Shown here: piece after piece, positions 1 through 64,000 of the stretch
How positions within the stretch are numbered: position 1 is the first letter of the stretch
Layout of the letters: the number at the start of each line of letters is the position of its first letter
From: a virus
Reading direction: 5' to 3' (one strand)
DNA length: 64,000 bases
Virus record (IMG/VR): IMGVR_UViG_3300032294_003343
Span: 105,184-169,183 of that record
Notes under the pieces: generated by a model
What the model saw: only the letters and a program-made list of their open reading frames with translations
Told to the model about the DNA's origin: nothing
Databases searched by the model: none
Program-made: the position numbers and the translations under genes

Positions 1-30
1 TTATCAGCAATAAAATCTCAGAATTATAAC

Positions 31-705
31 ATGGTTCTTGATGTCTTAAGTTTTGGTAAAGGTTTAGTAAAAACTGCTTTATCAACCACCAATATTGAAC
101 TACCTAGTGGAAATGAACAAGGATACACAATTCAAGAAGTATTAGGAAATATTGACGTAATGTCAGATGGATATATTTTTGGGAAGATTTTTCTAACTTC
201 TGATAGTGTTGATGGTGAGGAATTAGTATTTTCTTTAGCAAGACCAATAAATGATCCAAATGGCAGTCCTTTGATTATAAGTAAGGATATTGATATAGAT
301 ACTGCTGAAGAAATTATTAAAACGTCACAAGAGTTATCATTTACGACAGATAAATCTTATGCAATAGAAATATATAAATTTATAGCAGATATTTCTTATT
401 ATGATCAGACAATCAAAAACTCTAGAGTATTTTTCAAACTTATAGATGAAAGATTACCAAGAGGATACTTTGGGTACACAGAAGAGAATATTTCAAAAAT
501 AGTTATCTCATCAATCATAAGAAATTATGCATTAATTTCAGAACAATATAATACACAGAAAAATTTAACTAAAAGCATCATCACAAATTGGGTAGGAAGT
601 TCAACTTGGAACCCTGACTTTGCATCATATTGGCAAAATTCAGATCAAACGTTACCTAGTAGGCTTTTATCTTACTTGTCATCAGAGTTGAGTATAAATA
701 TATAA
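31..705 (+). CDS. hypothetical protein, probably virion structural (tail/baseplate region)
   Basis: 224-aa ORF at the head of a co-directional, tightly packed run leading to tail-tube-like genes; no diagnostic motif. Confidence 0.5.
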   Translation: MVLDVLSFGKGLVKTALSTTNIELPSGNEQGYTIQEVLGNIDVMSDGYIFGKIFLTSDSVDGEELVFSLARPINDPNGSPLIISKDIDIDTAEEIIKTSQELSFTTDKSYAIEIYKFIADISYYDQTIKNSRVFFKLIDERLPRGYFGYTEENISKIVISSIIRNYALISEQYNTQKNLTKSIITNWVGSSTWNPDFASYWQNSDQTLPSRLLSYLSSELSINI

Positions 706-706
706 A

Positions 707-3157
707 ATGGCAATTTCATCAAAAGTAGAAGAGATAGTTTTAGAACTTACAAAAACGGTGGGTAATATTTACGATGCCTTGAATTATGGTATTGGCAATG
801 TAGATATTCCTGGGTCTTCAATTTTTGAAATCAACAATTTGCTTTCTATGGCAAATACTGGCTTTCCTTACTTTGGTATTTTAGAAACTGCTCCTTTAGG
901 CTGCGATACGACATATGATATTGCTTTTGATCCTTATTATGTTACTGTTAGAAGCGGACAAGTTGCATACAATGGCTCTGTAATAAATTTACAACCACAA
1001 AAAATACCACTTAAAAAAGAATGGTCAAAAAACTACTCAACTGGTGGTTTTGGTGCAAGTTATAAATATGGGGTGACTTTAGGCTTACCAATTTCAGAAG
1101 TACAAAAAGCAACTCAAGTTTGGGCAACTACTGTTAGTGATACTTGTTTAGCTGGAACTTCTGTTCTTTTGGTCAAAGATACTTCAATTGCAATTAATTT
1201 GGGATTCCCTATTCAAGCATTTGTTGGCAATTATCTGATTACATTTTCAAACGTTACCGATGATCTTACTGGATTAATTGTTGACCCTTCATATTATAAT
1301 GGTGCTTCATTTGGAACATTACCAGCAACATATTATCTTGACAACCCAGTGACATTTTTATTCCAACCAAGAGTTAAATACATAACAGGTTTTCCAATTT
1401 TAGAAACTTCTGAAAATGTAAATACTTTTGATTATTTTCCACCATTACCTCAAAGCTGGATACCTATCAGTAAAGTTATGGTGAAAAATCCTGAGAATCC
1501 AGTAGTTGTTGATTCGGGCACAGGCTTAACTAGAACTATTGTAGATATGCCCACTGATATATCAACATATCAAATTTTAGGTGATTCTGCTGATAAAAAC
1601 CTTATAATTCAAAGCTGTACAGAAGCTAACAATGCTTTGACATCATACAAGACAAACGATTATGTAAGAAATACTGTTTCAGCAGTTTATCGTTATATAA
1701 ACACTGTGTCCGCAAATTCTGGAATGTCAAACAGAGAGCTTTTATCAACACAGCCATTTAGAAAAACAGAATTTTATTCTAAAGGCACTTCTTTTAGTGG
1801 TTTAGAAAGATTTGAACTTCCTTATAATTTTGCCAGAGCTTATTTTGAAACTATTGGGTCTGACGTGCAACACACCTTTGCAATTTTCAGAGGCGACTTG
1901 ATTACTTACAACGCAGCAATAGGAAGCAATAATACAGCTGCTGCAACTGGATTGACTAATACTGTAATACCTTGTTCAAACTATGTTTCTTCATTATCAT
2001 CAGGCACTCAAATTTATGGTGTCACTATAGTTTACAATATTTCAACAGATGAATATGTTGAAAGTATACCAGTGTATAGTAATCTAGTTTCGTCTAATTT
2101 TACAAGTAGTAATTATTTGGTGGAATTAAATTGGTCAGGCGCTGGTATTACTAATCCGCTTTTTTATCATATTTATAAAAAACCACAATTAAGTAGTGAT
2201 TTGATAGAAAGAAAAATCACTAATATTAATGAAATTCAGTACCCGTCATATAATACAATGACAACTATTATAGACGACACTGATTTAGTTCTCAACAATG
2301 GTCTGACTGCTTTCAAAATTACTCCAAATGAAGATTGTTTTATTGGCGGAGTAACTTTAAAATTAAAATATATTGCTGGTGGGCAATCGACAGGTTCAGG
2401 AACTTCAGGCATCTCTGTTTCAATTTATTCAGCAACTGGTTCTACTCCAACTCCAAATGGAATGATTACCACAGCATCATTAATAAGAAATTCGGATGTA
2501 ATTCAAGGTACTAACGAATATACAGTTAAGTTTAATACTGGAGCAAATTTAGAGCAAGGTACATCTTATTGGCTTATGATAAATAAGCCTTCAGATTTTA
2601 CTACTGGATTAGGTTCAACTAGTTTATTTACTAGAATTATAGCTGGTGGTTCAGGACAAGGATTAACATCTATCAATGATGGGTCGTCATGGACAGGTAC
2701 AGGTGGAACTGCATATCACAAATTCAGAGGCTACCTTGATGATGGTAATATTTCTGGAGAGATATTGAGAAGGGGTGTTAAGCTAACCAACAGAATTGCT
2801 TTACAGCCAAGTGCAATTTCAGTTTATGTTCCTAATGTAGAAGATTTAACTTCTTCTAATGTTGTGTTCAATGGCTCTACTACTGGTATAGCAACAACAG
2901 ATGACCAGACAATTAAGAATGATCTGATTGTTACTGTTATAGCTCAAAATGGCGATAATGGTGAACCAATCACATTAACTACTACAGTTCCAAAAGGTAC
3001 ACTTAGAAACCAAAGATTTCCTCTTGGAAATGATTTACAAGTTTTTGATAGAGTCATTGATGCTTATGTTTCTCCAGGAGCTAACTTGACTAGAATAAAT
3101 AATGGTCCAATTTTATGGGATATTTATGATCTTATAACTATTGAAACTACACCATAG
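707..3157 (+). CDS. putative virion structural protein (baseplate/tail associated)
   Basis: 816 aa, Thr/Ser/Gly/Asn-rich, beta-strand-like composition; C-terminal module with GGVTLKL...YWLMINKP; upstream of tube-like genes. Confidence 0.5.
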   Translation: MAISSKVEEIVLELTKTVGNIYDALNYGIGNVDIPGSSIFEINNLLSMANTGFPYFGILETAPLGCDTTYDIAFDPYYVTVRSGQVAYNGSVINLQPQKIPLKKEWSKNYSTGGFGASYKYGVTLGLPISEVQKATQVWATTVSDTCLAGTSVLLVKDTSIAINLGFPIQAFVGNYLITFSNVTDDLTGLIVDPSYYNGASFGTLPATYYLDNPVTFLFQPRVKYITGFPILETSENVNTFDYFPPLPQSWIPISKVMVKNPENPVVVDSGTGLTRTIVDMPTDISTYQILGDSADKNLIIQSCTEANNALTSYKTNDYVRNTVSAVYRYINTVSANSGMSNRELLSTQPFRKTEFYSKGTSFSGLERFELPYNFARAYFETIGSDVQHTFAIFRGDLITYNAAIGSNNTAAATGLTNTVIPCSNYVSSLSSGTQIYGVTIVYNISTDEYVESIPVYSNLVSSNFTSSNYLVELNWSGAGITNPLFYHIYKKPQLSSDLIERKITNINEIQYPSYNTMTTIIDDTDLVLNNGLTAFKITPNEDCFIGGVTLKLKYIAGGQSTGSGTSGISVSIYSATGSTPTPNGMITTASLIRNSDVIQGTNEYTVKFNTGANLEQGTSYWLMINKPSDFTTGLGSTSLFTRIIAGGSGQGLTSINDGSSWTGTGGTAYHKFRGYLDDGNISGEILRRGVKLTNRIALQPSAISVYVPNVEDLTSSNVVFNGSTTGIATTDDQTIKNDLIVTVIAQNGDNGEPITLTTTVPKGTLRNQRFPLGNDLQVFDRVIDAYVSPGANLTRINNGPILWDIYDLITIETTP

Positions 3158-3167
3158 GTTTAGAGCT

Positions 3168-4640
3168 ATGAGAAAAGACATTCTTGCTAGTTCGCTACAA
3201 ACAGATATTCATGCTTTTGGTGTTGATCAAACAATCATAGTACCTAGTATTGGAAGTTCAGAATCAGTCCCAAATCAGTACCTATATAAAGAAGCATACA
3301 ATAATTTTAGTTCTCACTTATATGCCCCAGCTTTTGAAACAGGTTATTACGATATCTTTGCCTTATCAAGAGAATTTGGAGAAGATCCTGATTTTAATTT
3401 GTCTTTTAATAATATAAATACAAATTATCTTTTCTCTATCGATAATTTTAACATGCAAGGTGCTCAAGAATCTGACGCTGGAGAAAGATACGCAGGTGAA
3501 GGAGCAAACCCAAACACTTTCCAACTAGGACCTAAAGAGTATAATGTTAGTTTTACATATCCTTTTAAAGTTGATAGTTGGGGGTATTTAGATTTTTCAT
3601 TAGCAGCATTTTTCGATTATTGCATACAAGCTTTTCAAGGTAGTCCAACTTCAATTATTGGAAGATTTACCTCAGATAATTCATCTACAATCGCAGCTGG
3701 AACTACTCAATTATATGTAGACAATATTGCAGAATTTATGGGTTTGACAGTTCCTTTTAATGCAAAAATAAAGTCTGATAATAATGCAAACTATGATTTA
3801 GTTGAAGTTACAGGGGTAAATAAAGCAAGTAGAATGCTCACTGTTGTAGCAGGAATCAATGCTGCTATAAGTAGAGATTCATCTTATATTTCAGTAAATC
3901 CTCAATCTTTAGGAAAAGAAGCATCATTCTCTTTGTTTACTTTGAAACAAGGATTATTAAGTGGTTGTTTGGTTGAAAAATTTGCAATAAATTTCAAGCC
4001 TGGCGAACAAATTATAGCATATATAGATTTGAAAGTGCTGAATGTAGACAGAACATATCAAGTTCAAATGTTTAATAATTTCACCTCAATAATTCAAAAC
4101 TATTTTAAGAAAAAACCAAGTTATATACTCAATGGTTATAACGTTAGGGTTTATAAAAGTGCTCCAGAATATGGATTATTTGGCTTAGGTACTATGATTG
4201 ATTCAAAATTATTCAGAGGCTTTCAACAATCACAATTAGATAGTATTTATGTCACAGAAATTGATATAAGTATTGAAAATAATTTGAAACCAATATTTAC
4301 ATTGAATTCCAAAGGGAGCGATCCAAAGCAAAATTTCTTTAAGAATTCTCTTCCTTATGGCTATTATTCGGAGGGACGTAAAATATCAGGTTCAATCACT
4401 TACACTGGCCCAATAAAACCTTGGGCAATGGTTGAATTTTTATCTGGACCAAGCAGCATTAATAATGATGGTATAACTTTTGATATGGGCCCAATTAAGT
4501 TAGAATTGCCTGAAGTTGTATGGTCAACAGTTTCTCAAGAACATTCTAGAATGGATTATCAAAAGAATAAAGTTAATTTTTCAGTGGCAACTCAAAACTA
4601 TACATTTGACCCAGTATTAAAATCAACAGGAAGTTATTAA
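3168..4640 (+). CDS. tail tube-like protein
   Basis: C-terminal half has the phage tail-tube pattern GCLVEKFAINFKPG...IDISIENNL...EGRKISGSITY; ATG at 3168 preferred over TTG at 3141. Confidence 0.6.
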   Translation: MRKDILASSLQTDIHAFGVDQTIIVPSIGSSESVPNQYLYKEAYNNFSSHLYAPAFETGYYDIFALSREFGEDPDFNLSFNNINTNYLFSIDNFNMQGAQESDAGERYAGEGANPNTFQLGPKEYNVSFTYPFKVDSWGYLDFSLAAFFDYCIQAFQGSPTSIIGRFTSDNSSTIAAGTTQLYVDNIAEFMGLTVPFNAKIKSDNNANYDLVEVTGVNKASRMLTVVAGINAAISRDSSYISVNPQSLGKEASFSLFTLKQGLLSGCLVEKFAINFKPGEQIIAYIDLKVLNVDRTYQVQMFNNFTSIIQNYFKKKPSYILNGYNVRVYKSAPEYGLFGLGTMIDSKLFRGFQQSQLDSIYVTEIDISIENNLKPIFTLNSKGSDPKQNFFKNSLPYGYYSEGRKISGSITYTGPIKPWAMVEFLSGPSSINNDGITFDMGPIKLELPEVVWSTVSQEHSRMDYQKNKVNFSVATQNYTFDPVLKSTGSY

Positions 4641-5026
4641 TGAGTATTTTTGTAGATGCTGGAAAAAGATTTGAATTGAAATTAAACTGCAATATCATAA
4701 AAAATGATAACGGGGATGTTCTTTGCTACAAAATTGATCCAAACGGTGAATGCGAAATATCTTGTGATGTCAAAGGTAGAAACTTTGCTGATATGTCAAA
4801 TATTATAGAAGACGCAACCATCATCAATTCAGTAACAGGCAACCCGCTTCTTAGAACATCTGTGCTTTGCAAAAATATTATAACAAATTTCTTTTCTGTT
4901 ATTAAGATCATAGATGGGGAAAATGTTGAAACTTATTATCCAGATCCACATAATGTAAGTATGATCAGATACGAATTGGTTAAAGCTTTATCAAAAAAAT
5001 GGTTGGAAATGACAGGCGGAAAGTAA
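4640..5026 (+). CDS. putative tail assembly chaperone
   Basis: 128 aa, overlaps the tube gene stop (TAATG); size and position typical of a chaperone. Confidence 0.4.
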   Translation: MSIFVDAGKRFELKLNCNIIKNDNGDVLCYKIDPNGECEISCDVKGRNFADMSNIIEDATIINSVTGNPLLRTSVLCKNIITNFFSVIKIIDGENVETYYPDPHNVSMIRYELVKALSKKWLEMTGGK

Positions 5027-6265
5027 ATGCCAGATATTATAAACAATGTTATAAATGGGTTATATCCAGCATCAGGACATAATATTTATGTTAGTGAATT
5101 AGCCCCATTTAATAACCCAAGTTTATATGAACAACAGCTTAAATCATTTGGTGGATTTAGAATTGCTAAAAATGACACATGGTCAAGATCTCATTTATGG
5201 GATTTATATCTACTTAGCGCTAATATGACCAACAGAGTCACCCACTCTTCTAGAAACTTTTTCTATAAAAGATTTTCAAATGAATACAAACCATTATATT
5301 GCTCTACATTTAATGACAATGCTGGACAAGATGTTTACCAACCCATACAGAATTTTTCTGGATTATCTGTCTTAAATCGTCCAACATTTAGTAATTACAA
5401 ATACTCTGGAAGTTTTACTTTCAACCCAATTTTATCTACAAACATAAATCAACAATATGCTGCTGAAAGTATAATTTATAGAGCATCATATTTTCCACTT
5501 TATCCTTTGATTTTTTGTTCAAGTATTCCTACTCATAAATCTTTTGGACCAGCCTTTTTGAGTAGTTTTCAAATTTCAGTTGATGGTATGGATCAACTTG
5601 GAGATGTTGAAATTTCTTGCGCACTTGTAGGTGGAAGATCCGTAATTTCACCTGATGGTGTAACAGTTTATAGACCTTTTTTGAACAATAATTTGATTTC
5701 AATGAAAAACTTAGGCGACACAGATTTTGAAAACGAAATCAACAATTTTCAAGACAAATATAGAGTCATAAATTTATCTGACTGCGCATTTCATCCAGGA
5801 TTATTCACAGGCAAAGATGCATTTAAAAATTTTGGACTTGCTGTTCAAAGCGCATATAGTGCAAATACCATGCCCATCCACAAAATAGTAAGCATGTCAT
5901 TGTCAATCCAACAATCTATTGACTTTACATATACCTACCCTGGATATTCTATTGGAACCAATTTGACTGAATTTTTTGATGTTGCGGGACCAAGATTTGC
6001 TTCCTTAAGCAATAGAAAAGTAACGGGAACGATTAAGTTATTCAGTCCACAAAATTATCCATTTATAACTACTAATGCTTCTTCTCTAACATTGTATTTT
6101 GGTAGTGTGTTTTTCTATACAATGAAAAATGTTGATTGGCAGCAACCAATAATCACCATCAATCCTGGAAGTGGATTCTTTATTGAGTATAATTTTTCCG
6201 CAAGGTTGAATGAATTTACAGCTTTTAATGGATTGCTTAATTCAAGAGTATCAGAATTTTTATGA
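5027..6265 (+). CDS. second tail tube-like protein (divergent paralog)
   Basis: FLSSFQISVDG...SMSLSIQQSI...RFASLSNRKVTGTIKL mirrors the tube pattern of 3168..4640. Confidence 0.45.
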   Translation: MPDIINNVINGLYPASGHNIYVSELAPFNNPSLYEQQLKSFGGFRIAKNDTWSRSHLWDLYLLSANMTNRVTHSSRNFFYKRFSNEYKPLYCSTFNDNAGQDVYQPIQNFSGLSVLNRPTFSNYKYSGSFTFNPILSTNINQQYAAESIIYRASYFPLYPLIFCSSIPTHKSFGPAFLSSFQISVDGMDQLGDVEISCALVGGRSVISPDGVTVYRPFLNNNLISMKNLGDTDFENEINNFQDKYRVINLSDCAFHPGLFTGKDAFKNFGLAVQSAYSANTMPIHKIVSMSLSIQQSIDFTYTYPGYSIGTNLTEFFDVAGPRFASLSNRKVTGTIKLFSPQNYPFITTNASSLTLYFGSVFFYTMKNVDWQQPIITINPGSGFFIEYNFSARLNEFTAFNGLLNSRVSEFL

Positions 6266-6852
6266 TGAAAGAATTTATAGAATTTTACGAAAAAGTTAAA
6301 TCAAACAAAACACATATTATTACAATCGATTCTGTAAAGTTTATTGTTCGTGAAATTACTTGGAAAGAAGGCTTACTGATTGATGCAAAATCGTTCAGAA
6401 AGAAAGACAATATTGTTTATCAAAATTCAGAATTTGAAAAAAGAGAAATTTTGAAGATTGCTATTCTGAGAGTATTTGACACCAATACTAATACTGATTA
6501 CATACCTGATTTTGAAACATCATTATTAGAAAAACTTGATTACACAATCATAGAAAAACTTTGGGTCGAATATCAAAATTATCTTTATCTTAACGCCGAT
6601 GAAGCTAATTTTTACTACATTGCAACAAAAAAATATTATAATCCAAATGATACAGAAACATACCCCGTGCCACCCTTAATCGTTGAAATTGATTATATGA
6701 CACGAGGTTTAGTTTCTATGAGTAAAGATGAATTTGCCAATCTTAGTATGAAAGAATTTGAAACAATTCAGTTAATTTTAGCTACTAAGAATGAAGCAAA
6801 GCCAGAAAGTGCAGCAGATCTTGATATTGATTTAGAAAAAGAAATGCGCTAA
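6262..6852 (+). CDS. putative tail assembly chaperone
   Basis: KFIVREITWKE...LLEKLDYTIIEKLW chaperone-like pattern; ATGA overlap with the tube-like gene. Confidence 0.45.
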   Translation: MMKEFIEFYEKVKSNKTHIITIDSVKFIVREITWKEGLLIDAKSFRKKDNIVYQNSEFEKREILKIAILRVFDTNTNTDYIPDFETSLLEKLDYTIIEKLWVEYQNYLYLNADEANFYYIATKKYYNPNDTETYPVPPLIVEIDYMTRGLVSMSKDEFANLSMKEFETIQLILATKNEAKPESAADLDIDLEKEMR

Positions 6853-7658
6853 AGAGTAAATGAAAGTGTGTTTTTGTATTTATTTCTAACCATTTCAGCA
6901 ATTGCAGTTCTGTCCCATTGATGGAATAAAAAATACTTCTCTCCACTTTCATTACAAACATCTGTTCCATCAAAAAATACATCAACATTATCTCTTTTTA
7001 TTGCTTCACCTGTAGCACAAAAAGTATCAGTATATGGATGGCATAGCATAATATTAGGATTTTGTTTAAATTGTCTGTATAGATATCCCAACATAGCCTG
7101 ATCTGGAATTACATAGCTATATCTTCTATTTATTGCTGTGAGAATAAGTGTGCAATAATTTAGAAATGCACTAGTTTTTCCGCCATATGTTCCACCATTG
7201 ATTACATAAGAATCATCATATCTTTCTTTGTTAAAAACTAATGTATTCAAAGTCCATTCATGCCATGCAGCATTACAATCATTTTCTTTTATTTGCATGC
7301 CTTCACAAACTAAAAATAACTCTTTTTCTGGATGGCTTGCCATAAACTCAAATGGATCTTTTTGAATAATTACATCTCGCATGTCCCATTGCATGCAGTA
7401 ATCAAAATCTTTACCATGTTCACAAATCCAATTGTAATATGCAACATATGTCAAGTTGAAAGGATTCATGTTTTCTTCAACTTCTACTATATAATCGTAG
7501 TATTTTCTAAGTTTCTCTATGTTGCTTTGTGAAACATCATGTACACAAATTAGTTTCTTGAAGTTTTTTTGTTTTGCTAAAGATTGAAGATAAATATCAG
7601 CATCAATAGAGTCTAATATTCGATCACCTTGCAAAAAATTAAGCATTAAGTTATTCAT
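6849..7658 (-). CDS. GT-A-like glycosyltransferase
   Basis: WDMRDVIIQKDPF (DxxD), INGGTYGG, DQAML and HQWDR motifs. Confidence 0.6.
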   Translation of the reverse strand: MNNLMLNFLQGDRILDSIDADIYLQSLAKQKNFKKLICVHDVSQSNIEKLRKYYDYIVEVEENMNPFNLTYVAYYNWICEHGKDFDYCMQWDMRDVIIQKDPFEFMASHPEKELFLVCEGMQIKENDCNAAWHEWTLNTLVFNKERYDDSYVINGGTYGGKTSAFLNYCTLILTAINRRYSYVIPDQAMLGYLYRQFKQNPNIMLCHPYTDTFCATGEAIKRDNVDVFFDGTDVCNESGEKYFLFHQWDRTAIAEMVRNKYKNTLSFTL

Positions 7659-7695
7659 AAAAACATTATACTCTTTAGAATCAAAAATTATTTTT

Positions 7696-8529
7696 CTATT
7701 TATTAAAATTACCAGATATCAATAATTCTTCATAAGTTTTCTTAATTCCAGAATGCAATCCAATCAAATTGATATCAAAAAGATGCAGATTATATTCACC
7801 ATAATAACTTAATCCTAAATTTTCTTTTTCAATAATTGTTTCAACATTATAATCAGATAAGTTATTGATAATTGTTGCAATATCAGATAGTTTGTATTTT
7901 TGCTGATATGAACAATTTATAGTTTGTTGTTTTACACTAGCATCGATTGTGAACTTTACAACTTGACATAAATCATCCATATAGAAAAAGTCCATAAATT
8001 TATCTTGATGAATTTGTATAGGTTTTCTATTTATGTAATTTATTATGTTAGCTTTGATCATTCTAGAAGTAAGTTCATCACTATTGAAAACATTAAATAG
8101 TCTTATATTATAAAAACCTTTCAATAAAAGTCCAGATTTAGCAATTAAGTTCTTGCTCATTCCATATGGATCGATTGGATGTGCGCACTTCAAATCAGTT
8201 GAAAAGTCTATGTTATATCTTCGGTCTAATTCTGCACCTGATCCAAATGAAATATATTTATCAAAAGACAAAGAATTATCTAAAATATTTTGATGCATAA
8301 TACAGTTTTCGTAAAAAACAGTATTTTCATCATCTTTAAGTCTACTTCCACCAGTTGTTGCAGTATGAATGACAACATCAAAATACTTGTCTTTAAAAAA
8401 ATGTTTTACTTCTTCTGAATTTAATAAATTAAGATTTGATCTATTAGTCAGAGTCAAATTATAATCTTTAAGATTTTTTGCTAAATTTCTAGCTACAAAT
8501 CCATTTGAACCTGTGATCAGGATATTCAT
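7696..8529 (-). CDS. NAD-dependent epimerase/dehydratase/reductase (SDR; candidate YerF-like)
   Basis: ITGSNGFVA Rossmann motif; YGMSK catalytic YxxxK. Confidence 0.85.
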   Translation of the reverse strand: MNILITGSNGFVARNLAKNLKDYNLTLTNRSNLNLLNSEEVKHFFKDKYFDVVIHTATTGGSRLKDDENTVFYENCIMHQNILDNSLSFDKYISFGSGAELDRRYNIDFSTDLKCAHPIDPYGMSKNLIAKSGLLLKGFYNIRLFNVFNSDELTSRMIKANIINYINRKPIQIHQDKFMDFFYMDDLCQVVKFTIDASVKQQTINCSYQQKYKLSDIATIINNLSDYNVETIIEKENLGLSYYGEYNLHLFDINLIGLHSGIKKTYEELLISGNFNK

Positions 8530-10247
8530 TTAATGTCTTCTAAACTTCCAGGAATAATTTTGCCATTTTCATCAATACCTTTTGCAGATACTTTTGGCTC
8601 ATGAAGTTCCCAAGGATCTGTCATCACTTCAATAATTTCAGGACCTGAATGTGAAAAAGTACTTTGTATTAAGTCAAGTTGATTATTGTTCAATATTTGA
8701 CTGTACTTAATCCCAAAAGCATCAGATATTTTTTTGAAATTTGGAAGAGTAACTCCTGATGAAGGTTCAGAACCAACTAAATTTCCTTTGAAAAATGAAT
8801 TTTGTGTAAGTTTGATTGATAAGTACCCATCATTATTCAGAATAAATATTTTGATTGGTAAATTATGATGAACGACAGTTTGCAATTCTTGCAAGTTCAT
8901 CATAATACTCCCGTCGCCTTCTATGCAAATGATAGTTTTATTACATCCATAATAGGCTCCTATTGCTGCAGGAAGACCATAGCCCATTGGAGCAGTACCT
9001 TCATTAGAAAAAAGCTGTTGATTTGATCGCAGCCTTACAGTCTTGTGAAGAACAACATGAGCTGTTCCATCACTAGTAACTATAATGCTATCATCATCAA
9101 GAAATTCTTCTAACTTTTCAGAAAACACATAGGTACTTACATAGTTTTCTAACTTTCTATGTTTATCTAATACAAGTTGTTCTTCAGATCTTTTGAGCTT
9201 AATATAGTCCAGCCATTCTCTTATATCAAAGTTTGCTTCATATGTTTCAAAAAACTCAAAAAAATTCTTTAAATCTAAATTGATTCCAATGAAAGAATCA
9301 TTTTGATCAAATTTTTTTATTTCAAAATTATCTACATCTATTACTATTTTTTTAGCATTTGGAGCAAACTTGTTAAGATCGTATCCAATTACTTTAGGAT
9401 TTAATCTAGACCCTAAAGATATAATAAAATCAGCTTGTTGAATTATCTGGTTTGATGTTTTTTGCCCTAAGATTCCAATTTTACCAGTGTAAAATTCATA
9501 ATCATAATTGATAATGTCTACTGCTGAATGAGGTCCTGATACAACTGGCAACTGATACTTTTGAATAAAATTCTTAAGCTCATTGATGGTGCCAGAAGAT
9601 TTAATTCCATTGCCTATAACAACAACTGGCTTTGATTTTTGAAAATTATCAAAACAACTTTTCAATAATTCTATTTGTTTTGAATTGTCACTTTCATCAA
9701 ATATTTGAGCAGATTTAAGAGATTCAACATCAATTTCCGAGGCTTGAATATCAAGAGGTACATCCAACCATACGGGTCCTGGTCTCTTATTAACGCATTC
9801 ATTCCATGCAGTTTCCAAATGATATTTAATTTCATTTTTATCATAAACTGTTTCTGCATACTTAGTCATAGTTTTTACTGTATTGACAATATCAAATTCT
9901 TGTTGTCCAATTTGTCTACATCCAGTATTGATTGACATTTGCTCAGTAGGAACTTGACCAGATATAACTATCATTGGGATAGAATCTTGGTAAGCACACA
10001 AAACTCCAGTAATTGCATTTGTTCCTCCTGGACCAGTAGTAACCAAAACACAACCAGGTTTACCAGAAGTTCTGAAATATGCTTCTGCTGCCATTGCACA
10101 GGCTTGTTCATGGTGATTGCAAACGTATCTTAAGCCTGATTTACCAAGTGAATCAATTAAATGCATACAGCCTCCACCGGATACGGTGAAGACTGTGTCT
10201 ATGCCTTTTTCTTTTATAAATTCAAAAATATAGTCTGATAATTTCAT
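8526..10247 (-). CDS. TPP-dependent acetolactate-synthase-family enzyme (YerE-like)
   Basis: HHEQACAMAAEAY, TTGPGGTNA, MGYGLPAAIGA, EGDGS...ILNNDGY TPP motif; sugar-pathway context. Confidence 0.85.
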   Translation of the reverse strand: MKLSDYIFEFIKEKGIDTVFTVSGGGCMHLIDSLGKSGLRYVCNHHEQACAMAAEAYFRTSGKPGCVLVTTGPGGTNAITGVLCAYQDSIPMIVISGQVPTEQMSINTGCRQIGQQEFDIVNTVKTMTKYAETVYDKNEIKYHLETAWNECVNKRPGPVWLDVPLDIQASEIDVESLKSAQIFDESDNSKQIELLKSCFDNFQKSKPVVVIGNGIKSSGTINELKNFIQKYQLPVVSGPHSAVDIINYDYEFYTGKIGILGQKTSNQIIQQADFIISLGSRLNPKVIGYDLNKFAPNAKKIVIDVDNFEIKKFDQNDSFIGINLDLKNFFEFFETYEANFDIREWLDYIKLKRSEEQLVLDKHRKLENYVSTYVFSEKLEEFLDDDSIIVTSDGTAHVVLHKTVRLRSNQQLFSNEGTAPMGYGLPAAIGAYYGCNKTIICIEGDGSIMMNLQELQTVVHHNLPIKIFILNNDGYLSIKLTQNSFFKGNLVGSEPSSGVTLPNFKKISDAFGIKYSQILNNNQLDLIQSTFSHSGPEIIEVMTDPWELHEPKVSAKGIDENGKIIPGSLEDIK

Positions 10248-11317
10248 TGCAAATCATCTTTTGTTAATGGACTACCTTTTTTCAAATCTTTGTTTAGGAT
10301 AAATTCATTATCCATAAATTCTCTAGAAGTGATTTGATTTATGTCTGGTAAATAAGGTACAGCCGCATAAACATCCTTTAATGTTACAGTATACCCTTTT
10401 TTCAAATCCTTATTTATATAAAAGCCTCGGTAAAGAGCAGCTAAATATTCACTCTCTTTTTCATCAATAATTCTTCTTTGTGATGAGGATGTTCCACACA
10501 TTTGGTTTGACTTATGAAATGCTTTGAACCATTCGTCAACTTGATGAGGTAAAGAACAATATTTACTTACTTCTTTCTGCTCATGGTTTTTTGGATAAGG
10601 TATATCAATGTGTCTCTCCCAAGTCCTTACTCCTTTTGCATAAGAAATGAACATTGAAGATTCCCAATCGTGATACTCATGAGTGGAAAAACCAATTGTA
10701 TGATTTGGATATTTAGATTTCAAATAGTCTATTTGATTTAACTCAAGTTCAGAGTCTTCGCTTGGATATTTAGAAACACAATGATTTATAGCTAATGGGA
10801 TTTTTCTATTGTCAAAAAATCTAACGACATCATCAATTTGTTTTTCATTAGCCCCACCAGTAGAGATAATTACAGGTTTCTTAGTACTGGCAATTTTTTG
10901 AAGCAGAATCCAATCATTGATATCTGCACTAGAAACTTTGATAATTGGTAAATCAAATTGCACACACCAATCAACAGACTTTTCGTCAAAAGGTGTAGCC
11001 ATGGGTATGCAATTAGTTTTCTTGATGTATTCGACAAGTTCAGACATTTCGTCAAAACTTAGCTTTGTTTTTAAAGTTTTTTGAATGTATCTTTCTTTTT
11101 TGGGAAGAGTAAGTAAATCTTGATTCTTCCCATTATCAACAAACTCACTATGAATGAAATTTTCAACATCTCTGAATTGCAACTTAATTGCAGCTTTGAT
11201 TTTGTTATTTCGTACAACAGAAGCAAATTCTTTAACTATTTGTTTGCCTCTTGACAAAGAGCCCCAATGGTTATTTGCAAGCTCTAAAACAAATAAATTA
11301 TGGAAAATTTCGTTCAT
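10244..11317 (-). CDS. N-acetylneuraminate synthase family protein (NeuB/SpsE-like)
   Basis: ELANNHWG, ATPFD, KPVIISTGG, HCVSKYP, IGFSTHE, ERH; C-terminal SAF-like segment. Confidence 0.85.
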   Translation of the reverse strand: MNEIFHNLFVLELANNHWGSLSRGKQIVKEFASVVRNNKIKAAIKLQFRDVENFIHSEFVDNGKNQDLLTLPKKERYIQKTLKTKLSFDEMSELVEYIKKTNCIPMATPFDEKSVDWCVQFDLPIIKVSSADINDWILLQKIASTKKPVIISTGGANEKQIDDVVRFFDNRKIPLAINHCVSKYPSEDSELELNQIDYLKSKYPNHTIGFSTHEYHDWESSMFISYAKGVRTWERHIDIPYPKNHEQKEVSKYCSLPHQVDEWFKAFHKSNQMCGTSSSQRRIIDEKESEYLAALYRGFYINKDLKKGYTVTLKDVYAAVPYLPDINQITSREFMDNEFILNKDLKKGSPLTKDDLQ

Positions 11318-11324
11318 AAAAATA

Positions 11325-12221
11325 TTATAGTGTAAATTGAACTAAAGGTAAAGTAATTCCAGTTTGATCAATAACTTCAGACTTGTATCCATATGATTCC
11401 AAAATCTTTGTAAATGTATCAATGTTAAGTACTCCATTTACATTATGAGCTTCCACAATAATTTTGGGTTTATAATGATCAAAAAACTCTTTATTTTCAA
11501 AGATAAAAGATTCTGCACCCTCAATATCACACTTAATAAAATCAACTCTATCAAGGTTATATTTTTGTACGATATCAAAAAGAGTGTAACATTTTACTTC
11601 AACAATCTCGCCTCTTTCTCCAACAAGATCAACTGCTGAAGATCCCATATTTTGTTCAAGCGAAAATTTCAGTGTTCCAGTATGTGTCCAAACTGCAGCA
11701 TTTAATAATTCAATATTCTCTGATTGAAACAACGCAATATTTTTTTGCAAGCATTCGAAGTTTGTAAAATCAGGTTCCATAGCAATAACTTTTCCTGACT
11801 TTCCAACATTATTTGAAAAAGCTATTGACGTTAAGCCAGAATATGCACCAAGGTCAAACACTACATGTCCTTCTGACAAATTAGCAAAATCCAAATATTG
11901 CTCAATTGTTACAAATGGTTCAGCAAGTGATGGGCAAAAAGGCTCAAATAAATCAAATCCCTTGACCTTATGTTGTGCAGGTTTTGAAAAATCTACTACT
12001 TTTTTCCCATCTACAATTTTGTAAGAAACTGAACTAAAATAATAGTCAAACCCATACATTATAGTTTTTATGTAAACATTTTGTCTTTTATTGATAATAA
12101 CGATTTGATCATCATTAATAATGTGGATATTGTCATCTACTTCTACCACTTGCATGTTCAGTTCTAACATTGCTTCATAAACTGTTTTCTTTTTTGGTAA
12201 AACATCAGTTTCAGTTACCAT
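11325..12221 (-). CDS. FkbM-family methyltransferase
   Basis: VFDLGAYSG, AMEPD, DFIKCDIEGAE. Confidence 0.85.
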   Translation of the reverse strand: MVTETDVLPKKKTVYEAMLELNMQVVEVDDNIHIINDDQIVIINKRQNVYIKTIMYGFDYYFSSVSYKIVDGKKVVDFSKPAQHKVKGFDLFEPFCPSLAEPFVTIEQYLDFANLSEGHVVFDLGAYSGLTSIAFSNNVGKSGKVIAMEPDFTNFECLQKNIALFQSENIELLNAAVWTHTGTLKFSLEQNMGSSAVDLVGERGEIVEVKCYTLFDIVQKYNLDRVDFIKCDIEGAESFIFENKEFFDHYKPKIIVEAHNVNGVLNIDTFTKILESYGYKSEVIDQTGITLPLVQFTL

Positions 12222-13168
12222 ATAAAATTCTCCTTATAGTATTTGATAATTTCAATAATTTCATTATCAAAAATACACTTTGGTGTCCATCCAAGATTTC
12301 GCAATTTACTGTCATTGAGTGCATATCTGACATCTTGACCTGGTCTAACAATATTAAAATCGATGTACTCTCTCGGATCTTCAATATGTTTGTCAAAGTA
12401 GATATCTAATATTTTTTCAACTGTTCTTATATTTGATTGTTCAAATCCACCAGCAACATTAAATATCTCATTTTTACAATTGTTCTCAATTATAGTCAAA
12501 ACAGCGCTGGCGGTATCTTTAGCATGCAACCAATTTCTTACAGGTTTGCCTTCTGCATGTAAAGGTATTCTTCTGCCAAGTTTAAGGAATTTACACGCTT
12601 TTGGGATAAGTTTTTCTACATATTGACCTATGCCATAATTATTTGTTGGTCTGATTATAATATAGGGTATGTTGTAAGTTCTTGACCATGCTGTAATCAA
12701 TTGATCTGCAGCAGCCTTGGTTGCTGAATAAGGGTTAGATGGCTTAAGAACGTCAGTTTCAATATGTTCACCATCTGATATATCACCATAAACTTCATCA
12801 GTGCTAAAATGAATAAATGTAGGAACAATATATCCCTCTTTTTGATAAGCCCTCAAAAGTTCAAGAATGTTATAAACACCATCAATGTTTGAATGTAAAA
12901 AATCATCACTTTTACGTATTGAATTATCTACATGTGTTTCGGCTGCAGTATTGATAAAATAATCGCAGTCAACCAATCTATCTAAATCACATATATCTTT
13001 TTCTTCAAACTTAAACTTTGGATTAGATTTAAATTCTTCCAATTTAGAAATTCTTGATGCATATGTACATTTATCAATTCCGAAAACATACCAGCCTTTA
13101 TCAAGACAAGCTTGAGTTACATATGACCCAATAAATCCTAAGCATCCTGTCACGTATACTACTTTCAT
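12215..13168 (-). CDS. NDP-glucose 4,6-dehydratase (RmlB/RfbB-like)
   Basis: VTGCLGFIGS, AAETHVDNS, STDEVYG, NPYSATKAAAD, RPGQDVRYA; start at the ATGA overlap (13168). Confidence 0.9.
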   Translation of the reverse strand: MKVVYVTGCLGFIGSYVTQACLDKGWYVFGIDKCTYASRISKLEEFKSNPKFKFEEKDICDLDRLVDCDYFINTAAETHVDNSIRKSDDFLHSNIDGVYNILELLRAYQKEGYIVPTFIHFSTDEVYGDISDGEHIETDVLKPSNPYSATKAAADQLITAWSRTYNIPYIIIRPTNNYGIGQYVEKLIPKACKFLKLGRRIPLHAEGKPVRNWLHAKDTASAVLTIIENNCKNEIFNVAGGFEQSNIRTVEKILDIYFDKHIEDPREYIDFNIVRPGQDVRYALNDSKLRNLGWTPKCIFDNEIIEIIKYYKENFIW

Positions 13169-14040
13169 GATGTTTTCTTTTTCTTTTTGCAAGCTAGCAT
13201 ATATAAGTTTGTGAAATGAACATAATCTAAAGCTGCCTGATAATTCAAAACTTGCTCCTTGATAATTTCAAGTCCACAAGATTCAATTAAGCAATGCAAA
13301 GATTTATTAGAATAAAAATTTATATGTTCATGCCAATGTTTTTTAGTTTTATATAGATCTAATGACTCATTATTTTTTGCCATAAGATCTTCACAAGGAA
13401 CCTCTAGATATAAAACCGTATTTTCGCTCATGGATTCAATTATATCCATAAGTAATTGCTTTGGATAAGAGACATGTTCAAGAACATTGCTACAAACTAC
13501 CAAATCATAAGCATGATTTTTAATCATAGATGGTTCTATTTTTTCACAATTTGGAAACAATGTTTTGTCTGTCCATTCATAGATGTAAACTTTGCTAGCT
13601 GTTTCTAAAAATGGAGTGTTTTTACCATCATCTCCTCCCCAATCCAATACGAGTGGTTTAATGCTGATAAAGTCAAGAAAACTTTCAATTTCTTTTTTAT
13701 ATCCAATAGCTACATCCAAATTTTTCTGTTTATCTTTATAACCTGGTTCATAAGAATCTCTGACATCTATATATTTTGATTCTCTGTAATTCTCATATAA
13801 GTTTTTTAATTCATGATCTTCAAATCTGAAATCACTGAATAAAAAACCACAATCTTGGCATTGCACAGACTTGCAAGGCATATAAATAGTGCCATTTGGT
13901 ACTCCATACAAATTCCATGTGTCATCTATTTCAAATAAATCATAATCGAATATCATTTTTGACATAAATGGCATCAAAATAGCAGAAGATTTTTCTAGTT
14001 TTTTACTTTCACAACAAGGGCAGGATAAAGCTAAATTCAT
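13165..14040 (-). CDS. class I SAM-dependent methyltransferase with N-terminal Cys motifs
   Basis: CPCC...CQDC, VLDWGGDDG, NVLEHV, HEHINFYS. Confidence 0.8.
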   Translation of the reverse strand: MNLALSCPCCESKKLEKSSAILMPFMSKMIFDYDLFEIDDTWNLYGVPNGTIYMPCKSVQCQDCGFLFSDFRFEDHELKNLYENYRESKYIDVRDSYEPGYKDKQKNLDVAIGYKKEIESFLDFISIKPLVLDWGGDDGKNTPFLETASKVYIYEWTDKTLFPNCEKIEPSMIKNHAYDLVVCSNVLEHVSYPKQLLMDIIESMSENTVLYLEVPCEDLMAKNNESLDLYKTKKHWHEHINFYSNKSLHCLIESCGLEIIKEQVLNYQAALDYVHFTNLYMLACKKKKKTS

Positions 14041-14167
14041 TTTGCATTCTCAAAAAAATATTATACATTCATAATTAACAAACGTAAAAACTTGACCAAC
14101 ATAATCTCTATAGTTATTGAAAATTGATTTTTTTATAAGTAGGTATAATTAAATTAGGATTATTTAT

Positions 14168-14569
14168 ATGAATAGAAAATATTTACCAACTCTTTCAGAA
14201 CTCGTTGATCGTCTTTCAATTGTGCAGCTTAAAGAAGTTTTTATAACTGAACATAAGGCTGAATATGCAGAGGAAATTGCTGCAATTGTTCATGATATCC
14301 AGGCACATCTTGATGAAAATGATGCTGTTGTAGATGCAGAGGTAATTCGTGCAATAGTTGTTCTTTCGCAAATGAATTTACATATTTGGCATAATGAAAC
14401 TAATTATCGTAAGGGTATCAAGGATGGAAACAATCTTGAACTAACTCATGGATTGAATGGAATTAGAAATACTGCTAAAAACAAAATTCAAGAAGTTTGT
14501 GGTGGTAGAAAAGATTATAAGATCGATTGTCTTGCTGCTGATTTCAAAGATTGGGAGATTAGCTGGTAA
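14168..14569 (+). CDS. small helical protein of a family found in sugar-biosynthesis loci (DUF4254/DUF6165-like)
   Basis: ELVDRLSIVQLKE...NLHIWHNE...NGIRNTAKNKI pattern. Confidence 0.5.
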   Translation: MNRKYLPTLSELVDRLSIVQLKEVFITEHKAEYAEEIAAIVHDIQAHLDENDAVVDAEVIRAIVVLSQMNLHIWHNETNYRKGIKDGNNLELTHGLNGIRNTAKNKIQEVCGGRKDYKIDCLAADFKDWEISW

Positions 14570-15507
14570 TGGAAAAAGTCTTAATTACTGGTGGAGCTGG
14601 ATATTTAGGTTCTACCCTTACTGAAGTGTTGTTGTCTAAAGGCTATGCAGTTACTGTATTAGACAATTTAACTTATAAGCAACTTTCTCTCACGTCTTTC
14701 TGTCATAATAAAAACTTCAATCTTATTGTTGGAGATGTACGGGATACCAAACTTCTTACAAGTCTGGTGGAAACTCATGACATCATCATTCCATTAGCTG
14801 CAATTGTAGGTATGCCAGCTTGTAAAAAAGATCCAGATCTAACAGTAGCTGTAAATTATCAACAAATTAAAAACATTGTTGAGGTAATTCAGCCAAGTCA
14901 GAAATTGTTAGTTCCTAATACAAACTCTCAATATGGAAGTTCTGAAACAATCATTACAGAAGAAAGTCCATTCAATCCTCTTTCTCTTTATGCGCAAACA
15001 AAATGCGATGCTGAAAAGCGTGTTTTAGAATGGGGTAATGGTATTTCTTTAAGGCTTGCAACAGTATTTGGAGTTTCTTACAGACAAAGAATGGATTTGC
15101 TTGTAAATGATTTTGTTTATCGAGCTTTCACTGATGAGTTTTTAGTTTTATTCGAATCTCATTTCTTACGAAACTATGTGCATGTAAGAGATGTTGCTAA
15201 AGCTTTTGTTCATTTGATTGAAAATTATGAAACCTGCAATAACAATGCATTCAATGTAGGTCTTACTTCTGCAAACATGTCAAAACTTCAACTTGCTCAA
15301 AAGGTCAAAGAATATGTGCCAAGCTTAGTCATTATTGAAGAACAATTTAAAGAAGATTTTGATAAGAGAAACTATGTTGTTTCTAATGAGAAACTTGAAA
15401 AAACAGGTTGGTCATGTGATTTTTCATTGGACGCTGGAATTCAAGAATTGCTTATGGCATATCAAATGATAGCGAATTTCAAGAATAAAGATTTTACAAA
15501 TTTATAG
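14569..15507 (+). CDS. NAD-dependent epimerase/dehydratase
   Basis: ITGGAGYLGS, LAAIVG, YAQTK, RLATVFG. Confidence 0.9.
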   Translation: MEKVLITGGAGYLGSTLTEVLLSKGYAVTVLDNLTYKQLSLTSFCHNKNFNLIVGDVRDTKLLTSLVETHDIIIPLAAIVGMPACKKDPDLTVAVNYQQIKNIVEVIQPSQKLLVPNTNSQYGSSETIITEESPFNPLSLYAQTKCDAEKRVLEWGNGISLRLATVFGVSYRQRMDLLVNDFVYRAFTDEFLVLFESHFLRNYVHVRDVAKAFVHLIENYETCNNNAFNVGLTSANMSKLQLAQKVKEYVPSLVIIEEQFKEDFDKRNYVVSNEKLEKTGWSCDFSLDAGIQELLMAYQMIANFKNKDFTNL

Positions 15508-15514
15508 GAATATT

Positions 15515-16534
15515 ATGAAAGTACTCTTCGTTTACAAACCTTTTTATCAACATGATACAAAATCAGAAAACCATCAAGAAAAGCTTAGAGGTTCATTTCA
15601 TGCAGCTTTTGGTGAAGATAACCCAGATTATCAAATGGAAGTTTTACATTTCGGTAATGCTCCTGGATTAATTAGAACCCCCAAAGAAATGAATGAAGAA
15701 ATGCTCAAGAGAGATTTCGATATTTGTATTGTATGCGAAGAACTTCATTTTGCGGTTGAGCTAGATACTATCAAAAAACTTGGTAAGAAGTTATTTCTTA
15801 CTAATTGGGACTTGTTTATTGGAACAGCTCCGAGCATACATGTCAACTTCAGATTAATGATTAAGAAGCCTAGAATCTGGGGTGAGCACAAATTTCCAGT
15901 TCCAATGATTGAAGCAACTCAATATTGTAAGTTTTTAGTTGGTGACTATGGTTACGATGAAATTCTTCCAAATATGTATGCTATTGATCAGCCTATAGAT
16001 TCACGAGTTTTTAATACTGAAGGATGCACTGAAGAAAGTAGAACTACAGATGTTGGCTTCAATGGAATGATTTATATTCAAGAAAGAGCTAGATATTATG
16101 AACTCTTTCGAAAAGCTAATCTGCCTATCACATATACCGGAAGCGTCAACAAAGATATTTTCCCAGCTCAAGTTTTGTCAACTAAAGACTATGCTGAGAT
16201 TTATAAGAAAACCAAAATCTCTTTGTGTTTTACAGAAGCAATTTTTAGTCCAAACAATCATACAAGAAAAGGCAGAATTTCAGAAGTAGCATCTTGTGGA
16301 AGTTTTTTACTTACTACTCATCCTGACTGTATGAAGTATCGTGATAAGTCTTGGTACAAAATTGGGGAGCATTTTGACTCTATGGATGAATCTGACTGTG
16401 TAGATAAAGTTAGATATTATTTGAATAATCCTGAAAAAAGAATTCAAATGGCTGATGCAATGCATAAACATTGGCAAGAAAATTATTCTCCAGTCAAATG
16501 GTGGGGAAATGTCTTTAGATGGGCAAAATTATAA
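15515..16534 (+). CDS. glycosyltransferase (GT-B, Glyco_trans_1_2/CgeB-like), paralog 1
   Basis: TKISL...KGRISEVASCG...KVRYYLNNPEKR C-terminal domain. Confidence 0.7.
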   Translation: MKVLFVYKPFYQHDTKSENHQEKLRGSFHAAFGEDNPDYQMEVLHFGNAPGLIRTPKEMNEEMLKRDFDICIVCEELHFAVELDTIKKLGKKLFLTNWDLFIGTAPSIHVNFRLMIKKPRIWGEHKFPVPMIEATQYCKFLVGDYGYDEILPNMYAIDQPIDSRVFNTEGCTEESRTTDVGFNGMIYIQERARYYELFRKANLPITYTGSVNKDIFPAQVLSTKDYAEIYKKTKISLCFTEAIFSPNNHTRKGRISEVASCGSFLLTTHPDCMKYRDKSWYKIGEHFDSMDESDCVDKVRYYLNNPEKRIQMADAMHKHWQENYSPVKWWGNVFRWAKL

Positions 16535-16568
16535 ACTGTTAGTATAATGAGAATAAGGTAAAAAATAT

Positions 16569-18077
16569 ATGCGAAAACTAGATATTTTGTTTGTACACCC
16601 CAATGCTTCTGAAATTATTTACCAGGATTTGAGCAAAAAAAGTGCTGCAATTGAACCACCAATTTGGGCAGGCATGTTGGCAAATCACGTAAGGACTAGA
16701 AATTTTTCAGCTGCTATCTTAGATTGTGAAGCTGAGAGATTGAATTGGGAAGATGCTAGTAAAACTATTGTTGATTATAATGCAAAAGTAATTTGTTTTG
16801 TAGTTTATGGCCAACAACCTTCTGCTTCTTCACAAAACATGACTGGAGCAGTTGGTATTGCTAGATTAGTAAAGCAACTTACAGATACTCCTATTGTCTT
16901 TGTTGGTGGCCATGTTGCTGCATTACCAGATGAAGTTCTTGCTGAAGATTGTGTTGATATCGTACTTCTTAACGAAGGTGTGTATGCAATCTCAAACTTG
17001 CTTTCTACAGATTTGTCTGTCGAGCAGCTTAAAAACTGCACTGGAATTGGATTCAAATTAGATGGACAAATTTACAAAAATGAACCAGAAAGAATTGTTC
17101 CTAAATCCTTATTAGAGCAAGATTTACCTGGAATGGCTTGGGATTTACTTCCATCATTCAATAAATACAGAACTGCAGGATGGCATTCATGGAGTAATAA
17201 TACGGAAAATGCTCCTTTTGCTGCTCTTTACACAAGTTTAGGTTGTCCTTACAAGTGCTCGTTTTGTATGATCAACATCATCAATAGAACAAGTAATCTC
17301 CCATTGATTACTTCTGAAGATTCTAATATGTTCAGATGGTGGACCCCAGAATTTATTATCAAGCAGTTTGATTATTTTGCTGAAAACAATGTTAGAAATA
17401 TCAAGATTGCTGATGAATTATTTGTATTGAATCCAAATCATTTTCAAAAAATATGTAACTTAATTATTGAGCGTGGATATGATTTTAACATCTGGGCATA
17501 TTCTCGTGTAGATACTTGTAAACCACAATTTTTAGATACATTAAAGAAAGCTGGTGTTAATTGGCTTGGACTTGGAATTGAAAACCCAAATCAAACTTTG
17601 AGACAAGAGATTCACAAAGATCACTTTGTTGATGTAAAAATTACTGATTTGATGCAAAATATGAGAGATGCTGGAATAAGCATTGGTGGAAATTATATTT
17701 TTGGATTGCCAATGGATACTCATGAATCTATGCAAAATACTTTAGATTTTGCTATGGCTAATAAAACCGAAATGGCAAATTTTTACTGTGCTATGGCATA
17801 TCCAGGAAGCCCACTTTATAAAACAGCAGTTGCAAAGGGTTGGAAGCTTCCAGAAACATATTCAGGATATAGCCAACATTCATATGACATGTTGAATTTG
17901 TCAAATGATTTTCTTTCTGCCAAAGACATCGTAGCATTCCGAGATAAAGCTTTTGTAACTTATCATTCTGATGAAAACTACTTAAACTTGTTAGAAAATA
18001 AATTTGGCGTTCATGCAAAACACAATGTTGAAGATGTGTTGAAGATTAAACTTAAGAGAAAGTTATTAGGTGATTAA
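16569..18077 (+). CDS. cobalamin-binding radical SAM enzyme
   Basis: N-terminal B12-binding-type domain (EPPIW...VFVGGHV); GCPYKCSFC CxxxCxxC motif. Confidence 0.9.
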   Translation: MRKLDILFVHPNASEIIYQDLSKKSAAIEPPIWAGMLANHVRTRNFSAAILDCEAERLNWEDASKTIVDYNAKVICFVVYGQQPSASSQNMTGAVGIARLVKQLTDTPIVFVGGHVAALPDEVLAEDCVDIVLLNEGVYAISNLLSTDLSVEQLKNCTGIGFKLDGQIYKNEPERIVPKSLLEQDLPGMAWDLLPSFNKYRTAGWHSWSNNTENAPFAALYTSLGCPYKCSFCMINIINRTSNLPLITSEDSNMFRWWTPEFIIKQFDYFAENNVRNIKIADELFVLNPNHFQKICNLIIERGYDFNIWAYSRVDTCKPQFLDTLKKAGVNWLGLGIENPNQTLRQEIHKDHFVDVKITDLMQNMRDAGISIGGNYIFGLPMDTHESMQNTLDFAMANKTEMANFYCAMAYPGSPLYKTAVAKGWKLPETYSGYSQHSYDMLNLSNDFLSAKDIVAFRDKAFVTYHSDENYLNLLENKFGVHAKHNVEDVLKIKLKRKLLGD

Positions 18078-18620
18078 ATGAAAAAGGCACTCATTATTAC
18101 TTGGGAAAAGTATCAAGACCACGAACTAATTTATCCATATTATTCATTAAAAGAACATGGGTATGAAGTGACTTTGATGGCTAATCAAGTTGGAAAAATT
18201 TGGGGCAGCTTGGGAACTCATATGCCTTGTGATGTTGAGACTAAAGTTTTTGAAGATGAAAATATTCGTCAAGAATTTTTAAAAGATTACGAAATTCTAG
18301 TAGTTCCTGGTGGTGTCAAAGCACTTGAAAAATTGCGACAAGAAAAGGGTGTTTTGGAATTTATTCGTCAGTGGAATTCACAAAATAAAACAATTTTCTG
18401 TATTTGCAATGGTGCTCAGTTATTAATTTCAGCAAAAATCTTAAATGGTAGAGTGATGTCTGGTTATTACTCTATTGATGTTGACATCGAAAATGCTGGT
18501 GCTACTTATGATAGAAGCCCAGTAGTAGTTGATGAAAATATCATTTCTTGCCCACATTATGACTTTATGGGCTTGTGGCTTAAGACTGCTTTTGAAGTAC
18601 ATGAAAACAGGAACATATAG
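18078..18620 (+). CDS. DJ-1/PfpI family protein
   Basis: QDHELIYPY, VVPGG, ICNGAQLL nucleophile elbow. Confidence 0.85.
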   Translation: MKKALIITWEKYQDHELIYPYYSLKEHGYEVTLMANQVGKIWGSLGTHMPCDVETKVFEDENIRQEFLKDYEILVVPGGVKALEKLRQEKGVLEFIRQWNSQNKTIFCICNGAQLLISAKILNGRVMSGYYSIDVDIENAGATYDRSPVVVDENIISCPHYDFMGLWLKTAFEVHENRNI

Positions 18621-19275
18621 CAATAATATTGTCAAGAAACCTTGGGGTTATGAATATTTAGTATTTGAAAATTCCCAAGTGGCTTTATGGGCTTTATTTA
18701 TTGCAAAAAATCACCAAACATCAATGCACTGTCATCCCAATAAAACAACTGGGCTGATAGTGCTTGATGGAGCTTGTGAGATAAGTTTTTTTTCTAACTC
18801 TTTTGTTGTAGATGAGCTGGACAAAATTATGATTAGAAAAGGCTTATTTCATTCAACTAAATCAATAAGCGAAAATGGATCAGTAGTTTTTGAAATTGAA
18901 ACACCAAATAACAAGCAAGATTTAGTTCGATTCGATGATTCTTATGGTAGAAAAGGTTTACCTTATGAGGGCAAAGAATTTGAACAACCCAAATCTGACA
19001 GTTGTTTGTGGATCAATGAAGATTTTCAATTAAATTTTTCAAAATTTGCAAATTGTGAGTTAGAAATTCACACAGTTGATGATATTTCATTTTTTGACAA
19101 TTACGATGATTCAGTCAATTTTATATTTTTAAGTGGCGGTGTTATGACAAACTATGACGTAACACTTGTTAATCCTGGCGACATCATCAACAATATTATT
19201 GCAAAAAAAATTACTAGTATTTTTAAAAATATCATTCCAAATACAAAATTATTGATTATCAAAAAGGCAAAATAA
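18601..19275 (+). CDS. cupin protein (mannose-6-phosphate isomerase type II-like)
   Basis: VKKPWGYE, TSMHCHPNK, FH...EIETP...DLVRFDDSYGR; start 18601 preferred over 18529. Confidence 0.75.
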   Translation: MKTGTYSNNIVKKPWGYEYLVFENSQVALWALFIAKNHQTSMHCHPNKTTGLIVLDGACEISFFSNSFVVDELDKIMIRKGLFHSTKSISENGSVVFEIETPNNKQDLVRFDDSYGRKGLPYEGKEFEQPKSDSCLWINEDFQLNFSKFANCELEIHTVDDISFFDNYDDSVNFIFLSGGVMTNYDVTLVNPGDIINNIIAKKITSIFKNIIPNTKLLIIKKAK

Positions 19276-19301
19276 GCATATAATTATTTAGAGGTTTTAA
19301 T

Positions 19302-20222
19302 ATGTCTACTTATCCAGAAAGAAAACAAAGATTTGAAAATTTAAAAGAAGCATGGTCATTGAATCAATTGAATGATTTGATGTTACAATACAATCCTCCT
19401 CAAAATTTATTGTCTGATTTCAAGTTTGCTGTAATGCTTTATATTTCAAAAGCATTTGATTTTGAATTTACAGCTGATGAAACTGAATTTATTAACAGGC
19501 TTGATAGCAAGAGATATTTTAAGGATAATGTCACGCCAAATGGAGCTGTCGTTCCAAAAAAAGAATATCAATTAGAATTTAATATGGTCTTGAGGGCATG
19601 GTCTAAATTAGTTCAAAATATGATATCAGGCCAACCAAGTTTACTTAATAAAATTAGAATGACACCTAATGTAAGAATTAAGTTTGGTGTTGAGCTTGAA
19701 GAAAATTATGGTAGGCCATTAAATACTAGTATTCCACATTCTGATGCCTGGATTGATGGTCCTTGGGGAATAATTTGTTTCACACCATTGCTAGGCGATG
19801 TTGAAAACAACAATTTATATCATTATAAGCCAAAAAATCCTGATCAATTTAACGATGATTGGTTAGCATTATCGCCAACTTTCGGAGATATGCAATGGGT
19901 TTTAGAGTATTACGAGCAATCTGATGAAATAACTCCAGTGAAAGGCAAAATTCATTTAGTTGATTATGCTCTTATTCACGAAACACATAGAAATGAAAAT
20001 TGTGGAACAAGAATTTCTATCGACACTACTATTTATGTGGGAGATTATGATATTCACGAAGATCGACAATCTGAATATCTTGATGAAATGAAGATTTTTG
20101 GAGAAGATCTGTTTATTACAACAAATAGATCAGTGCATGAAAATCAAATAGTAGATAAAAAAACTTCTTTTTCTCATTACACATCAGGTACGTTAAAAAT
20201 CCATAATTGCAATGACAACTGA
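19302..20222 (+). CDS. putative 2-oxoglutarate/Fe(II) oxygenase-fold protein
   Basis: PHSDAW (HxD) ... IHETH ... TRISID (distal His and RxS). Confidence 0.55.
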   Translation: MSTYPERKQRFENLKEAWSLNQLNDLMLQYNPPQNLLSDFKFAVMLYISKAFDFEFTADETEFINRLDSKRYFKDNVTPNGAVVPKKEYQLEFNMVLRAWSKLVQNMISGQPSLLNKIRMTPNVRIKFGVELEENYGRPLNTSIPHSDAWIDGPWGIICFTPLLGDVENNNLYHYKPKNPDQFNDDWLALSPTFGDMQWVLEYYEQSDEITPVKGKIHLVDYALIHETHRNENCGTRISIDTTIYVGDYDIHEDRQSEYLDEMKIFGEDLFITTNRSVHENQIVDKKTSFSHYTSGTLKIHNCNDN

Positions 20223-21045
20223 TTATCTTACAGATGTATTTACTAAAATTTCATTATGCAGACATTTTGAAAACGTAGTTTATGAAAAAATACAAGATAA
20301 ATCTATAAGAGCACCAACTTATTTATCAGCTGGTCAGGAAAGCATTCCATGTTCAATTGCCTCTTATCTTCAAGCTAAAAATATTGACCCGAATATTTTT
20401 ATTCAGCATAGGGGGCATTCAACTTATTTGGCTTTTGATGCTTCGCCTGAAAAGCTTGTTGATGAGTTGCTCGGCCTAGAATCAGGTTGCTCTTTTGGTA
20501 TGGGTGGATCAGCATCAATTCAATCATTTGAAAAAAATATTTTTGGACATGATGGTTTGATGGGTTCACAAGTGCCCATAGCTGTTGGTCATTGTTATGA
20601 AACTAGAAGTCCGACAATTGTTTTTATGGGAGATGCTTCTGCCGAAGAAGACTATGTAGGATCTGCAATAGGTTGGGCATCTACTAAAAATTTACCCATA
20701 CTTTTTATCGTTGAAGATAATAATTTATCAATACTAACAGAGAAAAAAGTAAGAAGAAATTGGGCTATGCACGATTTGGCAATAGCCTACAAAATGAATG
20801 CTTATGATATCAGTGATGATCCTACAATAATTGCTGAACATCTTAAGGACGTATTTAATGGGCCATTGTTATTAAATATAAGAACTGTCAGAAAGTATTG
20901 GCATGCTGGTGCTGGCATAGATGGAGATTATTTTGATAGATATGAATGGCTCAAAAAAATTATGCCACTTGAAGTATTGAATATTGATGAAGAAAATAAA
21001 AATAGGGTAGAGGCATTATGGCAATCACGCTTAGAGAAACTATAA
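20212..21045 (+). CDS. TPP-dependent dehydrogenase E1 alpha-like subunit (copy 1)
   Basis: YLSAGQE, HRGH, GMGGS, MGDAS...VEDNN. Confidence 0.85.
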   Translation: MTTDYLTDVFTKISLCRHFENVVYEKIQDKSIRAPTYLSAGQESIPCSIASYLQAKNIDPNIFIQHRGHSTYLAFDASPEKLVDELLGLESGCSFGMGGSASIQSFEKNIFGHDGLMGSQVPIAVGHCYETRSPTIVFMGDASAEEDYVGSAIGWASTKNLPILFIVEDNNLSILTEKKVRRNWAMHDLAIAYKMNAYDISDDPTIIAEHLKDVFNGPLLLNIRTVRKYWHAGAGIDGDYFDRYEWLKKIMPLEVLNIDEENKNRVEALWQSRLEKL

Positions 21046-21929
21046 AATCTTTAGTCAAAAATCATTTGCTTGAAAAAAAGGGCAAAGTTTATGGGCAATG
21101 TTTATCAGCTGTTGGATGGGTAGGCGGAACATTGCCAGAACTCTTTGAAGAAGATGGCATGGTTGATTTATCAATGGCTGATGTTGCTAATGGTGCAATA
21201 ACTGTTGGTGCTGCACTTGCAAACACAAGACCAATTTATGTCGTCCGATATCAAGGATTTCAATGGTACAACTGTGTTTCAATATTAAATTACGCAGCTA
21301 AAAGTAAGGATATTTGGAAAAGATCTTGTCCTGTATTAGTGAGAAGTGTTGCTATGGAAGGTGCAATTGGACCAGTTGCAGGTTCATCTCATCACTCTTT
21401 ATTTTATAGAATGCCAGGAATAAAAATTGTTTCTCCTATGACTCCAAATGAATACGAACATGCATACAATGAATTTATGAATGATGATGTTCCATATTAT
21501 TTTTCAGAACATAGAAAAAGTTTTGATAATGACAAAGACTTAGAAAACATCATTTATGAAGACGCTGACGTTGTGCTGATTCCATTTTCAGTGACAAGAT
21601 TTTCAGCTCAAAAAGCATCTGAAATTTTATTCAATCAAGGTATTAAATGCAATGTCTTGCACCAATTGTGGATAAAGCCATTGAAGTTTGATGATAATTT
21701 TTATAAAAATGCTTCTAACTGCAAATATGGTTGCATTGTGCTAGATGACGATTATACGTCAGGCATAATTGAATCTGTGGCATACAAATTAAGTAAAAAA
21801 ATAAATAAGCCTATAGAATGTATGGGTTTAGATGATAAAACTGCTGGTTTTGCTAAAGAACATGATAATTTGCCTCCAGATGAACATCAAATAGTAAAAA
21901 AAGTGATTGAAATGATTGGTAAAAGATAA
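21018..21929 (+). CDS. TPP-dependent dehydrogenase E1 beta/transketolase C-terminal-like subunit (copy 1)
   Basis: GAALANTRPI, MPGIKIVSPMTP, FSEHR, WIKPL. Confidence 0.8.
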   Translation: MAITLRETIKSLVKNHLLEKKGKVYGQCLSAVGWVGGTLPELFEEDGMVDLSMADVANGAITVGAALANTRPIYVVRYQGFQWYNCVSILNYAAKSKDIWKRSCPVLVRSVAMEGAIGPVAGSSHHSLFYRMPGIKIVSPMTPNEYEHAYNEFMNDDVPYYFSEHRKSFDNDKDLENIIYEDADVVLIPFSVTRFSAQKASEILFNQGIKCNVLHQLWIKPLKFDDNFYKNASNCKYGCIVLDDDYTSGIIESVAYKLSKKINKPIECMGLDDKTAGFAKEHDNLPPDEHQIVKKVIEMIGKR

Positions 21930-21938
21930 AATAAAGTT

Positions 21939-22934
21939 ATGAAAATATTAATTATTACCACAAAATGGGCTGCTGGTACAATGAAAAATGTATATTGTGC
22001 TACGCATAGATCTTTAGTTAGACCAGCTCAAGAGTTATTTAAGAATAATCCAGATGTAGATTTAGCAATCGAATATATCGAAGTAAATGAAATTTGGTCT
22101 GCAAAGCAGTTAAATGAGAGATTGCTCAGAAATGACTTTGATATTTGTGTTTTTTCGCCTTTTGAGAGCATAGTTCCATCTTTAGATACTACAAAAAAAC
22201 TTGGTAAAAAATTGTTCATTTGTGTATGGGATCAACTCAATGGAGCAACAAATAACAGAGCAGTTAACATGCGATTGTTCTTAAAAAATCCATACAATAA
22301 TGGTGTTGTCAATTTTGAACATTCTATGTGTGCATACTCGCAATATTGCAACATTTTAGTAGGCGGAAACTTATATGGACAAAAGTTTCCTAATATTTAC
22401 GCAGTTTACGAACCCATGGATACTACCGTTTTGTATCCTGTGCCAGAAGAAGAAAAATCACATGAATTAGCTTTCATTGGATCACTTTATGAATTTGAAA
22501 GACAGTGGTTTGTCAATAAACTTTTAGAGAAAAAATTTCCATTGCATGTGCTAGGTGGCAAAGGTGAATCAGAACAAAAACTCTCTTATAATGATTGGGC
22601 AAAGGTTAATAGAGAAACAAAAATCTCACTGAATTTCAATGGTAATTTTTGCATGGGCTGCCTTAAAGGAAGAGTGTGGGAAATTGCTGCTTGCAACAAT
22701 CTTATGATAGCAACTATACCTGATGTATACAAATTTCCCAATGGATCATGGTTTACAGAGGATGTTCACTATGTAAGTATTGATAAAGTCAATTACTTAG
22801 ATAAGATTAGATATTACCTTAATAATCCACAAAAAAGAATAGCTATTGCAAATGCTATGCATGAACACTGGAAGAATAATTACACAGCTGAAATTTGGTG
22901 GAATAATATATTCAATTGGTCCAAAAATGTTTAA
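21939..22934 (+). CDS. glycosyltransferase (GT-B, Glyco_trans_1_2/CgeB-like), paralog 2
   Basis: KKLGKKLF..VWD, TKISLNF, KGRVWEIAAC, KIRYYLNNP. Confidence 0.7.
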   Translation: MKILIITTKWAAGTMKNVYCATHRSLVRPAQELFKNNPDVDLAIEYIEVNEIWSAKQLNERLLRNDFDICVFSPFESIVPSLDTTKKLGKKLFICVWDQLNGATNNRAVNMRLFLKNPYNNGVVNFEHSMCAYSQYCNILVGGNLYGQKFPNIYAVYEPMDTTVLYPVPEEEKSHELAFIGSLYEFERQWFVNKLLEKKFPLHVLGGKGESEQKLSYNDWAKVNRETKISLNFNGNFCMGCLKGRVWEIAACNNLMIATIPDVYKFPNGSWFTEDVHYVSIDKVNYLDKIRYYLNNPQKRIAIANAMHEHWKNNYTAEIWWNNIFNWSKNV

Positions 22935-22997
22935 TTATAATATTTAATAATTATTGATAACTCGGATTTCCAACCAGACTTAAGAGACATATATAAA

Positions 22998-23603
22998 ATG
23001 AAAAACTATACTGAGCAAGAATTGATCGATTTTGAAACTGATATTGCAAACTGTTTCAACAATTTAATGATAAAGGCTGTAATCCATTTATCAAATGGAA
23101 ATGAAAAACAACTTATTGATATATTCAAAAATATCAATGAAGATGACTGGGTATTCTGTTCATGGAGATCACACTATCAGTGTTTATTGAAAGGTGTTCC
23201 TAGCGAAAAACTTAAGCAAGACATTATAGACGGTAAATCTATGGCTTTAAATTACCCAGAATATAAAGTGTATTCTTCTGCAATTGTAACAGGCAATATA
23301 CCAATTTCAGTTGGAGTGGCATTAGATATTAAGCGCAAAAATTTATCCAACCACGTTTGGTGTTTTGTTGGCGACATGACTTCAGAAACTGGCACATTTT
23401 TTGAAAATTGGAAGTTTGCTGTCAATCACGATTTACCAATCACCTTTGTTATAGAAGATAATAATAAATCTGTGTGTTCTGACACTAGAAAAGTATGGAA
23501 CACTGAAAAGTTATTCTTTGAAGAACCTAAACCAAAAGTTATATTCTTCAAATATGAATCAAAATATCCACATGCTGGAGCTGGAAAAAGGATACAGTTT
23601 TAA
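22998..23603 (+). CDS. compact TPP-dependent E1 alpha-like subunit (copy 2)
   Basis: IHLSNGNE, WRSHY, VGDM...IEDNN, YPHAG. Confidence 0.8.
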   Translation: MKNYTEQELIDFETDIANCFNNLMIKAVIHLSNGNEKQLIDIFKNINEDDWVFCSWRSHYQCLLKGVPSEKLKQDIIDGKSMALNYPEYKVYSSAIVTGNIPISVGVALDIKRKNLSNHVWCFVGDMTSETGTFFENWKFAVNHDLPITFVIEDNNKSVCSDTRKVWNTEKLFFEEPKPKVIFFKYESKYPHAGAGKRIQF

Positions 23604-24139
23604 TGAAATACGCAGATGAATTAAAAAGATCAATGGATTGGCTTGCTTCTAAAGAAGATACATTATTCTTGGGACAGGCAGTAGAATATCCAGGCACAGC
23701 GATGTCAAACACATTGAAAGATGTAAATCCAGAAAAATTATTAGAAGTACCAGTAGCTGAAGACATGCAAATGGGAATGACTCTAGGTTTAGCTTTAAAT
23801 GGCACTTTTCCTATTTCTTTTTTCCCCAGATGGAATTTCTTAATATTAGCAGCAAATCAATTAGTAAACCACATTGATAAAATCAAGATTATGTCTGATG
23901 GAAATTTTAAACCAAAAATTATCATTAGAACATCTATTGGTGCACAAAGACCACTTCACCCACAGCATCAACATATAGCTGATTACACAGCTGGTTTCAA
24001 GGCTATGTGTGACTTTGTTGATATCATCAGATTAGAAGAAGCACATCAAATTTTTGATGCTTATAAATATGCATATGAAAGAACTGATGGTAGACCAACA
24101 ATCTTGGTTGAATGGGGAGATTTCCTTAACGAAAAATGA
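23603..24139 (+). CDS. compact E1 beta/transketolase pyrimidine-binding subunit (copy 2, lacks C-terminal domain)
   Basis: FLGQAV, EVPVAEDMQMG, NQLVNH, HPQHQH. Confidence 0.8.
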   Translation: MKYADELKRSMDWLASKEDTLFLGQAVEYPGTAMSNTLKDVNPEKLLEVPVAEDMQMGMTLGLALNGTFPISFFPRWNFLILAANQLVNHIDKIKIMSDGNFKPKIIIRTSIGAQRPLHPQHQHIADYTAGFKAMCDFVDIIRLEEAHQIFDAYKYAYERTDGRPTILVEWGDFLNEK

Positions 24140-25107
24140 AAGTTTTAATCGTTGCTGATCATTTTAGAAACATTGAATCTCATGCTTATGCCTTTTTAGT
24201 AAGAAGCTTTGAGGGTGCTTTTATTGGCAATAATGAATATGAATTGCTGGTAAGACATATTGCACCTAATGAAATTTGGTCAGCTGAAGCATTGTCTAAA
24301 GTTTTATTAGAAACAGATTTTGATATTGCTGTTGTAAGTCCACTTTGGCACGTTCATGTTCAGCTTCATGTTGCCAAAAAGTTAGGCAAAAAACTTTTTA
24401 TTCAGTATTGGGATACACATTCTCCAATACATACTTCTTCTAGACTTACAAATTTTAAGATATTCTTGAAATCTATAACAGAATGCGGACATACATTTGT
24501 TCACACATGCAAAGAATATTCACAATATTGTAATGTATTAATAGCTGACTATGGAGATGGAGAATTTGAACCAAACATTTATTGTGTACCAACTCCTATA
24601 GATCCAAGAAAATTTTATCCAGTTCCTGAAGATGAAAAACAATATGATCTTTTATTTTTTGGACAGCTTTCTACCAATGAAAGAAAATTTTTTCTACCTG
24701 GCATTAAAAAAGCCAACCTGCCAATTACCATAAAAGGTGTTGACTCACAGCCAGATTGGGATGAATTTGCTGAAATTAACAGAAAAGCAAAAATTAGTTT
24801 AGTTCTTAATGCAAAAGCTTCAGGTGAGGGCCAAAGAAAAGGTAAAATTTATGAGGCAGCTGCTTGTAAAAATTTAGCTATTGTAACTCATCCCGAGGCC
24901 TACTATGATAGAGGAAAGCACATTTTTAAAGAAAATGTTCACTATGTTTCAATTGATAAACAAAACTATCGAGATAAAATTAAATACTATTTAGATAATC
25001 CTGAAGAAAGATTGAAGATTTCACAACAGTTATATGATTATTACATAGAAAATTACTCTGCTAAAGCATTTTGGTATAATATATTTAAGTACTCGAAAGA
25101 TAAATAA
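24136..25107 (+). CDS. glycosyltransferase (GT-B, Glyco_trans_1_2/CgeB-like), paralog 3
   Basis: KKLGKKLF..YWD, AKISL, KGKIYEAAAC, KIKYYLDNPEER. Confidence 0.7.
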   Translation: MKVLIVADHFRNIESHAYAFLVRSFEGAFIGNNEYELLVRHIAPNEIWSAEALSKVLLETDFDIAVVSPLWHVHVQLHVAKKLGKKLFIQYWDTHSPIHTSSRLTNFKIFLKSITECGHTFVHTCKEYSQYCNVLIADYGDGEFEPNIYCVPTPIDPRKFYPVPEDEKQYDLLFFGQLSTNERKFFLPGIKKANLPITIKGVDSQPDWDEFAEINRKAKISLVLNAKASGEGQRKGKIYEAAACKNLAIVTHPEAYYDRGKHIFKENVHYVSIDKQNYRDKIKYYLDNPEERLKISQQLYDYYIENYSAKAFWYNIFKYSKDK

Positions 25108-25108
25108 A

Positions 25109-26278
25109 ATGAATAAATTTTTCCTACCATTGATGAATGATAATATCGACAAAGAAGATGTAAATTCAGTGATTGAGTTTTTATCTCAAGATAATATTCC
25201 AAAGCTGACTAATGGACCAAAAGTTGTGGAATTTGAAAATGCATGGGGACAATGGTTAGGTACAAAATACAATTTGTTTGTAAATTCAGGTGCTTCTGCT
25301 AATGAATTAACAATGTTAGCTTTAGCTCACATTGTTGGTGAAGGCGAAATTATTGTCCCACCCTTAACTTGGATATCAGACATTTCTTCAGTTCTTTTTG
25401 CTGGTCATAAACTTGTATTTGTTGATGTCAATTTTACTAACTTATCATTTGATATAGATAAACTTAAAGAAGCAATTACACCAAATACAAAAGCCATATT
25501 TTTAACACACGTTTTGGGAATCAATGGCTTAACAGATGAGCTTATTGATATTTGCGAAAAGAATAATATCTTATTAATTGAAGATGTTTGTGAGTCCCAT
25601 GGTACAACCTTCCAAGGCTGCAAGGTTGGTAATTTTGGGTTTGCCAGTAATTTTAGTTTTTATTTTGCTCACCATATGTCAACAATTGAAGGTGGGATGA
25701 TTAGTACAAACAATTGGGAATTTTATCAAGTTTGTCGTGCCCTAAGATCTCATGGGATGACTAGAGAAATGACAAGTGATTCTATGAAAGTTTCTATTGC
25801 AATGGATAACCCTGATTTAAATCCTGATTTTATATTTTTACGTCCAGCTCACAATTTTAGAAGTACTGAAATTAATGCGGTTATAGGTTTATCGCAATTG
25901 CCAAAACTTGATGCAAAAAATCAAGAAAGAATTGATAATTTTGATTTATTTATATCGAATTTGGATTCTGAAAAGTATCATGTTGCTCTAAACACTGAAG
26001 GTAATTGTAATTACGCTTTTATTGTAATTCTAAAAGATGCTGATTTTTCAAAAAGAAATGAATTAGAGAAAAAATTACAAAACAACGGCATAGAATTTAG
26101 AAGAGGATTATCTGGTGGTGGTAATCAAATGAGACAGCCTTTTTTCAAGTCTGTTTACACTGATTTTTCAAATTTTCCAAATATTGAACATATTCATAAT
26201 TATTCATGGTATATCGGAAATTATCCAGGCTTAGAAAAAGAAAAAATTATAAAACTTCTTGAGGTTTTGAATGGCTAA
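25109..26278 (+). CDS. DegT/DnrJ-family PLP enzyme, ColD-like (NDP-4-keto-6-deoxyhexose 3-dehydratase)
   Basis: FVNSGASAN, EDVCESHG, FYFAHHMSTIEGG with His at the usual PLP-Lys position; no Fe-S Cys motif. Confidence 0.75.
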   Translation: MNKFFLPLMNDNIDKEDVNSVIEFLSQDNIPKLTNGPKVVEFENAWGQWLGTKYNLFVNSGASANELTMLALAHIVGEGEIIVPPLTWISDISSVLFAGHKLVFVDVNFTNLSFDIDKLKEAITPNTKAIFLTHVLGINGLTDELIDICEKNNILLIEDVCESHGTTFQGCKVGNFGFASNFSFYFAHHMSTIEGGMISTNNWEFYQVCRALRSHGMTREMTSDSMKVSIAMDNPDLNPDFIFLRPAHNFRSTEINAVIGLSQLPKLDAKNQERIDNFDLFISNLDSEKYHVALNTEGNCNYAFIVILKDADFSKRNELEKKLQNNGIEFRRGLSGGGNQMRQPFFKSVYTDFSNFPNIEHIHNYSWYIGNYPGLEKEKIIKLLEVLNG

Positions 26279-26780
26279 GGTTGAAGCTTTATCCAATGTT
26301 ATAATCAAACAAGTCGATAGCTTCCATGATCACAGAGGGCAGCTTTTTACTTTATGGGAAAAATCTGACTTTGACTTTTTAAATTTCAACCATGATAAAG
26401 TTGCAATTTCGCACAAAAATGTACTAAGGGGACTTCATACTGATAAATCTTGGAAGCTTATCACTTGCATTCATGGATCAATACAGTTAGTAGTTGCAAA
26501 TATTGATAAAAACAGTCAGGAATATTTAGACCATATAGATATCATCATAAATTCTGATGACAAAATTAAAACTTTTGTTCTTGTTCCACCTGGTTATGTA
26601 AATGGGCATCTCGTACTAAGTGATGAAGCTGTGTTTTATTACAAATGGTGTTACGAAGGTGAATACCCAGACATGAAAGATCAGTTGTCAGTAAATTGGG
26701 CAGATCCAAAGTTAGACATAAATTGGCTTACAGATGACCCAATACTTTCTGACAGAGATAAAAAGACCCGATTATTATGA
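26271..26780 (+). CDS. dTDP-4-dehydrorhamnose 3,5-epimerase family (RmlC-like)
   Basis: FHDHRG, VLRGLH, KLITC, PPGYVNGH, ILSDRD. Confidence 0.9.
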   Translation: MAKVEALSNVIIKQVDSFHDHRGQLFTLWEKSDFDFLNFNHDKVAISHKNVLRGLHTDKSWKLITCIHGSIQLVVANIDKNSQEYLDHIDIIINSDDKIKTFVLVPPGYVNGHLVLSDEAVFYYKWCYEGEYPDMKDQLSVNWADPKLDINWLTDDPILSDRDKKTRLL

Positions 26781-27547
26781 AAGAACTATATAAAGATATC
26801 AAAATATTAGTAATTGGCGACTCTTGTACTGATATTTTCACCTATGGAAATGTACTAAGACTTGCTCCAGAAGGGCCAGCTCCTGTTTTCAACCCTTTAT
26901 TTACTACAAATAATGGTGGTATGGCATTAAACGTAGCTGCAAATATTTCTGCTATTGGAGCTAATGTCAAGCTAATTACCCAAGATGAAAATATAACTAA
27001 AACTAGATATATAGACCAAAGAACTAATTCACTATTATTGAGGATAGATGAAAATGATACATCATCTAAAATTTCAAAACATATACTCAATAATTTAATA
27101 GATAATGTATATGAAGATGTCAAATATGATGCAATTATTGTAAGTGATTATTGTAAGGGTTTTTTATCAGAAGAAGATATAGAAACTATAGCTACTAGGA
27201 ATTCGAAAGTATTTTTAGATACAAAAAAGATCTTAGGCGAATGGTGCAATGATGTAACATTCATAAAAATTAATCATACTGAATATGATAAGACAAAGCA
27301 TACTATCGATTATTTAGGTTTGTACGGGAAGATGATTATAACAAGATCTGATGAAGGTTGTGAGTATGATCATTCAATTTTTCCAGTTGAAAAAGTAAAT
27401 ATCAAAGATGTTTCCGGCGCAGGAGATACATTTATTTCTGGACTTGTATGTGAATTTATCAGAACAAATAATATTGTTGAGGCGATAAAGTTTGCCCAAG
27501 AATGTGCTACTCAAGTAGTTCAAAAGAAGGGAGTTTGTACTATATGA
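26777..27547 (+). CDS. heptose-7-phosphate kinase-like PfkB carbohydrate kinase (HldE/RfaE domain I)
   Basis: LVIGD, RLAPEGPAPV, GGMALNVAAN, SDYCKG, DVSGAGDTF. Confidence 0.85.
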   Translation: MKELYKDIKILVIGDSCTDIFTYGNVLRLAPEGPAPVFNPLFTTNNGGMALNVAANISAIGANVKLITQDENITKTRYIDQRTNSLLLRIDENDTSSKISKHILNNLIDNVYEDVKYDAIIVSDYCKGFLSEEDIETIATRNSKVFLDTKKILGEWCNDVTFIKINHTEYDKTKHTIDYLGLYGKMIITRSDEGCEYDHSIFPVEKVNIKDVSGAGDTFISGLVCEFIRTNNIVEAIKFAQECATQVVQKKGVCTI

Positions 27548-27834
27548 ACATGAAAGAATATTATGCAATGTACTTAACTTTGCATCAAAACAAAATTTGC
27601 AGACGATTGCATGTCTTAGGACAGTTTATGACAATTATGTGGGTTGTAGGCTGTTTTCGTTTTGAATATTATTGGTTTTTATTATTGACACCATTTATTG
27701 TTTATCCGTTTGCTTGGTCTGGTCATTATTTCTTTGAGAAAAATAAGCCAGCTGCATTTAAGGATCCAGTTAAGGCTAAAATTAGCGATTGGATTATGCT
27801 ATTTGATATTCTTCGAGGCAAAGTACCATTCTAA
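27544..27834 (+). CDS. DUF962/Mpo1-like small membrane protein
   Basis: YLTLHQN..CRRLHVLG, FAWSGHYFFEKNKPAAF; start at ATGA overlap. Confidence 0.8.
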   Translation: MNMKEYYAMYLTLHQNKICRRLHVLGQFMTIMWVVGCFRFEYYWFLLLTPFIVYPFAWSGHYFFEKNKPAAFKDPVKAKISDWIMLFDILRGKVPF

Positions 27835-27861
27835 AAAAAAGAGGCTTGTAGCCTCTTTTTT
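27833..27861. terminator. bidirectional intrinsic terminator between convergent genes
   Basis: A-run + GAGGCT-TGT-AGCCTC + T-run. Confidence 0.8.
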
Positions 27862-29170
27862 ATTTGTCAAAAAAACTATCTAGAACTTCACCTATATAAT
27901 CAATTTGTTCTTCTGTTATAACTGGAGACGTTCCTAAAAAGAAAGTATCAGTGGTGACTTTTTTAGCAACTGGAAAGTCATTAAGATCCATATCGGCAAC
28001 TAAATGACTATAAGCTGGTTGCATCAAAATGTTTCCAGCAAAATATGGTCTAGTTTGAATTTTTTTAGATTCTAAATACTGACAAATATCACTTCTCTTA
28101 AAAGGTGCGTTATCTTTGACAGTTATTGGGAATGCAAACCAATTTACATCTGCATTCTTTTGTGCTACTGGAAGAACAAAATATTCTTCATACTTAGAAA
28201 ACTTTTCTGTTAATAATTTGTGATTTCTTTGACGTAAATTTTTAATTTCAGCAAGTTTATCAATTTGAGCTAACAACATACTGGCTTGAACTTCGATTGG
28301 TTTTAAGTTATAACCAATTTCTTCATAGACATATTTATGGTCAAATACTTCTCCTGGCATACTAGGTAGCCATTCTGAAAATCTTTGATTGCAAGCTCCA
28401 CATTCTGTAATATTTTGTTTACCAATACAAAAACATCCACGACCCCAATCACGAATAGAACGGATCACTCTTTCTAAATTATCATCATTACAAACAACTA
28501 ACCCGCCTTCTCCACAAGTAATATGATGAGCAGGATAGAAAGAACAAGAAGCCATAGTGCCGAAGCTGCCCAAAGGATTACCGTCGAATGATGAACCTAA
28601 AGCATCACAACAATCCTCAAGTAATATTAATCCATAATGATCAATAATATCTAATAATCTGTACATGTCAGGAGGATTTCCTAACACATGAGCAAATGTT
28701 ATGATTTTTATTTCTGGATCTGCCTGTAAAGTAGCTTCTACATCATCTAAATTTAAGTTTAAACCATCTAAAGAAATATCTACAAAAACAGGCTTGAAAC
28801 CACATTGAAAAATCGGGTTTATAGTAGTTGGAAAACCAGCAATAGGAGTAAGTACTTTAGTTCCTTCAGGTAAATTAAGATATCTTTTTGACTTCAAAGC
28901 TGACATCATGAGAAGATTTGAGCTACTACCTGAGTTAGTCAATAAAGCGTGGTTTTTACCGAATAGAGAGGCTAATTTTCTCTCTGCTTTATATGCTTCA
29001 GCTCCTAAAACTAACCAACCATCTAACAACGTAGAGACTGATCTAACAATTTCAGTATGATCAAAATAAGGACCAGCATAATGAACATGATCTTTGCCAG
29101 GTCTCCATTTTTTATTTGGTTCGCTTTTGATATAATCTTCAACTATTTTGAGCAATTCTTCTTTAGTCAT
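27860..29170 (-). CDS. rfbH: CDP-4-keto-6-deoxyglucose 3-dehydrase (RfbH/DdhC, E1)
   Basis: NSGSSSNL, EDCCDALGS, SFYPAHHITCGEGG, RDWGRGCFC...CGAC Fe-S motif, DHKYVY. Confidence 0.88.
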   Translation of the reverse strand: MTKEELLKIVEDYIKSEPNKKWRPGKDHVHYAGPYFDHTEIVRSVSTLLDGWLVLGAEAYKAERKLASLFGKNHALLTNSGSSSNLLMMSALKSKRYLNLPEGTKVLTPIAGFPTTINPIFQCGFKPVFVDISLDGLNLNLDDVEATLQADPEIKIITFAHVLGNPPDMYRLLDIIDHYGLILLEDCCDALGSSFDGNPLGSFGTMASCSFYPAHHITCGEGGLVVCNDDNLERVIRSIRDWGRGCFCIGKQNITECGACNQRFSEWLPSMPGEVFDHKYVYEEIGYNLKPIEVQASMLLAQIDKLAEIKNLRQRNHKLLTEKFSKYEEYFVLPVAQKNADVNWFAFPITVKDNAPFKRSDICQYLESKKIQTRPYFAGNILMQPAYSHLVADMDLNDFPVAKKVTTDTFFLGTSPVITEEQIDYIGEVLDSFFDK

Positions 29171-29195
29171 ACTATAATTTTACCACCATTAAAAT

Positions 29196-29229
29196 AAAAA
29201 AAGGAGAGGTATTTCTACCTCTCCTTTTT
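29196..29229 (-). terminator. intrinsic terminator after the major capsid gene
   Basis: AAGGAGAGGTA-GAAA-TACCTCTCCTT followed by a T-run on the minus strand. Confidence 0.85.
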
Positions 29230-29244
29230 ATGACTAGTTTAGAA

Positions 29245-30099
29245 TTAGCTTACGGTAATTCTTGAAACTGCATAGTCATTGATGAGAGCAAAACCGAGCT
29301 CTTCGTAAACAACCCATCCGAGTCTAAGTCTCTTTGGATCGTCTGCTGGGAGGACAGTGATGTCTTGGCGAACTGGCATTGCACCAACAAATTGAGCAGG
29401 TGCGAGAACGTAAACACTGTTCTTAGGAACCATTGTGGAAACGTGGATGTCAGCGGAATAGATGTGTCCGTAGAGACCAGTCATAAGGATGTCTCTTTGA
29501 GTTGCCTCATCGAAGAATTCCTTACCCCAGTTTCTGATATCCTTGTATCTTTGTGGGTGAAGAACAACCTTAGCACCGATCAACTCGTGCTCTTCAATGA
29601 GGGTCAACGCAAGGTTGACATTCTCAGGTTGGAGAGTACCAGAGACGGAAATTGCTTGGTCAGTTGGAACACCAGCGTTGATGACCTTGAAGACTTCTGT
29701 ATCTTCTTGTCTTTGGAGGGAGTCCTTAGCACGGACTTGAGCTCTATCGACAATGTAGAATCTTCTTTGGCGAATTTCGTTCAAGCGGATTTGTGGGTGT
29801 GCAGCTAATTCAACTGTAGGAACGAGAAGCTCTTCAGCCTCAACCTCAGCTGTTGGAACAGCACCACGCTTAGGAATGACGTATGACTTGACAGCAACGT
29901 CTCTCTCATAGCGAGCAAGAGCACCTTGTGGGAGCTCATCAACCATCAAAAGCTTGCGACCGATGGCTTGGTACATGAGGGAAGTCTTGATTGGCTCAAC
30001 CATTGCTTGTGCAAGAGCTGTGCGTCCCTCTGGAGTCTCGAGAGCCATTGCAATAATGGATTCTCTTTGCTCATTTGTGTTTCTCTTAATCATTGACAT
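29245..30099 (-). CDS. major capsid protein (HK97 fold, compact)
   Basis: 284 aa downstream of protease, scaffold and decoration genes; strong SD (AAGGAG); visibly higher GC with C-ending codons; strong terminator; IGRKLLMVDELPQG...GWVVYEELGF pattern. Confidence 0.8.
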   Translation of the reverse strand: MSMIKRNTNEQRESIIAMALETPEGRTALAQAMVEPIKTSLMYQAIGRKLLMVDELPQGALARYERDVAVKSYVIPKRGAVPTAEVEAEELLVPTVELAAHPQIRLNEIRQRRFYIVDRAQVRAKDSLQRQEDTEVFKVINAGVPTDQAISVSGTLQPENVNLALTLIEEHELIGAKVVLHPQRYKDIRNWGKEFFDEATQRDILMTGLYGHIYSADIHVSTMVPKNSVYVLAPAQFVGAMPVRQDITVLPADDPKRLRLGWVVYEELGFALINDYAVSRITVS

Positions 30100-30132
30100 T
30101 TGAATAATTCTCCTTTAAAAATTCTTTACCGA

Positions 30133-30783
30133 TTAGACGCCACTAAGTTGGGTGAAGTAGAGAAGGCCAGCAGCAGAGTCATAATTGTCAACTCTACCAA
30201 CGATAACACCATGTGTTCCAACAGTCTCTAACTTAACAAGCTTACCAGCGTTTGCAACACCACCAGCAACGGTAAGAAGGTCGCCAACAGCAGGTGTCCA
30301 AGCACTAGCGCCATCTTGAGTTACAGATGTTGAAGCAACAGCTGCAAATCTATCAGTAATAAATTGTGCACCTGGGGTGTTGAAAACGCCAACACCTCTT
30401 CTTGGACCTTCATATCCTGAAGAACCTGCAGTTGGGTTTGTAACACCATTGACGTTCTCAGCTAAGAAGTCGCCAATAGCTCTCTTTGATACAACATAGA
30501 AACCATTGTTGTTTGCGACAAGTTCACCTGAAGCGTTGGTAAATGAAGAACCAACTGGATCGGCAAGAATCATAGTATTGCCAGTTCTTGCTGTATCATC
30601 AGCAGAGAATCCAACAAATTTACCTAATTGTTGTTGAAGTGTTGTAAAACCAGTTGCTGATCTGTATGCAGCTGCAACAGTTCCATCAGATTGAAGGAAA
30701 AGAGCATCGCCTGCATACCATGAAGCAGAAGCAGCTGTATTGTAGTTAGCAACTACGAGTGTGTTTAATGCACGAATAGCCAT
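30133..30783 (-). CDS. putative head decoration/cement protein
   Basis: Ala/Gly/Thr-rich 216 aa immediately upstream of the MCP; AVGDLLTV...GKL...VGRV pattern; SD AGGAG. Confidence 0.6.
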   Translation of the reverse strand: MAIRALNTLVVANYNTAASASWYAGDALFLQSDGTVAAAYRSATGFTTLQQQLGKFVGFSADDTARTGNTMILADPVGSSFTNASGELVANNNGFYVVSKRAIGDFLAENVNGVTNPTAGSSGYEGPRRGVGVFNTPGAQFITDRFAAVASTSVTQDGASAWTPAVGDLLTVAGGVANAGKLVKLETVGTHGVIVGRVDNYDSAAGLLYFTQLSGV

Positions 30784-30815
30784 TGTTTATTTCTCCTAAT
30801 TATTTGTTGAGGAAA

Positions 30816-32483
30816 TTAGTCCTCGATTATTGGCATTGTCCAGGTACCCTTAAGAGCACCTTGGATGTCAAGAGCTGCACTATTGTTGGATAAACCACCA
30901 CTTAATGCAGGAGATGTAGATACGCCTAATGTTGAAGCGGTTCTAGTACTCATTCTTTCAGCTGCAGCAGCTGCAACTCTTTCGGTTGAAGACTGTGCGG
31001 ACTTAAGTAAGAGTTTGGTTTGTCTGATCATTGAGTCAGACTTAAGACCATCATTGATCATTTGCTCTGCATATGAATCAACTTCATCGGAAGTAATAAT
31101 TCCAGCTAAAGCTAATTTTGTTGCACAGCTGTAAGAAGTTTTAATTCTTGCTACATCAACGGAAGATTTCTTGAGTTCATTAACAGTTTGGTATGCACTA
31201 TCCAATTCTACTTGAGTGTCGTTAATCTTCTTTTGAGTATTGACGTGTTGTCTTGTGTCAACATTTTGTGCTTCAACTTCTTTGTCTTTGGACTCAGCGT
31301 TTGTTGGGCAATCCTTGTTAGCACATCTAGTGTTTGGATCTTCCATAGCTGCCTCAGACATTCTCATTGATGTACCACATGAAGTACATTCAACGTCATG
31401 CTCTGCGGAAGCACCAACTGTTCTAGTGGTCTTGTGTGGCATAGAAGGCATTTGAGTTGGGATGCTAGGTTGATCAGCATCTTCAAGTCCTTCAGATGGG
31501 GTTTCTAAATGATCCCAATCTACAGTGTATTCTAATGAACCATCACCTGAACCGTCAAATTTACCTGGCTTTGTGACTGATGGAAATTGTAATGAATCAG
31601 GGTTCATGGTAGGAACTCTTTGATCGGCCCAAGTTGGGTTTTGTTCCTTAAGTGAATTTCCCTCACTACCTTCCATAGTCATAGAAGGATATTCAATTTC
31701 ACCCTTCATATCAACCATATCTTCGTTATACTTAAATGAGGCTGACGCTGGATAAGTCTCTTCTTCTGAAGCAATCTTCATGAGAATTTCTTCTCTTTCG
31801 GCTCTTCTTAAGAGAGCTTCTCTCTGTGCTTTGCGCTCAGCCAATGCTTGTTTAGTCATTGATCTAACCTCGTTGCTGTTTTTCATAAATTGTGTTTCAT
31901 TGTCTTCGTCATCATCTGACTCATCTTCTGAATCCATATCATCTTCATCATCATTAAAATGGGTGATATCTTCATCATCATCTTCGTCAGAATCATCATC
32001 TCCGCCAAGAAGATTATCTAGCGCCTCTTGCACAGCTTTTTGTGCTTGGTCAACCATATCAGCGGGAACTTCAATTTCAAAAGTGGCGACATCATCACTA
32101 TCTTCTACTTCGTCTTCGTCTTCCATATCTTCATCAGACATGTCATCGTCATCTACATCTTCTGAATCTTCATCACTCATAAAGTGATGAAATTCAACAT
32201 CGTCTTCATCATCTTCAGATTCATCGTTTGCGAAGTCAACAGTCTCTTTGCCATGATCAAGGTCTAAATTTGAAACATCAAGACCAGCTTGTCTAGCAAT
32301 GTTAGGGAGATACTTTGCTCTGATTGCTTTTGCGACAACAACAGCTTCATTGGCATCCAAAGACGCTGTCTTTTCCATGTCGGAAGCGCAGTTCATAAGA
32401 TCTTCCTTATCAGTTGCATTGATTTCAGCTAATCTCATTGCTGCAAATCTTTCCTGATTGGCTTTATTCGAATTTTTATTCAT
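30816..32483 (-). CDS. putative capsid scaffold/core protein
   Basis: very long D/E-rich tracts, coiled coils, CxxC...C..C; lies between protease and MCP; start moved to MNKNS with SD AGGGA. Confidence 0.6.
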   Translation of the reverse strand: MNKNSNKANQERFAAMRLAEINATDKEDLMNCASDMEKTASLDANEAVVVAKAIRAKYLPNIARQAGLDVSNLDLDHGKETVDFANDESEDDEDDVEFHHFMSDEDSEDVDDDDMSDEDMEDEDEVEDSDDVATFEIEVPADMVDQAQKAVQEALDNLLGGDDDSDEDDDEDITHFNDDEDDMDSEDESDDDEDNETQFMKNSNEVRSMTKQALAERKAQREALLRRAEREEILMKIASEEETYPASASFKYNEDMVDMKGEIEYPSMTMEGSEGNSLKEQNPTWADQRVPTMNPDSLQFPSVTKPGKFDGSGDGSLEYTVDWDHLETPSEGLEDADQPSIPTQMPSMPHKTTRTVGASAEHDVECTSCGTSMRMSEAAMEDPNTRCANKDCPTNAESKDKEVEAQNVDTRQHVNTQKKINDTQVELDSAYQTVNELKKSSVDVARIKTSYSCATKLALAGIITSDEVDSYAEQMINDGLKSDSMIRQTKLLLKSAQSSTERVAAAAAERMSTRTASTLGVSTSPALSGGLSNNSAALDIQGALKGTWTMPIIED

Positions 32484-32563
32484 TTTTATGCTGCTTCCCT
32501 TAATAAAAATAAAATCTTTTATCAAAGAATCTATAAATTAGTTATTTATAAACTTTTTTTTAA

Positions 32564-32589
32564 CTTCTAGATAAGTTGTTTTTACACCT
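32564..32589 (-). promoter_or_regulatory. putative late promoter AGGT-N18-GAAG
   Basis: same motif and exact spacing found upstream of four head-module genes. Confidence 0.6.
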
Positions 32590-32598
32590 TTTTTAAAG

Positions 32599-32631
32599 AA
32601 AATAGTGGAGGAGTAAATCCCCCACTATTTT
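32599..32631 (-). terminator. intrinsic terminator after the protease gene
   Basis: AAAATAGTGGGGGA-TTTAC-TCCTCCACTATTTT (one G.U pair) followed by T-rich sequence. Confidence 0.75.
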
Positions 32632-32637
32632 TATTTA

Positions 32638-35600
32638 TTAATCTATCCAAGTAATGGATACATCGAGTTTTGATGGATCTTTCTTGGAAGCTTGTACAGT
32701 TGTTCTTGAATAATTTCCACACTTGTAGCAGAATGTATTATTCTTGACTTTATGTGCTTCTCTATCTCCACATGAAGGGCAAACCATACCCACTGGAAGC
32801 ATTGATTCTGCTGTTCTGTCAAAAGACGGTAATGCAGTCTTCAAGTAGATATCTGAATCAACTGTAGCTGATAATCTGACCATTGTTTTGATAGTGTCTG
32901 CAACAGGTCCCATACCAGGTGCAGCTGGGTTAGCAGCTGGCATTTCTGTTGGTGCAGTTGCAGCACCTAATCCAGTATCAGGTCCAAGACCAAGTGGTTC
33001 TTCTTCTGGTGAAGATTTGCCCTTATCACCCATTGAAATTAATTCAAGGGATTGCATAATCTTGTAAGTAGTGCCACAGCTTTGACAATCTGCATTTGAT
33101 TCAGAGATGTTTACATCGTCGGAACCACAAACTGGACAAACTGAACCCCATGGTTTCTTTTCACCTGGTTCTGAAATTGCATCCATATCACCAGATTCAT
33201 TCATATCAGATCCACCAGTAAGTGAAGAAATACCTAAATCACCACCAGCAGGTGCACCACCACCCAAACCTGGATCAACTGGACCAGCTGCAGGGCCTTG
33301 AGGAGCTTGAGCACCACCAGCAGGAGCTCCCATGCCTGGTGCAATTTGTGCATATTTAGCTAAAATATTGTCTCTTCTGGCTTTTCTAGCTAATCTAGCA
33401 CCTTCAGTCATTATTACTGGCATTTCCATGCTATCTTCAGCATTCATTTCGGCATCTACATCATCAGTCTTGAATGTTTTTGAAGATGCAGTAGAAACAG
33501 TTGCAGTAACATCGCCGTTTTCAGATACAATCAAGTCTGTGAATGAGAATGTACCTGGATCAACTTGGAATCCATGACCTTGAAGAACTTCAATTGCTTT
33601 TTGCTTGAATGATTCATCAAAATTGCTATCACTTGGTTGTACGCCATCTAAATCTTCAGCTCTGCACATAAATCTAATGCAGTCAGATTTGCTTTGAGTA
33701 ACTGTCATACCAGCTGTTCTTTCAGAAGCTAAAACAGCCTTGGCTACTAACTTTTCTGCAACTTCGAATTCTTCACAAAGTCTCTTTGCAGCTTTAGCAA
33801 TTCTTCTTGTGCTGATACCAAAGTTTGTTGAATAATCTGCCAACCAACCAATGACATTTTCAGAAATATTCTTTGTGGATGCAGTTTTTACACCCCAGAA
33901 TTCTCTTCTTGCTCTAGCTCTCAATCTGCCATCAGTTGCAGTAGCTGTCTTTGCTCTATCAATAGCTGCCATCAATTGTTTTTCTGGCATTGCTTCAACA
34001 GAATCAACAACTTCATCAGGAGTTGTTCCAGTTTCTTTTGATGACATTGCCATTGCAGAAATTGCAGACTTAAGGTCTTCCTTTGAAATTAGATCAGCAT
34101 CAGCATCTACAGCTGACATGAGTGCAGACTTAAGTTCTTCTGATTTTGAAGGGGTTGTATCAACATCTAAACCTTCTGTAGGAACATTTGCTTGACCCAT
34201 GAGAAGCTCTGCAATTCTTGAAACGCCTTCTTTAGTCATTTCACCTTCTTCAACTGCAACTGAAAGAGCATCAGCAAGATCCATAGCAGTAATCTCAGAA
34301 GTAACAGCAGCACCTAATTGCTTAATAACAGCAGAAACTGAATTTTCTGGTTCAGCACTACCACCAAAGAATTCTGCTTTTTCTGCTTTGTCTGCTTCCA
34401 TGTCTGTTCCAGCAGCAGCAGTGCCAATCATTTCAGGAAGCATTGGTTCTTCAGCTAAAGTTTGTGCAACACGAATGATAGTTTTAGGTGTTTCAAGTGA
34501 AGAAATTACAGCCTTGCCTAACGCAGTGATTGTGGCTGTCATAATTTCAGTAGCACTTGCAGAACCTTCAGCACGATGGTTTGATAATTGCTTTTCTAAA
34601 ACTTCAGTTGGGACACCATGAGTAACTTCATCAACAAGTTGTGTTAAGGATTTACGGACTTCGTCATCTTTTACTCTTCTTCCATAAAGACCAGCATCTC
34701 CAAGAAGAATTTCTGTTACAGCGTCTTGGCTTGCACCAGTTTGCTTTGATTGTAATTGTTTTTCTTTGACTTCATTCACAAAACCAGTATTTTTGGACTT
34801 AATGCCATCGACTAAATTATCATACGATTCACCGCTTCTAACTTCGTCAAGCTGTCTTTCTCTATCGTCAAGTCTTTCTTTGACATCAAGCAAAGCAGTC
34901 TTGACAAATTGTGAATAATCCTTGAGCAATTCAGCAGCAACTCTTGTCCCTTGTCCATTTTCCATCAAACCAAGTTGATTTTCATTTAGGATAGGTTCCC
35001 AAGCAGTTCTTTTTCCATTTGTGTAACCTGTGATTGAACCATCAGTAGAAAGAACAACTCTATTACCTGCATTGTCCTCGACTTTAAAATCGATTGTAAC
35101 TGCAGCAGCAAGTTTTTTTCTTTGCTCTGATGCAATCTTTGCAAAGTGATCCATTTGATTTCTGCTCCCCGCCACGAAAGGCGTATTTGTTTTTATATTT
35201 TTGCTTCTTTCATTAGCAATTCTAATGACATTATCAATACTTTTTTGAGTTTGAGCATCATTATTTAAATTAAGTTTCAAACTTAAAATACTTTTTGTCA
35301 AATTCAAAATTTTATTGGAAGATGAACCGTTTTGAGCGCTAGCAAAAACTTCTCTTTTACCATCTCTTGAAGCCCATACCAAATTGTGAATGCTAGAGGC
35401 TAATGCAACACCGCCTCCAACTTGGGTACCTTGATCTCCAGAATAAGTAAGGTCCATTACTTTTCCTACAGATTCAGTTGGTGCATAATTTGCCAGACCA
35501 ATATTGGCATTCATAGGAGAAGCTTGTGCAGCTTGTCCTTGTTGCATACTTTGAGGTTGATTGATTTGTTGAGGTCTTTGGCCAGAACCAACGTCAATTC

Positions 35601-36789
35601 CATCATCAATCATGTCCTGCATAGTTGATTGAAGTTCAGCCATAGATTTGGTTACTTTACCTACATGACCTAAATCAACATTATCTTTTCTAGCAAACAT
35701 ATTCATCACTGCAACTTCCAAGAAGTTTAATGATAAGTTGATTAAATCTAGGATGTTCAACCCAGCAGCAGGATCAATTCCTAAAGCCGTCAAAACTGCT
35801 TGAACAGTTGAATTTTGATTAGCCCCAGCCCCAGCCAATAAAGGGCCACCTACAAGAGTTCCAGCTTGTTGAGCAAGTCTTATTGCAGTTTTAGCTGTAG
35901 AATTAGCTACTCTTAAACAATTCTCGTATTCTGATCTTGCAGAAGATTCTTGTGGAGATCCTTGTAATGCTAGTACGATATTTGCAGAAAGCTCATTTGC
36001 TTTCTTTTCCAAATTCATTGCTGCATCTAAAACATCATCAACATCATAAATTTCTTGAATTTCACAAGATTCAAAAGCACCATCACCAACGCAGCTTAAC
36101 TCAATAAACTTAACGCCATAGTTCTTTTCGTATGCTTTTTTGCCAGATTCAGGATAAATTTTGCCTTTATACTTCTTGAGGTGATCACAATAATCTCTCT
36201 CTGTGTATGCTTTATTGCCACAAATTGAACAAACACCCCATTCAACACTAGCACCCATTGAAACATCGTGAATTACACCAGTACGTATGTTTCTTGCAAT
36301 ATCAGGATAAGCTTCTTCATCTACAAAGAAAGTACAGTAAACACAATCTTCTTCTTCATCCCATTCAGCATAAACAACCATTCCTTTGGCTTGTTCAATA
36401 TCATCATTCTTATGGTTTGTGTAAATTGGCACACCTTCGAATGTTTTATATGATGGGATTTTCTTGCCCTTAATCTCAACTTCTTTGAGTAATTCTTCTT
36501 TAGAAAACAAGTCACCATTAGCATTTACAACATCTGCGTCGATTGCTCTGGCTCTAACCCATAAAAGCTTTGCACCTTTACGAGCTTGCATTTCCTTAAC
36601 AATGTCGAAATCTTTGTATTTTTCTAGGACTTCTTTTGGATCAGCGTAGAGAGATTGAAGACCAATTTTTGCAGCTTCTCTCATATTAGATGAAGCAGTC
36701 TTAATAATATAATCTCTAGCTATATTTCGGTCATTTTCGTTGAGAAAACTATTAATTGTAATAGCTCCTCCTTTTGCAACCTTGTACAT
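32638..36789 (-). CDS. giant prohead (maturation) protease fused to long scaffold/core-like and Zn-ribbon regions
   Basis: N-terminal NANGD...YTNH...VSMG-CSICG..CDH...FIELSCVGDGA HK97-type protease with Zn insert; C-terminal CPVC..CQSC and CPSC..CYKC; start MYKVA with SD GAGGA. Confidence 0.75.
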   Translation of the reverse strand: MYKVAKGGAITINSFLNENDRNIARDYIIKTASSNMREAAKIGLQSLYADPKEVLEKYKDFDIVKEMQARKGAKLLWVRARAIDADVVNANGDLFSKEELLKEVEIKGKKIPSYKTFEGVPIYTNHKNDDIEQAKGMVVYAEWDEEEDCVYCTFFVDEEAYPDIARNIRTGVIHDVSMGASVEWGVCSICGNKAYTERDYCDHLKKYKGKIYPESGKKAYEKNYGVKFIELSCVGDGAFESCEIQEIYDVDDVLDAAMNLEKKANELSANIVLALQGSPQESSARSEYENCLRVANSTAKTAIRLAQQAGTLVGGPLLAGAGANQNSTVQAVLTALGIDPAAGLNILDLINLSLNFLEVAVMNMFARKDNVDLGHVGKVTKSMAELQSTMQDMIDDGIDVGSGQRPQQINQPQSMQQGQAAQASPMNANIGLANYAPTESVGKVMDLTYSGDQGTQVGGGVALASSIHNLVWASRDGKREVFASAQNGSSSNKILNLTKSILSLKLNLNNDAQTQKSIDNVIRIANERSKNIKTNTPFVAGSRNQMDHFAKIASEQRKKLAAAVTIDFKVEDNAGNRVVLSTDGSITGYTNGKRTAWEPILNENQLGLMENGQGTRVAAELLKDYSQFVKTALLDVKERLDDRERQLDEVRSGESYDNLVDGIKSKNTGFVNEVKEKQLQSKQTGASQDAVTEILLGDAGLYGRRVKDDEVRKSLTQLVDEVTHGVPTEVLEKQLSNHRAEGSASATEIMTATITALGKAVISSLETPKTIIRVAQTLAEEPMLPEMIGTAAAGTDMEADKAEKAEFFGGSAEPENSVSAVIKQLGAAVTSEITAMDLADALSVAVEEGEMTKEGVSRIAELLMGQANVPTEGLDVDTTPSKSEELKSALMSAVDADADLISKEDLKSAISAMAMSSKETGTTPDEVVDSVEAMPEKQLMAAIDRAKTATATDGRLRARARREFWGVKTASTKNISENVIGWLADYSTNFGISTRRIAKAAKRLCEEFEVAEKLVAKAVLASERTAGMTVTQSKSDCIRFMCRAEDLDGVQPSDSNFDESFKQKAIEVLQGHGFQVDPGTFSFTDLIVSENGDVTATVSTASSKTFKTDDVDAEMNAEDSMEMPVIMTEGARLARKARRDNILAKYAQIAPGMGAPAGGAQAPQGPAAGPVDPGLGGGAPAGGDLGISSLTGGSDMNESGDMDAISEPGEKKPWGSVCPVCGSDDVNISESNADCQSCGTTYKIMQSLELISMGDKGKSSPEEEPLGLGPDTGLGAATAPTEMPAANPAAPGMGPVADTIKTMVRLSATVDSDIYLKTALPSFDRTAESMLPVGMVCPSCGDREAHKVKNNTFCYKCGNYSRTTVQASKKDPSKLDVSITWID

Positions 36790-36828
36790 ATATTCAATCC
36801 TCAAAAAATAAAGTTATCAATAGGATTT

Positions 36829-36854
36829 GTTCTATTTTCAACATATAAAAACCT
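36829..36854 (-). promoter_or_regulatory. putative late promoter AGGT-N18-GAAC
   Basis: upstream of the protease gene; exact 18-nt spacer. Confidence 0.6.
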
Positions 36855-36862
36855 GTAAAATT

Positions 36863-36888
36863 TAAACCCGTCGATTTCGACGGGTTTA
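36863..36888 (-). terminator. hairpin, probable terminator after the portal gene
   Basis: perfect inverted repeat TAAACCCGTCGA-TT-TCGACGGGTTTA. Confidence 0.65.
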
Positions 36889-36914
36889 TTGTACAGTGAC
36901 AAACTATTCTTCAA

Positions 36915-39287
36915 TTACAAATATTCCGAATTACCCTCACCCATACCTGTTCGTTTTTTGATTGCTTTGATCAAAACATTTAGACAATCTTGAGGATGAT
37001 CATTGATTTCTTTGTCTGTAAATCTAACAATAATCCATCCATTTGCAGCTAATTCTGAATCTCTTCGTTTATCTTTTGCAATTTTATCTGGATTGTTATG
37101 CCAAATTTCTCCATCTGCTTCAATACCAATTTTAAGATTTGGAATTGCAGCATCTAATTGATAATCCATTGTAGGCCCAGCAGAATATTGAGCATAAAGA
37201 GGAAATGGCATATTTAATGACATTGTTAAACCATATAGTTTCTTCTCTAAACTAGTAAACATTTTTGGTTGTTGGGAAACATCTATTTTCTTTTTAGCAT
37301 ATCTTTTGATAGATTCATTCTCATTTGATGCAAATTGATATATCTCTTCCAAAGCATAATTATTCAATGGATGAGAATTATCTCCTCCACAGAGAGGGGT
37401 TTGCAATGATCCAAACAAACCATCATATTCACTTGGGAGTGGCCCAAGAGATCCTCTTCCTGTTACTGGGGTCAAAGACATCAAGAAGCCTTCATGAGCA
37501 GCAGACTTTATTCTTTTACTTGCAGTTCTGACACCTGAATTTTTAGCATTAATTCTTTCATCATAAATTTCGTTTATTAAATTACTAGCTAATTTGTAAT
37601 TTTTTGTCATAACTGAAGCTGTTGGAGCTGGTGCACCACCGGGTGCAGGAGCTGCAGGAGGAGCTCCAACAGGAGGCGGAGGAGCCCCACCAACTGCTAA
37701 ATCTGCTGGGGGAGGAGCTCCCATACCACCAGATGCATCTGGTGCTCCAGCACCAAATCCCTGCCCTGTCACTCCTCCACTTTGAAAACTCAATGAAATA
37801 TTGGGAGTTCCAAATGATTGATCATTGACAAAGTTTGCTCCCTGTTCAAATCTCAATCTTTCAATTTCTTGATCAGAATCTAATCCAAATGCTTCAATGA
37901 GAGAAACATTTGAAATCACACCGTTTTGGTTTGCAGTTACAAGCATTTGAAGCTTGCCAGTATCATCACGTAATTGAAGATCATCAAATTTGATTTTAGG
38001 ATAAACTAATTCATCCTGACCTCTTTCGCCTTCAATTACAAAACCATTCCATTTTGCAACTGGCATGAAAACATTTTGTTCAATCCAGTGTGCAACTTCT
38101 CTTCTAAAAGTCTCTAATCTTTGAGCCATTGCAAGAAGACCAACTTGAGCATTACCATAAGTTGGACCCTCGCCATTCAATAGAGCTTTATTGAGCATGA
38201 CACCATCTAAAATTTCTTGTTCAATTAATTCAAATTCACCAGTAAGAGGATGAATTTTGCCCGTAGCTCCGTACCATTCAAGATCAAAATTATGGTGAGT
38301 TACAAGAGTTAAGTTTGGATCATTAGCAATAGAAGCTAACTCATCTTGAACATTGTCAATATCTTCTTGTGATGCTGGTCTTGTATCACTACCAATTTTT
38401 ACAACCTTAATAGGCAAAATAAGACGTTCAGCAATCATATATTGAGCTTGACGTAATTTATCCTTGTAAGTCAAGATTGGAAACAACGGTCTGATCATGG
38501 AAATTCCATAATCTTCCCAAGGGTTTGAGCCATACTTAAAATGATGAATAGAAATAGGATTAAGCTTGATAGGATTTCCTTGCATAATCATCTTTTTTAT
38601 ATCATCAGGAATTTTGTCATAGACTTCCTTAGGATGTCTTTCATTTACAATTCTAATTTCTTCTGCAGATGGTCTGTAAGCATAACTACCTGGTTGATCA
38701 ATCATGCCTGGACTTTTAATTACAGAGTCTGGATTTAAAATCGAAATTGATTTCCAGGTAGCTCCATCATGTTCACACTCTTTATTTTTGTCATCATCCC
38801 AATTTGAACCGTGGCAGTGAGGACAATCAAGAGAAAGCAAAACAAATGAATCACCTAACAAGTGATATGTTTTGGAAATTTCAGGAAGCCATTTTTGAAA
38901 ATTGAGAGATTCTACTAACTTTTCAAAATAGTCTTTCACGTAAGAAGAAGAACATTCTAGCTTCCAGCCAGAAAATGGATAGTTGGTGTAAAAATTGACA
39001 GCTGCAGCAATTTTTGGTTCGTTATTTCTCCACCAGTTAGCCCAAAGATAAACTTCACGACGAGCATTTGGGATTTGAAAAGATGATGGAGTTAAAAAAG
39101 GCGAATAGAAATTTGGAGATGTAGTTACTGTGTTTACACTAGCAGTTCTTGTAACACTGGGTCCTAAACCTAGACCAATTCTACTGCTTGCATAATTTCT
39201 ATCTACAGTTGATGAAGTTGTGGGTGCTCCTGATACTTGTGTTGCTGCTGTTCTGATAGCAGAAGCCAATGATGTTCTATTTGCCAT
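36915..39287 (-). CDS. portal protein with C-terminal DUF559/Vsr-like PD-(D/E)XK nuclease domain
   Basis: portal-like core (LLGDSFV, IHHFKYGSNPWEDYGISMI, PKIKFDDLQLRD), Pro/Ala/Gly linker, then LDAAIP...IEADGEIWH...DKRRD...GWIIVRF. Confidence 0.75.
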   Translation of the reverse strand: MANRTSLASAIRTAATQVSGAPTTSSTVDRNYASSRIGLGLGPSVTRTASVNTVTTSPNFYSPFLTPSSFQIPNARREVYLWANWWRNNEPKIAAAVNFYTNYPFSGWKLECSSSYVKDYFEKLVESLNFQKWLPEISKTYHLLGDSFVLLSLDCPHCHGSNWDDDKNKECEHDGATWKSISILNPDSVIKSPGMIDQPGSYAYRPSAEEIRIVNERHPKEVYDKIPDDIKKMIMQGNPIKLNPISIHHFKYGSNPWEDYGISMIRPLFPILTYKDKLRQAQYMIAERLILPIKVVKIGSDTRPASQEDIDNVQDELASIANDPNLTLVTHHNFDLEWYGATGKIHPLTGEFELIEQEILDGVMLNKALLNGEGPTYGNAQVGLLAMAQRLETFRREVAHWIEQNVFMPVAKWNGFVIEGERGQDELVYPKIKFDDLQLRDDTGKLQMLVTANQNGVISNVSLIEAFGLDSDQEIERLRFEQGANFVNDQSFGTPNISLSFQSGGVTGQGFGAGAPDASGGMGAPPPADLAVGGAPPPPVGAPPAAPAPGGAPAPTASVMTKNYKLASNLINEIYDERINAKNSGVRTASKRIKSAAHEGFLMSLTPVTGRGSLGPLPSEYDGLFGSLQTPLCGGDNSHPLNNYALEEIYQFASNENESIKRYAKKKIDVSQQPKMFTSLEKKLYGLTMSLNMPFPLYAQYSAGPTMDYQLDAAIPNLKIGIEADGEIWHNNPDKIAKDKRRDSELAANGWIIVRFTDKEINDHPQDCLNVLIKAIKKRTGMGEGNSEYL

Positions 39288-39320
39288 AACATATATTATA
39301 CCGTTCTATAAATTGAGAAC

Positions 39321-39854
39321 TTAGTACCAAGTTTGATTGGAAGGTTTGTTTCCGAAAAGAATAGGATCTTGTTTGCCTTTAAGTGCTTGATAGTATCCTT
39401 CACCATTCTTAAAATGTTGAAAACTATTACCTCTTTCTGTTGAAGCCATACTTTGAGGATCTCTATTGTTATTTTGTTGTCTAGATCCTTCTAATTGATC
39501 TTCAATAGTAGTATTTTCTGGCGCTTCATGATAAGGTGAATGTCTACGAGCTTCATTTGCTGCTGATTGTGGAGACTTGATAAAGTTTCCAGTATTATCC
39601 ATAGTCATTCTATGAGGTCTTTCAACAAGTAAATCCCAAATTTCTTTTTGTTGCACTTGATTCATACTGTAATATTCATCAAGAGTTTTGCCCATTTTTT
39701 CAAGAATGCCTGATAATTCGTCATATAATCCAGCAGGTTGATTATCTACATCTCTAATCTTATCAATCTCAGAAGGATTTTTAGTGTCAAATTTCTCTAT
39801 TCCCTCTAAATTGACTCCACCACCAATTTGAGATAAAACTTGCTTATACCACAT
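39321..39854 (-). CDS. hypothetical head/core protein with MWY leader
   Basis: ATG at 39854 (MWYKQVLSQ) overlaps the upstream stop; contains TIEDQLEGSR repeat. Confidence 0.6.
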   Translation of the reverse strand: MWYKQVLSQIGGGVNLEGIEKFDTKNPSEIDKIRDVDNQPAGLYDELSGILEKMGKTLDEYYSMNQVQQKEIWDLLVERPHRMTMDNTGNFIKSPQSAANEARRHSPYHEAPENTTIEDQLEGSRQQNNNRDPQSMASTERGNSFQHFKNGEGYYQALKGKQDPILFGNKPSNQTWY

Positions 39855-41505
39855 CGTCGTATTCTTCTCTTTTAGATTCCATGACATAATCTAAACCAAG
39901 TTCTTCTGCAAATACTTTGAGATCATCTTCAGAGAATTGATGACCAAAACTATCTTCATCATCTTCGTCTAATAAAGCTTCGATATTTTTGGTTATTTTT
40001 GTGTGATGTCTTTTATCTTTCAATTGCTCTTCTTGAGAAACATCAACAATATTTTTTCTTCTTGTTTCGCTAAGAAGTTGTTCTTGATTCATTTCTTTTT
40101 TAGAAGCAGTGATATTTTTGTCTAGTTGATGAATAATAGATTCTTTTGGCTCATCTTTATCTTTGTTTAATTCATCTCTATAATTGATTGGATCTTTACC
40201 GTTCACATTCAATTGATCAGCATAAGATTCTTCCATTTCACCACGATGATTGTAAAGTCCATCAGATTCTAATTGAGTTTCTCTAACTTCATCTGTCACA
40301 GATTCTTTATTGTTCAATCTTCTAAGAAGCATTTCAAGATAATCTGTGCCTTTTTGATCTTTTCTTGGTAATTGTGAATCTATAGTTTTGCTTGAATCAG
40401 TTTGAGCTTGTTTTGGGCGCATAACTGGCTTTTCGCCTTGTTGATGTCCATAGCTTGATTGTTTTGCATCAGATAGTTGTTTCTCTCTAGAATCATCAAC
40501 ATTTTGCTTGCCTCTGATTTTATTAGCACCTCTATCTGAATTGTCAAATCTAGCTTCAAATCCAATTTCACCTTCAGTAAGTTTTTTGGATCTTTCGCCC
40601 TCTTTAAGTTCAAGAGCATTTGCTTCATTGTCAGGATGTCTATGAACATCTAATCTTGCCATAACTTCGTCGTGTGATTGGAAAGCTACCTTAAGCCAAT
40701 CTTGATAAGCACAAGTTACCTGACCATTTTTATCTATTCTTGAGTCAATGCAGTTCTCACGACACTTTGAAATTTCCATTGGAATTGGAGAACTATAACC
40801 ATTGAATTTACCTTTAGGGCAAAGCAAATAAGGTTCATTTGCTTGAGTAAATAATGTTGTGTATGCTATTCTTCTGTTTTCTTTTGGTGTAACTTCTGAG
40901 TACCAGTTGTGTAAATAATTAGCAACTTTGGTTGCTTGTAATTTATTTCCAGATAAAATAACTTTTCTAGCACTTTCAAGTTTAGAAAATCTCAATGATG
41001 TTGAAGCAAAGTTATTAAGTTTATCTAAAGCATTGATAGCTTCAATTTGCCAATAACCAGCAGATCTATCTGTAGTTTTATATGCCACTCTTTCTAATCT
41101 TGCTGCTTCATTATCTTTGTTTAAAAAGTTTTGAATTGCCATATAAGCATAACGAAGAGTATTTCTTTCTTCTGCTAACTTAATATTATTAAGTTTGCTA
41201 AATGCTTCATGCAAATGGTGATGTGCTTCTTTTTCAGGAAGTGCAATTACCTTGACAATATTCTCAGGTCCGCCCATATTTTTAAATGCTGAAATTACTG
41301 GATCATCACCAAAATCATTCATATCTAAAACGTGGAAAGGAGAAGACATTGGCATAGAATCACCGTCTCCAAGTCCAGCAATTGTGTCTTGAAGCATACT
41401 GAGTAATCCAGTTCCGCCAATCAATGGTTTCTTTTCCATAATCTCGTGAATTTTTTTAGGATCGTGAGTCTCGTATGTTGCTTTGATTTTATATCCCTTG
41501 TCCAT
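39844..41505 (-). CDS. hypothetical head/core protein with Cys cluster and E-x-Q-L repeats
   Basis: 553 aa; CPKG...CRENC...CAY; about 8 E/D-x-Q-L repeats in the C-terminal half. Confidence 0.6.
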   Translation of the reverse strand: MDKGYKIKATYETHDPKKIHEIMEKKPLIGGTGLLSMLQDTIAGLGDGDSMPMSSPFHVLDMNDFGDDPVISAFKNMGGPENIVKVIALPEKEAHHHLHEAFSKLNNIKLAEERNTLRYAYMAIQNFLNKDNEAARLERVAYKTTDRSAGYWQIEAINALDKLNNFASTSLRFSKLESARKVILSGNKLQATKVANYLHNWYSEVTPKENRRIAYTTLFTQANEPYLLCPKGKFNGYSSPIPMEISKCRENCIDSRIDKNGQVTCAYQDWLKVAFQSHDEVMARLDVHRHPDNEANALELKEGERSKKLTEGEIGFEARFDNSDRGANKIRGKQNVDDSREKQLSDAKQSSYGHQQGEKPVMRPKQAQTDSSKTIDSQLPRKDQKGTDYLEMLLRRLNNKESVTDEVRETQLESDGLYNHRGEMEESYADQLNVNGKDPINYRDELNKDKDEPKESIIHQLDKNITASKKEMNQEQLLSETRRKNIVDVSQEEQLKDKRHHTKITKNIEALLDEDDEDSFGHQFSEDDLKVFAEELGLDYVMESKREEYDDVV

Positions 41506-41507
41506 AA

Positions 41508-42512
41508 TTATTTACCCAATCCTAAATTCGATAATTCTTCTTTATCAAAACCTCTATTGGTAAGTGCTGCTCTAATTTGTTTTAGCTCTTCACTAACACC
41601 TTTTTTGTCAGCAGCATCTTTAAAATCACCCTGTTTAGTAGTTTTAGAATAATCTTGCAAATCCATAAGGAAACAAGCTCTCATAATTAATTCAGGAGTA
41701 GATCTTTTTTCGAAATTAGGTTTTGAATCATAGTTTAAGGCAGCAGTTTTGACTTTGGTATCTTTTTTAGATTCTATAGTTTCTTCAGTATCATTGATCA
41801 TTTCTATAGTTTCTTCAACATCTTTAGTTTTTCTTTCAACTTCTTCTTTGTCTTTAACTAATTTATTGAGATCAACAGTATCTGCAGTTTTTTCTGACTT
41901 TTCTGATTTTTTTGGATTCTCGTCTTTATCTTTGCCTTGCTCTAATTTTTTATTATATTCTTTAACAATATCAACAGCACGTTCAATTGTTTCTTTATTC
42001 CAATACTTAAGCTTTGAGATGTATCTGACAATATCGTTCTTTTCGACACCGTGATCAAGCAATTTACCCACTTTACCCATTAAAACACGGAATGGATTGC
42101 CTCTAGTTTTCTTTTTCTTTTTGACCTGTGCTGTTTTGGAATTGTTGTACACGTTCTTAGCCTCGGATAAATAAGTTTGTTCAATCTTATTTGCTATATC
42201 AGAATAGCTTGGATCCAACTCTTGAGTAATTGGATCTTTTGTTCTTGTTCTATTGTTATTTGACATAATAAGTGCTTTAGATAATTTATCTAGTTGATGT
42301 TTCAAGTTATTATCTTGCACTTTGTCTGCTATGACAGTGACTTCGTTAGAAAGTTCACCAAAGTTGTCATTAGCAGACTTGACTTTATTCATCAACTGTC
42401 TCATTTCATCTTTAGTCACACCTTCAACACTATCGCCATTCAAGGGGATATTATTTATTCCATTAGCTGGATTTGATGCTAAGGGTGGAGCTATTTGAGA
42501 CAGTTTATTCAT
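41508..42512 (-). CDS. hypothetical head-module protein
   Basis: 334 aa; KKKKKTRGNPFRVLMGKVGKLLDHG block; KTA motifs. Confidence 0.6.
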   Translation of the reverse strand: MNKLSQIAPPLASNPANGINNIPLNGDSVEGVTKDEMRQLMNKVKSANDNFGELSNEVTVIADKVQDNNLKHQLDKLSKALIMSNNNRTRTKDPITQELDPSYSDIANKIEQTYLSEAKNVYNNSKTAQVKKKKKTRGNPFRVLMGKVGKLLDHGVEKNDIVRYISKLKYWNKETIERAVDIVKEYNKKLEQGKDKDENPKKSEKSEKTADTVDLNKLVKDKEEVERKTKDVEETIEMINDTEETIESKKDTKVKTAALNYDSKPNFEKRSTPELIMRACFLMDLQDYSKTTKQGDFKDAADKKGVSEELKQIRAALTNRGFDKEELSNLGLGK

Positions 42513-43327
42513 TAGTCAATATCATCAAAGTTGATGTCAATACTATTATAAATTTCATTGACAGTTTTTGCTCTTGATTGAGCCTTGTTATTCATATCGC
42601 TTTGAATATTCTTCTTAATTGCCATTCTTTCGTTTCTATTCTTCTCTTGATTGGCAATTCTCATTGATTCACGATTGTCCAGAGCAGATGGATCAATCAT
42701 TCCGAATGTTGAATTAAATTCATTGTCTGAAGATGTTCTTAAGATAGAATGTGCTCTTGAAGAAACTACAGAAGATTGTCTCAAGTTATTAATTTGACTT
42801 TCTTCCCAAGCCTTATGGCGAGTTGCTTTTGCTTCTCTAGCTCTTTGATTCTCAACGATAGATTGTTCACTGGTAGAAGCTTGTGAATTTAAAAATTCTT
42901 CTGAAATTGAAATCATATCTGGATTAAAAATAGATGCTGATCTAGAAAGCATAGCATTCATATATTCGTCAGCTGAAAATGCTTTTAAACCACTAGTTGT
43001 AGTTCTTGCAGTCTCACCTTGGTCAAATTGTGAACCAGCTCTTCTAATAGCACCAAAATCTTGTGAGAGAATTCTATCTTCAAGTGTGGTGTCTCTTAAG
43101 TCTTGGTAAGTTGATGCACCTTGGATCTTCTCCCAAGATTTATTAATTGTGTTTGCTTCTTTTGTGAAACCAATATTTTGTTTAGAAATTGATTGTCTAT
43201 TTGCAGTTGAATTTCTCTTTAACTCAGCGTAAGGATCTTCTTCAACTTCAACTTGAGCGCCAATAAATCTCTTTTCCAAAAATGATGGAATATTTTCGAT
43301 TTCTGATACTTTTCTAAATCTGCTCAT
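42512..43327 (-). CDS. hypothetical head-module protein
   Basis: 271 aa, TAATG-coupled to the next gene; SD AGGA. Confidence 0.6.
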   Translation of the reverse strand: MSRFRKVSEIENIPSFLEKRFIGAQVEVEEDPYAELKRNSTANRQSISKQNIGFTKEANTINKSWEKIQGASTYQDLRDTTLEDRILSQDFGAIRRAGSQFDQGETARTTTSGLKAFSADEYMNAMLSRSASIFNPDMISISEEFLNSQASTSEQSIVENQRAREAKATRHKAWEESQINNLRQSSVVSSRAHSILRTSSDNEFNSTFGMIDPSALDNRESMRIANQEKNRNERMAIKKNIQSDMNNKAQSRAKTVNEIYNSIDINFDDID

Positions 43328-43359
43328 GTTTATATTTCCTGCTCTTACTTTTCAAGAAT

Positions 43360-43382
43360 GTCCCAGGGCTGAGCCCTGGGAC
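43360..43382. other. GC-rich perfect inverted repeat in an intergenic gap
   Basis: GTCCCAGGGCT-G-AGCCCTGGGAC, no clear U-tract. Confidence 0.7.
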
Positions 43383-43406
43383 TATCATCTTGAGGAGTGT
43401 AATTTT

Positions 43407-44486
43407 TTACTTGTCGTATTTCTTGGTGAAGAGTGCATCAATCCACTCTTGATCACCATAACCGAGTTCATTCTTCCAGTAATCAATAATTCTGGAATAG
43501 TCTGCATCTGAGAGAGTTGCAACTTTGATCATTGAAGATGCTGCAGCAACCTTTACATTAGTTTCGAGGCCAGATGCAAGGACATTCTTGATATCGGACA
43601 ACTTGTCAACTGCAGGAGCTGATGTTTCGCCTAATCTAGCATTTACATACTCAATTGGGAAACCTTCCGCAATTGCCTTTGCAGCAAATGCTCTTCTTGC
43701 AGCAGATGAGAATGCTTTAACTTCCTTCATTTCTGAATCTTTTTCGCATTCACATTTTTTACCAGCATAAACTCCGCCACACTTTTCGCAAGATTTGTCC
43801 ATAGCTGCTTCTTTTTCGTCTTCCATCTTTGCAGCAACTTTTTGAACCAATGCTTCTCTGTAAGCTCTTCTTTGTGCAAGCTTTAAATTGGTTTCTTGTT
43901 GCGCTTGAACTTGGCGCTCAATTTTGCCAGCTAAGCGAACTCTTCTCTCATGGCGAGCAGCAAGAATTGCATTCTTAAGATCTTCATCACCAGCAGCAAT
44001 TGCAGCTTCTACTGCTTCAGCTGATAATTGTGATGCATGATTGAAATGAAAAGCTTTCTTTTCAGTCTTGGACTTAGGACCTTTTCTCTTCATAGGGCCT
44101 TTGCCTTCCATTTCTTCTTCATCTTCATGATCTTCATCTTCATGATCTTCATCTTCATGATCGTCATCAGACTCGGATTTCTTACCCTTGCCATTCTCTT
44201 CCATCCACTTCTTCAAGCCTTCTGGAAGACCTTTCTTGGCTTCTTTCATATAACCTGATTTGTGATCCATACCAGCTTCATCATGATCATCATGATCTTC
44301 GCCTTGTAATCTATCCACTTCTTCATCGCCAATAGCATCAATAAGAGCTTTGAGACCCTTGTTCTCTTTTGGCTCTTTTGCTTCGGCTAATCTTTGGTTA
44401 AAGTTGTCCCAGTCAATTCCTTGGAAAACCAAGTCAGAATCAAGAGGATCTTCTTGAAATCTGTTTGGGAAAATTCTATCTGCCAT
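43407..44486 (-). CDS. hypothetical acidic/His-rich head core protein
   Basis: 359 aa; DHEDE repeats, CEKC..CEC, many KxA/RxA motifs; SD GAGGAG. Confidence 0.6.
   Translation of the reverse strand: MADRIFPNRFQEDPLDSDLVFQGIDWDNFNQRLAEAKEPKENKGLKALIDAIGDEEVDRLQGEDHDDHDEAGMDHKSGYMKEAKKGLPEGLKKWMEENGKGKKSESDDDHEDEDHEDEDHEDEEEMEGKGPMKRKGPKSKTEKKAFHFNHASQLSAEAVEAAIAAGDEDLKNAILAARHERRVRLAGKIERQVQAQQETNLKLAQRRAYREALVQKVAAKMEDEKEAAMDKSCEKCGGVYAGKKCECEKDSEMKEVKAFSSAARRAFAAKAIAEGFPIEYVNARLGETSAPAVDKLSDIKNVLASGLETNVKVAAASSMIKVATLSDADYSRIIDYWKNELGYGDQEWIDALFTKKYDK
44116..44160. repeat. 15-bp tandem repeat x3 (encodes HEDED)
   Basis: (TCTTCATCTTCATGA)3, exact copies. Confidence 0.9.
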
Positions 44487-44525
44487 AATTAATTTTTCTC
44501 CTCAAGAAAAAATACATTAAGAAAA

Positions 44526-44551
44526 TTTCTAATTTTAATGCTCAAATTCCT
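44526..44551 (-). promoter_or_regulatory. putative late promoter AGGA-N18-GAAA
   Basis: AAAGGAATTT...TAGAAA, closely matching the Bacillus sigma-H consensus. Confidence 0.6.
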
Positions 44552-44564
44552 TTAATGCATCCAT

Positions 44565-44945
44565 TTATGTTTTTTTACTGAAAATTACTTTCTTGCCCTT
44601 CAAAAACAATTTATCTCCAACACCGATGCCTAATTTTTTGAACAATCCTTTCTTTGCTTCTACAACAAATACAACATTGTTCGAATCTGGAGATACAGAT
44701 TTAGGGTCGTCTGCTTCCATATCCTTAATATCCACAATCTTATAATTTTTATCTAAAAAAGCTAAAGATAATGGAAAAGAAACATTCTTATTCCAAAATG
44801 AATAGCAATCAGGATAATCAAAAGTAAAAAAAACTACTTCGTAATCATCTAAAGGCTCAGCATTCATTAAGCCTTTAGTGCGTAATTTATCTGAATCTGC
44901 TACAAATCTGACATCGAATTCATCACGGAATTCTTTACTAGCGAG
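44565..44945 (-). CDS. DUF192 domain; open frame begins directly after the in-frame TGA of the upstream gene
   Basis: VADSDKLRTKGLM...FWNKNVSFPLSLAFLD...FVVEA...LGIGVGD; first ATG (44867) lies inside the conserved motif. Confidence 0.75.
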   Translation of the reverse strand, partial: LASKEFRDEFDVRFVADSDKLRTKGLMNAEPLDDYEVVFFTFDYPDCYSFWNKNVSFPLSLAFLDKNYKIVDIKDMEADDPKSVSPDSNNVVFVVEAKKGLFKKLGIGVGDKLFLKGKKVIFSKKT

Positions 44946-45437
44946 TCAAGAACCAACTTTCTTAAATTTATTTGTAGATGCTTTTACGCTTCTAGCTTCT
45001 TCAAGATCAAATCTATCTTTGGTTCTTTGCTTTCTAAATTCATTAACATTATCAGTGCTCAAATAATGGTCACGTAATGCTAATTTTGCTCTTTCAGTAA
45101 GTTCTACAGATCTTCCATATCCAGTGAGTAATCCTGCTGTTTTAAGAGCTAAAAGATCATTATCAGAAATTTCTGTTGGTACACCACAAATTTTGCTGTC
45201 TTTATGTAAAGCAACATAGCTAGCTGCAGTAACTAAAGCATCGGTGTTAGCATCAATTGACTTGAGCATACCAAGATATTTTTCGCTTAATTTAGCTGCT
45301 TCAATTTTCTTTGGAGCTTGTGAAACACCAAGAAGTTGAATTTGGATATCTGAAAGTCCAAGACCTTCCATTGATGGTCCGTCAAATAATTCTGCGTGTA
45401 AATCTAAAGAATGAACTGGTTTAATTGGTATAGGCAT
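44946..45437 (-). CDS. hypothetical head-module protein (possible winged-helix-like C-terminus)
   Basis: 163 aa, SD AAGGA; ends in TGA in frame with the DUF192 region. Confidence 0.65.
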   Translation of the reverse strand: MPIPIKPVHSLDLHAELFDGPSMEGLGLSDIQIQLLGVSQAPKKIEAAKLSEKYLGMLKSIDANTDALVTAASYVALHKDSKICGVPTEISDNDLLALKTAGLLTGYGRSVELTERAKLALRDHYLSTDNVNEFRKQRTKDRFDLEEARSVKASTNKFKKVGS

Positions 45438-45448
45438 AATTTAATTCC

Positions 45449-45907
45449 TTATCTGTATGGTATTCTGTTTTTCCAAGCATTTCCTTCATCAACATTTTTC
45501 TCATATGTTTCTTCCCAGGAAAATTTATCGCACAAATCCTCACCACTATGAATTGCCATAGATGGACTAGAAGCTGGGTTGCCCGGATCGACGTAAGCTG
45601 GTCCAGGTACATTGTCAGGACCATGTAATTGTCCTTCAATATTTTGACCATCGGCTTCACCACCTAAGTCTCTGTATTCTGGAACTCTTTTCCTCGGGTT
45701 AATTTTTTGACGCCAGAAATCGTTTTGTTTAGTTTCTTCTTCTATTTCTTCATAAGGAACTAAAGATACGTTTGGTGATTGGGTGACAGATTGTTGAGGA
45801 TAATATTGAGCAATTTTTTCAAACAAAATGTCAGCCTTTGAATAATGCCCAGATTTATCTAATCTTGAGCAAACTTTGATTATTGTTTGAATTGATTTTG
45901 CATTCAT
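45449..45907 (-). CDS. hypothetical protein with LDxxGxYxxAD leader
   Basis: IKVCSRLDKSGHYSKADILFEKIAQ N-terminus. Confidence 0.6.
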   Translation of the reverse strand: MNAKSIQTIIKVCSRLDKSGHYSKADILFEKIAQYYPQQSVTQSPNVSLVPYEEIEEETKQNDFWRQKINPRKRVPEYRDLGGEADGQNIEGQLHGPDNVPGPAYVDPGNPASSPSMAIHSGEDLCDKFSWEETYEKNVDEGNAWKNRIPYR

Positions 45908-45941
45908 AATTTGTTCTTATTAAATAAAACTCAACTAACCT

Positions 45942-46934
45942 TTAAAAAGTATGACCACTAATTCCAAAAAAGGCAGAACCATCATAAACTTCTTCTGTGC
46001 CTTTATCTTCTTTATTTGTAGGATCAATATAGTCTAAATATGATGTATCTTTTTTCTTTGGATTCAATGCTTGCTCTGTAGTGATATATGGATTTGATTC
46101 TTTGGTCGCTTGTGATTGTGGGGCTATATCTTTTGGAGCGTGAACATTTGCTTTGGTATCAGGATCAGGATAAGAAAGCACAGTATCCTTCAGTTCGTAT
46201 TCTTGAAATCCATCATGATCTGGAGTATTGACAGTCATCAAGCCTTGAATATATCCATCAAATTCTTCACCATGAGTAAGAATAGGAGTCTTGCCTATTG
46301 GAGCATATGAAAATTGTTTTTCATCAAACTGATTTCTATTTTCAGGATATTCATCAGTAATTCTATTTCTTCTTCTAACTGCATAATCTTCAGCTACACG
46401 ATTAATTGCTTGGTCAGAAATAGCAAAATGTAATCTTTCTGGCTTATCAGGATCTTTATACTCTTCTCTATCGTATTTATGATCTTTGTTGTATTTATGG
46501 CGTCCTTCTAAAGATTGTTCCATAGTCATCATATGTTCATCTTTTGGACGATAATGTTCTTTGATATATGCTGGGCTGTTTTTCATTAAATCAGAAGCAG
46601 CATTTTCGAGTGATTTTTTATAATTATGAAGTTGAGCTCTGAATTTTGCTCTCATTCTTTCTTCAGGTGTTAATTCATAAGGAATTAATTCTTCGTAATT
46701 TTTATGTTGAGGAGTAAGTCTCGACTCAATATTTACATCTCTTGTGTCAGGTTCAATGTGTGTTCTTCGTAACAATTTATCAAAACTTGCATCTTCATCT
46801 ACATAAAGATTAATTTCGTGTCCACCCCTATTAGATCCACCACGACCTATAGGACTGCCACCAGGCTGAAATGGAGCACCATTCCCTCCACCGCCTACAC
46901 CACCAAATTGAGCTGTTCTGATATTGTTAGACAT
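45942..46934 (-). CDS. hypothetical head-module protein
   Basis: 330 aa; starts IRTAQFGGVGGGG; E-x-x-L repeats. Confidence 0.6.
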   Translation of the reverse strand: MSNNIRTAQFGGVGGGGNGAPFQPGGSPIGRGGSNRGGHEINLYVDEDASFDKLLRRTHIEPDTRDVNIESRLTPQHKNYEELIPYELTPEERMRAKFRAQLHNYKKSLENAASDLMKNSPAYIKEHYRPKDEHMMTMEQSLEGRHKYNKDHKYDREEYKDPDKPERLHFAISDQAINRVAEDYAVRRRNRITDEYPENRNQFDEKQFSYAPIGKTPILTHGEEFDGYIQGLMTVNTPDHDGFQEYELKDTVLSYPDPDTKANVHAPKDIAPQSQATKESNPYITTEQALNPKKKDTSYLDYIDPTNKEDKGTEEVYDGSAFFGISGHTF

Positions 46935-46942
46935 AATGATTT

Positions 46943-46968
46943 GTTCTTATTAATTAAAAAAATTACCT
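46943..46968 (-). promoter_or_regulatory. putative late promoter AGGT-N18-GAAC
   Basis: exact spacer; TTAATAAGAACAAAT 15-mer shared with the upstream region of 45907. Confidence 0.6.
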
Positions 46969-49080
46969 TTATCGTCTATTTAGATTAACCATTTTTGATC
47001 TTGGCAATCTGACCATAATTTTAGATGTAAGGCATTCATAAGCTACAGCAGCTACAGCATCACAAATATCATCTTTATATCCAGAAAGAGCTTCTATGTA
47101 ATATCTTTTACCTTTCCACTTCTTTTGTAAGAATAAAAATTGAATTTTTGCTTCTTGAATTTCATTTAGCGAAATTAATTTTTTATCTTGATCGTAATAT
47201 TCACCACCAGATAAATCATATATATCAATTCGATCATCACGAATTAATTGAGATAATTCTGTGTAAATATTTTCTTTATATTCTTTATTAAATTGACGCT
47301 CTACAATTGGAATTCTCATTGATTGCAATTTTATGATAGAAGATTGCGAATTCCATTGGTCTATTGATACTTGCTTAAATTTAAATTTATTATGTAAATC
47401 AATTACATAATCTTCAACTTCACTTTCTTTAACTGGTTGATTTTTCGATTTAGGATTCCAGAAATGAATATGGTCTATCACTACTCTTTTTAATGGTTTA
47501 AAGTCAGGGCCAATTTGTCCATACATATTTTCAGTATGAGCAATGACAAGAGCATAATAGTCAGAGGTACGAGCTGGATCTAAATGGCAGAAATACTCAA
47601 AGTTTCCTTCGGCTCTTTCTTTTCTCTTAACCATTGACATAGATGAGAACATTCTGTCTATATCATCAGAAACAAACATAGGGTCAGATGAAGAAGCTCC
47701 AAATTCTGCTCCATATTGCATTTGGAATTCTTGTGGATCTTTTTTCTTTTGACCATCTAACCATTCTTTATCAATGTTAGGATTTGTAAGCCAAGTTGGA
47801 AGTCTCATTACAAGTGTAGTAGGATCTTCTTGTCTATTTTCATGCAAATCATAAAGTAATCCAATTGGACCTTTGGGGTTGGAAAGAAGCATCATTTTTC
47901 CATCTTTACCAAATGTAGCAAGAGATGGCTTCAAATCATCATAAAGAGCATAGTCAACACCAGAATCAGGATTATCTCCTGCCATAGCTGCAACTTCGTC
48001 CATGATGATTGTCCAACAAGTTAAACCAACAAGACCTGAAGCATTACTGGAACCACATCTTAATACCAAAGAACCCGCAAAAAGATTGATATTTTGCTCT
48101 TTTCTTCTTACATTCTCTTCTCGGTCATGTTCAGTGTAAAATCGCATTTCAAGCTCTGTATCTTTGCCAATATAAGGTGCAAAAAATGGAGAAGCTAAAA
48201 CTGTTTGCTTGATTTTAGAGAAGATTGCTTTCTTAGCCTGTTCTTCATTACGAGCAACGTTGAGAATAACAACTTCATCAAATTCCATCAAGCCATATCT
48301 TGCTTGAGGATGACCCATAGAAATCAATCTATATAATTCATAAAGAGCCATAGCAGAAACAAGGAATGATTTTCCTGAACGTCTACCAAGTACTAAAACT
48401 AATTCTTCAAATTTGTATCTTTTAGTACATTTGTCTTGAACTTGCATCCTTAGCTTTGGATCAAATTCTTCAGAGTAAAGTAAATCAAATTCACTTTGAA
48501 ATCCATCAATTATAGGTCTTGCTTCTAATACTTCTACTTGTCTTTCTGCATCAGGATTGGTAGCTTCGTCTTTAGCAAATTTATATCTTTCATCTCTAAC
48601 ACTACCGTCAAGACGTTTGCATTGTAGGCAAGGTGAATTAACAACATTGAAGATTGTCTTAAATTGTTTACCTTCTGAACGAGCTTTTAAGAAATCATTT
48701 TCATTCTTGTGAACATAATCCCATACACATCCCTTACAATCTTCTTGATTATCAGATTCATCTATAACAAGATTGGTATTACCTTCTTGTCCCATATAAA
48801 AACATTTTAGTATAAGTTTTTGCCAGGGATATGGTTTTAGATTACAAAAATAAGGATGCTCAATAAATGTAATAATATCTACAATTTGATCAGGATTAAA
48901 TCTATCTTTGCTTGGTTTAAGAGGAGGGGAAACTTCTGATCTTGTGGCAGGAGCAATTTCATCAACAAAATCATCTGCATATTCAGTACCCTTAAATAAT
49001 TCTGTTACTGAATTGGCTTGCTGAAGTAATTGTGTTCGTAATTCTGCGGGAGATTTAGGAACTTGGGTTTGTTTTCTCAT
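46969..49080 (-). CDS. terL: terminase large subunit
   Basis: PWQ motif, Walker A GRRSGKS, Walker B IIMDE, LSNP coupling motif, RNase H-type HLDPA...SIDQW...KDDICDA. Confidence 0.9.
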   Translation of the reverse strand: MRKQTQVPKSPAELRTQLLQQANSVTELFKGTEYADDFVDEIAPATRSEVSPPLKPSKDRFNPDQIVDIITFIEHPYFCNLKPYPWQKLILKCFYMGQEGNTNLVIDESDNQEDCKGCVWDYVHKNENDFLKARSEGKQFKTIFNVVNSPCLQCKRLDGSVRDERYKFAKDEATNPDAERQVEVLEARPIIDGFQSEFDLLYSEEFDPKLRMQVQDKCTKRYKFEELVLVLGRRSGKSFLVSAMALYELYRLISMGHPQARYGLMEFDEVVILNVARNEEQAKKAIFSKIKQTVLASPFFAPYIGKDTELEMRFYTEHDREENVRRKEQNINLFAGSLVLRCGSSNASGLVGLTCWTIIMDEVAAMAGDNPDSGVDYALYDDLKPSLATFGKDGKMMLLSNPKGPIGLLYDLHENRQEDPTTLVMRLPTWLTNPNIDKEWLDGQKKKDPQEFQMQYGAEFGASSSDPMFVSDDIDRMFSSMSMVKRKERAEGNFEYFCHLDPARTSDYYALVIAHTENMYGQIGPDFKPLKRVVIDHIHFWNPKSKNQPVKESEVEDYVIDLHNKFKFKQVSIDQWNSQSSIIKLQSMRIPIVERQFNKEYKENIYTELSQLIRDDRIDIYDLSGGEYYDQDKKLISLNEIQEAKIQFLFLQKKWKGKRYYIEALSGYKDDICDAVAAVAYECLTSKIMVRLPRSKMVNLNRR

Positions 49081-49760
49081 TAATTATCTTGTTGAATTTT
49101 TTCTCTTAATGCAACAATTTCTTCTCTGATGATTCTTTTGTCATTTTCAGAATCCATCTTTTCGTGCAATTTAGCAAGAATTTCAAAAATGTTGATATTA
49201 TAAATACCTTGATTATCTCTAACTTCTTTAAGATGCAAAATTTTAGAAATTAACTTTTCTACCATTGCTGCTCTCTTAAGTTTCATATCATTATTTTTAG
49301 AGCAGTCAATTCCTCTTACATCATCAAGCTCTACAAGTAAAGCGGTAAGGGCAAGATGGTGTTCTCGGAAAATCCAAGGGGCAATCAGTTCTTCTCGTTG
49401 TTCGTAATTCTTAAGACCTGAAGTAGAAATCTTTTTAAAATCACAGTGTTGTTCCATATGAGTATTAATCTGCATCCAGTTCATCTGTGCATCAAAATAC
49501 TGTTGGAAAAATCTAATTACTGATTGATTTTTACGTCCTGAATCAAGATATACATGTTCTACCAAATCTCTAAAAGGCGAAGTACAAATTGCGCATCTTG
49601 GTTCCATAAATTGAGGATAAGATATATCACTCATATTATCAGGGGGAAGAGGCATTAATGGTTTGTCCCCTTCTTTCAAATCCCTGAACATTTTAGATGG
49701 CTTTTTTGGCCCTTCATCGGGAACAATTAGTGCATCTACAGTTTCTTTTTTTGATTCCAT
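49080..49760 (-). CDS. putative terminase small subunit
   Basis: TAATG-coupled directly upstream of terL; CAIC...HMEQH Zn/HTH-like N-terminus plus coiled coil. Confidence 0.5.
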   Translation of the reverse strand: MESKKETVDALIVPDEGPKKPSKMFRDLKEGDKPLMPLPPDNMSDISYPQFMEPRCAICTSPFRDLVEHVYLDSGRKNQSVIRFFQQYFDAQMNWMQINTHMEQHCDFKKISTSGLKNYEQREELIAPWIFREHHLALTALLVELDDVRGIDCSKNNDMKLKRAAMVEKLISKILHLKEVRDNQGIYNINIFEILAKLHEKMDSENDKRIIREEIVALREKIQQDN

Positions 49761-49778
49761 TTTTATAGTTATACAAAA

Positions 49779-49808
49779 CAAACAAGCCGCTGGAAAGCGG
49801 CTTGTTTG
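49779..49808 (-). terminator. intrinsic terminator
   Basis: CAAACAAGCCGCT-TTCC-AGCGGCTTGTTTG followed by TTTT. Confidence 0.75.
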
Positions 49809-49825
49809 AGAGTTTAGAGTGTAAG

Positions 49826-50539
49826 TTAGTCTTTGAGGGCTCTTTTTAATCTTTGATACGGAGAAACTGTATCAGCAGCTTTCACCATATATTCATCAGC
49901 GAGTCCGAAATCAACATAATTTCCACCAATAAATTTGTCGCTTGATGAAGTTGCATTAGATAAATCAACTTCAGCGGTTCCCTTCTTCATAGATACAACA
50001 AATTTAGTTTTAGAAGCGGTCTTAATTTGTGCTTCTTGAGATTGTGCTAAAAGAACATTGTTTAGTAATGTTTCTTCAACAAAAGGCTTCAAGGATGCGT
50101 GAAGATTACCTTTGCCAGTTCTACTTTCCTTAGCAGCCTCAGTAAGTCTTACCCAATAAGCCAAGCCCTTTTCATCTGTCTTTACAATAGAATGTGGACC
50201 AGTGCAAAGTCTCTTGACAAATTCCTTAGCAGATAATTTAGTCAATGATCTTTCAATAACAGGAGCACAGTCAGAATACTTTGTTGGAACGACAGCAACT
50301 TCGACAGCAGTGTTTTGTTCTACTTCTTCAGTAGAATCAAACAACTTGGAAGCAACTCTATTAGCAATGTCCAAATCAAAATTATCAGCTGCAAGCAATT
50401 CTACAACTTCGGACTTATCGAAACCTTGATTTTTATATTTTTGAGCTTGACTATTAGCTACAACGAGAACGCCATCATGATGTGAACGTAATTCATTGCG
50501 CCAGTTATAAATCATGTCATTTGTGTTGTTTTCAGACAC
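49826..50539 (-). CDS. hypothetical protein (GTG start), probably head-associated
   Basis: SD GGGAG; RVAS and KTAS motifs. Confidence 0.6.
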   Translation of the reverse strand: MSENNTNDMIYNWRNELRSHHDGVLVVANSQAQKYKNQGFDKSEVVELLAADNFDLDIANRVASKLFDSTEEVEQNTAVEVAVVPTKYSDCAPVIERSLTKLSAKEFVKRLCTGPHSIVKTDEKGLAYWVRLTEAAKESRTGKGNLHASLKPFVEETLLNNVLLAQSQEAQIKTASKTKFVVSMKKGTAEVDLSNATSSSDKFIGGNYVDFGLADEYMVKAADTVSPYQRLKRALKD

Positions 50540-50683
50540 TTCTCTAATCTCCCTTAGATTTTTTTGATCCCCACCAGTAAAAGGACTTAATTAAATAATA
50601 AAACCTCCAGACGCACTTATAATGTCTTAGAGGTTTTTGTGGAACATAATTATATAATACGAGAAATCAAAAAATATATTCCA

Positions 50684-51250
50684 TTAATCAAAAAGGAAAT
50701 CTTTTCCCAATATATTTTTCATTTGTTCAAGAGCTTTAGATAATCTTTTTGAAAATGCACCTTGGGTTATTCCAAGCTTTTCAGATGCTTCTTTCTGATC
50801 TAATTGCTCAAAGAAATAAACTTGAATCACTTCTTTGCTCTTATCATTTAATTTTTCAAATGCTTGATGGATACAAATTACATTGTCAATCTTGTTAAAT
50901 GGATCATCATATTGTTCAGTAAATTCAACCTCTTCAACTGATTCTTCTTTTGGAAAATACTTATCAGAAATATATCTAAATAAATTAATATCAATTCTTG
51001 TTGATAAAAAATAAGAAAAATAAGAAAGTTTAGGATCGTATTGGTCTATTAGCTTGATAAAAACAAATAGAGTGTCGCCCAAAATATCTTCTCTGTAAGG
51101 AGACAGTCTTGGTTCTTTATAGAGAATTCTTTTTACCGATGAAATAAATAAAGGTTTATAAAATTCATAAAGCTCATATAAAGCCGAATCATCACCAGCT
51201 TTGTATTTAAATAATAACTTATTGATTTCGTCGTAGTTCTGATCGGCCAT
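50684..51250 (-). CDS. RNA polymerase sigma-70 family factor (group 4/ECF-sized)
   Basis: region 2 (GDDSALYEL...YDPKLSYFSYF) and region 4 HTH (LDQKEASEKLGITQGAFSKR). Confidence 0.85.
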   Translation of the reverse strand: MADQNYDEINKLLFKYKAGDDSALYELYEFYKPLFISSVKRILYKEPRLSPYREDILGDTLFVFIKLIDQYDPKLSYFSYFLSTRIDINLFRYISDKYFPKEESVEEVEFTEQYDDPFNKIDNVICIHQAFEKLNDKSKEVIQVYFFEQLDQKEASEKLGITQGAFSKRLSKALEQMKNILGKDFLFD

Positions 51251-51257
51251 ATAAAAA

Positions 51258-52259
51258 TTATACAGATGCCAGTTTTGAAATTAATATAGGAACAGAATGA
51301 TTTACAGAACCATTAGTTCGTAGGTCAACTATTGAATCAACCACCATTGTAATCATTTTAGAAAACTGGGCTGGACTATATAAATTCTCTTTGCTCGATT
51401 GTATACGAATTCTTATTGGATTTTGAGCTTTGACAGTGAATGTAGGCTCTTTGTATTCTTCGTCTAAATATTTGCCTAAAATATCACGTAATTCGACAAT
51501 CTCTTGCACTTTGGTCAATGGAAGATTTGTCTTATTAGTTTCTGATATCACAAGCATAAAGTTTAATTGACTTAAGAGAACTAATAAAAAGCCTTGTTCA
51601 CCCATAGAATCGATAAGAAGATCTATCTTTGTTAGGCAGTAGTCCAAATCTTTATTCATCAGTTTGTCGATAAATTCGAATATGTCGCATTCTTCATTAA
51701 AAGAAGCATTTGTAATGTCACGCAGAAATATTTTATCTGTGTAGGAAATGATCTTTTCTAATTCTTTAAATAAAATATCAATGTCATAGCATAAGATTTC
51801 TTTCTTACTACCAGATTGCTTTGATTTAATGCGTAAAATAGGACATATTTCAACAAGATGATTTAGTGTCTCACCATTTATATTAGCATTATTCTTCATA
51901 ACAAAATTATTGATATGGCGCTTTAACGAATTAGAGTCTCCCGCAAGTGGATAACTACAATCAAAAACTAAGTTATTCTTTTTAGCTTTAGCAATAAGAG
52001 ATAATCTACCATCAAAGCTATCATCCTCATATAAAATGATGTGTTTGATTCCTAGCCTTTCACTCTTCTCTTGAATGAGCTTTATGTCTTCATTAGAAAT
52101 ATTTGTATGGATGTATATGTTGTTATTATCAAAGAATTTAGAATAACTATTGATAATTTTTTCAACATTGTTGTCGAAACAAAGAATAAGACCAGGGAAT
52201 TCTTCCTTGATCTTATTCAATGCTAAAGTGGTTGATCCGTAGTAAATTCTTGGAAACAT
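51258..52259 (-). CDS. holA: DNA polymerase III delta-like clamp-loader subunit
   Basis: ELEKIISY...IT...DIFEFIDKL pattern; adjacent to the beta clamp. Confidence 0.6.
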   Translation of the reverse strand: MFPRIYYGSTTLALNKIKEEFPGLILCFDNNVEKIINSYSKFFDNNNIYIHTNISNEDIKLIQEKSERLGIKHIILYEDDSFDGRLSLIAKAKKNNLVFDCSYPLAGDSNSLKRHINNFVMKNNANINGETLNHLVEICPILRIKSKQSGSKKEILCYDIDILFKELEKIISYTDKIFLRDITNASFNEECDIFEFIDKLMNKDLDYCLTKIDLLIDSMGEQGFLLVLLSQLNFMLVISETNKTNLPLTKVQEIVELRDILGKYLDEEYKEPTFTVKAQNPIRIRIQSSKENLYSPAQFSKMITMVVDSIVDLRTNGSVNHSVPILISKLASV

Positions 52260-52260
52260 G

Positions 52261-53358
52261 TTAATCCATTGGGAACAGTAAATGCTTAAAGTTTTCTGCT
52301 TCTAACATCAATAAAATAAAATCATTGTGCTTGATAAAATTAAGCTTAATTTTTCTACCATCTAGCAAATCTAAAACTCTTATCAAGTGAGCTGATACAT
52401 ATGACACGGAAAATATATCATAATTATCAACATCAATTGTATCTACCACTGCATTTTTTTCGTTGCTATTGCCAGAAATGACAAGTTTATTTATTTCTAA
52501 ATTCAAACTTATCATGTGAGAATTTGCAATGTTGGAGACAAACTTAACAGACTTGACTAGCGCATCTTTTTCTAATTCAAGAGATAAGAAAAATTCATCA
52601 CTAAAGAATTGATTAAAATTGGAGAATATTTTTTCAAAAGTATTCTTCTCAAGATTACAAAATAATTCTCCACCATCCCAAGTCAGAAAAAGCTTACTGT
52701 TATGAAGAGAAAAGACAACTCCTGATACTTTTTCAACATAATACAAAACGATATCAGAAATGTTTTTTGAAATTAGATATGATGGTTGTAATTCATATTT
52801 CTTACCAAATACACTAATTCTATGTTTGTCTGATGATTGAGTGTTGATTTTGCCATCTTCAATAAACCAGAGAATAGAAGTGTAAGGATGCTCATCAAAA
52901 TCAGGCGCACAAGAAAATGAAGTCATCTTAATGCTGTGAACAAAATCATCAACAGTTATATCTAATGGCTCTAAATTGCTAGAAAAATCCACTGTAAAGT
53001 TATCGACAGGAGCAGAAGCCAAAGACACTCTGGTTTTCTTATTGCCAAAGATAAGCATGTTTTCTTCAACATTATAAATAAATTGAATCTCTTCGGTTGG
53101 GAAATTGTTGACTGCATTGTAGAAAGAAGAGATGTCCAAACCAAAAGTGCCATCTTCTGTGGGTTCGACATTCTTAAGTAAAAATTTAGAGCAGCAAAAA
53201 TTGTTCTCTGATTGCACATAAAGTTTGCCATCAGAAGAATGAAAAATAAGACTACTCGATGATGTTTTATTTTCACGCATCGACAGTTTAGATTTCTCAA
53301 TTTTATTAAGTAAGGCAAAACATACAAGATGCTCTGCCTTATTCAACTTAAATTTCAA
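52261..53358 (-). CDS. dnaN: DNA polymerase III beta sliding clamp
   Basis: three-domain clamp pattern, SSDKHRI, C-terminal LLFPM; TTG start overlapping the purA stop (TTGA). Confidence 0.7.
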   Translation of the reverse strand: MKFKLNKAEHLVCFALLNKIEKSKLSMRENKTSSSSLIFHSSDGKLYVQSENNFCCSKFLLKNVEPTEDGTFGLDISSFYNAVNNFPTEEIQFIYNVEENMLIFGNKKTRVSLASAPVDNFTVDFSSNLEPLDITVDDFVHSIKMTSFSCAPDFDEHPYTSILWFIEDGKINTQSSDKHRISVFGKKYELQPSYLISKNISDIVLYYVEKVSGVVFSLHNSKLFLTWDGGELFCNLEKNTFEKIFSNFNQFFSDEFFLSLELEKDALVKSVKFVSNIANSHMISLNLEINKLVISGNSNEKNAVVDTIDVDNYDIFSVSYVSAHLIRVLDLLDGRKIKLNFIKHNDFILLMLEAENFKHLLFPMD

Positions 53359-54350
53359 TGTAGTTGCCCTTGGAATTGGATATATACACCAGGAAGTACC
53401 ATTCCAACTTCTTTCCAAATATTAGAAACAAATGTATCTTCATTTGCACAAGAAATCAACATATTGTTTTCATAATAATTCCAAGCACTGTCAACTTGTC
53501 GAAGAACATCCATTTTGTTGACAATAAGCTTTGTGACACCATTCATTTGACAAGCAGTTATAACTTCTTGGATGTTTAGCCAGTCGATTTGTCTTGGTCG
53601 TCCGGTCGTGGCTCCATACTCTTGACCAATTTCTCTGAGTTGTTCAAATCGCTCGTCATCTTTTTGGTATCCTTTAGCTCCAACATAGGTAGAATAACAC
53701 TTGATGACCCCGACAACATCCCGTACTTGCATAAAATTGAAACCATTATTTAATAATGCTCCTACTCCAGTGTTTGAAGAAGTGACATAAGGATAATCAC
53801 CAAAGTCAACATCAAGCCAATATCCTTGAGCACCTTCAGCTAAAAACTTCTTCGGTTCTGAATGAATTAAATCGTGCATATTGACAAGAAAAGGTGCTAA
53901 TTCAGGTACATCTTTAGCACGAAGCCCTGTGCGACCAACTTTGTCTTTATAACAAGGGCCATTCCCAGTGCGAGTTGTTCCAATAGTTGTATCTTTGGAA
54001 TCTTCTTCGATATGTTCTAGGGTAATAATATGGGCGTTTTCTGCAATCTTTAAAAGCGATGTGTCAAATCCAAATCCTTCAAGATACTCAAGTTCGTCAA
54101 ATAATTTTTGCGTATTGATAACACAACCATTACCGATGACACTAGGAACACCATGCAGAATGCCGCAAGGAACAAGGTGTGTAACAATTTTCTCTCCATT
54201 GAGGTAAATTGTATGACCAGCATTGCCTCCACCATTGAAGCGGACAACATAATCATAATTACCAGTACTTACTAGTTGATTGGCAATTTTACCTTTGCCT
54301 TCATCTCCATACTGCATACCAATAACTACATCTACAATCGAAGTTTCCAT
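53355..54350 (-). CDS. purA: adenylosuccinate synthetase (short type)
   Basis: QYGDEGKGK, GGGNAGHT, IGTTRTGNGP, EGAQG, YPYVTSS, GATTGRPR. Confidence 0.92.
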   Translation of the reverse strand: METSIVDVVIGMQYGDEGKGKIANQLVSTGNYDYVVRFNGGGNAGHTIYLNGEKIVTHLVPCGILHGVPSVIGNGCVINTQKLFDELEYLEGFGFDTSLLKIAENAHIITLEHIEEDSKDTTIGTTRTGNGPCYKDKVGRTGLRAKDVPELAPFLVNMHDLIHSEPKKFLAEGAQGYWLDVDFGDYPYVTSSNTGVGALLNNGFNFMQVRDVVGVIKCYSTYVGAKGYQKDDERFEQLREIGQEYGATTGRPRQIDWLNIQEVITACQMNGVTKLIVNKMDVLRQVDSAWNYYENNMLISCANEDTFVSNIWKEVGMVLPGVYIQFQGQLH

Positions 54351-54419
54351 AAAAGAATATTACCAAGCTACCCATTCAAAATCAAGGGCTTATGGGGATA
54401 AATGTAAAATAAAGTAAAT

Positions 54420-57134
54420 ATGTGGTACTCAAGAATTATCGAATCAGCAACTGCCTGGGATGTCCTTTCAACTAAAGAAGTTGTTTGGAGTGGCTCTTTT
54501 TCTAGAACATTTAAAGATTTTTCATTTTATAGCTCAACTAATATGCCTACTATGACTGCTATGCTTAAATTCTTAGCTGAAATAGAAAAAGGTAAAAATA
54601 ACGATTCTATACTTGATAAATATTTTGAAAAAGCTAAAGATGATCGAGTTGCAATGGCTGACATAATGAGTTTTGCTAGTGGATTATCAAAATTTATCGA
54701 TACTGAAATGAAAAAGCAAGGTAGTTCTGCCAATACAGATATGATGAAAGTTCTTGATTTTTTGGGGAAATTAAATAGTTTCGCAAAATCTCAAGGTCAA
54801 AAAGGCAACAAATTAGGAGACGAAATTCCTGATGCTGAAAAAGCAAAAGCATATGTCAATTCTACTTTAGGTATAGGATTTACAACACTCAATTTATTAG
54901 TTAGAAAAGGTACCGAAATAAGTGATTCTCTAGCCCTTTTTATGATGCGTGGTGATGACAAAGCATTATTGGGAATACCTGATTCTGAACAAAGAAATTT
55001 ATTGATAGAACAATTGAAACAACAGAAGCCTGAATTGGAAAAGTTTGAAAGCTACGAAGCTGTTATAGAAACAATTTGGAGTGGTGAAATAAAGAATTAT
55101 CTGCCCCTATTGAAAAGTTTTCTTTTTTCAGGAATTGATCCACCTCAGATTTTACATATGATCATTCAAATATTGAATCAATCTGATATAGAACAAAAAG
55201 ATGTTGTTAATATGGTTATGGGATTACCTACAGAGTCTTTAGTTGACACACTTACTAACTTAGAACAATATTCCCAGTATGATGAATTCACATCTCCTTT
55301 AGCTCAAAGATTATATAACGTAATTGGTGAATATGAACTTAACTCAAATCCTGTACTTATTGGAAAACTTAAAAGATGCAAAACATTTACTAACTATGTA
55401 CATTCATTAGGTGATAATTGTCAACCTATGTATATCATAAAAGGAATTGCAAAGCCTGAAGTGATCATTAGGTATTTGGAAAAAAACCCTGAAGATTTTG
55501 AAAAATTTGATGTCAATCTTTTAAGTAGTTTGGGCGATGAGATTAAAAAGCAAATTATTGCTCGTGGAACTGCAGCAAAAGCAAGAATACAGTCTGATGG
55601 TTTAGCTTTGTTGGAAAAAGCTGCACAACAAAATATAATTAAAATTTCAAAAGCATCAGAAACTTCTTTCAATTATGCATATGGAAAAGGTCCTAAAAAT
55701 CAACCAACTCAAGAAGGTATGTCTGATAGTGAATTGAGACAAAAAGGCAAATCAGACGAAATTTTTGGAAAGATTTATCAATCTTATGAAGATCGTATGA
55801 AGCAAGAGGCTCCTTTTGCTGGTGTCAGTGAAGAAGACATTGAAACATATGCCGATCAGATGGTCATCATAGAATTTAGCACTTATAGCTTGCAAAGTTT
55901 TTTAAGAGAAAACAATGCGCCAAAGATGAAAATTGGTCCTGTAGATATGCTTGATGAAAAATGGGGCGGATTGTTTGTACCAAGATTTCCAACAAAAGAT
56001 AGAGGTCCAATACCAGCTATATTGATCAAAACAGATATATGGAATCAACTTGCTTATCATCAAGCATTAGCAGAAAATATTGGCATGAATGCTGAACATT
56101 ATGTTGAAGCAACTAGAAGACACGAAGTTGCTCACGCATTGCAATATCTACAATCTGGTGATTTGACAATGCAAGATTCAATTGCATTAAATCCTGAATT
56201 GACACCAGAGGAAGCATACATTTCAAATCCATCAGAGCTATATGCAAGAATTCACGGAGACATTCCTTATCTTTCTAAAATATTTGATGCACATATTGGC
56301 AACTTAATGTCTGACAGAAAAATCTATGAAGCTGCGAAAGAACAATGGATTTTAGATATTCAAGATGAAATGGTTCACTTAATGTCAGGTGGAACTAATG
56401 CTACAAGATTGCTTGCAGATATGGAAGCTGGAAGATTTGGAACTTTCACTACTGATTCTGGTCAAACTATAAAATTACCAGACCCACTTGAAGCAATTAA
56501 TAAAAAATTACAGCGCCAAAGAAACAAACTTGAGATGATTTTCCACGAAACATTTCAAATTCAAGGCAGAAGAGATTTTAGAAGAGGCTTGATTAGTAAG
56601 AAAAATCAATTAGCTCAACAAATACAATCTACCCCTATTTATTCCCCAGAAAGAACACATCTTGAACAAGAACTAAAAGATGTAGAAACCCAATTGGTAG
56701 AATCTGGAAAAATGTTAATCTTTGATGTCAAAGATGTATCTGAAGCTGTAGTTGAAGGATATATGTCTGACTATTATTCAAAGGTTGCAGAAGCTGTAGC
56801 TAATGGATTACTTACTACAGACATTGTGAATCCAGAGGGTGCAGATAGAAGATTGGAAAATGAGCAATTGAGAGAAGAAGCTAAAAAGCAAGAACCTCCA
56901 ACAGCCCAAGATATTAGACAGCATTCAAGATTCCAAATTCAACAAACAGAACCAATCCCAAGTGGTAGAAAAATTGATGTTATTATTCCTAGATATAAAG
57001 GACCAGGAAGACCATCAGGTAATTTCCCAGGATTTGATGATGCTGAACAAGACGAACAACAAGTTGATCTGTCAATAGAGCAGAATGAAAATAAGACAGC
57101 TAAAGTTTATAATTTCAGAAAAAGTTTAGGTTAA
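54420..57134 (+). CDS. large protein with MWY leader and zincin (HExxH) metallopeptidase-like domain
   Basis: MWYSRII; RHEVAHALQ...YISNPSELYAR. Confidence 0.65.
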   Translation: MWYSRIIESATAWDVLSTKEVVWSGSFSRTFKDFSFYSSTNMPTMTAMLKFLAEIEKGKNNDSILDKYFEKAKDDRVAMADIMSFASGLSKFIDTEMKKQGSSANTDMMKVLDFLGKLNSFAKSQGQKGNKLGDEIPDAEKAKAYVNSTLGIGFTTLNLLVRKGTEISDSLALFMMRGDDKALLGIPDSEQRNLLIEQLKQQKPELEKFESYEAVIETIWSGEIKNYLPLLKSFLFSGIDPPQILHMIIQILNQSDIEQKDVVNMVMGLPTESLVDTLTNLEQYSQYDEFTSPLAQRLYNVIGEYELNSNPVLIGKLKRCKTFTNYVHSLGDNCQPMYIIKGIAKPEVIIRYLEKNPEDFEKFDVNLLSSLGDEIKKQIIARGTAAKARIQSDGLALLEKAAQQNIIKISKASETSFNYAYGKGPKNQPTQEGMSDSELRQKGKSDEIFGKIYQSYEDRMKQEAPFAGVSEEDIETYADQMVIIEFSTYSLQSFLRENNAPKMKIGPVDMLDEKWGGLFVPRFPTKDRGPIPAILIKTDIWNQLAYHQALAENIGMNAEHYVEATRRHEVAHALQYLQSGDLTMQDSIALNPELTPEEAYISNPSELYARIHGDIPYLSKIFDAHIGNLMSDRKIYEAAKEQWILDIQDEMVHLMSGGTNATRLLADMEAGRFGTFTTDSGQTIKLPDPLEAINKKLQRQRNKLEMIFHETFQIQGRRDFRRGLISKKNQLAQQIQSTPIYSPERTHLEQELKDVETQLVESGKMLIFDVKDVSEAVVEGYMSDYYSKVAEAVANGLLTTDIVNPEGADRRLENEQLREEAKKQEPPTAQDIRQHSRFQIQQTEPIPSGRKIDVIIPRYKGPGRPSGNFPGFDDAEQDEQQVDLSIEQNENKTAKVYNFRKSLG

Positions 57135-57752
57135 ATCTATATCTTTTTCTTCATCAAAAAATTCCCTGTCATCCACACCATTCATTTGAAAATCAATGTG
57201 GGCATCAGGGAATTTTTGTCTTAATCTACTTATTGCTTCGTCTTTGCTGTAATCTTCTAATGGTAAATTAGTGGTGAAAACAACCTCGTGGTGAATTTCT
57301 TCTGCATCTTCTTCATCACTATACAATTCTTCTAAGCCAGGAATAGACAATTGATCTGTAATTAGTTTACCCTCTTTATCAGACCCTGCTGATAATGCCT
57401 TAAATGACAAAGGATCCATAAAGAAAAATTTCCAAACACCATTTTCAGGAAATAATAAAATTTGCGGATAAAGCTCGAAATGTTTTCTTGTACCTTTATG
57501 TTTGTCAGCAATTTGTTCGACAGGATCCTTAGATGGATCAAAAATAAATTTATCATCACCTAAAACTTCAATAGGATCTCTACCTTCTTTTCTTGCTCTA
57601 ATTAATGCAAAATCAGAAAATGTTTCAGGATTCTTATATACTTGATCGAAATCTAAATCAGAAGCGTCAATTGCTACTTTGGTAAATTTATCAGCAAGCT
57701 TATAGCAGCCTAAATTATCCAAAATAGATGCTGTGCGAAGAAAGTTAAACAT
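57126..57752 (-). CDS. hypothetical acidic protein with LDxxGxYxxAD leader
   Basis: LRTASILDNLGCYKLADKFTKVA N-terminus. Confidence 0.6.
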   Translation of the reverse strand: MFNFLRTASILDNLGCYKLADKFTKVAIDASDLDFDQVYKNPETFSDFALIRARKEGRDPIEVLGDDKFIFDPSKDPVEQIADKHKGTRKHFELYPQILLFPENGVWKFFFMDPLSFKALSAGSDKEGKLITDQLSIPGLEELYSDEEDAEEIHHEVVFTTNLPLEDYSKDEAISRLRQKFPDAHIDFQMNGVDDREFFDEEKDIDLT

Positions 57753-57754
57753 AC

Positions 57755-58438
57755 TTACTTCTTTGGCATTTTGTGAGAGGCATCCTTTTTCTCATCATCT
57801 TTGAATTGAACATAAACTTCAGATGCTTTTTTTCTGATGCGAGTGAGTGCATTGTCAACACACTTGGCTGGAACATTCAAAGTATAGGAAATTTCTTTAT
57901 ATGATGAATTGTGTCCGTATTCTACAAATATGTCTGCTTCTAATGGGGTGAGTTTATCCATCAACATTTCAGAGTTTAATTCTAATTCTTCTCTGACAAT
58001 AAGATCTTCTACTAAATTTACTTCTGGAGATTCATCATAAGGATTTTTCTTATCAGGAATATAATCTCCTAAAGAATGAAAATTGCCATCATCATTTAAA
58101 ATAAAAGGAGCATCTAACGAAATAGAATCGTTCAACGCTGAATTCTTCATTCTTTTCGCAGATGCTATAGCTGTGGCAAGATGTCTTTTACAAACTAAAT
58201 TTACGCAAAAGTTCTTGAATGTTGTGTCTTTGGTGCAATCGTAGGAATTTACTGCTTTAAATACACCTAATCTCAATTCTTGCATTACATCTTCTCTGTC
58301 TCCACCGACAATGAAAAAGTGAGGTGCAATTTTCTTGAGATCTGGTTCTACCATCTTAAGCAGCTTTTTAAAGGCTGCTTCATTACCTGCTTTTGCTCTA
58401 TTAACTATTCTTACTATTCTGAAATCTTCGGTTGCCAT
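57755..58438 (-). CDS. SigH/Spo0H-like RNA polymerase sigma factor
   Basis: FFIVGGDREDVMQE..GVFKAV..YD, TAI...KNSALNDSISLD, SYKEIS...KCVDNALTRIRKK; SD GGGAG. Confidence 0.85.
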   Translation of the reverse strand: MATEDFRIVRIVNRAKAGNEAAFKKLLKMVEPDLKKIAPHFFIVGGDREDVMQELRLGVFKAVNSYDCTKDTTFKNFCVNLVCKRHLATAIASAKRMKNSALNDSISLDAPFILNDDGNFHSLGDYIPDKKNPYDESPEVNLVEDLIVREELELNSEMLMDKLTPLEADIFVEYGHNSSYKEISYTLNVPAKCVDNALTRIRKKASEVYVQFKDDEKKDASHKMPKK

Positions 58439-58477
58439 CAAAACTCCCGAAGGCACAAATCATCACAAAACTTCTTT

Positions 58478-59539
58478 TTACGCCTTTTCCCTATTTGCGT
58501 ACTTTTCTATAATTTTGAGAACACCTGTAGTTGCAACAATGTCCTCGGAAACAGTTTGCCTTATGTCTTTTGAAATGTTATACAATTGTTCTGCGATATC
58601 TATAAGCAACAAAGTATCAACAGACTTGGCTATATTTTCTATATCTTCATCTCTTTCAACCTTTTTTGTTTTAATAACAACATATCTGAAGGCTGTAATG
58701 AAGATATTTGATGTTTCTGCTAATAAATTACCTAAATTTCTTCCCTCTGCGTTGGCTGATTGAATTAATCTAAACGCATTAGCAAAATCTTCGTTGATAA
58801 TTGTGTAAGAAAGATCAATTGCAAGCTGTTTTGGCGATCTATCAAGCAATTCTCTGATGTTTTCTTCAGATATATCTTTATAAGAAGCTTGCTCAAGAAT
58901 AGATAATGCAGTTCTAGCACTACCTTCAGCATCAGTGGCAATAAGATCTAATGCCTCTTCTTCAAAAACAAGATTTTCTTTCTCACAAACATCTGAAAGC
59001 AGTTCAACTAAATTTTGTTTAGTCAACTTTTTCATCATAAATGTCTGGCAACGAGTATGGATGGCACGAAGAATCTTATGAGGATCTGTTGTGCAAAAGA
59101 AAAACTTTACATATGCTGGTGGTTCTTCAGTAAGCTTGATAAGAGATGTTTGTGCTTGAGTGGTAAGCATTTGAGCTTCATCAAGAATAAAAATCTTGTA
59201 TTTACCTAATGTTGGAGCAAGACGAGATAATTGAACTACATTTTCTCGGATGTGATCAACGCCATTATTTACAGCACAATTGATTTCATAAACATCTGGA
59301 TGTTCATCATTCAAGACCATATCTTTCAAATCGTCTTGATCATCATTGCAAAGAAGATGTGCTGAAGCAACACGAGCAAGAGTTGTCTTACCAGTACCAG
59401 GAGGGCCAGAAAAAATATAGGCGTGAGTAGTCCTGGTATTCTTAATTTGAATTTCAAGAATTTCTGCTGATTTACTGCCCTTTATATCTTTGAATGTTTT
59501 GGGGCGATATTTATTATAATAGCTTTGACTAATCATCAT
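58478..59539 (-). CDS. dnaX: DNA polymerase III gamma/tau clamp-loader ATPase
   Basis: KYRPKTF, GPPGTGKTT, DEAQML, LTEEPP, TRCQ; Zn-finger Cys cluster absent. Confidence 0.88.
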   Translation of the reverse strand: MMISQSYYNKYRPKTFKDIKGSKSAEILEIQIKNTRTTHAYIFSGPPGTGKTTLARVASAHLLCNDDQDDLKDMVLNDEHPDVYEINCAVNNGVDHIRENVVQLSRLAPTLGKYKIFILDEAQMLTTQAQTSLIKLTEEPPAYVKFFFCTTDPHKILRAIHTRCQTFMMKKLTKQNLVELLSDVCEKENLVFEEEALDLIATDAEGSARTALSILEQASYKDISEENIRELLDRSPKQLAIDLSYTIINEDFANAFRLIQSANAEGRNLGNLLAETSNIFITAFRYVVIKTKKVERDEDIENIAKSVDTLLLIDIAEQLYNISKDIRQTVSEDIVATTGVLKIIEKYANREKA

Positions 59540-60011
59540 CTTCCATCGGTAATATAAGAGGTAAGGCGTGAGTACCTTCTAAAAGAGAGGGCAAACCTTC
59601 CTTCGACATCCAATAAGGACCAAATCCAGTTCTAACAAAATATTCTGTAATAAAGCCATAATCTTGAACGTCGAATGTACGAATTTTACCATCCAATGAA
59701 GGACTTATCGAATACAAGCAACGGAAAATAATCCATTCCTTTTTAGACTGTTCTAATTCTTCCCATAAGTCAGACCACACACCAAGGCAGTAAACTTTTC
59801 CATTACCAAGAGATTGTAAAATTCCCCTAGCCCAAGATTGAGTTAGCCCCGACATAATATATGGCGGGGCATTCTTTCCTTTATATCCATCCATCTCTAC
59901 AAAATGAACTAGATCCAAATTTACATATCCTAAAAATGGATAATATTTAGAAACAAGCTTTTCTGCAATTTCTTGGCACTCAATGGATTCTATAAATTCT
60001 GGATCACTCAT
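59529..60011 (-). CDS. phage metallopeptidase-like protein, apparently degenerate
   Basis: family pattern (IAEKLV...W..L....K..IIF..L..I...IRTFDVQDY...G..W) with RCLYS where HExxH is expected. Confidence 0.5.
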   Translation of the reverse strand: MSDPEFIESIECQEIAEKLVSKYYPFLGYVNLDLVHFVEMDGYKGKNAPPYIMSGLTQSWARGILQSLGNGKVYCLGVWSDLWEELEQSKKEWIIFRCLYSISPSLDGKIRTFDVQDYGFITEYFVRTGFGPYWMSKEGLPSLLEGTHALPLILPMEDDD

Positions 60012-60343
60012 AATGATAATTGTGTCACTGCAACAACTTGACCATTCTCATCACGAATTGCTGTTGGGCCTGTATCTACACTGAATACATCTTCACGATC
60101 AAATGGAATGAATTCCATCGAAACTCGACTAACGATGTAATAAACACCATCCTCAGGATCAGGAAGATTTACAATTTTTTCAAAATGAGTTTCAGCAACA
60201 GGAACGCTTGCAACTTTACCAATAATTCTTTGTTTAGTTTGAACAAAGCAAGGATTTTCTGCTCTTGGTAAAGTTCCATATCCTGAAATTGTAATATCGT
60301 GCCCAATCAAGTTCACAAATTTCTTAAATTCTGGATACATCAT
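60008..60343 (-). CDS. conserved viral hypothetical protein
   Basis: VNLIGHDI...NLPDPEDGVYYIVSR...DTGP..RDENG. Confidence 0.6.
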   Translation of the reverse strand: MMYPEFKKFVNLIGHDITISGYGTLPRAENPCFVQTKQRIIGKVASVPVAETHFEKIVNLPDPEDGVYYIVSRVSMEFIPFDREDVFSVDTGPTAIRDENGQVVAVTQLSL

Positions 60344-60717
60344 AAATTGATACCTGCAATACCCTCATTACGCTTTGGCTGATACAAGAAACCTGATTGG
60401 TCTCCATTGGCTCTCAAGTCATTAATAAGAACTCTAGACCCACCACCAATACCCATTACCAATTGATCGTAAACAATTCCAGCATAAGAAAGCTGCTTGA
60501 CTGTTACATCACGCAAACTTTCTTTTCTGCCAGTAGTGAGAATAATCTTAAAACCTTTGCTATCCCATTCACGAATCTTATCTACAGTTCCGTGAATAAT
60601 TTTTGGTTGATATCCAGGCTTCGCAATTTCAGTGGGATCACCTTGCTCCCAAAGTGTTCCGTCTAAATCACAAAAAATAGTGTAATTCTTTGTGGCTTGA
60701 TCAATATTGTGTTCCAT
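60340..60717 (-). CDS. HAD-superfamily phosphatase
   Basis: FCDLDGT, LTTGR, LIND. Confidence 0.8.
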   Translation of the reverse strand: MEHNIDQATKNYTIFCDLDGTLWEQGDPTEIAKPGYQPKIIHGTVDKIREWDSKGFKIILTTGRKESLRDVTVKQLSYAGIVYDQLVMGIGGGSRVLINDLRANGDQSGFLYQPKRNEGIAGINL

Positions 60718-61229
60718 TACTTACCTGTACTGCCCAATCCACCTTTACGGGATGTCTTATCAGTCTTTCCAAATTCTTCAACTTCGACAAGTTCGTGATC
60801 AGCTAACTTTGCCACAACCATTTGAGCAATTCGATCACCGTGCTTGATTGAAAATGGAATCTTGTTGTGATTGATAAGAATTACCTTAAGTTCAAAATCT
60901 TCACCATCACCACAATAATCACTGTCAATAGTGCCTGGAGTATTGAGAACAGTAACACCAAACTTAGCAGCCAAGCCAGATCTAGGACGAATTTGAATTT
61001 CGTAACCATTTGGAATATTTACATTAAGACCAGTAGGAACAATCAAAGTTGAATGTGGTGCAACAAGAGTTTGTTCATCATAAGAATCTTTTAACCAAGC
61101 ACAAATATCATAACCTGCTGCACTTTCAGTGGCTTTCTTAGGAATAACTGCATCCTCACGAAAAGCCTTGATCTCAACTGTTGCTTTAGGACCTGATACT
61201 GAAACCTGTCCACTACCTGATGCTGCCAT
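60717..61229 (-). CDS. dut: dUTP diphosphatase (trimeric)
   Basis: AGYDI, RPRSGLA, GTIDSDY, RIAQ, RKGGLGSTG. Confidence 0.95.
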   Translation of the reverse strand: MAASGSGQVSVSGPKATVEIKAFREDAVIPKKATESAAGYDICAWLKDSYDEQTLVAPHSTLIVPTGLNVNIPNGYEIQIRPRSGLAAKFGVTVLNTPGTIDSDYCGDGEDFELKVILINHNKIPFSIKHGDRIAQMVVAKLADHELVEVEEFGKTDKTSRKGGLGSTGK

Positions 61230-61230
61230 A

Positions 61231-61548
61231 TTAAATACCTTCCTCATTCTTAATCATATCTGCAGTAATTTCTTCGGCTTCTGGATTGAATATAAGAGAC
61301 AATGGATGTTCACGATTTTTAAGAGCAATCGTAAAATTGATCAATTCTCTACCTTCTAAATATCGATCCATCTTTGTCAAATCTTTAATATCTTCCAGTG
61401 ATAACACAGCAGTATACACTCTTTCAGACTTTACATCTTGAAGTTGAAGCCAAATAAATTGAACAATTGTAGGCTCGTCCTCAGTGCCTTCATCTTCCTT
61501 CAATACTGCATCTAAAATCTTAACTTCTCTAACTACTGATTTTGCCAT
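61231..61548 (-). CDS. hypothetical protein
   Basis: 105-aa ORF at the head of the replication operon; TATAAT 6 nt before ATG. Confidence 0.6.
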   Translation of the reverse strand: MAKSVVREVKILDAVLKEDEGTEDEPTIVQFIWLQLQDVKSERVYTAVLSLEDIKDLTKMDRYLEGRELINFTIALKNREHPLSLIFNPEAEEITADMIKNEEGI

Positions 61549-61585
61549 ACAAGGATTATATCTTATAAATAGTAAAATGTAAATT

Positions 61586-62431
61586 ATGTGGTACCGATTA
61601 GCTCAACTAGGTTCTTTTTTGCCTTCATTTATTTCAGATCCAACCGTTAGTAATTTAGCATCTGGAGAGAATAATTTTATTGCTATAGAAGATAAGATAA
61701 ATAAACTTATAAGGCAATTGAAACCAGAAGACCAATTAGAGTTTAAAAATAGATTATATGAATTAAGACAACAAAATTCATCTCAAAGCTCATTCTCTTC
61801 TCAAGACAGAATGGAGAATTGGAATAATCTTATTAATGATGTAAGTAATCAAGTATTTAAACAAAAAATCAATATCACAAATAATATTAAGTCTATTGTT
61901 GATAAAAGAACTGTAGGCCGTTATGAAGACGGTGAATTCAAGGATGCTGATAAATTATTTAAGGAATATCTAAATGCCCAAGGTAATTTAAATATTTTTT
62001 CAAATATTAAGTCAAGCTCAGATGTTTATGAGATTACAAGCTTTTTCATTAATAATGCTACAGATCCAAAATTTGATATTGTAAAAAAAATTATCAAAAA
62101 ATTTCCTACAAAAATTTTGAACTATACAGAAGTTTTTGATTTACTTTTAAACTTTTATTTAGAATATAAGTTAAGAGAAGTCAAGTCTGCACTTGAAAGA
62201 AAACAACCCTTATCTACAGATGATAAATTAGCAATTGATTTTATAAATTCCAAGATTATTTTGCATTCTGGAAAAATAGGTATCAATCTTTTCAATATTA
62301 CTAATAAAGATATTTTTGGAGCACTTTTAGGTTCTATTTCATCTACAGCTTTAGAAGGCGTTGAAGGATTACAAAATCAAATGAATGTCAACCAAAGTAT
62401 ACAACAATTGATAAACAATACAAGGCAATAA
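61586..62431 (+). CDS. hypothetical protein with MWYRLAQ leader
   Basis: 281-aa ORF. Confidence 0.6.
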   Translation: MWYRLAQLGSFLPSFISDPTVSNLASGENNFIAIEDKINKLIRQLKPEDQLEFKNRLYELRQQNSSQSSFSSQDRMENWNNLINDVSNQVFKQKINITNNIKSIVDKRTVGRYEDGEFKDADKLFKEYLNAQGNLNIFSNIKSSSDVYEITSFFINNATDPKFDIVKKIIKKFPTKILNYTEVFDLLLNFYLEYKLREVKSALERKQPLSTDDKLAIDFINSKIILHSGKIGINLFNITNKDIFGALLGSISSTALEGVEGLQNQMNVNQSIQQLINNTRQ

Positions 62432-62432
62432 T

Positions 62433-62795
62433 ATGTGGTATCGATTGGCTCAAGATCAAAATGATATTCAAAAATTAATTAACTTCTTTATGAATAAATA
62501 TCCTGAAGTTATCTTAAGAATTACAGAATTTGAAAACAAAATCAAGTTAGATAAAATATTCATTCCCAAAGAGATGAGAGGTATGGGTATAGGAACAGAA
62601 ATTATTACTGCTATTAAGGAATATAGCCAAAGAGCAAACAAACCTATTGTTCTTAATCCTGAACCTGAAAAAGGTAAAAAGGGTGCTCTTCAAAGATTTT
62701 ATGAGCGAAATGAATTTGTAGATAATGCTGGAAGAAGAAAAGATTACGATTTGACAGATACATTTTCTAGAACAATGTATTACAAACCAAAATAA
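62433..62795 (+). CDS. GNAT-family acetyltransferase with MWYRLAQ leader
   Basis: IFIPKEMRGMGIGT acetyl-CoA loop; LQRFYERNEF. Confidence 0.75.
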   Translation: MWYRLAQDQNDIQKLINFFMNKYPEVILRITEFENKIKLDKIFIPKEMRGMGIGTEIITAIKEYSQRANKPIVLNPEPEKGKKGALQRFYERNEFVDNAGRRKDYDLTDTFSRTMYYKPK

Positions 62796-62825
62796 AAAAA
62801 GAGGGGATTTCTCCCCTCTTTTTTT
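62794..62825. terminator. bidirectional intrinsic terminator
   Basis: A7-GAGGGGA-TTTC-TCCCCTC-T7 between convergent genes. Confidence 0.85.
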
Positions 62826-64000
62826 ATGCTCCGCAGCTTTCGCAATCTGGATTATCTAATGAACAGACTTTTGCAGTAAATTCATTAGGATCAAAATCCT
62901 TCATTTGCTCCACTTCTTTAGGTTTTTCTACCTCTTGGATTGATGCGCTAGAAAGATCAATTCCAAGACCCTTTAATGCTTGCGCTTTTGGCTTGACACG
63001 TAAGTAATACATACCTGTCTTCAAACCTAATTTCCAACCATACATATGAGCAGAAGATAATTTACTTGCAGTTGGTTCAGCCATAAACATATTCAATGAT
63101 TGTGATTGATCAATGAAGTATGAACGATCACGAGCCATTTCAAGAAGAGACTTACCCTTCATCTCCCAAACTGTCTTGTAAACTTCTTTGATATCAGTTG
63201 GAATTTCAGGAATGTTTTGAACTGAACCATTCTCATTGAACAATTTCAGTCTAACATTGTCACTCCATATACCAAGATTGACAAGATCCTCAACTAAATG
63301 CTTATTGATAACAGCATATTCACCACTCAAAGTATTACGCTTGTAGAGATTGGTAGTAAAAGGCTCAAAACACTCATTATTTCCAAGAATTTGTGCAGTT
63401 GAAGCAGTGGGCATTGGAGCAACAAGAAGTGAATTTCTCAAACCAAATTGCTTGATTTCTTCTTTGAGCGCTGAAAAATCCCACATACCGGAAAGATCAT
63501 TCTCATTAAGTCCCCATAAGTCATATTGTAGTGAACCTTGAGATGCTGGAGATCCTTCAAAAGACGCATAAGAGCCATATTTCTTTGCCAAATCCTTAGA
63601 TGCAGTAAGAGCAGCAAAGTAAATTGTTTCAAAGATATCCTTGTTCAATTTACGAGCTTCTTCTGATTCAAACGGAAGACCCATCATAACAAAAGTGTCA
63701 GCCAATCCCTGAACACCTAATCCAATAGGACGATGCTTCAGATTTGATGCCTTTGTTTCTGGAGTTGGATAGTAATTTACGTCGATGACCTGATTCAAGT
63801 TGACTGTTGCTTGATAAACAACATCGAACAAGAATTTGAAGTCATACTTACGTAACTTCTTATCTTTCTCACGAACTTTACCAGATGGGATGATTACATA
63901 TTTTGGCAATGCAATAGAAGCAAGATTACAAACAGCAGTCTCATTCTTATCTGTGTACTCAATAATTTCAGTACAGAGATTTGAAGACTTGATTGTTCCA
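62824..64000 (-). CDS. nrdA: ribonucleoside-diphosphate reductase class Ia alpha subunit (3' part; continues beyond window)
   Basis: SNLCTEI, VCNLAS, HRPIGLGVQG, PMPTAST, DQSQSLN, KTGMYY, C-terminal CESC. Confidence 0.95.
   Translation of the reverse strand, partial: GTIKSSNLCTEIIEYTDKNETAVCNLASIALPKYVIIPSGKVREKDKKLRKYDFKFLFDVVYQATVNLNQVIDVNYYPTPETKASNLKHRPIGLGVQGLADTFVMMGLPFESEEARKLNKDIFETIYFAALTASKDLAKKYGSYASFEGSPASQGSLQYDLWGLNENDLSGMWDFSALKEEIKQFGLRNSLLVAPMPTASTAQILGNNECFEPFTTNLYKRNTLSGEYAVINKHLVEDLVNLGIWSDNVRLKLFNENGSVQNIPEIPTDIKEVYKTVWEMKGKSLLEMARDRSYFIDQSQSLNMFMAEPTASKLSSAHMYGWKLGLKTGMYYLRVKPKAQALKGLGIDLSSASIQEVEKPKEVEQMKDFDPNEFTAKVCSLDNPDCESCGA

Follow-up and report, generated by a model that had tools for sequence, protein, structure and literature searches.

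What a giant phage makes with some 22 kb of sugar-chemistry genes set between its capsid and tail genes, and on to which acceptor the product is transferred, is the question raised by the locus described here. The DNA analyzed (referred to as the window) is a 64 000-nucleotide stretch of a 169-kb record, a 47%-complete fragment from an uncultured, giant, freshwater phage. The source is a Bacillus-phage-G-like huge phage.

Layout of the island

ORF listing, Pfam searches and identification of the flanks confirmed the preliminary description of about 25 contiguous glycan-gene ORFs: 25 tightly packed ORFs occupy 6849–29170 of the window, between the tail-tube-fold gene and the major capsid protein (MCP) gene (Table 1). 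By Pfam and fold search, about 20 of the 25 match sugar-chemistry families, and four are soluble glycosyltransferases (GTs). The divergent region between the two arms had no promoter motif in common with other phage genes. The locus is best explained as an accessory island for glycan synthesis, modular in build, in a huge phage of the phage-G-like kind.

Table 1. Features of the island and its flanks (window positions).
Position	Strand	Feature	Basis
5027–6265	+	Tandem tail-tube-fold protein; flank, candidate acceptor	Structural alignment of model
6849–7658	-	GT-A fold glycosyltransferase, tail-proximal island edge	AF2 pLDDT 91.6; Foldseek
7696–8529	-	SDR, RmlD/GDP-fucose-synthase-like ketoreductase	PF01370, E 3e-19; RmlD_sub_bind
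8526–10247	-	Acetolactate-synthase (ALS)-like ThDP enzyme	TPP_enzyme_N/M/C domains
10244–11317	-	NeuB-family PEP-condensing synthase, divergent	PF03102, E 6e-39
11325–12221	-	FkbM-family methyltransferase	PF05050, E 4e-18; TIGR01444, 101 bits, above cut-off
12215–13192	-	NDP-hexose 4,6-dehydratase, dTDP-glucose type	TIGR01181, 302 bits (cut-off 365)
13165–14040	-	Class-I SAM methyltransferase	PF13489, E 3e-14
14041–14167		Divergent intergenic region, splits island into two arms	Direct sequence reading
14168–14569	+	Conserved 133-aa protein	No family match
14569–15507	+	SDR epimerase/dehydratase	PF01370, E 7e-35
15515–16534	+	GT-B glycosyltransferase, paralogue 1	PF13524, E 3e-15
16569–18077	+	B12-binding radical SAM enzyme	PF02310 + PF04055
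18078–18620	+	DJ-1/PfpI family protein	PF01965, E 5e-33
18529–19275	+	Weak cupin, mannose-6-P-isomerase C-terminal-like	PF01050, E 2e-4, under cut-off
19302–20222	+	306-aa protein	No Pfam or NCBIfam family
20212–21929	+	ThDP E1alpha-like + E1beta-like pair, long form	PF00676; PF02779 + PF02780
21939–22934	+	GT-B glycosyltransferase, paralogue 2	PF13524, E 1e-14; 35% identical to paralogue 1
22998–24139	+	ThDP E1alpha-like + E1beta-like pair, short form	PF00676, E 3e-15; PF02779, E 9e-9
24136–25107	+	GT-B glycosyltransferase, paralogue 3	PF13524, E 5e-10
25109–26278	+	DegT/DnrJ/EryC1 sugar aminotransferase	PF01041, E 6e-69
26271–26780	+	RmlC-like 3,5-epimerase or ketoisomerase cupin	PF00908, E 5e-32
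26777–27547	+	PfkB-like kinase, match in C-terminal part only	PF00294, E 2e-17, residues 121–254
27502–27834	+	Mpo1-like (DUF962) small protein	PF06127, E 1e-28
27860–29170	-	PMP/[2Fe-2S] NDP-4-keto-6-deoxyhexose 3-dehydrase, E1/RfbH type	PDB 3bcx/3bb8, full-length, E 3e-95
29196–29222		Bidirectional terminator-like element, MCP gene/island boundary	Perfect 9-bp hairpin, A-run and T-run flanks
29245–30099	-	MCP; flank	phrog_2522, E 4e-68; 48% identical to phage G gp27
30133–30783	-	216-aa protein; flank, candidate acceptor	Position of phage G capsid-decoration gene; synteny only

The MCP, of a capsid fold family distantly common to large actinobacteriophages, is 284 aa long compared with 283 aa in phage G, and carries no extra C-terminal tail. 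Beyond it lies the 216-aa protein, in the position of phage G gp26, the 'capsid decoration' gene directly upstream of the phage G MCP gene. Its sequence similarity to gp26 was not detectable; across relatives whose MCPs are 96–100% identical, it is 59–92% identical. On the other flank, a low-confidence model of the tail-tube-fold protein (pLDDT only 54.8) aligned with the P74-26 tail tube (8ed0; VIA-align Z 15.1) and T5 pb6 (Z 12.7), the remaining matches being tube/Hcp folds.

Sugar chemistry

In the minus-strand genes, the NCBIfam matches of the ketoreductase-like SDR were all under their cut-offs, and the best ALS match of the neighboring ThDP enzyme reached 336 bits against a cut-off of 738. 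This ThDP enzyme is a candidate YerE-like enzyme that would form a C2 branch; its gene travels with those for a 4,6-dehydratase and an SDR in six relatives (G001, G005, G007, L014, L017, L110). The dehydratase itself scored 302 bits for the dTDP type compared with 63 for the CDP type. The E1-type dehydrase, placed in the DegT family by Pfam, keeps the AHH histidine and the Cys cluster. The divergent NeuB-family synthase scored 125 bits for PseI (cut-off 340) and 114 for NeuB (cut-off 400); a CMP-transferase for nonulosonic acid was not found, and Pfam scans of the island gave no hydrolyzing 2-epimerase.

On the plus strand, the 133-aa protein is always paired with the SDR that follows it, and is 81–94% identical in G001, G006, G007, L009, and L029. 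The radical SAM protein, a candidate C-methylase or rearranging enzyme, had HpnJ as its best NCBIfam match (125 bits, under cut-off). The short ThDP pair is 69–81% identical in G001, G007, L008, and L012. For the weak cupin, the listed TTG start overlaps the preceding gene by 92 nt, and the true start is probably later.

The preliminary description had proposed a branched, dideoxy, methylated, and nonulosonic glycan. The first three kinds of sugar are plausible products, but nonulosonic acid is not, because the synthase is the sole member of that pathway present. In the pathway that we propose, an NDP-hexose would be supplied by the host, since the phage encodes no nucleotidyltransferase. The 4,6-dehydratase and the E1-type 3-dehydrase would convert it to a keto-deoxy sugar, which the ThDP enzymes would lengthen or branch and the aminotransferase would aminate. 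Epimerases and reductases would reshape the sugar, and three methyl-transfer-type enzymes would methylate it. The four phage-specific soluble GTs (three GT-B, one GT-A) would then transfer the products in the cytoplasm to virion proteins of the phage: the capsid decoration-like protein, the tail tube or the capsid. We infer the order of these steps, the branched product and, above all, the acceptor.

Glycosyltransferases and export machinery

The GT-A protein had no Pfam match. Foldseek placed it with GT6 alpha-1,3-GalT, ABO transferases and GT8 glycogenin (E about 1e-8, TM 0.57); its viral fold matches were phage and giant-virus GTs, and PLOD-like protein GTs were also among its fold relatives. 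All 128 of its homologues are unnamed and without a Pfam domain, its Atlas clusters are 84–100% viral, and judged by its sequence relatives it is a member of a phage-only family. The gene stands at the same island edge in G001, G002, G005, G007, L013, and L017. For GT-B paralogue 1, sequence and profile searches of the PDB gave no relative. PF13524 was found in 43/43 homologues, the largest of which came from contigs as long as 380 kb, a size as in the present phage clade. Both GT families appear lineage-resident, without a close cellular homologue.

No island protein had the 19-residue hydrophobic stretch typical of a transmembrane helix, except one with a probably mis-called N terminus. This agrees with the earlier view that the four GTs lack an obvious membrane anchor. 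Absence of export, polymerization and initiation genes was likewise borne out. Neither the record nor a near-complete relative (G001; 358 kb, 89% complete) yielded a flippase, polymerase or ligase, an initiating transferase, or a sugar nucleotidyltransferase; PF02397 (initiating transferase) and PF00483 had no match, and neither of the two contained a polytopic membrane ORF.

The island across relatives

As the preliminary description had suggested checking, the junctions of relatives with MCPs 96–100% identical were compared; the position proved conserved and the content hypervariable. The capsid/tail junction ranged from 0.9 to 22 kb, and its content in close relatives was modular and partly unrelated. 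In L013 the capsid and tail genes had only a single GT-A gene between them, and one 300-kb relative had 0/4 of the glycan markers searched. Every examined close relative carrying the island has it at the same site in the virion module. The MCP was 96–100% identical with or without the island, and did not co-vary with its content. More distant relatives carry their sugar and GT genes well away from the capsid gene.

Acceptor of the glycan

Virion proteins are the most likely acceptor, a reading that we hold tentatively, at a probability of about 0.4; if true, the phage would wear a strain-specific glycan coat. In its favor are the fixed site within the virion module, the minimal form in L013, lineage-resident GT families, the export machinery not found in the record or G001, and the disfavored DNA route. 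GT-A fold relatives that include giant-virus and PLOD-like protein GTs, and the precedents of mycobacteriophages and giant viruses, also support it. Against it stand the MCP, which neither has an extra tail nor co-varies with the island, the distant relatives' genes away from the capsid gene, the terminator-like hairpin between capsid gene and island, and the implied sugar types, which are classic O-antigen constituents. The island's position is not diagnostic, since mycobacteriophage GT genes lie outside the structural module (PMC11256854).

Soluble GTs do not settle the matter. The preliminary description had argued from the missing anchors to a cytoplasmic acceptor. O-units and LPS cores are assembled at the inner membrane face by GTs that are themselves normally soluble or peripheral, and GT8, one of the two families nearest the GT-A fold, includes LPS-core transferases. 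That argument therefore fails: anchor-less GTs do not discriminate between virion and host-envelope acceptors.

Remodeling of the host envelope is a substantial possibility, slightly less likely than the virion reading. The phage GTs would decorate host lipid-linked intermediates (Und-PP O-unit, lipid A-core or capsule precursor) at the inner membrane face, and host machinery would export them. O-antigens typically contain 3,6-dideoxy, branched and methylated sugars, their units and LPS cores are normally built by soluble GT-B and GT8-like GT-A enzymes, and the Yersinia O-antigen enzyme is related to the E1 dehydrase over the full length. Hypervariable content resembles bacterial O-antigen loci, and the distant relatives' clusters lie outside the virion module. 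Large cyanomyoviruses with 22–24 comparable genes are so read in the literature (PMC12801897; P-SSM2, S-SCSM1), but this reading was never itself demonstrated. Further, the phage and its near-complete relative lack an initiating transferase, flippase, polymerase and ligase, so that host Wzx/Wzy, usually selective, would need to accept foreign units. Close cellular homologues, expected of GTs borrowed from host O-antigen loci, are lacking, and the close clade keeps the site in one place within the virion module. If envelope remodeling does occur, the surface would change during a long infection, for example blocking superinfection or lessening adhesion of progeny to debris.

Another soluble acceptor, such as a small molecule, a host protein or a non-structural protein, is unlikely, as is a main role in draining or diverting the NDP-sugars of the host. 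Natural-product deoxysugar pathways also use ThDP pairs, B12 radical SAM enzymes, methyltransferases and DegT enzymes, and ORFs 14168–14569 and 19302–20222 match no family. However, Pfam scans gave no PKS, NRPS or terpene genes for aglycone synthesis among the island ORFs, and such an acceptor poorly explains four GTs and a fixed virion-module site.

DNA, also named in the preliminary description as a possible acceptor, is a much weaker candidate. In this reading the GTs would act on modified bases of the phage DNA as a defense against restriction, as in T4, RB69 and 5hmC/5hoC systems. Phage GT-A and GT-B enzymes are known to put diverse glycans on DNA (bioRxiv 10.1101/2023.12.21.572611; PMC13326640), and the ESM Atlas puts the GT-B near clusters with PF09198, the T4 glucosyltransferase family, as a lead only. 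Yet a permissive Pfam search (E up to 10) matched none of the three GT-Bs to PF09198. The hmC and 5hoC routes alike require a thymidylate-synthase-family enzyme (PMC13326640); no ThyA-family hydroxymethylase/hydroxylase was found in the record or in four relatives 84–100% complete (0/5), which disfavors DNA glycosylation. A Tet/JBP search gave no match, but neither did its control. The island also lies in the virion module, not adjoining replication or nucleotide-metabolism genes.

An artifact of assembly or binning that fused a bacterial LPS locus with phage sequence, despite a 'provirus' label on some related IMG/VR records, can practically be dismissed, because both junctions recur in independent assemblies (within one contig here and in G001, G005, G007, and L017, from different samples; the capsid-side junction again in L001, L003, and L005, three metagenomes), island G+C (0.29–0.34) equals that of the backbone, and the packed genes have overlapping stop/start codons.

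Comparison with known systems

The closest known kinds are the LPS-type clusters of cyanomyoviruses, giant-virus glycan clusters and mycobacteriophage virion glycosylation. For its chemistry, the island resembles the Yersinia CDP-3,6-dideoxyhexose/yersiniose pathway (RfbF-RfbG-RfbH/E1-E3, YerE, YerF): an E1 homologue with its His and Cys ligands kept, a 4,6-dehydratase, an ALS-like ThDP enzyme and an SDR reductase are carried together. Unlike in Yersinia, no cytidylyltransferase or E3 reductase was found, the dehydratase scores as dTDP type rather than CDP, and YerE-like activity of the ThDP enzyme is inferred only.

Virion glycosylation in mycobacteriophages is dispensable for growth. According to the accounts of Freeman 2023 in PMC12619734 and PMC11256854, mycobacteriophages glycosylate capsid and tail-tube subunits, and Che8, Corndog and Myrna encode, like the island, soluble GTs, theirs acting in the cytoplasm. 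Their GT genes are far from the structural genes (PMC11256854), and the glycan acceptor is a C-terminal region (PMC12619734), whose counterpart was not seen on the present MCP. They carry only a few GTs and, unlike the present phage, lack a sugar-synthesis pathway of 20 kb.

Giant viruses (Mimivirus/Megavirinae fibrils, chlorovirus capsid) resemble the island in virus-encoded rare bacterial-type sugars and soluble GTs, and their GT folds match the island GT-A. Sugar clusters specific to each clade serve their virion fibrils; gene content differs between clades, and the acceptor is the virion. Their hosts are eukaryotic, however, and their virion proteins unrelated to those of the present phage; the likeness of the clusters need not mean orthology.

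The cyanomyoviruses P-SSM2, S-SCSM1, and S-SCSM2R are likewise large lytic phages with 20-odd clustered NDP-sugar epimerase/dehydratase and GT genes; no export machinery is known from these LPS/cell-wall clusters, and their function is unproven (PMC12801897). The present phage, in contrast, is of an unrelated lineage with a phage-G-like capsid, and its island has an E1 3-dehydrase, three ThDP units, and a B12 radical SAM enzyme. Unlike in cyanomyoviruses, the island site is fixed between capsid and tail-tube genes, and entire modules are exchanged there among phages whose capsids are nearly identical.

Layout and flanking genes of the island

The window is the final 64 kb of a single viral contig of 169,183 bp, which is 47% complete by CheckV. 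The island consists of 25 densely packed ORFs arranged as two divergent arms, and a Pfam search of these ORFs placed genes for NDP-sugar synthesis and for glycosyltransferases (GTs) together in one cluster. With Pfam and NCBIfam models, three SDR epimerase/dehydratase/reductases were recognized, one of the dTDP-glucose-4,6-dehydratase type (302 bits), along with two DegT-family enzymes and three ThDP units (an acetolactate-synthase-like, or ALS-like, enzyme and two separate E1alpha/E1beta-like pairs). The same models identified an FkbM methyltransferase, a class-I methyltransferase, a B12-binding radical SAM enzyme, a NeuB-family synthase, an RmlC-like cupin, a PfkB-like kinase, DJ-1/PfpI and Mpo1-like proteins, and three paralogous PF13524 enzymes (GT-B). 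None of the sugar enzymes having an equivalog model reached its NCBIfam cut-off, and they are hence divergent versions. No paralogues of island genes were found elsewhere in the 169-kb record, and megablast searches of GenBank phages with the island and the head module as queries returned no match.

The island was described earlier as lying between tail and capsid genes, and this placement holds: the major capsid protein (MCP) gene is on one side, and on the other an ORF whose low-confidence model predicts a double tail-tube-domain fold resembling the fused tubes of P74-26 and T5. All remaining fold matches of this ORF were tube/Hcp. No sheath or tape-measure gene was found beside it within the window, and the tail-side genes plus 10 more upstream ORFs gave almost no matches to PHROGs. 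Beyond the MCP gene, the portal and large terminase are encoded. The closest cultured capsid relative is Bacillus phage G; no cyanophage was named among the organisms tallied for the capsid. 'Moraphages' (PMC12619734) were weighed as a candidate lineage. The MCP has 284 aa, compared with 283 aa in phage G, and its C-terminus is neither extended nor Ser/Thr-rich. Directly upstream of it, a 216-aa gene matches the capsid-decoration gene of phage G in position, but no sequence similarity between the two proteins was detected.

Features of the window and of related loci
Feature	Position	Remarks
Tail-side ORFs	707-3157; 3141-4640	No matches in PDB sequence search
Tandem tail-tube-fold protein	5027-6265	Z 15.1 to P74-26 tube, Z 12.7 to T5 pb6; model pLDDT 54.8 (low confidence)
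Conserved tail-side gene	6262-6852	Homologues bound the interval measured in relatives
Island	6849-29170	
GT-A	6849-7658	No Pfam, PHROG or NCBIfam match
Divergent intergenic region between arms	14041-14167	127 bp
ORF with hydrophobic N-terminus	18529-19275	Listed TTG start overlaps DJ-1/PfpI gene by 92 nt
E1-type dehydrase	27860-29170	436 aa, DegT family
Hairpin between MCP stop and E1 start	29196-29222	Perfect, 9 bp, G+C-rich; A-run and T-run flanks
Major capsid protein	29245-30099	phrog_2522; 48% identical to Bacillus phage G gp27
MCP gene of a relative	L001:10001-10852	
RuBisCO-like protein at the G002 junction	L105:2698-3873	PF00016, E 6e-33
GT-A-family copies/fragments in G007	G007:C1:38811-40198; 45829-46635	Three, inside the 20.8-kb island
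tRNA genes of G001	C1:133255-137251; C1:172658-176198	Nine, in two groups

The hairpin next to the MCP gene looks like a bidirectional intrinsic terminator, judged from its sequence, and similar hairpins occur downstream of several other head genes. A scan for sigma-70 promoters gave no enrichment (118 found, 107.5 expected from shuffles), and no k-mer was shared among the 32 intergenic regions.

Variation of the island among related phages

With the capsid protein, 156 relatives were retrieved from IMG/VR. In those with capsids 96-100% identical, we measured the interval from the MCP gene to the conserved tail-side gene. It is 22.4 kb in the window, 20.8 kb in G007, at least 18.7 kb in G006, 17.7 kb in G001 (358 kb, 89% complete, capsid 99% identical), 13.6 kb in G008, 12.5 kb in G005, 8.2 kb in locus L017, 7.7 kb in G002, 1.0 kb in G003 and 0.9 kb in locus L013. 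The content is modular, the modules being shuffled, duplicated or missing. Four of them recur: the E1 dehydrase adjoining the MCP gene; a dehydratase, ThDP, SDR and GT-A cassette on the tail side; a 133-aa protein with an SDR and GT-B; and a short E1alpha/beta with aminotransferase, cupin, kinase and Mpo1-like genes. The proposal that the position would be conserved and the content hypervariable was thus borne out at this one junction.

At the same junction, G002 carries an unrelated set: a nucleotidyltransferase-like protein, a methyltransferase, a RuBisCO-like protein, a HAD-nucleotidyltransferase fusion, a GT92/GT2-like GT and a GHMP kinase. A member of the window's GT-A family comes next. 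The RuBisCO-like protein is an unusual companion for phage sugar activation. In L013, the site holds GT-A and nothing else. G003 (300 kb, 84% complete) gave no match anywhere to SDR, GT-B, GT-A or PF00483 queries, so the system is dispensable. In distant relatives (capsid below 90% identity), SDR and GT clusters are frequent and mostly lie far from the MCP gene.

The MCP is under extreme purifying selection. The MCP gene of L001 differs from that of the window at 84 of 852 nt (70 at third codon positions) without a single amino-acid change, and in these relatives identity is no more than 59-92% for the adjacent head genes. Divergence between the genomes is therefore real, and the turnover of the island is not an artefact of assembly. 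Co-variation of the capsid with island presence was considered and rejected, the substitutions being conservative and following phylogeny.

When GTDB genomes were searched with the E1 gene for a cellular donor or host, five matches were obtained, four of them on short MAG contigs. One contig, L112 (JBBARF010000157.1, 7.4 kb), is labelled as a Bacteriovoracaceae MAG but belongs to this phage clade (capsid 99.6% identical, head genes 84-90%), and hence is mis-binned viral DNA. Another, L110, labelled as a Terrimicrobiaceae MAG, carries a further glycan cassette (E1-dehydratase-ThDP-SDR). It may be noted that the 169-kb record has no tRNA genes, unlike G001, in keeping with a record that covers about half of a genome. 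Five relatives (G005, G013, G018, G022 and G025) are labelled 'provirus' in IMG/VR though they resemble lytic huge phages; the boundary caller may be misled by sugar islands that look bacterial.

Predicted sugar chemistry

The DegT-family protein adjoining the MCP gene matched, over its full length, the Yersinia CDP-6-deoxy-L-threo-D-glycero-4-hexulose-3-dehydrase E1 (PDB 3bcx, E 3e-95). Both the AHH histidine, which stands in place of the aminotransferase lysine, and the Cys cluster are kept. An E1-type dehydrase normally depends on an E3 reductase; a Pfam scan of the island ORFs found no such ferredoxin-NADP-reductase-like domain. The nucleotidyltransferase families PF00483, PF12804 and PF02348, by which the glucose-1-phosphate cytidylyl-/thymidylyltransferase of the 3,6-dideoxyhexose/yersiniose pathway was sought, were absent from the 47%-complete record, and PF00483 and PF02348 were also absent from G001. 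Since no sugar-1-phosphate nucleotidyltransferase was found, the pathways must begin with host NDP-sugars or with an unrecognised enzyme.

The gene families support the predicted formation of 6-deoxy and 3,6-dideoxy sugars by the 4,6-dehydratase and the E1 dehydrase. Amination, epimerisation, reduction and O-methylation are likewise supported, and C-methylation is possible. ThDP branching is carried out by YerE in yersiniose, and E1alpha/beta pairs serve in two-carbon-branched antibiotic sugars. From the gene context and such known pathways, ThDP-dependent C2 branching may occur here by up to three routes. The ALS-like enzyme and a neighbouring SDR co-occur across relatives and are a candidate YerE-type/YerF-type pair. 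The NeuB-family protein has a clear Pfam match, but scored 114-125 bits against equivalog cut-offs of 340-400; the CMP-sugar synthetase family PF02348 was further absent from G002, G005, G006 and G007, and no hydrolysing 2-epimerase was found among the island ORFs. Of the exotic glycan proposed in the preliminary description, the dideoxy and methylated features are thus backed by gene families and the branched one by context, whereas the nonulosonic part rests on this divergent NeuB.

Glycosyltransferases and missing export functions

GT-A was modelled from an alignment with 40 homologues, and the model (pLDDT 91.6) has a GT-A fold. Among solved structures, retaining enzymes of GT6 and GT8 come closest to it (Foldseek E about 1e-8, TM 0.57); among predicted viral ones, GTs of phages and giant viruses do. 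None of its 128 sequence relatives is named or has a Pfam domain, and its Atlas clusters are 84-100% viral. For GT-B, no relative was found in PDB by sequence or by profile. Both GT families are without a close cellular homologue. Together, GT-A and the three GT-B enzymes make up the four GTs originally counted; all are soluble, having no TM segments.

TM-like segments were absent from the island proteins, except for one hydrophobic N-terminus that is probably an artefact of the start call, the true start likely lying downstream. A Kyte-Doolittle screen found no ORF of at least 150 aa with two or more such segments in the 169-kb record; in G001, the only one passing was a 1803-aa protein with three. 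In neither genome is there a polytopic membrane protein with the size of a flippase, polymerase, ligase or WecA, and the initiating transferase PF02397 was absent from both and from G005, G006 and G007. The reported lack of Wzx/Wzy, exporter, initiating transferase and ligase therefore extends to the 89%-complete G001.

The acceptor of the glycan

We give virion proteins, as the acceptor, a probability of roughly 0.4. This reading is favoured by a site that stays fixed within the virion module, by the minimal form consisting of GT-A alone, by the two GT families lacking close cellular homologues, by the absence of any export function and, by analogy, by the mycobacteriophage and giant-virus precedents.

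That the glycan instead remodels the host envelope is a serious possibility, which we hold tentatively. The sugar types are O-antigen-like, the clusters of distant relatives sit away from virion genes, and a precedent exists in cyanomyoviruses (PMC12801897). Moreover, soluble GT-B and GT8-like GT-A enzymes are typical builders of O-units and LPS cores. Missing membrane anchors are therefore non-discriminating, and the cytoplasmic acceptor previously deduced from the unanchored GTs does not follow; the fixed site and missing export functions favouring virion proteins weigh on the other side.

Some other soluble acceptor appears improbable. Longer forms of GT-A, sought as 'Rosetta stone' fusions to point to an acceptor of any kind, are fused only to a methyltransferase or GT61 domain and are uninformative in this respect. 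Glycosylation of DNA is very unlikely. A thymidylate-synthase-family enzyme is required by both the hmC and 5hoC routes (PMC13326640), and PF00303 was absent from G000 (the 169-kb record) to G004, while the control matched in 10 of 14 genomes. The T4 glucosyltransferase family PF09198 was unmatched in Pfam at E up to 10, and none was found in PDB by profile. A TET/JBP-type 5-methylpyrimidine dioxygenase gave no match, the control likewise matching nowhere. The lead that keeps this alternative above zero is that the Atlas puts GT-B near T4-glucosyltransferase-type clusters. Finally, a misassembled or mis-binned bacterial locus was rejected and has a negligible chance, as both junctions are found repeatedly, on single contigs of different samples, and the island G+C equals that of the backbone.

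Taking virion proteins as the acceptor, we suggest, as a possible and still doubtful picture, that huge freshwater phages of this widespread clade make their own glycan coat, differing by strain. Whole sugar modules would be swapped at a fixed 'serotype locus' between the capsid and tail-tube genes, among them modules for branched 3,6-dideoxy sugars and, for one relative, a module with a RuBisCO-like protein, and the conserved GT-A would attach the products to virion proteins. Such a system would parallel, in viruses, the O-antigen diversity of bacteria, and among tailed phages it would be the first with a full sugar-synthesis pathway.

As a natural experiment, this uncultured clade is unusually clean: its capsids differ by 0-12 amino acids and the insertion site is fixed. 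The series from an absent island through a lone GT-A to 22 kb makes the long-standing acceptor question testable. With the virion as the acceptor, variable glycan serotypes would exist among tailed phages, of relevance to adsorption, to grazing and decay in lakes, and to immune recognition of therapeutic phages. If the acceptor is instead the host surface, the island would be the largest known investment in receptor masking by a lytic phage. In addition, the island's enzymes are new sources of rare-sugar chemistry, namely an E1 lacking the usual reductase, the three ThDP units and the B12 radical SAM enzyme.

Comparison with known systems

Glycan clusters of cyanomyoviruses, virion glycosylation in mycobacteriophages and clade-specific sugar clusters of giant viruses are known already. 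Phage glycan clusters were already recognized in the first cyanomyovirus genomes, and to our knowledge their acceptor has never been shown. New here are the lineage (phage-G-like huge freshwater phages), the fixed 'serotype-like' locus between capsid and tail tube in which whole modules are replaced between phages with near-identical capsids, the conserved and previously unannotated GT-A family at the island edge, and an enzyme set with the E1 dehydrase, three ThDP units and the B12 radical SAM enzyme.

Like a bacterial Wzx/Wzy or ABC O-antigen or capsule locus, the island clusters NDP-sugar genes with GTs, but it lacks the initiation and membrane components. Compared with the Yersinia 3,6-dideoxyhexose/yersiniose pathway, it has the E1 (RfbH/AscC type) without the nucleotidyltransferase and without E3. 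Soluble phage-encoded GTs are shared with mycobacteriophage virion glycosylation, in which glycans are covalently bound to capsid and tail-tube subunits and a C-terminal region serves as the acceptor; of the candidate subunits here, the MCP, compared with that of phage G, shows no extra C-terminal region. The LPS/CWSM type of cyanomyovirus cluster, our comparison for large phage glycan clusters (PMC12801897), likewise combines many GT and NDP-sugar-modifying genes in a large lytic phage, but the window phage does not have the T4-like cyanophage backbone.

Follow-up and report, generated by a model that had tools for sequence, protein, structure and literature searches.

A gene between the terminase and portal genes of a large phage is best explained by programmed readthrough of an in-frame UGA codon, a reading to which a probability of roughly three in four is assigned. 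From comparison of related sequences and from predicted structures, the gene would give a major product of 163 residues and a minor product of 290 residues. The majority of ribosomes would terminate at the UGA and release the 163-residue winged-helix-like protein, and a minority would insert an amino acid and carry on in frame. The inserted residue would most likely be tryptophan, delivered by the near-cognate tRNA-Trp of the host, and the long form would comprise 290 residues, with DUF192 complete and attached by a flexible linker. The putative signal combines a weak context for termination, UGA-CU[C/G/A], with an RNA hairpin which starts 4-13 nt downstream. In the simplest account, a near-cognate tRNA would decode the weakly terminating UGA with assistance from the downstream hairpin, and by analogy with the Qbeta A1 protein (about 1 in 15) an efficiency of a few percent may be expected.

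The source record is an IMG/VR sequence of 169,183 bases with a CheckV completeness of 47%, and the window, i.e. the whole stretch of DNA that was analysed, represents its last 64 kb. Because relatives of the record reach 358 kb (the relative of this size is 89% complete), the source virus is classed as a jumbo phage; it has a G+C content of ~32% and is known from freshwater metagenomes.

The upstream ORF is located on the minus strand (45437..44949, 163 codons), ends with the residues F-K-K-V-G-S and is followed by the TGA at 44948..44946. Beyond this TGA the frame stays open for 126 codons, up to a TAA at 44567..44565 (minus strand), so that termination at the TGA gives a product of 163 residues and readthrough a product of 290. 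The first in-frame ATG, GTG or TTG comes at codon 27 past the TGA; it is an ATG (44867..44865) that lies inside the DUF192 domain and encodes the Met of the family-wide GLM motif. The positions that the initial annotation had given for the ORF, the TGA, the in-frame continuation and the first ATG could all be verified on the sequence. The linker and the beginning of DUF192, with its first strand and helix (VRFVAD..K.R.KGL), are specified by the 26 codons that lie between the TGA and this ATG (44868..44945, minus strand). Within the 169-kb record, the TGA-DUF192 pair is the only in-frame ORF pair that has no start codon within 9 codons of the stop.

The Pfam domain DUF192 (PF02643, COG1430; 44607..44903, minus strand) was identified at residues 15-113 after the stop, covering profile positions 5-94 of 96, with a score of 75 bits against a cut-off of 27 and an E value of 5e-21. 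The domain begins 12 codons before the ATG at 44867, which bears out the earlier claim that its signature lies upstream of the first start codon. In the AlphaFold model of the 290-residue product (pLDDT 66), a DUF192 fold is predicted from residue ~169 onwards and opens with the strand VRFVAD, which is encoded before the first ATG. This part of the model could be superimposed on 3pjy with a Z score of 15.6 (rmsd 2.4 over 111 residues) and on 3m7a with a Z score of 15.0, and Foldseek returned the DUF192 fold with an E value of 4e-7. The TGA position falls in a predicted disordered linker (residues 160-167, pLDDT below 50). A conventional start would cost DUF192 its first strand and helix. The crystallised cellular DUF192 member Saro_0823 is periplasmic and bears a signal peptide (PMC3608174); a functional study of DUF192 was not found in the literature searched.

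Scans of viral, metagenome and genome collections yielded 220 loci. After removal of duplicates, 121 distinct sequences with both halves were retained, with protein identities ranging from ~98% to ~52%; an additional variant, L160, carries a 24-codon deletion upstream and brings the total to 122 distinct relatives, which derive from ~60 independent metagenome assemblies. Only two matches were obtained in bacterial genome collections, on contigs of 1.8 kb and 3.1 kb of metagenome-assembled genomes, and both contigs look like binned phage fragments. The internal stop is an in-frame TGA in all 122 distinct relatives (121/121 and L160), and frame 0 is maintained in every one of them despite insertions and deletions on both sides of the TGA. 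Neither a sense codon at this position nor an in-frame start before the conserved VRF-[VI]-A-[DN] strand could be found in any of the 122. The recurrence in 122 distinct related sequences places the pattern far beyond chance, and the conservation of the TGA across ~60 independent metagenome assemblies rules out a sequencing error as well as a recent change from TGG to TGA, both of which had been named as alternatives in the initial annotation. The terminal stop of the same frame, which served as a control, varies in the relatives (TAA in 85, TAG in 22 and TGA in 7).

The sequence that follows the TGA is also constrained. The base directly after the TGA (+4) is invariably C and the next (+5) invariably U. 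In the window the codon is CTC (Leu; 44943..44945, minus strand), and among 121 relatives CTC was observed 81 times, CTG 37 times and CTA three times, so that +6 is C, G or A; CTT, TTA and TTG do not occur directly after the TGA in any of these 121 sequences. Together CTC, CTG and CTA account for 13% of the Leu codons in the genome, and TTA, TTG and CTT for 87%. The synonymous changes from CTG to TTG and from CTA to TTA, each available in one step, were not observed in any relative. The retention of rare Leu codons in the absence of these synonymous changes indicates nucleotide-level selection on C at +4 and U at +5, and against U at +6. In E. coli, no context is weaker for RF2 than UGAC. UGA-CUN signals were characterised in eukaryotic systems, and beyond the +4 C they would be expected to affect bacterial RF2 as well. 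Among the 124 non-overlapping long ORFs of the record, the upstream gene is the only one that ends with TGAC.

For 110 full-length sequences, pN/pS was 0.34 in the upstream ORF, 0.38 in the codons from the stop to the first ATG (26-30 codons depending on the sequence) and 0.37 in the remaining DUF192. Since the value equals that of both flanks, the codons after the stop evolve as those of a translated protein, and the stretch between the TGA and the first ATG is under purifying selection and appears to be translated. The conserved TGA-C, the lack of a start codon belonging to DUF192 and this selection support the proposal of the initial annotation that site-specific readthrough would give forms of 163 and ~290 residues.

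When the readthrough product was used in a protein search, ~90 "fused" database proteins of 290 residues were found, and a W is present at the site of the stop in all 88 that were aligned. Three "fused" proteins were traced to their contigs, and all three translate only when TGA is read as W. Fusions by a sense codon were therefore rejected, as these proteins come from short contigs translated with code 4 and a sense-codon variant was not among them. The 290-residue "fused" entries are artefacts of code-4 gene calling.

In the window the RNA just downstream of the stop can form a hairpin with a 6-bp stem and a 6-nt loop, CGUGAU (44916..44933, minus strand). This GAATTC-CGTGAT-GAATTC element was found 12 nt past the TGA, where it had been reported. 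Across the alignment, 93.9% of the cells of this stem are paired, a value matched by 0 of 500 shuffles, and 39 cells are compensatory. The closing pair is G-C in 42 and A-U in 23 sequences, and the second pair U-A in 61 and C-G in 10, although the covariation represents perhaps 2-3 independent compensatory events. In many relatives and clades the stem is lengthened to ~13 bp and begins 4 nt past the stop, and distant clades have other hairpins at the same place, with spacers of 4-13 nt. The hairpin of the window covaries but is clade-specific in sequence, and what the clades share is a hairpin 4-13 nt after the stop. The pairing of UGAC with a downstream GUCA, also put forward in the initial annotation, exists in the window but is not conserved, as most relatives have GTT instead of GTC.

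When structure was scored along the gene in 36-nt windows for 24 cluster representatives (nucleotide identity of 85% or less), ranks 1-6 of 262 positions went to those immediately 3' of the TGA. Single-sequence folds were modestly better than those of shuffled sequences (z +0.35 for the sequence of the window itself), and RNAalifold on 89 junctions did not give a single consensus structure. A scan of the junction against Rfam returned rows at chance level only, and SECIS was not found at E values up to 10. Synonymous variation is locally reduced, with the Arg codon in the loop being CGT in 64 sequences and other Arg codons varying freely. Taken together, these alignments and folds are read as pointing to a stimulatory hairpin that is probably real but evolutionarily plastic.

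As claimed earlier, TGA is an ordinary stop elsewhere and ends 19 of the 124 non-overlapping long ORFs of the 169-kb record; the ORFs tile normally under the standard code, and TAA, TGA and TAG are all in use. Genome-wide reassignment of TGA or recoding of late genes (code 4/25) was rejected on these grounds, with one in-frame site per 169 kb, and is countered as well by the absence of a suppressor tRNA from the record and from the 358-kb relative. No tRNA genes were found in the 169-kb source record. The 358-kb relative encodes nine tRNAs (Asn, Glu, Gln, Thr, Arg, Ser, Met, Lys and Leu), and a tRNA for UGA, Trp or Sec was not present in this 89%-complete sequence. A candidate tRNA-Sec (RF01852, 47.7 bits, at the cut-off) proved to be a tRNA-Ser(tga). 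A clear release-factor gene was not found in five records of the phage family: the domain PF00472 was without a match, and for PF03462 there was a single weak match below threshold, in G004 (E 0.008; 12 bits, with the cut-off at 24). Frameshifting, hopping and transcriptional slippage were set aside, as the two ORFs share one frame in every relative.

In sister lineages, homologs of the two halves are encoded separately. In L235, the upstream homolog stops at a TAG and DUF192 begins at an overlapping ATG (ATGCTAG), giving the N-terminus M-L-E-K-P-D-F-I-F-K-I-R-F-V-A-D; the ATG-CTA of L235 aligns with the TGA-CTC of the window. In L132 and L237, the upstream homolog and DUF192 are separated by one gene, and in L132 DUF192 has its own GGAG and an ATG a few codons before V-R-F-I-A-D. 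The two-gene arrangement of the sister lineages represents the ancestral state. The presence of DUF192 as a separate gene in these lineages indicates that it is a stable member of the gene block which needs its first strand, and that in the clade studied here it has exchanged its own start codon for an in-frame UGA.

The readthrough gene is situated between the large terminase gene (46969-49080) and that of a Mu-type portal (36915-39287), which is followed in the window by a gene whose 1388-residue product contains a head-maturation-protease domain (32638-36804) and by that of the major head protein (29245-30099). PHROGs and Pfam gave no match for the 163-residue protein or for six other genes between terminase and portal. 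With tblastn against cultured or deposited phage genomes, one weak match to DUF192 and none to the upstream protein was obtained. A profile search identified 102 representatives of the upstream protein (at 50% identity), mostly stand-alone proteins of 140-180 amino acids. Some homologs have unrelated C-terminal extensions, and Pfam domains were not found in the extensions of the distant homologs.

The 163-residue protein has a conserved disordered N-terminus (MP-x-PI...), a core at residues ~46-139 and a basic C-terminal tail. Its AF2 model (mbdb91783f697; pLDDT 71) shows a predicted winged-helix-like core. All 50 top VIA rows for this model are winged-helix proteins, but with Z scores of only 5.4-7.1, and in Foldseek the winged-helix (MarR-like) comparison reached an E value of 0.04 or worse. 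The description of the ORF as a head-module gene was loose: it is located between large terminase and portal, and its product has a winged-helix-like core. The upstream domain terminates in a conserved F-x-[KR]-[VIT]-[AGS]. In the head-block proteins, a [KR]-x-A-[SQA] motif was observed 41 times against 14 expected, a three-fold enrichment. The [KR]-x-[AGS] motif at the domain boundary resembles this enriched motif.

The motif enrichment in the head block, the winged-helix-like core and the position between terminase and portal led to a carrier-and-release proposal, which is put forward with low confidence. The short form might act in assembly or associate with DNA, and the long form might bring DUF192 to the same place; readthrough might then hold DUF192, joined to the upstream protein in virion assembly, at a low and constant dose. 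DUF192 could later be released by cleavage at the [KR]-x-[AGS] boundary motif.

Four other explanations were weighed against programmed readthrough. Insertion of selenocysteine is the main rival, though a minor and highly unlikely one, because a hairpin with a GU-containing loop lies at an fdhF-like distance from the UGA. According to this explanation, the UGA encodes selenocysteine and the downstream hairpin is a bacterial SECIS bound by the SelB of the host; insertion would then be a host-state-dependent gate that doses DUF192 onto a phage morphogenesis protein, the residue itself not being catalytic, an idea held to be just as improbable. If true, a bacteriophage gene that depends on selenocysteine would be described for the first time. 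Nearly all clades have a hairpin downstream of the UGA. In most of the predicted apical loops a G is among the first two nucleotides, and GU is often contained in them (CGUGAU, AGUUCA, AGUU, GUU), but such criteria are loose, and loops that start with G are favoured when loops are predicted from energies. In the window, the G and U of the loop occupy positions 23 and 24 when counting begins at the U of the UGA, and in E. coli fdhF the G/U of the loop is at the same distance (23-24 nt). A C at +4 would help insertion of selenocysteine too, through weaker RF2. However, Sec decoding is not known to involve CU at +4/+5 or to disfavour U at +6, and the UGA is predicted to lie in a disordered inter-domain linker, outside any redox motif. 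Cys (TGT or TGC) is found at the UGA position in none of the 122 relatives, and since the sister lineages have at this site the start codon of a separate gene (L235) or no residue, the residue cannot be catalytic. tRNA-Sec was not found in the phage records, where the sole RF01852 match is the tRNA-Ser(tga), and the Rfam SECIS model remained without a match up to the same E value of 10.

Still less probable is a cognate opal-suppressor tRNA which only this gene exploits and which is encoded by the host or in the missing part of the phage genome. Suppressor tRNAs are frequent in large phages, and the source record is only 47% complete. Against this, none of the nine tRNAs of the 358-kb, 89%-complete relative reads UGA. 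A general suppressor would moreover extend all genes that end with TGA, and 18 other long ORFs end with TGA and show normal tiling. The strictness of UGA-CUS suggests instead that the leak depends on its context.

The chances are lower again that DUF192 is made as a separate protein, by termination-reinitiation or from a non-canonical start just past the stop, with the in-frame layout being incidental. The sister lineages do make DUF192 separately, and the overlap of the ATG of L235 with the upstream stop is typical of translational coupling. A CTG, which might be considered as such a start, directly follows the stop in 37 of 121 relatives, but the codon at this place is CTC in 81 of 121, and an ATG, GTG, TTG or ATH is not conserved in frame before the first DUF192 strand. 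A Shine-Dalgarno-like sequence was not seen before the stop, whereas neighbouring genes and the DUF192 gene of L132 have GGAG-type sites. Reinitiation would also not demand that frame 0 is kept in 122 of 122 relatives despite insertions and deletions.

Plain termination, with a truncated DUF192 of 100 residues made from the ATG at 44867 only or a decaying domain, is the least probable of the four: it agrees with the annotation by standard gene callers (163-residue proteins) and with an AAAGG 5 nt upstream of this ATG, but the fragment would lack the first strand, the helix and the conserved R..GLM motif, the 26 codons before the ATG are under purifying selection, the Met in question is the M of the family-wide GLM motif and as such not start-specific, and DUF192 is intact in over 120 lineages.

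The comparative evidence for programmed readthrough is unusually clean, with an invariant UGA-CUS in >120 diverged sequences, coding selection past the stop and sister lineages with the ancestral two-gene arrangement. If confirmed, the "UGA-CUN plus stem-loop" signal of eukaryotic viruses would extend to bacterial ribosomes, and a natural, compact readthrough cassette would become available for bacterial work. It would also mean that such genes are mis-annotated by standard callers as a truncated domain and by code-4 callers as a false Trp fusion, and it would link the uncharacterised DUF192 to phage morphogenesis.

Programmed readthrough is textbook knowledge for RNA viruses and the RNA phage Qbeta, and frameshifting is known to serve the same purpose in tailed dsDNA phages. 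For readthrough in tailed or dsDNA phages, the literature searched gave only Qbeta, eukaryotic viruses and genome-wide reassignment, which is not proof of absence. Among bacterial systems, the SECIS of E. coli fdhF likewise has an in-frame UGA followed by C and a hairpin with a GU loop ~20 nt downstream; it differs in that here Cys homologs are absent, the site is in a linker, and neither a tRNA-Sec nor a SECIS match was found. At the autoregulatory site of prfB, the RF2 gene (CUU UGA C), a poorly terminated UGA-C lets a competing recoding event win. The prfB site is discussed in PMC5009743, and here too the weak UGA-C context would be used in a bacterium for recoding. Unlike the present gene, prfB depends on frameshifting by +1 and on an SD-like element upstream; here the frame is 0, and neither an SD-like element nor a slippery codon is conserved. 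C-terminal extensions of structural proteins are made by frameshifting in T7 (10A/10B), lambda (G/GT) and the Listeria phages PSA and A118. Those tailed-phage systems, reviewed in PMC5009743, resemble the recoding proposed here, which would likewise give, in the morphogenesis region, a major short and a minor long form with a common N-terminus, but all of them rely on -1 or +1 frameshifting and none is known to use stop-codon readthrough.

With respect to the signal itself, a C at +4 is a classic leaky context, above all for UGA, and the +4 C and UGA-CUA with a 3' stem-loop at a spacer of 7-8 nt are established readthrough signals (PMC7026636, PMC3159437). The Type II signals of alphaviruses, tobraviruses and furoviruses (UGA-CUA or UGA-CGG) have, as here, a UGA followed by C, a CUN codon and a stem-loop a few nt downstream, with a spacer of 7-8 nt compared to 4-13 nt, and were likewise found via synonymous-site conservation and compensatory changes (PMC3159437, PMC7026636). 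They operate on eukaryotic ribosomes with eRF1 and have stems spanning 100-200 nt, whereas the present signal would act on the bacterial ribosome with RF2 and has a hairpin of ~18-35 nt. A close parallel is the coat/A1 gene of Qbeta (Allolevivirus), the only established phage example of readthrough, in which Trp is inserted at a UGA in about 1 in 15 passages (PMC8067240). In Qbeta (PMC8067240), and as proposed here, a phage gene with a leaky UGA adds a whole C-terminal domain from one start codon at a fixed ratio of short to long form. Qbeta is an ssRNA phage of 4.2 kb whose short form is the coat protein, whereas here the gene belongs to a dsDNA phage of ~360 kb, the short form is predicted to be winged-helix-like and is encoded between terminase and portal, the added domain is DUF192, and the proposed signal includes CU[C/G/A] and a hairpin.

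Public protein collections contain about 90 'fused' 290-residue forms of the recoded gene (database proteins P0001-P0103; related loci L136, L137 and L138), in which the position of the stop is occupied by Trp. These Trp-bearing proteins result from the use of genetic code 4 in gene calling on short low-GC contigs, and they are a systematic annotation artefact that masks the recoding.

Downstream of the TGA, a second local minimum in RNA structure was found on the minus strand at window positions 44847-44897, +51 to +102 nt past the stop, and this minimum is conserved among 24 cluster representatives. Its stem, AAAGGCU/AGCCUUU, is built from the codons for K-G and P-L in the KGLM..EPL motif, and the minimum could be either a component of the readthrough signal or a side effect of codon conservation. 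One relative (L160:640-800) has lost about 24 codons, in frame, from the stretch that encodes the upstream protein's basic C-terminal tail; despite this deletion, GGT TCA TGA CTC and the hairpin are unaltered. A tRNA locus on the genome of a relative (G001:C1:172659-172744) scored 47.7 bits with the Rfam tRNA-Sec model, for which the cut-off is 47, and was identified by ARAGORN as tRNA-Ser(tga). The tRNA-Sec hit is a borderline false positive.

Distant homologs of the 163-residue protein (among P0121-P0215) are annotated with varied C-terminal extensions of up to 705 residues, which begin directly behind the boundary motif F-x-[KR]-x-[AS], itself conserved. No Pfam domains were identified in the C-terminal extensions of these homologs. 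Some relatives have an inserted gene for UDP-galactopyranose mutase (GLF) within the terminase-to-portal block, two genes upstream of the recoded one (L137:3844-4953 and the contig of P0125).

The Mu-type portal protein (PF06074; 36915-39287, minus strand) has a DUF559/REase_MTES_1575 endonuclease-like domain at its C-terminus (residues ~706-776). The 1388-residue protein encoded at 32638-36804, also on the minus strand, matches the head-maturation-protease family phrog_18299 with its N-terminal ~250 residues (E 1e-20), and no family match was obtained for its other 1100 residues. When expected counts were derived from shuffles, the motif [KR]-x-A-[SQA] was approximately three-fold enriched in the head-block proteins (29245-54350, minus strand), with 41 occurrences observed versus 14.1 expected; for other ORFs, these numbers were 60 versus 42.8. 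The enrichment peaks in the 569-aa, 1388-aa and portal proteins, and this sequence pattern is consistent with a candidate cleavage code of a maturation protease.

Follow-up and report, generated by a model that had tools for sequence, protein, structure and literature searches.

A short N-terminal peptide marks unrelated proteins of one phage clade

We found that dozens of otherwise unrelated phage proteins share the N-terminal consensus Met-Trp-Tyr-Arg/Lys-hydrophobic-Ala-Gln (hereinafter the MWY tag), which we are inclined, on balance, to regard as a cleavable signal that targets effectors to the capsid for injection, comparable in its working to the capsid-targeting sequence (CTS) of T4 and unrelated to it in sequence. 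Under this proposal, the tag would dock proteins into the procapsid during head assembly, with the near-invariant capsid protein, the scaffold or a long protease fusion as candidate receptors. The prohead protease of the HK97-lineage type (a homologue of phage G gp19) would cleave at or beside [KR]-x-Ala|Gln, and the freed enzymes would leave with the DNA and modify the host or counter its defenses at the start of infection. The ejected set would include a GNAT, a NUDIX protein, an ADP-ribosyltransferase, the pyrophosphatase-like InPase, a J protein, a tRNA nucleotidyltransferase-type enzyme and a zincin-like hydrolase. Should head loading be borne out, no shorter portable signal for capsid targeting would be known, and this one would be conserved across very abundant uncultured large phages.

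The window, i.e., the whole 64-kb stretch (64,000 nucleotides) analyzed here from a 169-kb phage contig (G000), contains four of the five MWY-starting genes of this genome; the fifth (166 aa, MWYRLAKKY; genome 20980-21480, - strand) lies outside it. The first-pass annotation had listed four unrelated proteins starting with MWY, and all four genes exist with the starts it described; they are, however, not the whole set, as the tag is a trait of an entire phage clade. MWY starts are strongly enriched both in this genome (5 of 129 genes versus 0.058 expected, P ~5e-9) and in the genomes of four relatives (29 of 1016 crude gene calls versus 0.6 expected). BLAST clustering resolved 60 distinct MWY proteins into 36 unrelated families that have only their first 6-7 residues in common, and the pattern WY[RK]x[AS] is nearly confined to residue 2; with this strictly N-terminal position and conservation at the protein level, the portability earlier proposed for the tag is borne out.

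The codons of the tag vary, which indicates selection at the peptide level: the Arg of position 4 has the codons AGA, CGA, CGT, AGG and CGG, position 5 is occupied by Leu, Ile or Phe through many codons, and Ala at position 6 uses three, while Trp has one possible codon and Tyr uses both of its own. The synonymous TAC/TAT and TTA/TTG differences noted earlier between the two MWYRLAQ genes of the window are present, and the peptide is kept within families across 36-100% identity. Conservation also lies partly at the nucleic-acid level, given that AATT precedes the ATG in 10 of 28 MWY genes (36%, versus 4.7% of other genes); T occupies position -1 in 75% of MWY genes versus 43% of others. No Shine-Dalgarno sequence was found upstream of the MWY genes, which display a -10-like hexamer 11-18 nt upstream. 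These features, and the exchange of cassettes at a fixed slot (see below), would suit a near-leaderless start module (AATT-ATG-TGG-TAY) for translation initiation, or microhomology for cassette exchange, with the peptide as a passenger. We consider this very improbable, because positions 4-7 keep their residue class through synonymous and non-synonymous codon changes alike, the module would not explain the use of both Tyr codons or the retention of the peptide in divergent family members, and it has no need for Ala6 and Gln7.

Pattern scans of IMG/VR matched 22 loci (11 per scan), mostly at ORF starts; across 596 Gb of cellular genomes the MWY pattern occurs at or below chance, with 8 of 101 matches at ORF starts. 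Every MWY contig checked encodes the same capsid protein (72-100% identical), and the tag belongs to one abundant clade of uncultured phages, with genomes of 169-441 kb. In the window, this predicted major capsid protein (284 aa; 29245..30099, - strand) matches phage G gp27 in length and N-terminal sequence pattern. It has more than 1000 homologues, the best 120 of which are 73-97% identical, and its identity is 88-99% in five other MWY contigs, 100% in G008 and 72% in G009; judged by these alignments, it is nearly invariant across the tag-carrying clade. A literature search found no paper on the MWY tag.

Tagged proteins and their cargo

The largest tagged protein of the window (904 aa; 54420..57134, + strand) begins with the variant MWYSRIIES and contains one HEVAH. 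We regard it as a candidate zincin-like metallohydrolase on account of its conserved C-terminal core, where H-E-x-x-H, a Tyr and a downstream Glu are invariant in 33 representative homologues; HExxH and the Glu are likewise invariant in a set of 22. An AF2 model of the core (pLDDT 79.6) has weak fold matches to YbeY (prob 0.80) and to SprT-like proteins (prob 0.57), and the Pfam SprT-like model weakly hits 3 of 22 family members (E 0.054). The second unit encodes an unassigned 281-aa protein (MWYRLAQLG; 61586..62431, + strand) and a 120-aa GNAT acetyltransferase (MWYRLAQDQ; 62433..62795, + strand). The former, which has no match in Pfam, PHROG or PDB folds, comprises the tag, an indel-rich disordered linker and a helical body, with tag and linker predicted as disordered in its AF2 model (pLDDT <50 for residues 1-29); most of its 53 homologues begin with MWY[RK]x[AS]Q. 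The latter is recovered by Pfam Acetyltransf_7 (E 3.9e-6; 27.6 bits, cut-off 27), with three more GNAT models slightly under their cut-offs; it aligns to positions 2688-2794 of 3925 in phrog_10691, and its nearest isolate-phage matches fall within two giant polyvalent proteins, of 3867 aa in Klebsiella phage ZX1 and of 3292 aa in Vibrio phage 1.232.O. Of the two enzymes that the first-pass annotation named as cargo, the GNAT is thus upheld by a domain match over cut-off, while the HExxH peptidase stands as a candidate from its motif and weak fold matches.

The fourth tagged protein (177 aa, MWYKQVLSQ-IGGG; 39321..39854, - strand) is encoded directly upstream of the portal gene, and an MWY gene occupies the position immediately before the portal gene in G008 and G009 as well as in G000. 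Its MWY Met at 39854 is codon 12 of the longest ORF (39321-39887, - strand); we take it as the true start, since the MWY Met is the first ATG of the G008 counterpart and 85 of the 87 homologues in the database begin with MWY[KR]..[AS]Q.GG at the same Met.

Among MWY proteins at large, Pfam detects ART-PolyVal (PF18760, in two proteins; E 8.5e-14 and 2e-11), InPase (PF18823; E 1.8e-39), NUDIX, PcfJ-like, J (DnaJ), CCA/poly(A)-polymerase-HD (PolyA_pol+HD) and GNAT domains, with each annotated protein featuring a single catalytic domain or a single enzyme unit (PolyA_pol+HD). ART, InPase and this type of GNAT are domains of polyvalent proteins, for which packaging and injection have been predicted (Iyer et al. 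2017; PMC5512222). By domain assignment, the MWY cargo is dominated by families that occur in phage and plasmid proteins accompanying the DNA into the host, and the domain matches support its correspondence to the domain set of presumed packaged and injected phage effectors. For a CCA-adding-type enzyme or a J protein, early cytoplasmic synthesis would serve equally well.

Two of the tagged families, the portal-adjacent one and a 330-aa terminase-adjacent one (MSNNIRTAQFGG; MWYRFAQFGGG in L006), are assembly-like and have Gly-rich linkers. Along with the motif that links the tag to the protease fusion and candidate scaffold (see below), they would fit a tag that merely serves as a propeptide in the maturation, or as a piece for the docking, of internal head or scaffold-accessory proteins; these would act or be degraded within the head, with no delivery of effectors to the host. 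This we find improbable in view of the 120-aa GNAT, a 124-aa NUDIX protein and a 150-aa InPase, in which the tag is the sole extra sequence: such enzymes have no evident job in a DNA-filled head, and they have relatives within proteins for which injection is predicted.

A motif shared with head proteins

The first-pass annotation had matched RLAQ to a putative protease site. The tag ends in [KR]-hydrophobic-A-Q, which matches a motif, [KR]-hydrophobic-A-[QS], that is over-represented in three proteins, the protease fusion, candidate scaffold and portal, and keeps its positions there. Genome-wide, this motif occurs at 3.3 times expectation. The head maturation protease fusion (1383 aa; 32638..36789, - strand; N-terminal domain phrog_18299, E 1e-20), which is 39% identical to phage G gp19 (E 1e-37), has five sites, including RLAQ, versus 0.6 expected. 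The candidate scaffold (555 aa; 30816..32483, - strand), a presumptive assignment for a protein with no family match that is encoded between the protease and capsid genes, has three versus 0.18, including a conserved STRTAS near its C-terminus. The portal protein (36915..39287, - strand; phrog_16240, E 3e-33), which bears a C-terminal DUF559/REase_MTES_1575 nuclease-like domain (Pfam, residues 600-790), has three versus 0.21. The sites of the protease fusion and candidate scaffold are conserved in G009, where the motif is likewise concentrated in all three proteins, and they keep their position between orthologues at 31-41% identity. The head proteins mostly display [KR]-T-A-S and the tag [RK]-L/F-A-Q, and these could be two different signals.

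We also uncovered a second leader of ~35 residues, which is helical and terminates in the [KR]-hydrophobic-A-Q motif. It is present in a 208-aa protein (MFNFLRTASILDNLGCYKLADKF...; 57126..57752, - strand) whose gene is convergent with that of the 904-aa protein, with a 9-nt overlap. Homologues of the 904-aa protein have either an MWY start or a helical leader instead (P0141, P0145, P0151).

These observations bear on the proposal that the tag is an unfoldase or chaperone signal (a ClpX-type N-terminal degron or a DnaK/J client signal) that would limit how long early effectors persist or control how they fold, and would play no part in packaging. A degron would fit the strict N-terminal position, and W-Y-R-L (hydrophobic-hydrophobic-basic-hydrophobic) resembles ClpX N-motif 1, which Flynn et al. 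(2003) reportedly described. G000 encodes a ClpX-like ATPase (AAA_2 and ClpB_D2-small domains), phage ClpX also occurs in G001, G007 and G010, MWY genes lie near clpX in G000, G007 and G010, and phage genes with N-termini resembling Hsp70 and J-domain proteins would suit the chaperone version. Nevertheless, MWY genes occur without a phage ClpX in G009, a complete genome of 441 kb, and a degron leaves unexplained the portal-adjacent MWY family, the terminal motif that recurs in the portal, protease fusion and candidate scaffold, and the exchange with a helical leader ending in the same motif, making such a role unlikely in our assessment.

Genomic context of the tagged units

The three + strand MWY genes form two units amid - strand genes for replication and nucleotide metabolism (beta clamp, PurA, two sigma factors, clamp loader, dUTPase and RNR), the arrangement that the earlier annotation had described as + strand insertions in a - strand replication region. 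This location, with the receptors named above all being candidates, would be compatible with a tag that sends proteins elsewhere, for instance to the membrane or a replication compartment, or to another partner such as a host factor. We assign little probability to this reading: the tag resembles neither a signal peptide nor a transmembrane segment, and the sole sequence link found leads to head-assembly proteins.

The claim of a late-promoter-like motif before both units found no support in that form. What the units share is a promoter-like motif, ATAAAT-N(0-1)-GTAAAAT, of which there are two copies in the 169-kb genome, each ahead of an MWY unit and nowhere else: ATAAATGTAAAAT (54398..54410, + strand), 10-22 nt upstream of the 904-aa gene, and ATAAATAGTAAAAT (61565..61578, + strand), upstream of the 281-aa/GNAT unit, which overlaps a TATAAATA; the TATAAATA is found ahead of this one unit only. 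As the shared motif differs from the one preceding the capsid gene, it lends no support to late co-expression with the head genes.

The slot between 61231-61548 and RNR houses different MWY genes in G000, G008 and L028, and this RNR-adjacent slot with exchangeable MWY cargo resembles the T-even internal-protein locus. A tag carried by each protein would render the cargo genes swappable as cassettes.

Comparison with known packaging systems

The capsid-targeting proposal finds its closest parallels in T4, where the CTS of IPI-III and Alt, removed by gp21, is likewise a short, strictly N-terminal peptide on otherwise unrelated proteins. Further likenesses are cargo that includes an ADP-ribosyltransferase and anti-defense-type proteins, hypervariable cargo loci, and a tag end that recurs as a motif in head-core proteins; the T-even internal proteins are diverse, with the CTS as their only common part (PMC3012670). 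The systems differ in that MKTYQEFIAE and MWYRLAQ have no sequence similarity and span ~10 versus 6-7 residues, and in that gp21 cuts after Glu at Leu/Ile-x-Glu, whereas the candidate sites here are Ala|Gln or Ala|Ser with no terminal Glu. The portal and protease in the present phages are instead related to those of Bacillus phage G, and the function of the MWY tag is a predicted one.

The polyvalent proteins (Iyer et al. 2017) share ART-PolyVal, InPase, the ART-neighboring GNAT type and NUDIX with the MWY cargo, and the portal described here also has a fused nuclease-like domain. Unlike the polyvalent proteins, which are MuF/portal-anchored and combine 2-15 domains per polypeptide, the MWY cargo consists of separate single-domain genes, each tagged; accordingly, the tag might do for single-domain proteins what the MuF/portal fusion does for polyvalent ones. 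Should the tag load proteins into the head, it would join the T4 internal-protein concept to the polyvalent-protein concept, and the injected effector set would be readable from sequence as any gene starting with MWY[RK]xAQ, a simple route to new anti-defense enzymes in metagenomes. A 6-7-residue tag could then also be used to put foreign proteins into capsids.

In the giant phages phiKZ and SPN3US, the prohead protease cuts propeptides off head and ejection proteins, a single enzyme thus processing numerous head-associated proteins at one short motif (PMC10052503, PMC7411985). These propeptides are long and family-specific, in contrast to the portable MWY heptapeptide, and both motif and protease lineage differ.

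Another possibility, which we deem rather unlikely, is that the near-invariant capsid protein itself recognizes the heptapeptide, as in encapsulins, which would make it a universal, clade-wide loading signal, with the helical tag interchangeable. In encapsulins, a short peptide at one terminus is enough for unrelated enzymes to be taken up by a shell of the HK97 fold; their cargo peptides differ in being usually C-terminal and uncleaved, and binding of MWY to the capsid is conjecture. Were it true, any enzyme gaining seven codons would become an injected effector, and one delivery problem would have been solved in two ways, by polyvalent proteins and by tagged single-domain ones.

Bacillus phage G is a cultivated distant relative (portal 29% and protease 39% identical). 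Its genes display no MWY enrichment, and no mention of leaders was found in the published phage G paper. Its head region nevertheless encodes several unrelated small proteins with a different leader, M-[ST/K]-R-L-[KR]-K-[LIVT]-(A) (12 versus 3.2 expected), and one of these leader-bearing proteins is, as in the MWY phages, Gly-rich and encoded upstream of the portal.

An N-terminal tag shared by unrelated phage proteins

The viral contig (169,183 bp, G+C 33.6%), of which the window forms the final 64 kb, contains five genes whose products begin with MWY. Three lie on the + strand, each opening with ATG-TGG-TAY, and code for proteins of 904 aa (54420-57134; MWYSRIIES), 281 aa (61586-62431; MWYRLAQLG) and 120 aa (62433-62795; MWYRLAQDQ). 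The fourth is in the − strand head gene block, where the MWY Met (39854) lies 11 codons inside the longest ORF but is the real start: it is the first ATG of the counterpart in the related phage genome G008, and 85 of 87 database homologues start MWY[KR]..[AS]Q.GG. The fifth gene, outside the window (genome 20980-21480), encodes a 166-aa protein beginning MWYRLAKKY. As the contig ends within the ribonucleotide reductase (RNR) gene, five is a lower bound. The MWY starts that the first-pass annotation had recognized on unrelated proteins at 54420, 61586, 62433 and 39854 are confirmed, the observation extends beyond them, and the gene map bears out its description of the three + strand genes as two units inserted among − strand replication-region genes. 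These surroundings encode a beta clamp, adenylosuccinate synthetase, two sigma factors, a clamp loader, a phage metallopeptidase, a HAD phosphatase, dUTPase and RNR. An untagged 160-aa 'putative phage metallopeptidase' (PF18894; 59529-60011, −) is found amid the replication genes.

MWY-starting ORFs, which the first-pass annotation had proposed counting genome-wide and in relatives, are strongly enriched: 5 among 129 crude gene calls in this genome against 0.058 expected from composition (Trp 1.0% and Tyr 4.4% of residues; P about 5e-9), and 29 among 1016 genes of four related genomes against 0.6 expected. The peptide WY[RK]x[AS] almost never occurs at internal positions. Clustered by BLAST with the first ten residues removed, the 60 distinct MWY proteins from all loci fall into 36 clusters. 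Their consensus is M-W-Y-[RK]-[LIFT]-A-Q, with variants including MWY[SN]R[IT]I and MWYKQ[VI]L[AS]Q. Five Arg codons, as well as Lys, are used at position 4, many codons for Leu, Ile and Phe at position 5 and three Ala codons at position 6, and within single families the tag is retained ahead of 20-30 indel-rich residues, so selection acts on the peptide. A rival reading, a pure RNA or DNA start module, is supported by the AATT found just before the ATG of 36% of MWY genes versus 5% of other genes, but is contradicted by the amino-acid-level conservation of positions 4-7; the AATT context is an additional nucleic-acid signature at MWY starts.

Distribution and the cassette slot beside RNR

Scans of IMG/VR with two degenerate DNA patterns encoding MWYR[LF]A[QK] gave 22 loci (11 per scan). 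Most of the matches begin an ORF; the contigs are as long as 441 kb and often have several tagged genes in a row. Every MWY contig checked encodes a capsid protein 72-100% identical to that of this phage (29245-30099, −), which has >1000 environmental homologues. This conservation is extraordinary among the related contigs compared, from genomes of 169 to 441 kb, where identity falls to 31-41% for the portal, the protease and the candidate scaffold. In cellular genomes (bacteria and archaea, 596 Gb in all) the tag pattern occurs at or below chance, with only 8 of 101 matches at ORF starts, and offers no host clue. Among 50,697 phage records there is no near relative by DNA and no tblastn match to the 904-aa protein. 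Searches for MWYRLAQ, MWYRFAQ or MWY in a phage context retrieved no paper, and we found no published description of the tag.

The slot bounded by 61231-61548 on one side and by RNR on the other varies in content among the relatives compared and always holds MWY genes: the 281-aa protein and a GNAT in this genome, 521-aa and 155-aa proteins in G008, and 522-aa and 156-aa proteins plus a GNAT in the related locus L028. It parallels the T-even internal-protein locus, whose diverse proteins have only the capsid targeting sequence (CTS) in common (PMC3012670).

Links to the phage head

An MWY gene lies immediately upstream of the portal gene (36915-39287, −) in this genome, in G008 and in the complete related genome G009, its three products having diverged past BLAST recognition. 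The tag ends in [KR]-hydrophobic-Ala-Gln, and the motif [KR]-[LIVTFM]-A-[QS] occurs in this genome at 3.3 times its composition-based expectation. It is concentrated in the 1383-aa protease fusion (32638-36789, −; 5 versus 0.6 expected), the candidate scaffold (30816-32483, −; 3 versus 0.18) and the portal (3 versus 0.21), with the same pattern in G009. Several sites hold their position between orthologues only 31-41% identical, such as STRTAS near the candidate scaffold C-terminus and [IT]R[LI]AQ.AGTLVGG in the protease fusion, and the motif falls within the first 20 residues of 8 proteins of this genome against 1.8 expected. The Ala|Ser or Ala|Gln pattern recalls herpesvirus assemblin sites. 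The protease domain, at about residues 50-250 of the fusion, is identified only by its match to a PHROG and its homology with gp19 of phage G, and has no match in Pfam or PDB sequence searches. In the orthologue of the fusion in the 441-kb genome G009 (L053:233-1132), a Hint/intein-like insert seems to split the prohead protease domain directly after a catalytic-looking HDVSMG motif. The portal itself ends in a REase_MTES_1575/DUF559 (Vsr-like) nuclease-type domain (36918-37490, −), and hence carries a fused effector-like domain.

On sequence patterns and analogy, the best supported reading, and a moderately probable one, is that the tag acts as a capsid-targeting and cleavage signal. By function, the candidate tag would represent a novel form of the T4 CTS principle, used by a lineage of phage G relatives that is unrelated to T4; by sequence, the MWY tag lies outside the T4 family. 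Alternatively, the tag might be a ClpX-type degron: its residue pattern is compatible, and the phage encodes a Pfam-supported ClpX-like ATPase (genome 17908-19260, −), but the head links would be left unexplained and the complete G009 genome has no ClpX, which rules out a phage-encoded ClpX as the obligatory reader of the tag. Near the ClpX-like gene are genes with Hsp70-like and two J-domain-like N-terminal sequences.

A second leader, about 35 residues long and helical (..[KR]xA..LD..G.Y..AD..), is found on several unrelated − strand-encoded proteins (57126-57752 and 45449-45907 in the window; genome 16327-17079) and, like the tag, closes with [KR]-x-A-Q, about 20 residues further on. Some homologues of the 904-aa protein have the MWY start and others have the second leader instead, which argues that the two are equivalent modules.

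Among isolated phages, Bacillus phage G is nearest, with 29% identity in the portal and 39% in the protease domain; it is the only relative in cultivation. MWY starts are not enriched in it; it has an analogous leader, M-[ST/K]-R-L-[KR]-K-x-(A), on several head-region and other small proteins (12 against 3.2 expected). Phage G gp5, gp9, gp10, gp17, gp20 and several others (NC_023719 4754-18253 and scattered) start M-[ST/K]-R-L-[KR]-K-[LIVT], and gp10 (KSRLKKVSFDGGGG) is encoded upstream of the portal, as is the MWY-GGG protein of the present phage. In the phage G multi-omics paper we found no N-terminal processing data.

The tagged proteins

The 120-aa MWY protein is a GNAT, as the first-pass annotation had it, and the domains nearest to it in isolated phages are embedded within giant proteins, one in Klebsiella phage ZX1 (a PLxRFG protein of 3867 aa) and one in Vibrio phage 1.232.O (3292 aa). 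In relatives, the other MWY proteins are two families of ART-PolyVal ADP-ribosyltransferases, a NUDIX hydrolase, PcfJ-like proteins, a poly(A)-polymerase/CCA-type nucleotidyltransferase with an HD domain, an InPase (E 2e-39) and a J-domain protein (L045:11818-12327). The signature domains of polyvalent proteins include ART, InPase and GNATs of this type; polyvalent proteins are argued to be packaged and injected, often via MuF or portal fusion (Iyer et al. 2017, PMC5512222). The L028 gene order (ART-related 522-aa protein, 156-aa protein, GNAT) resembles one such protein split into separately tagged genes. A rival reading, in which the tag is a propeptide of internal assembly proteins and has no part in delivery, suits the Gly-rich MWY families but not the small soluble tagged enzymes.

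The 904-aa protein, previously annotated as an HExxH peptidase, does have an HExxH, a Tyr and a Glu invariant across 33 representative homologues, but the zincin-like matches of its modelled core (pLDDT 79.6) are weak; a wide VIA-align search with the core was swamped by a generic helical hairpin, and a PDB sequence search gave no match. In the 281-aa protein, the tag and linker (residues 1-29) are disordered and followed by a helical body with no match in Pfam, PHROG or PDB fold searches.

Upstream motifs

ATAAAT-N(0-1)-GTAAAAT precedes both MWY units of the window and is absent elsewhere in the genome. The first-pass annotation had placed a late-promoter-like motif ahead of both units; we rejected a T4 late-promoter reading, as TATAAATA is found ahead of a single MWY unit and of one tail-region gene, and structural genes have other motifs. 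At many genes, including the portal gene (39288-39300), GTATAAT lies about 12 nt upstream of the ATG, its last base about 6 nt away; the capsid and several other structural genes have TAAAGG or GGTAAAG upstream. A loose GTAAA core is shared but gives no timing. A late promoter is not supported. Many genes have GTATAAT close to the ATG and no Shine-Dalgarno sequence, which suggests that their mRNAs may be leaderless or near-leaderless.
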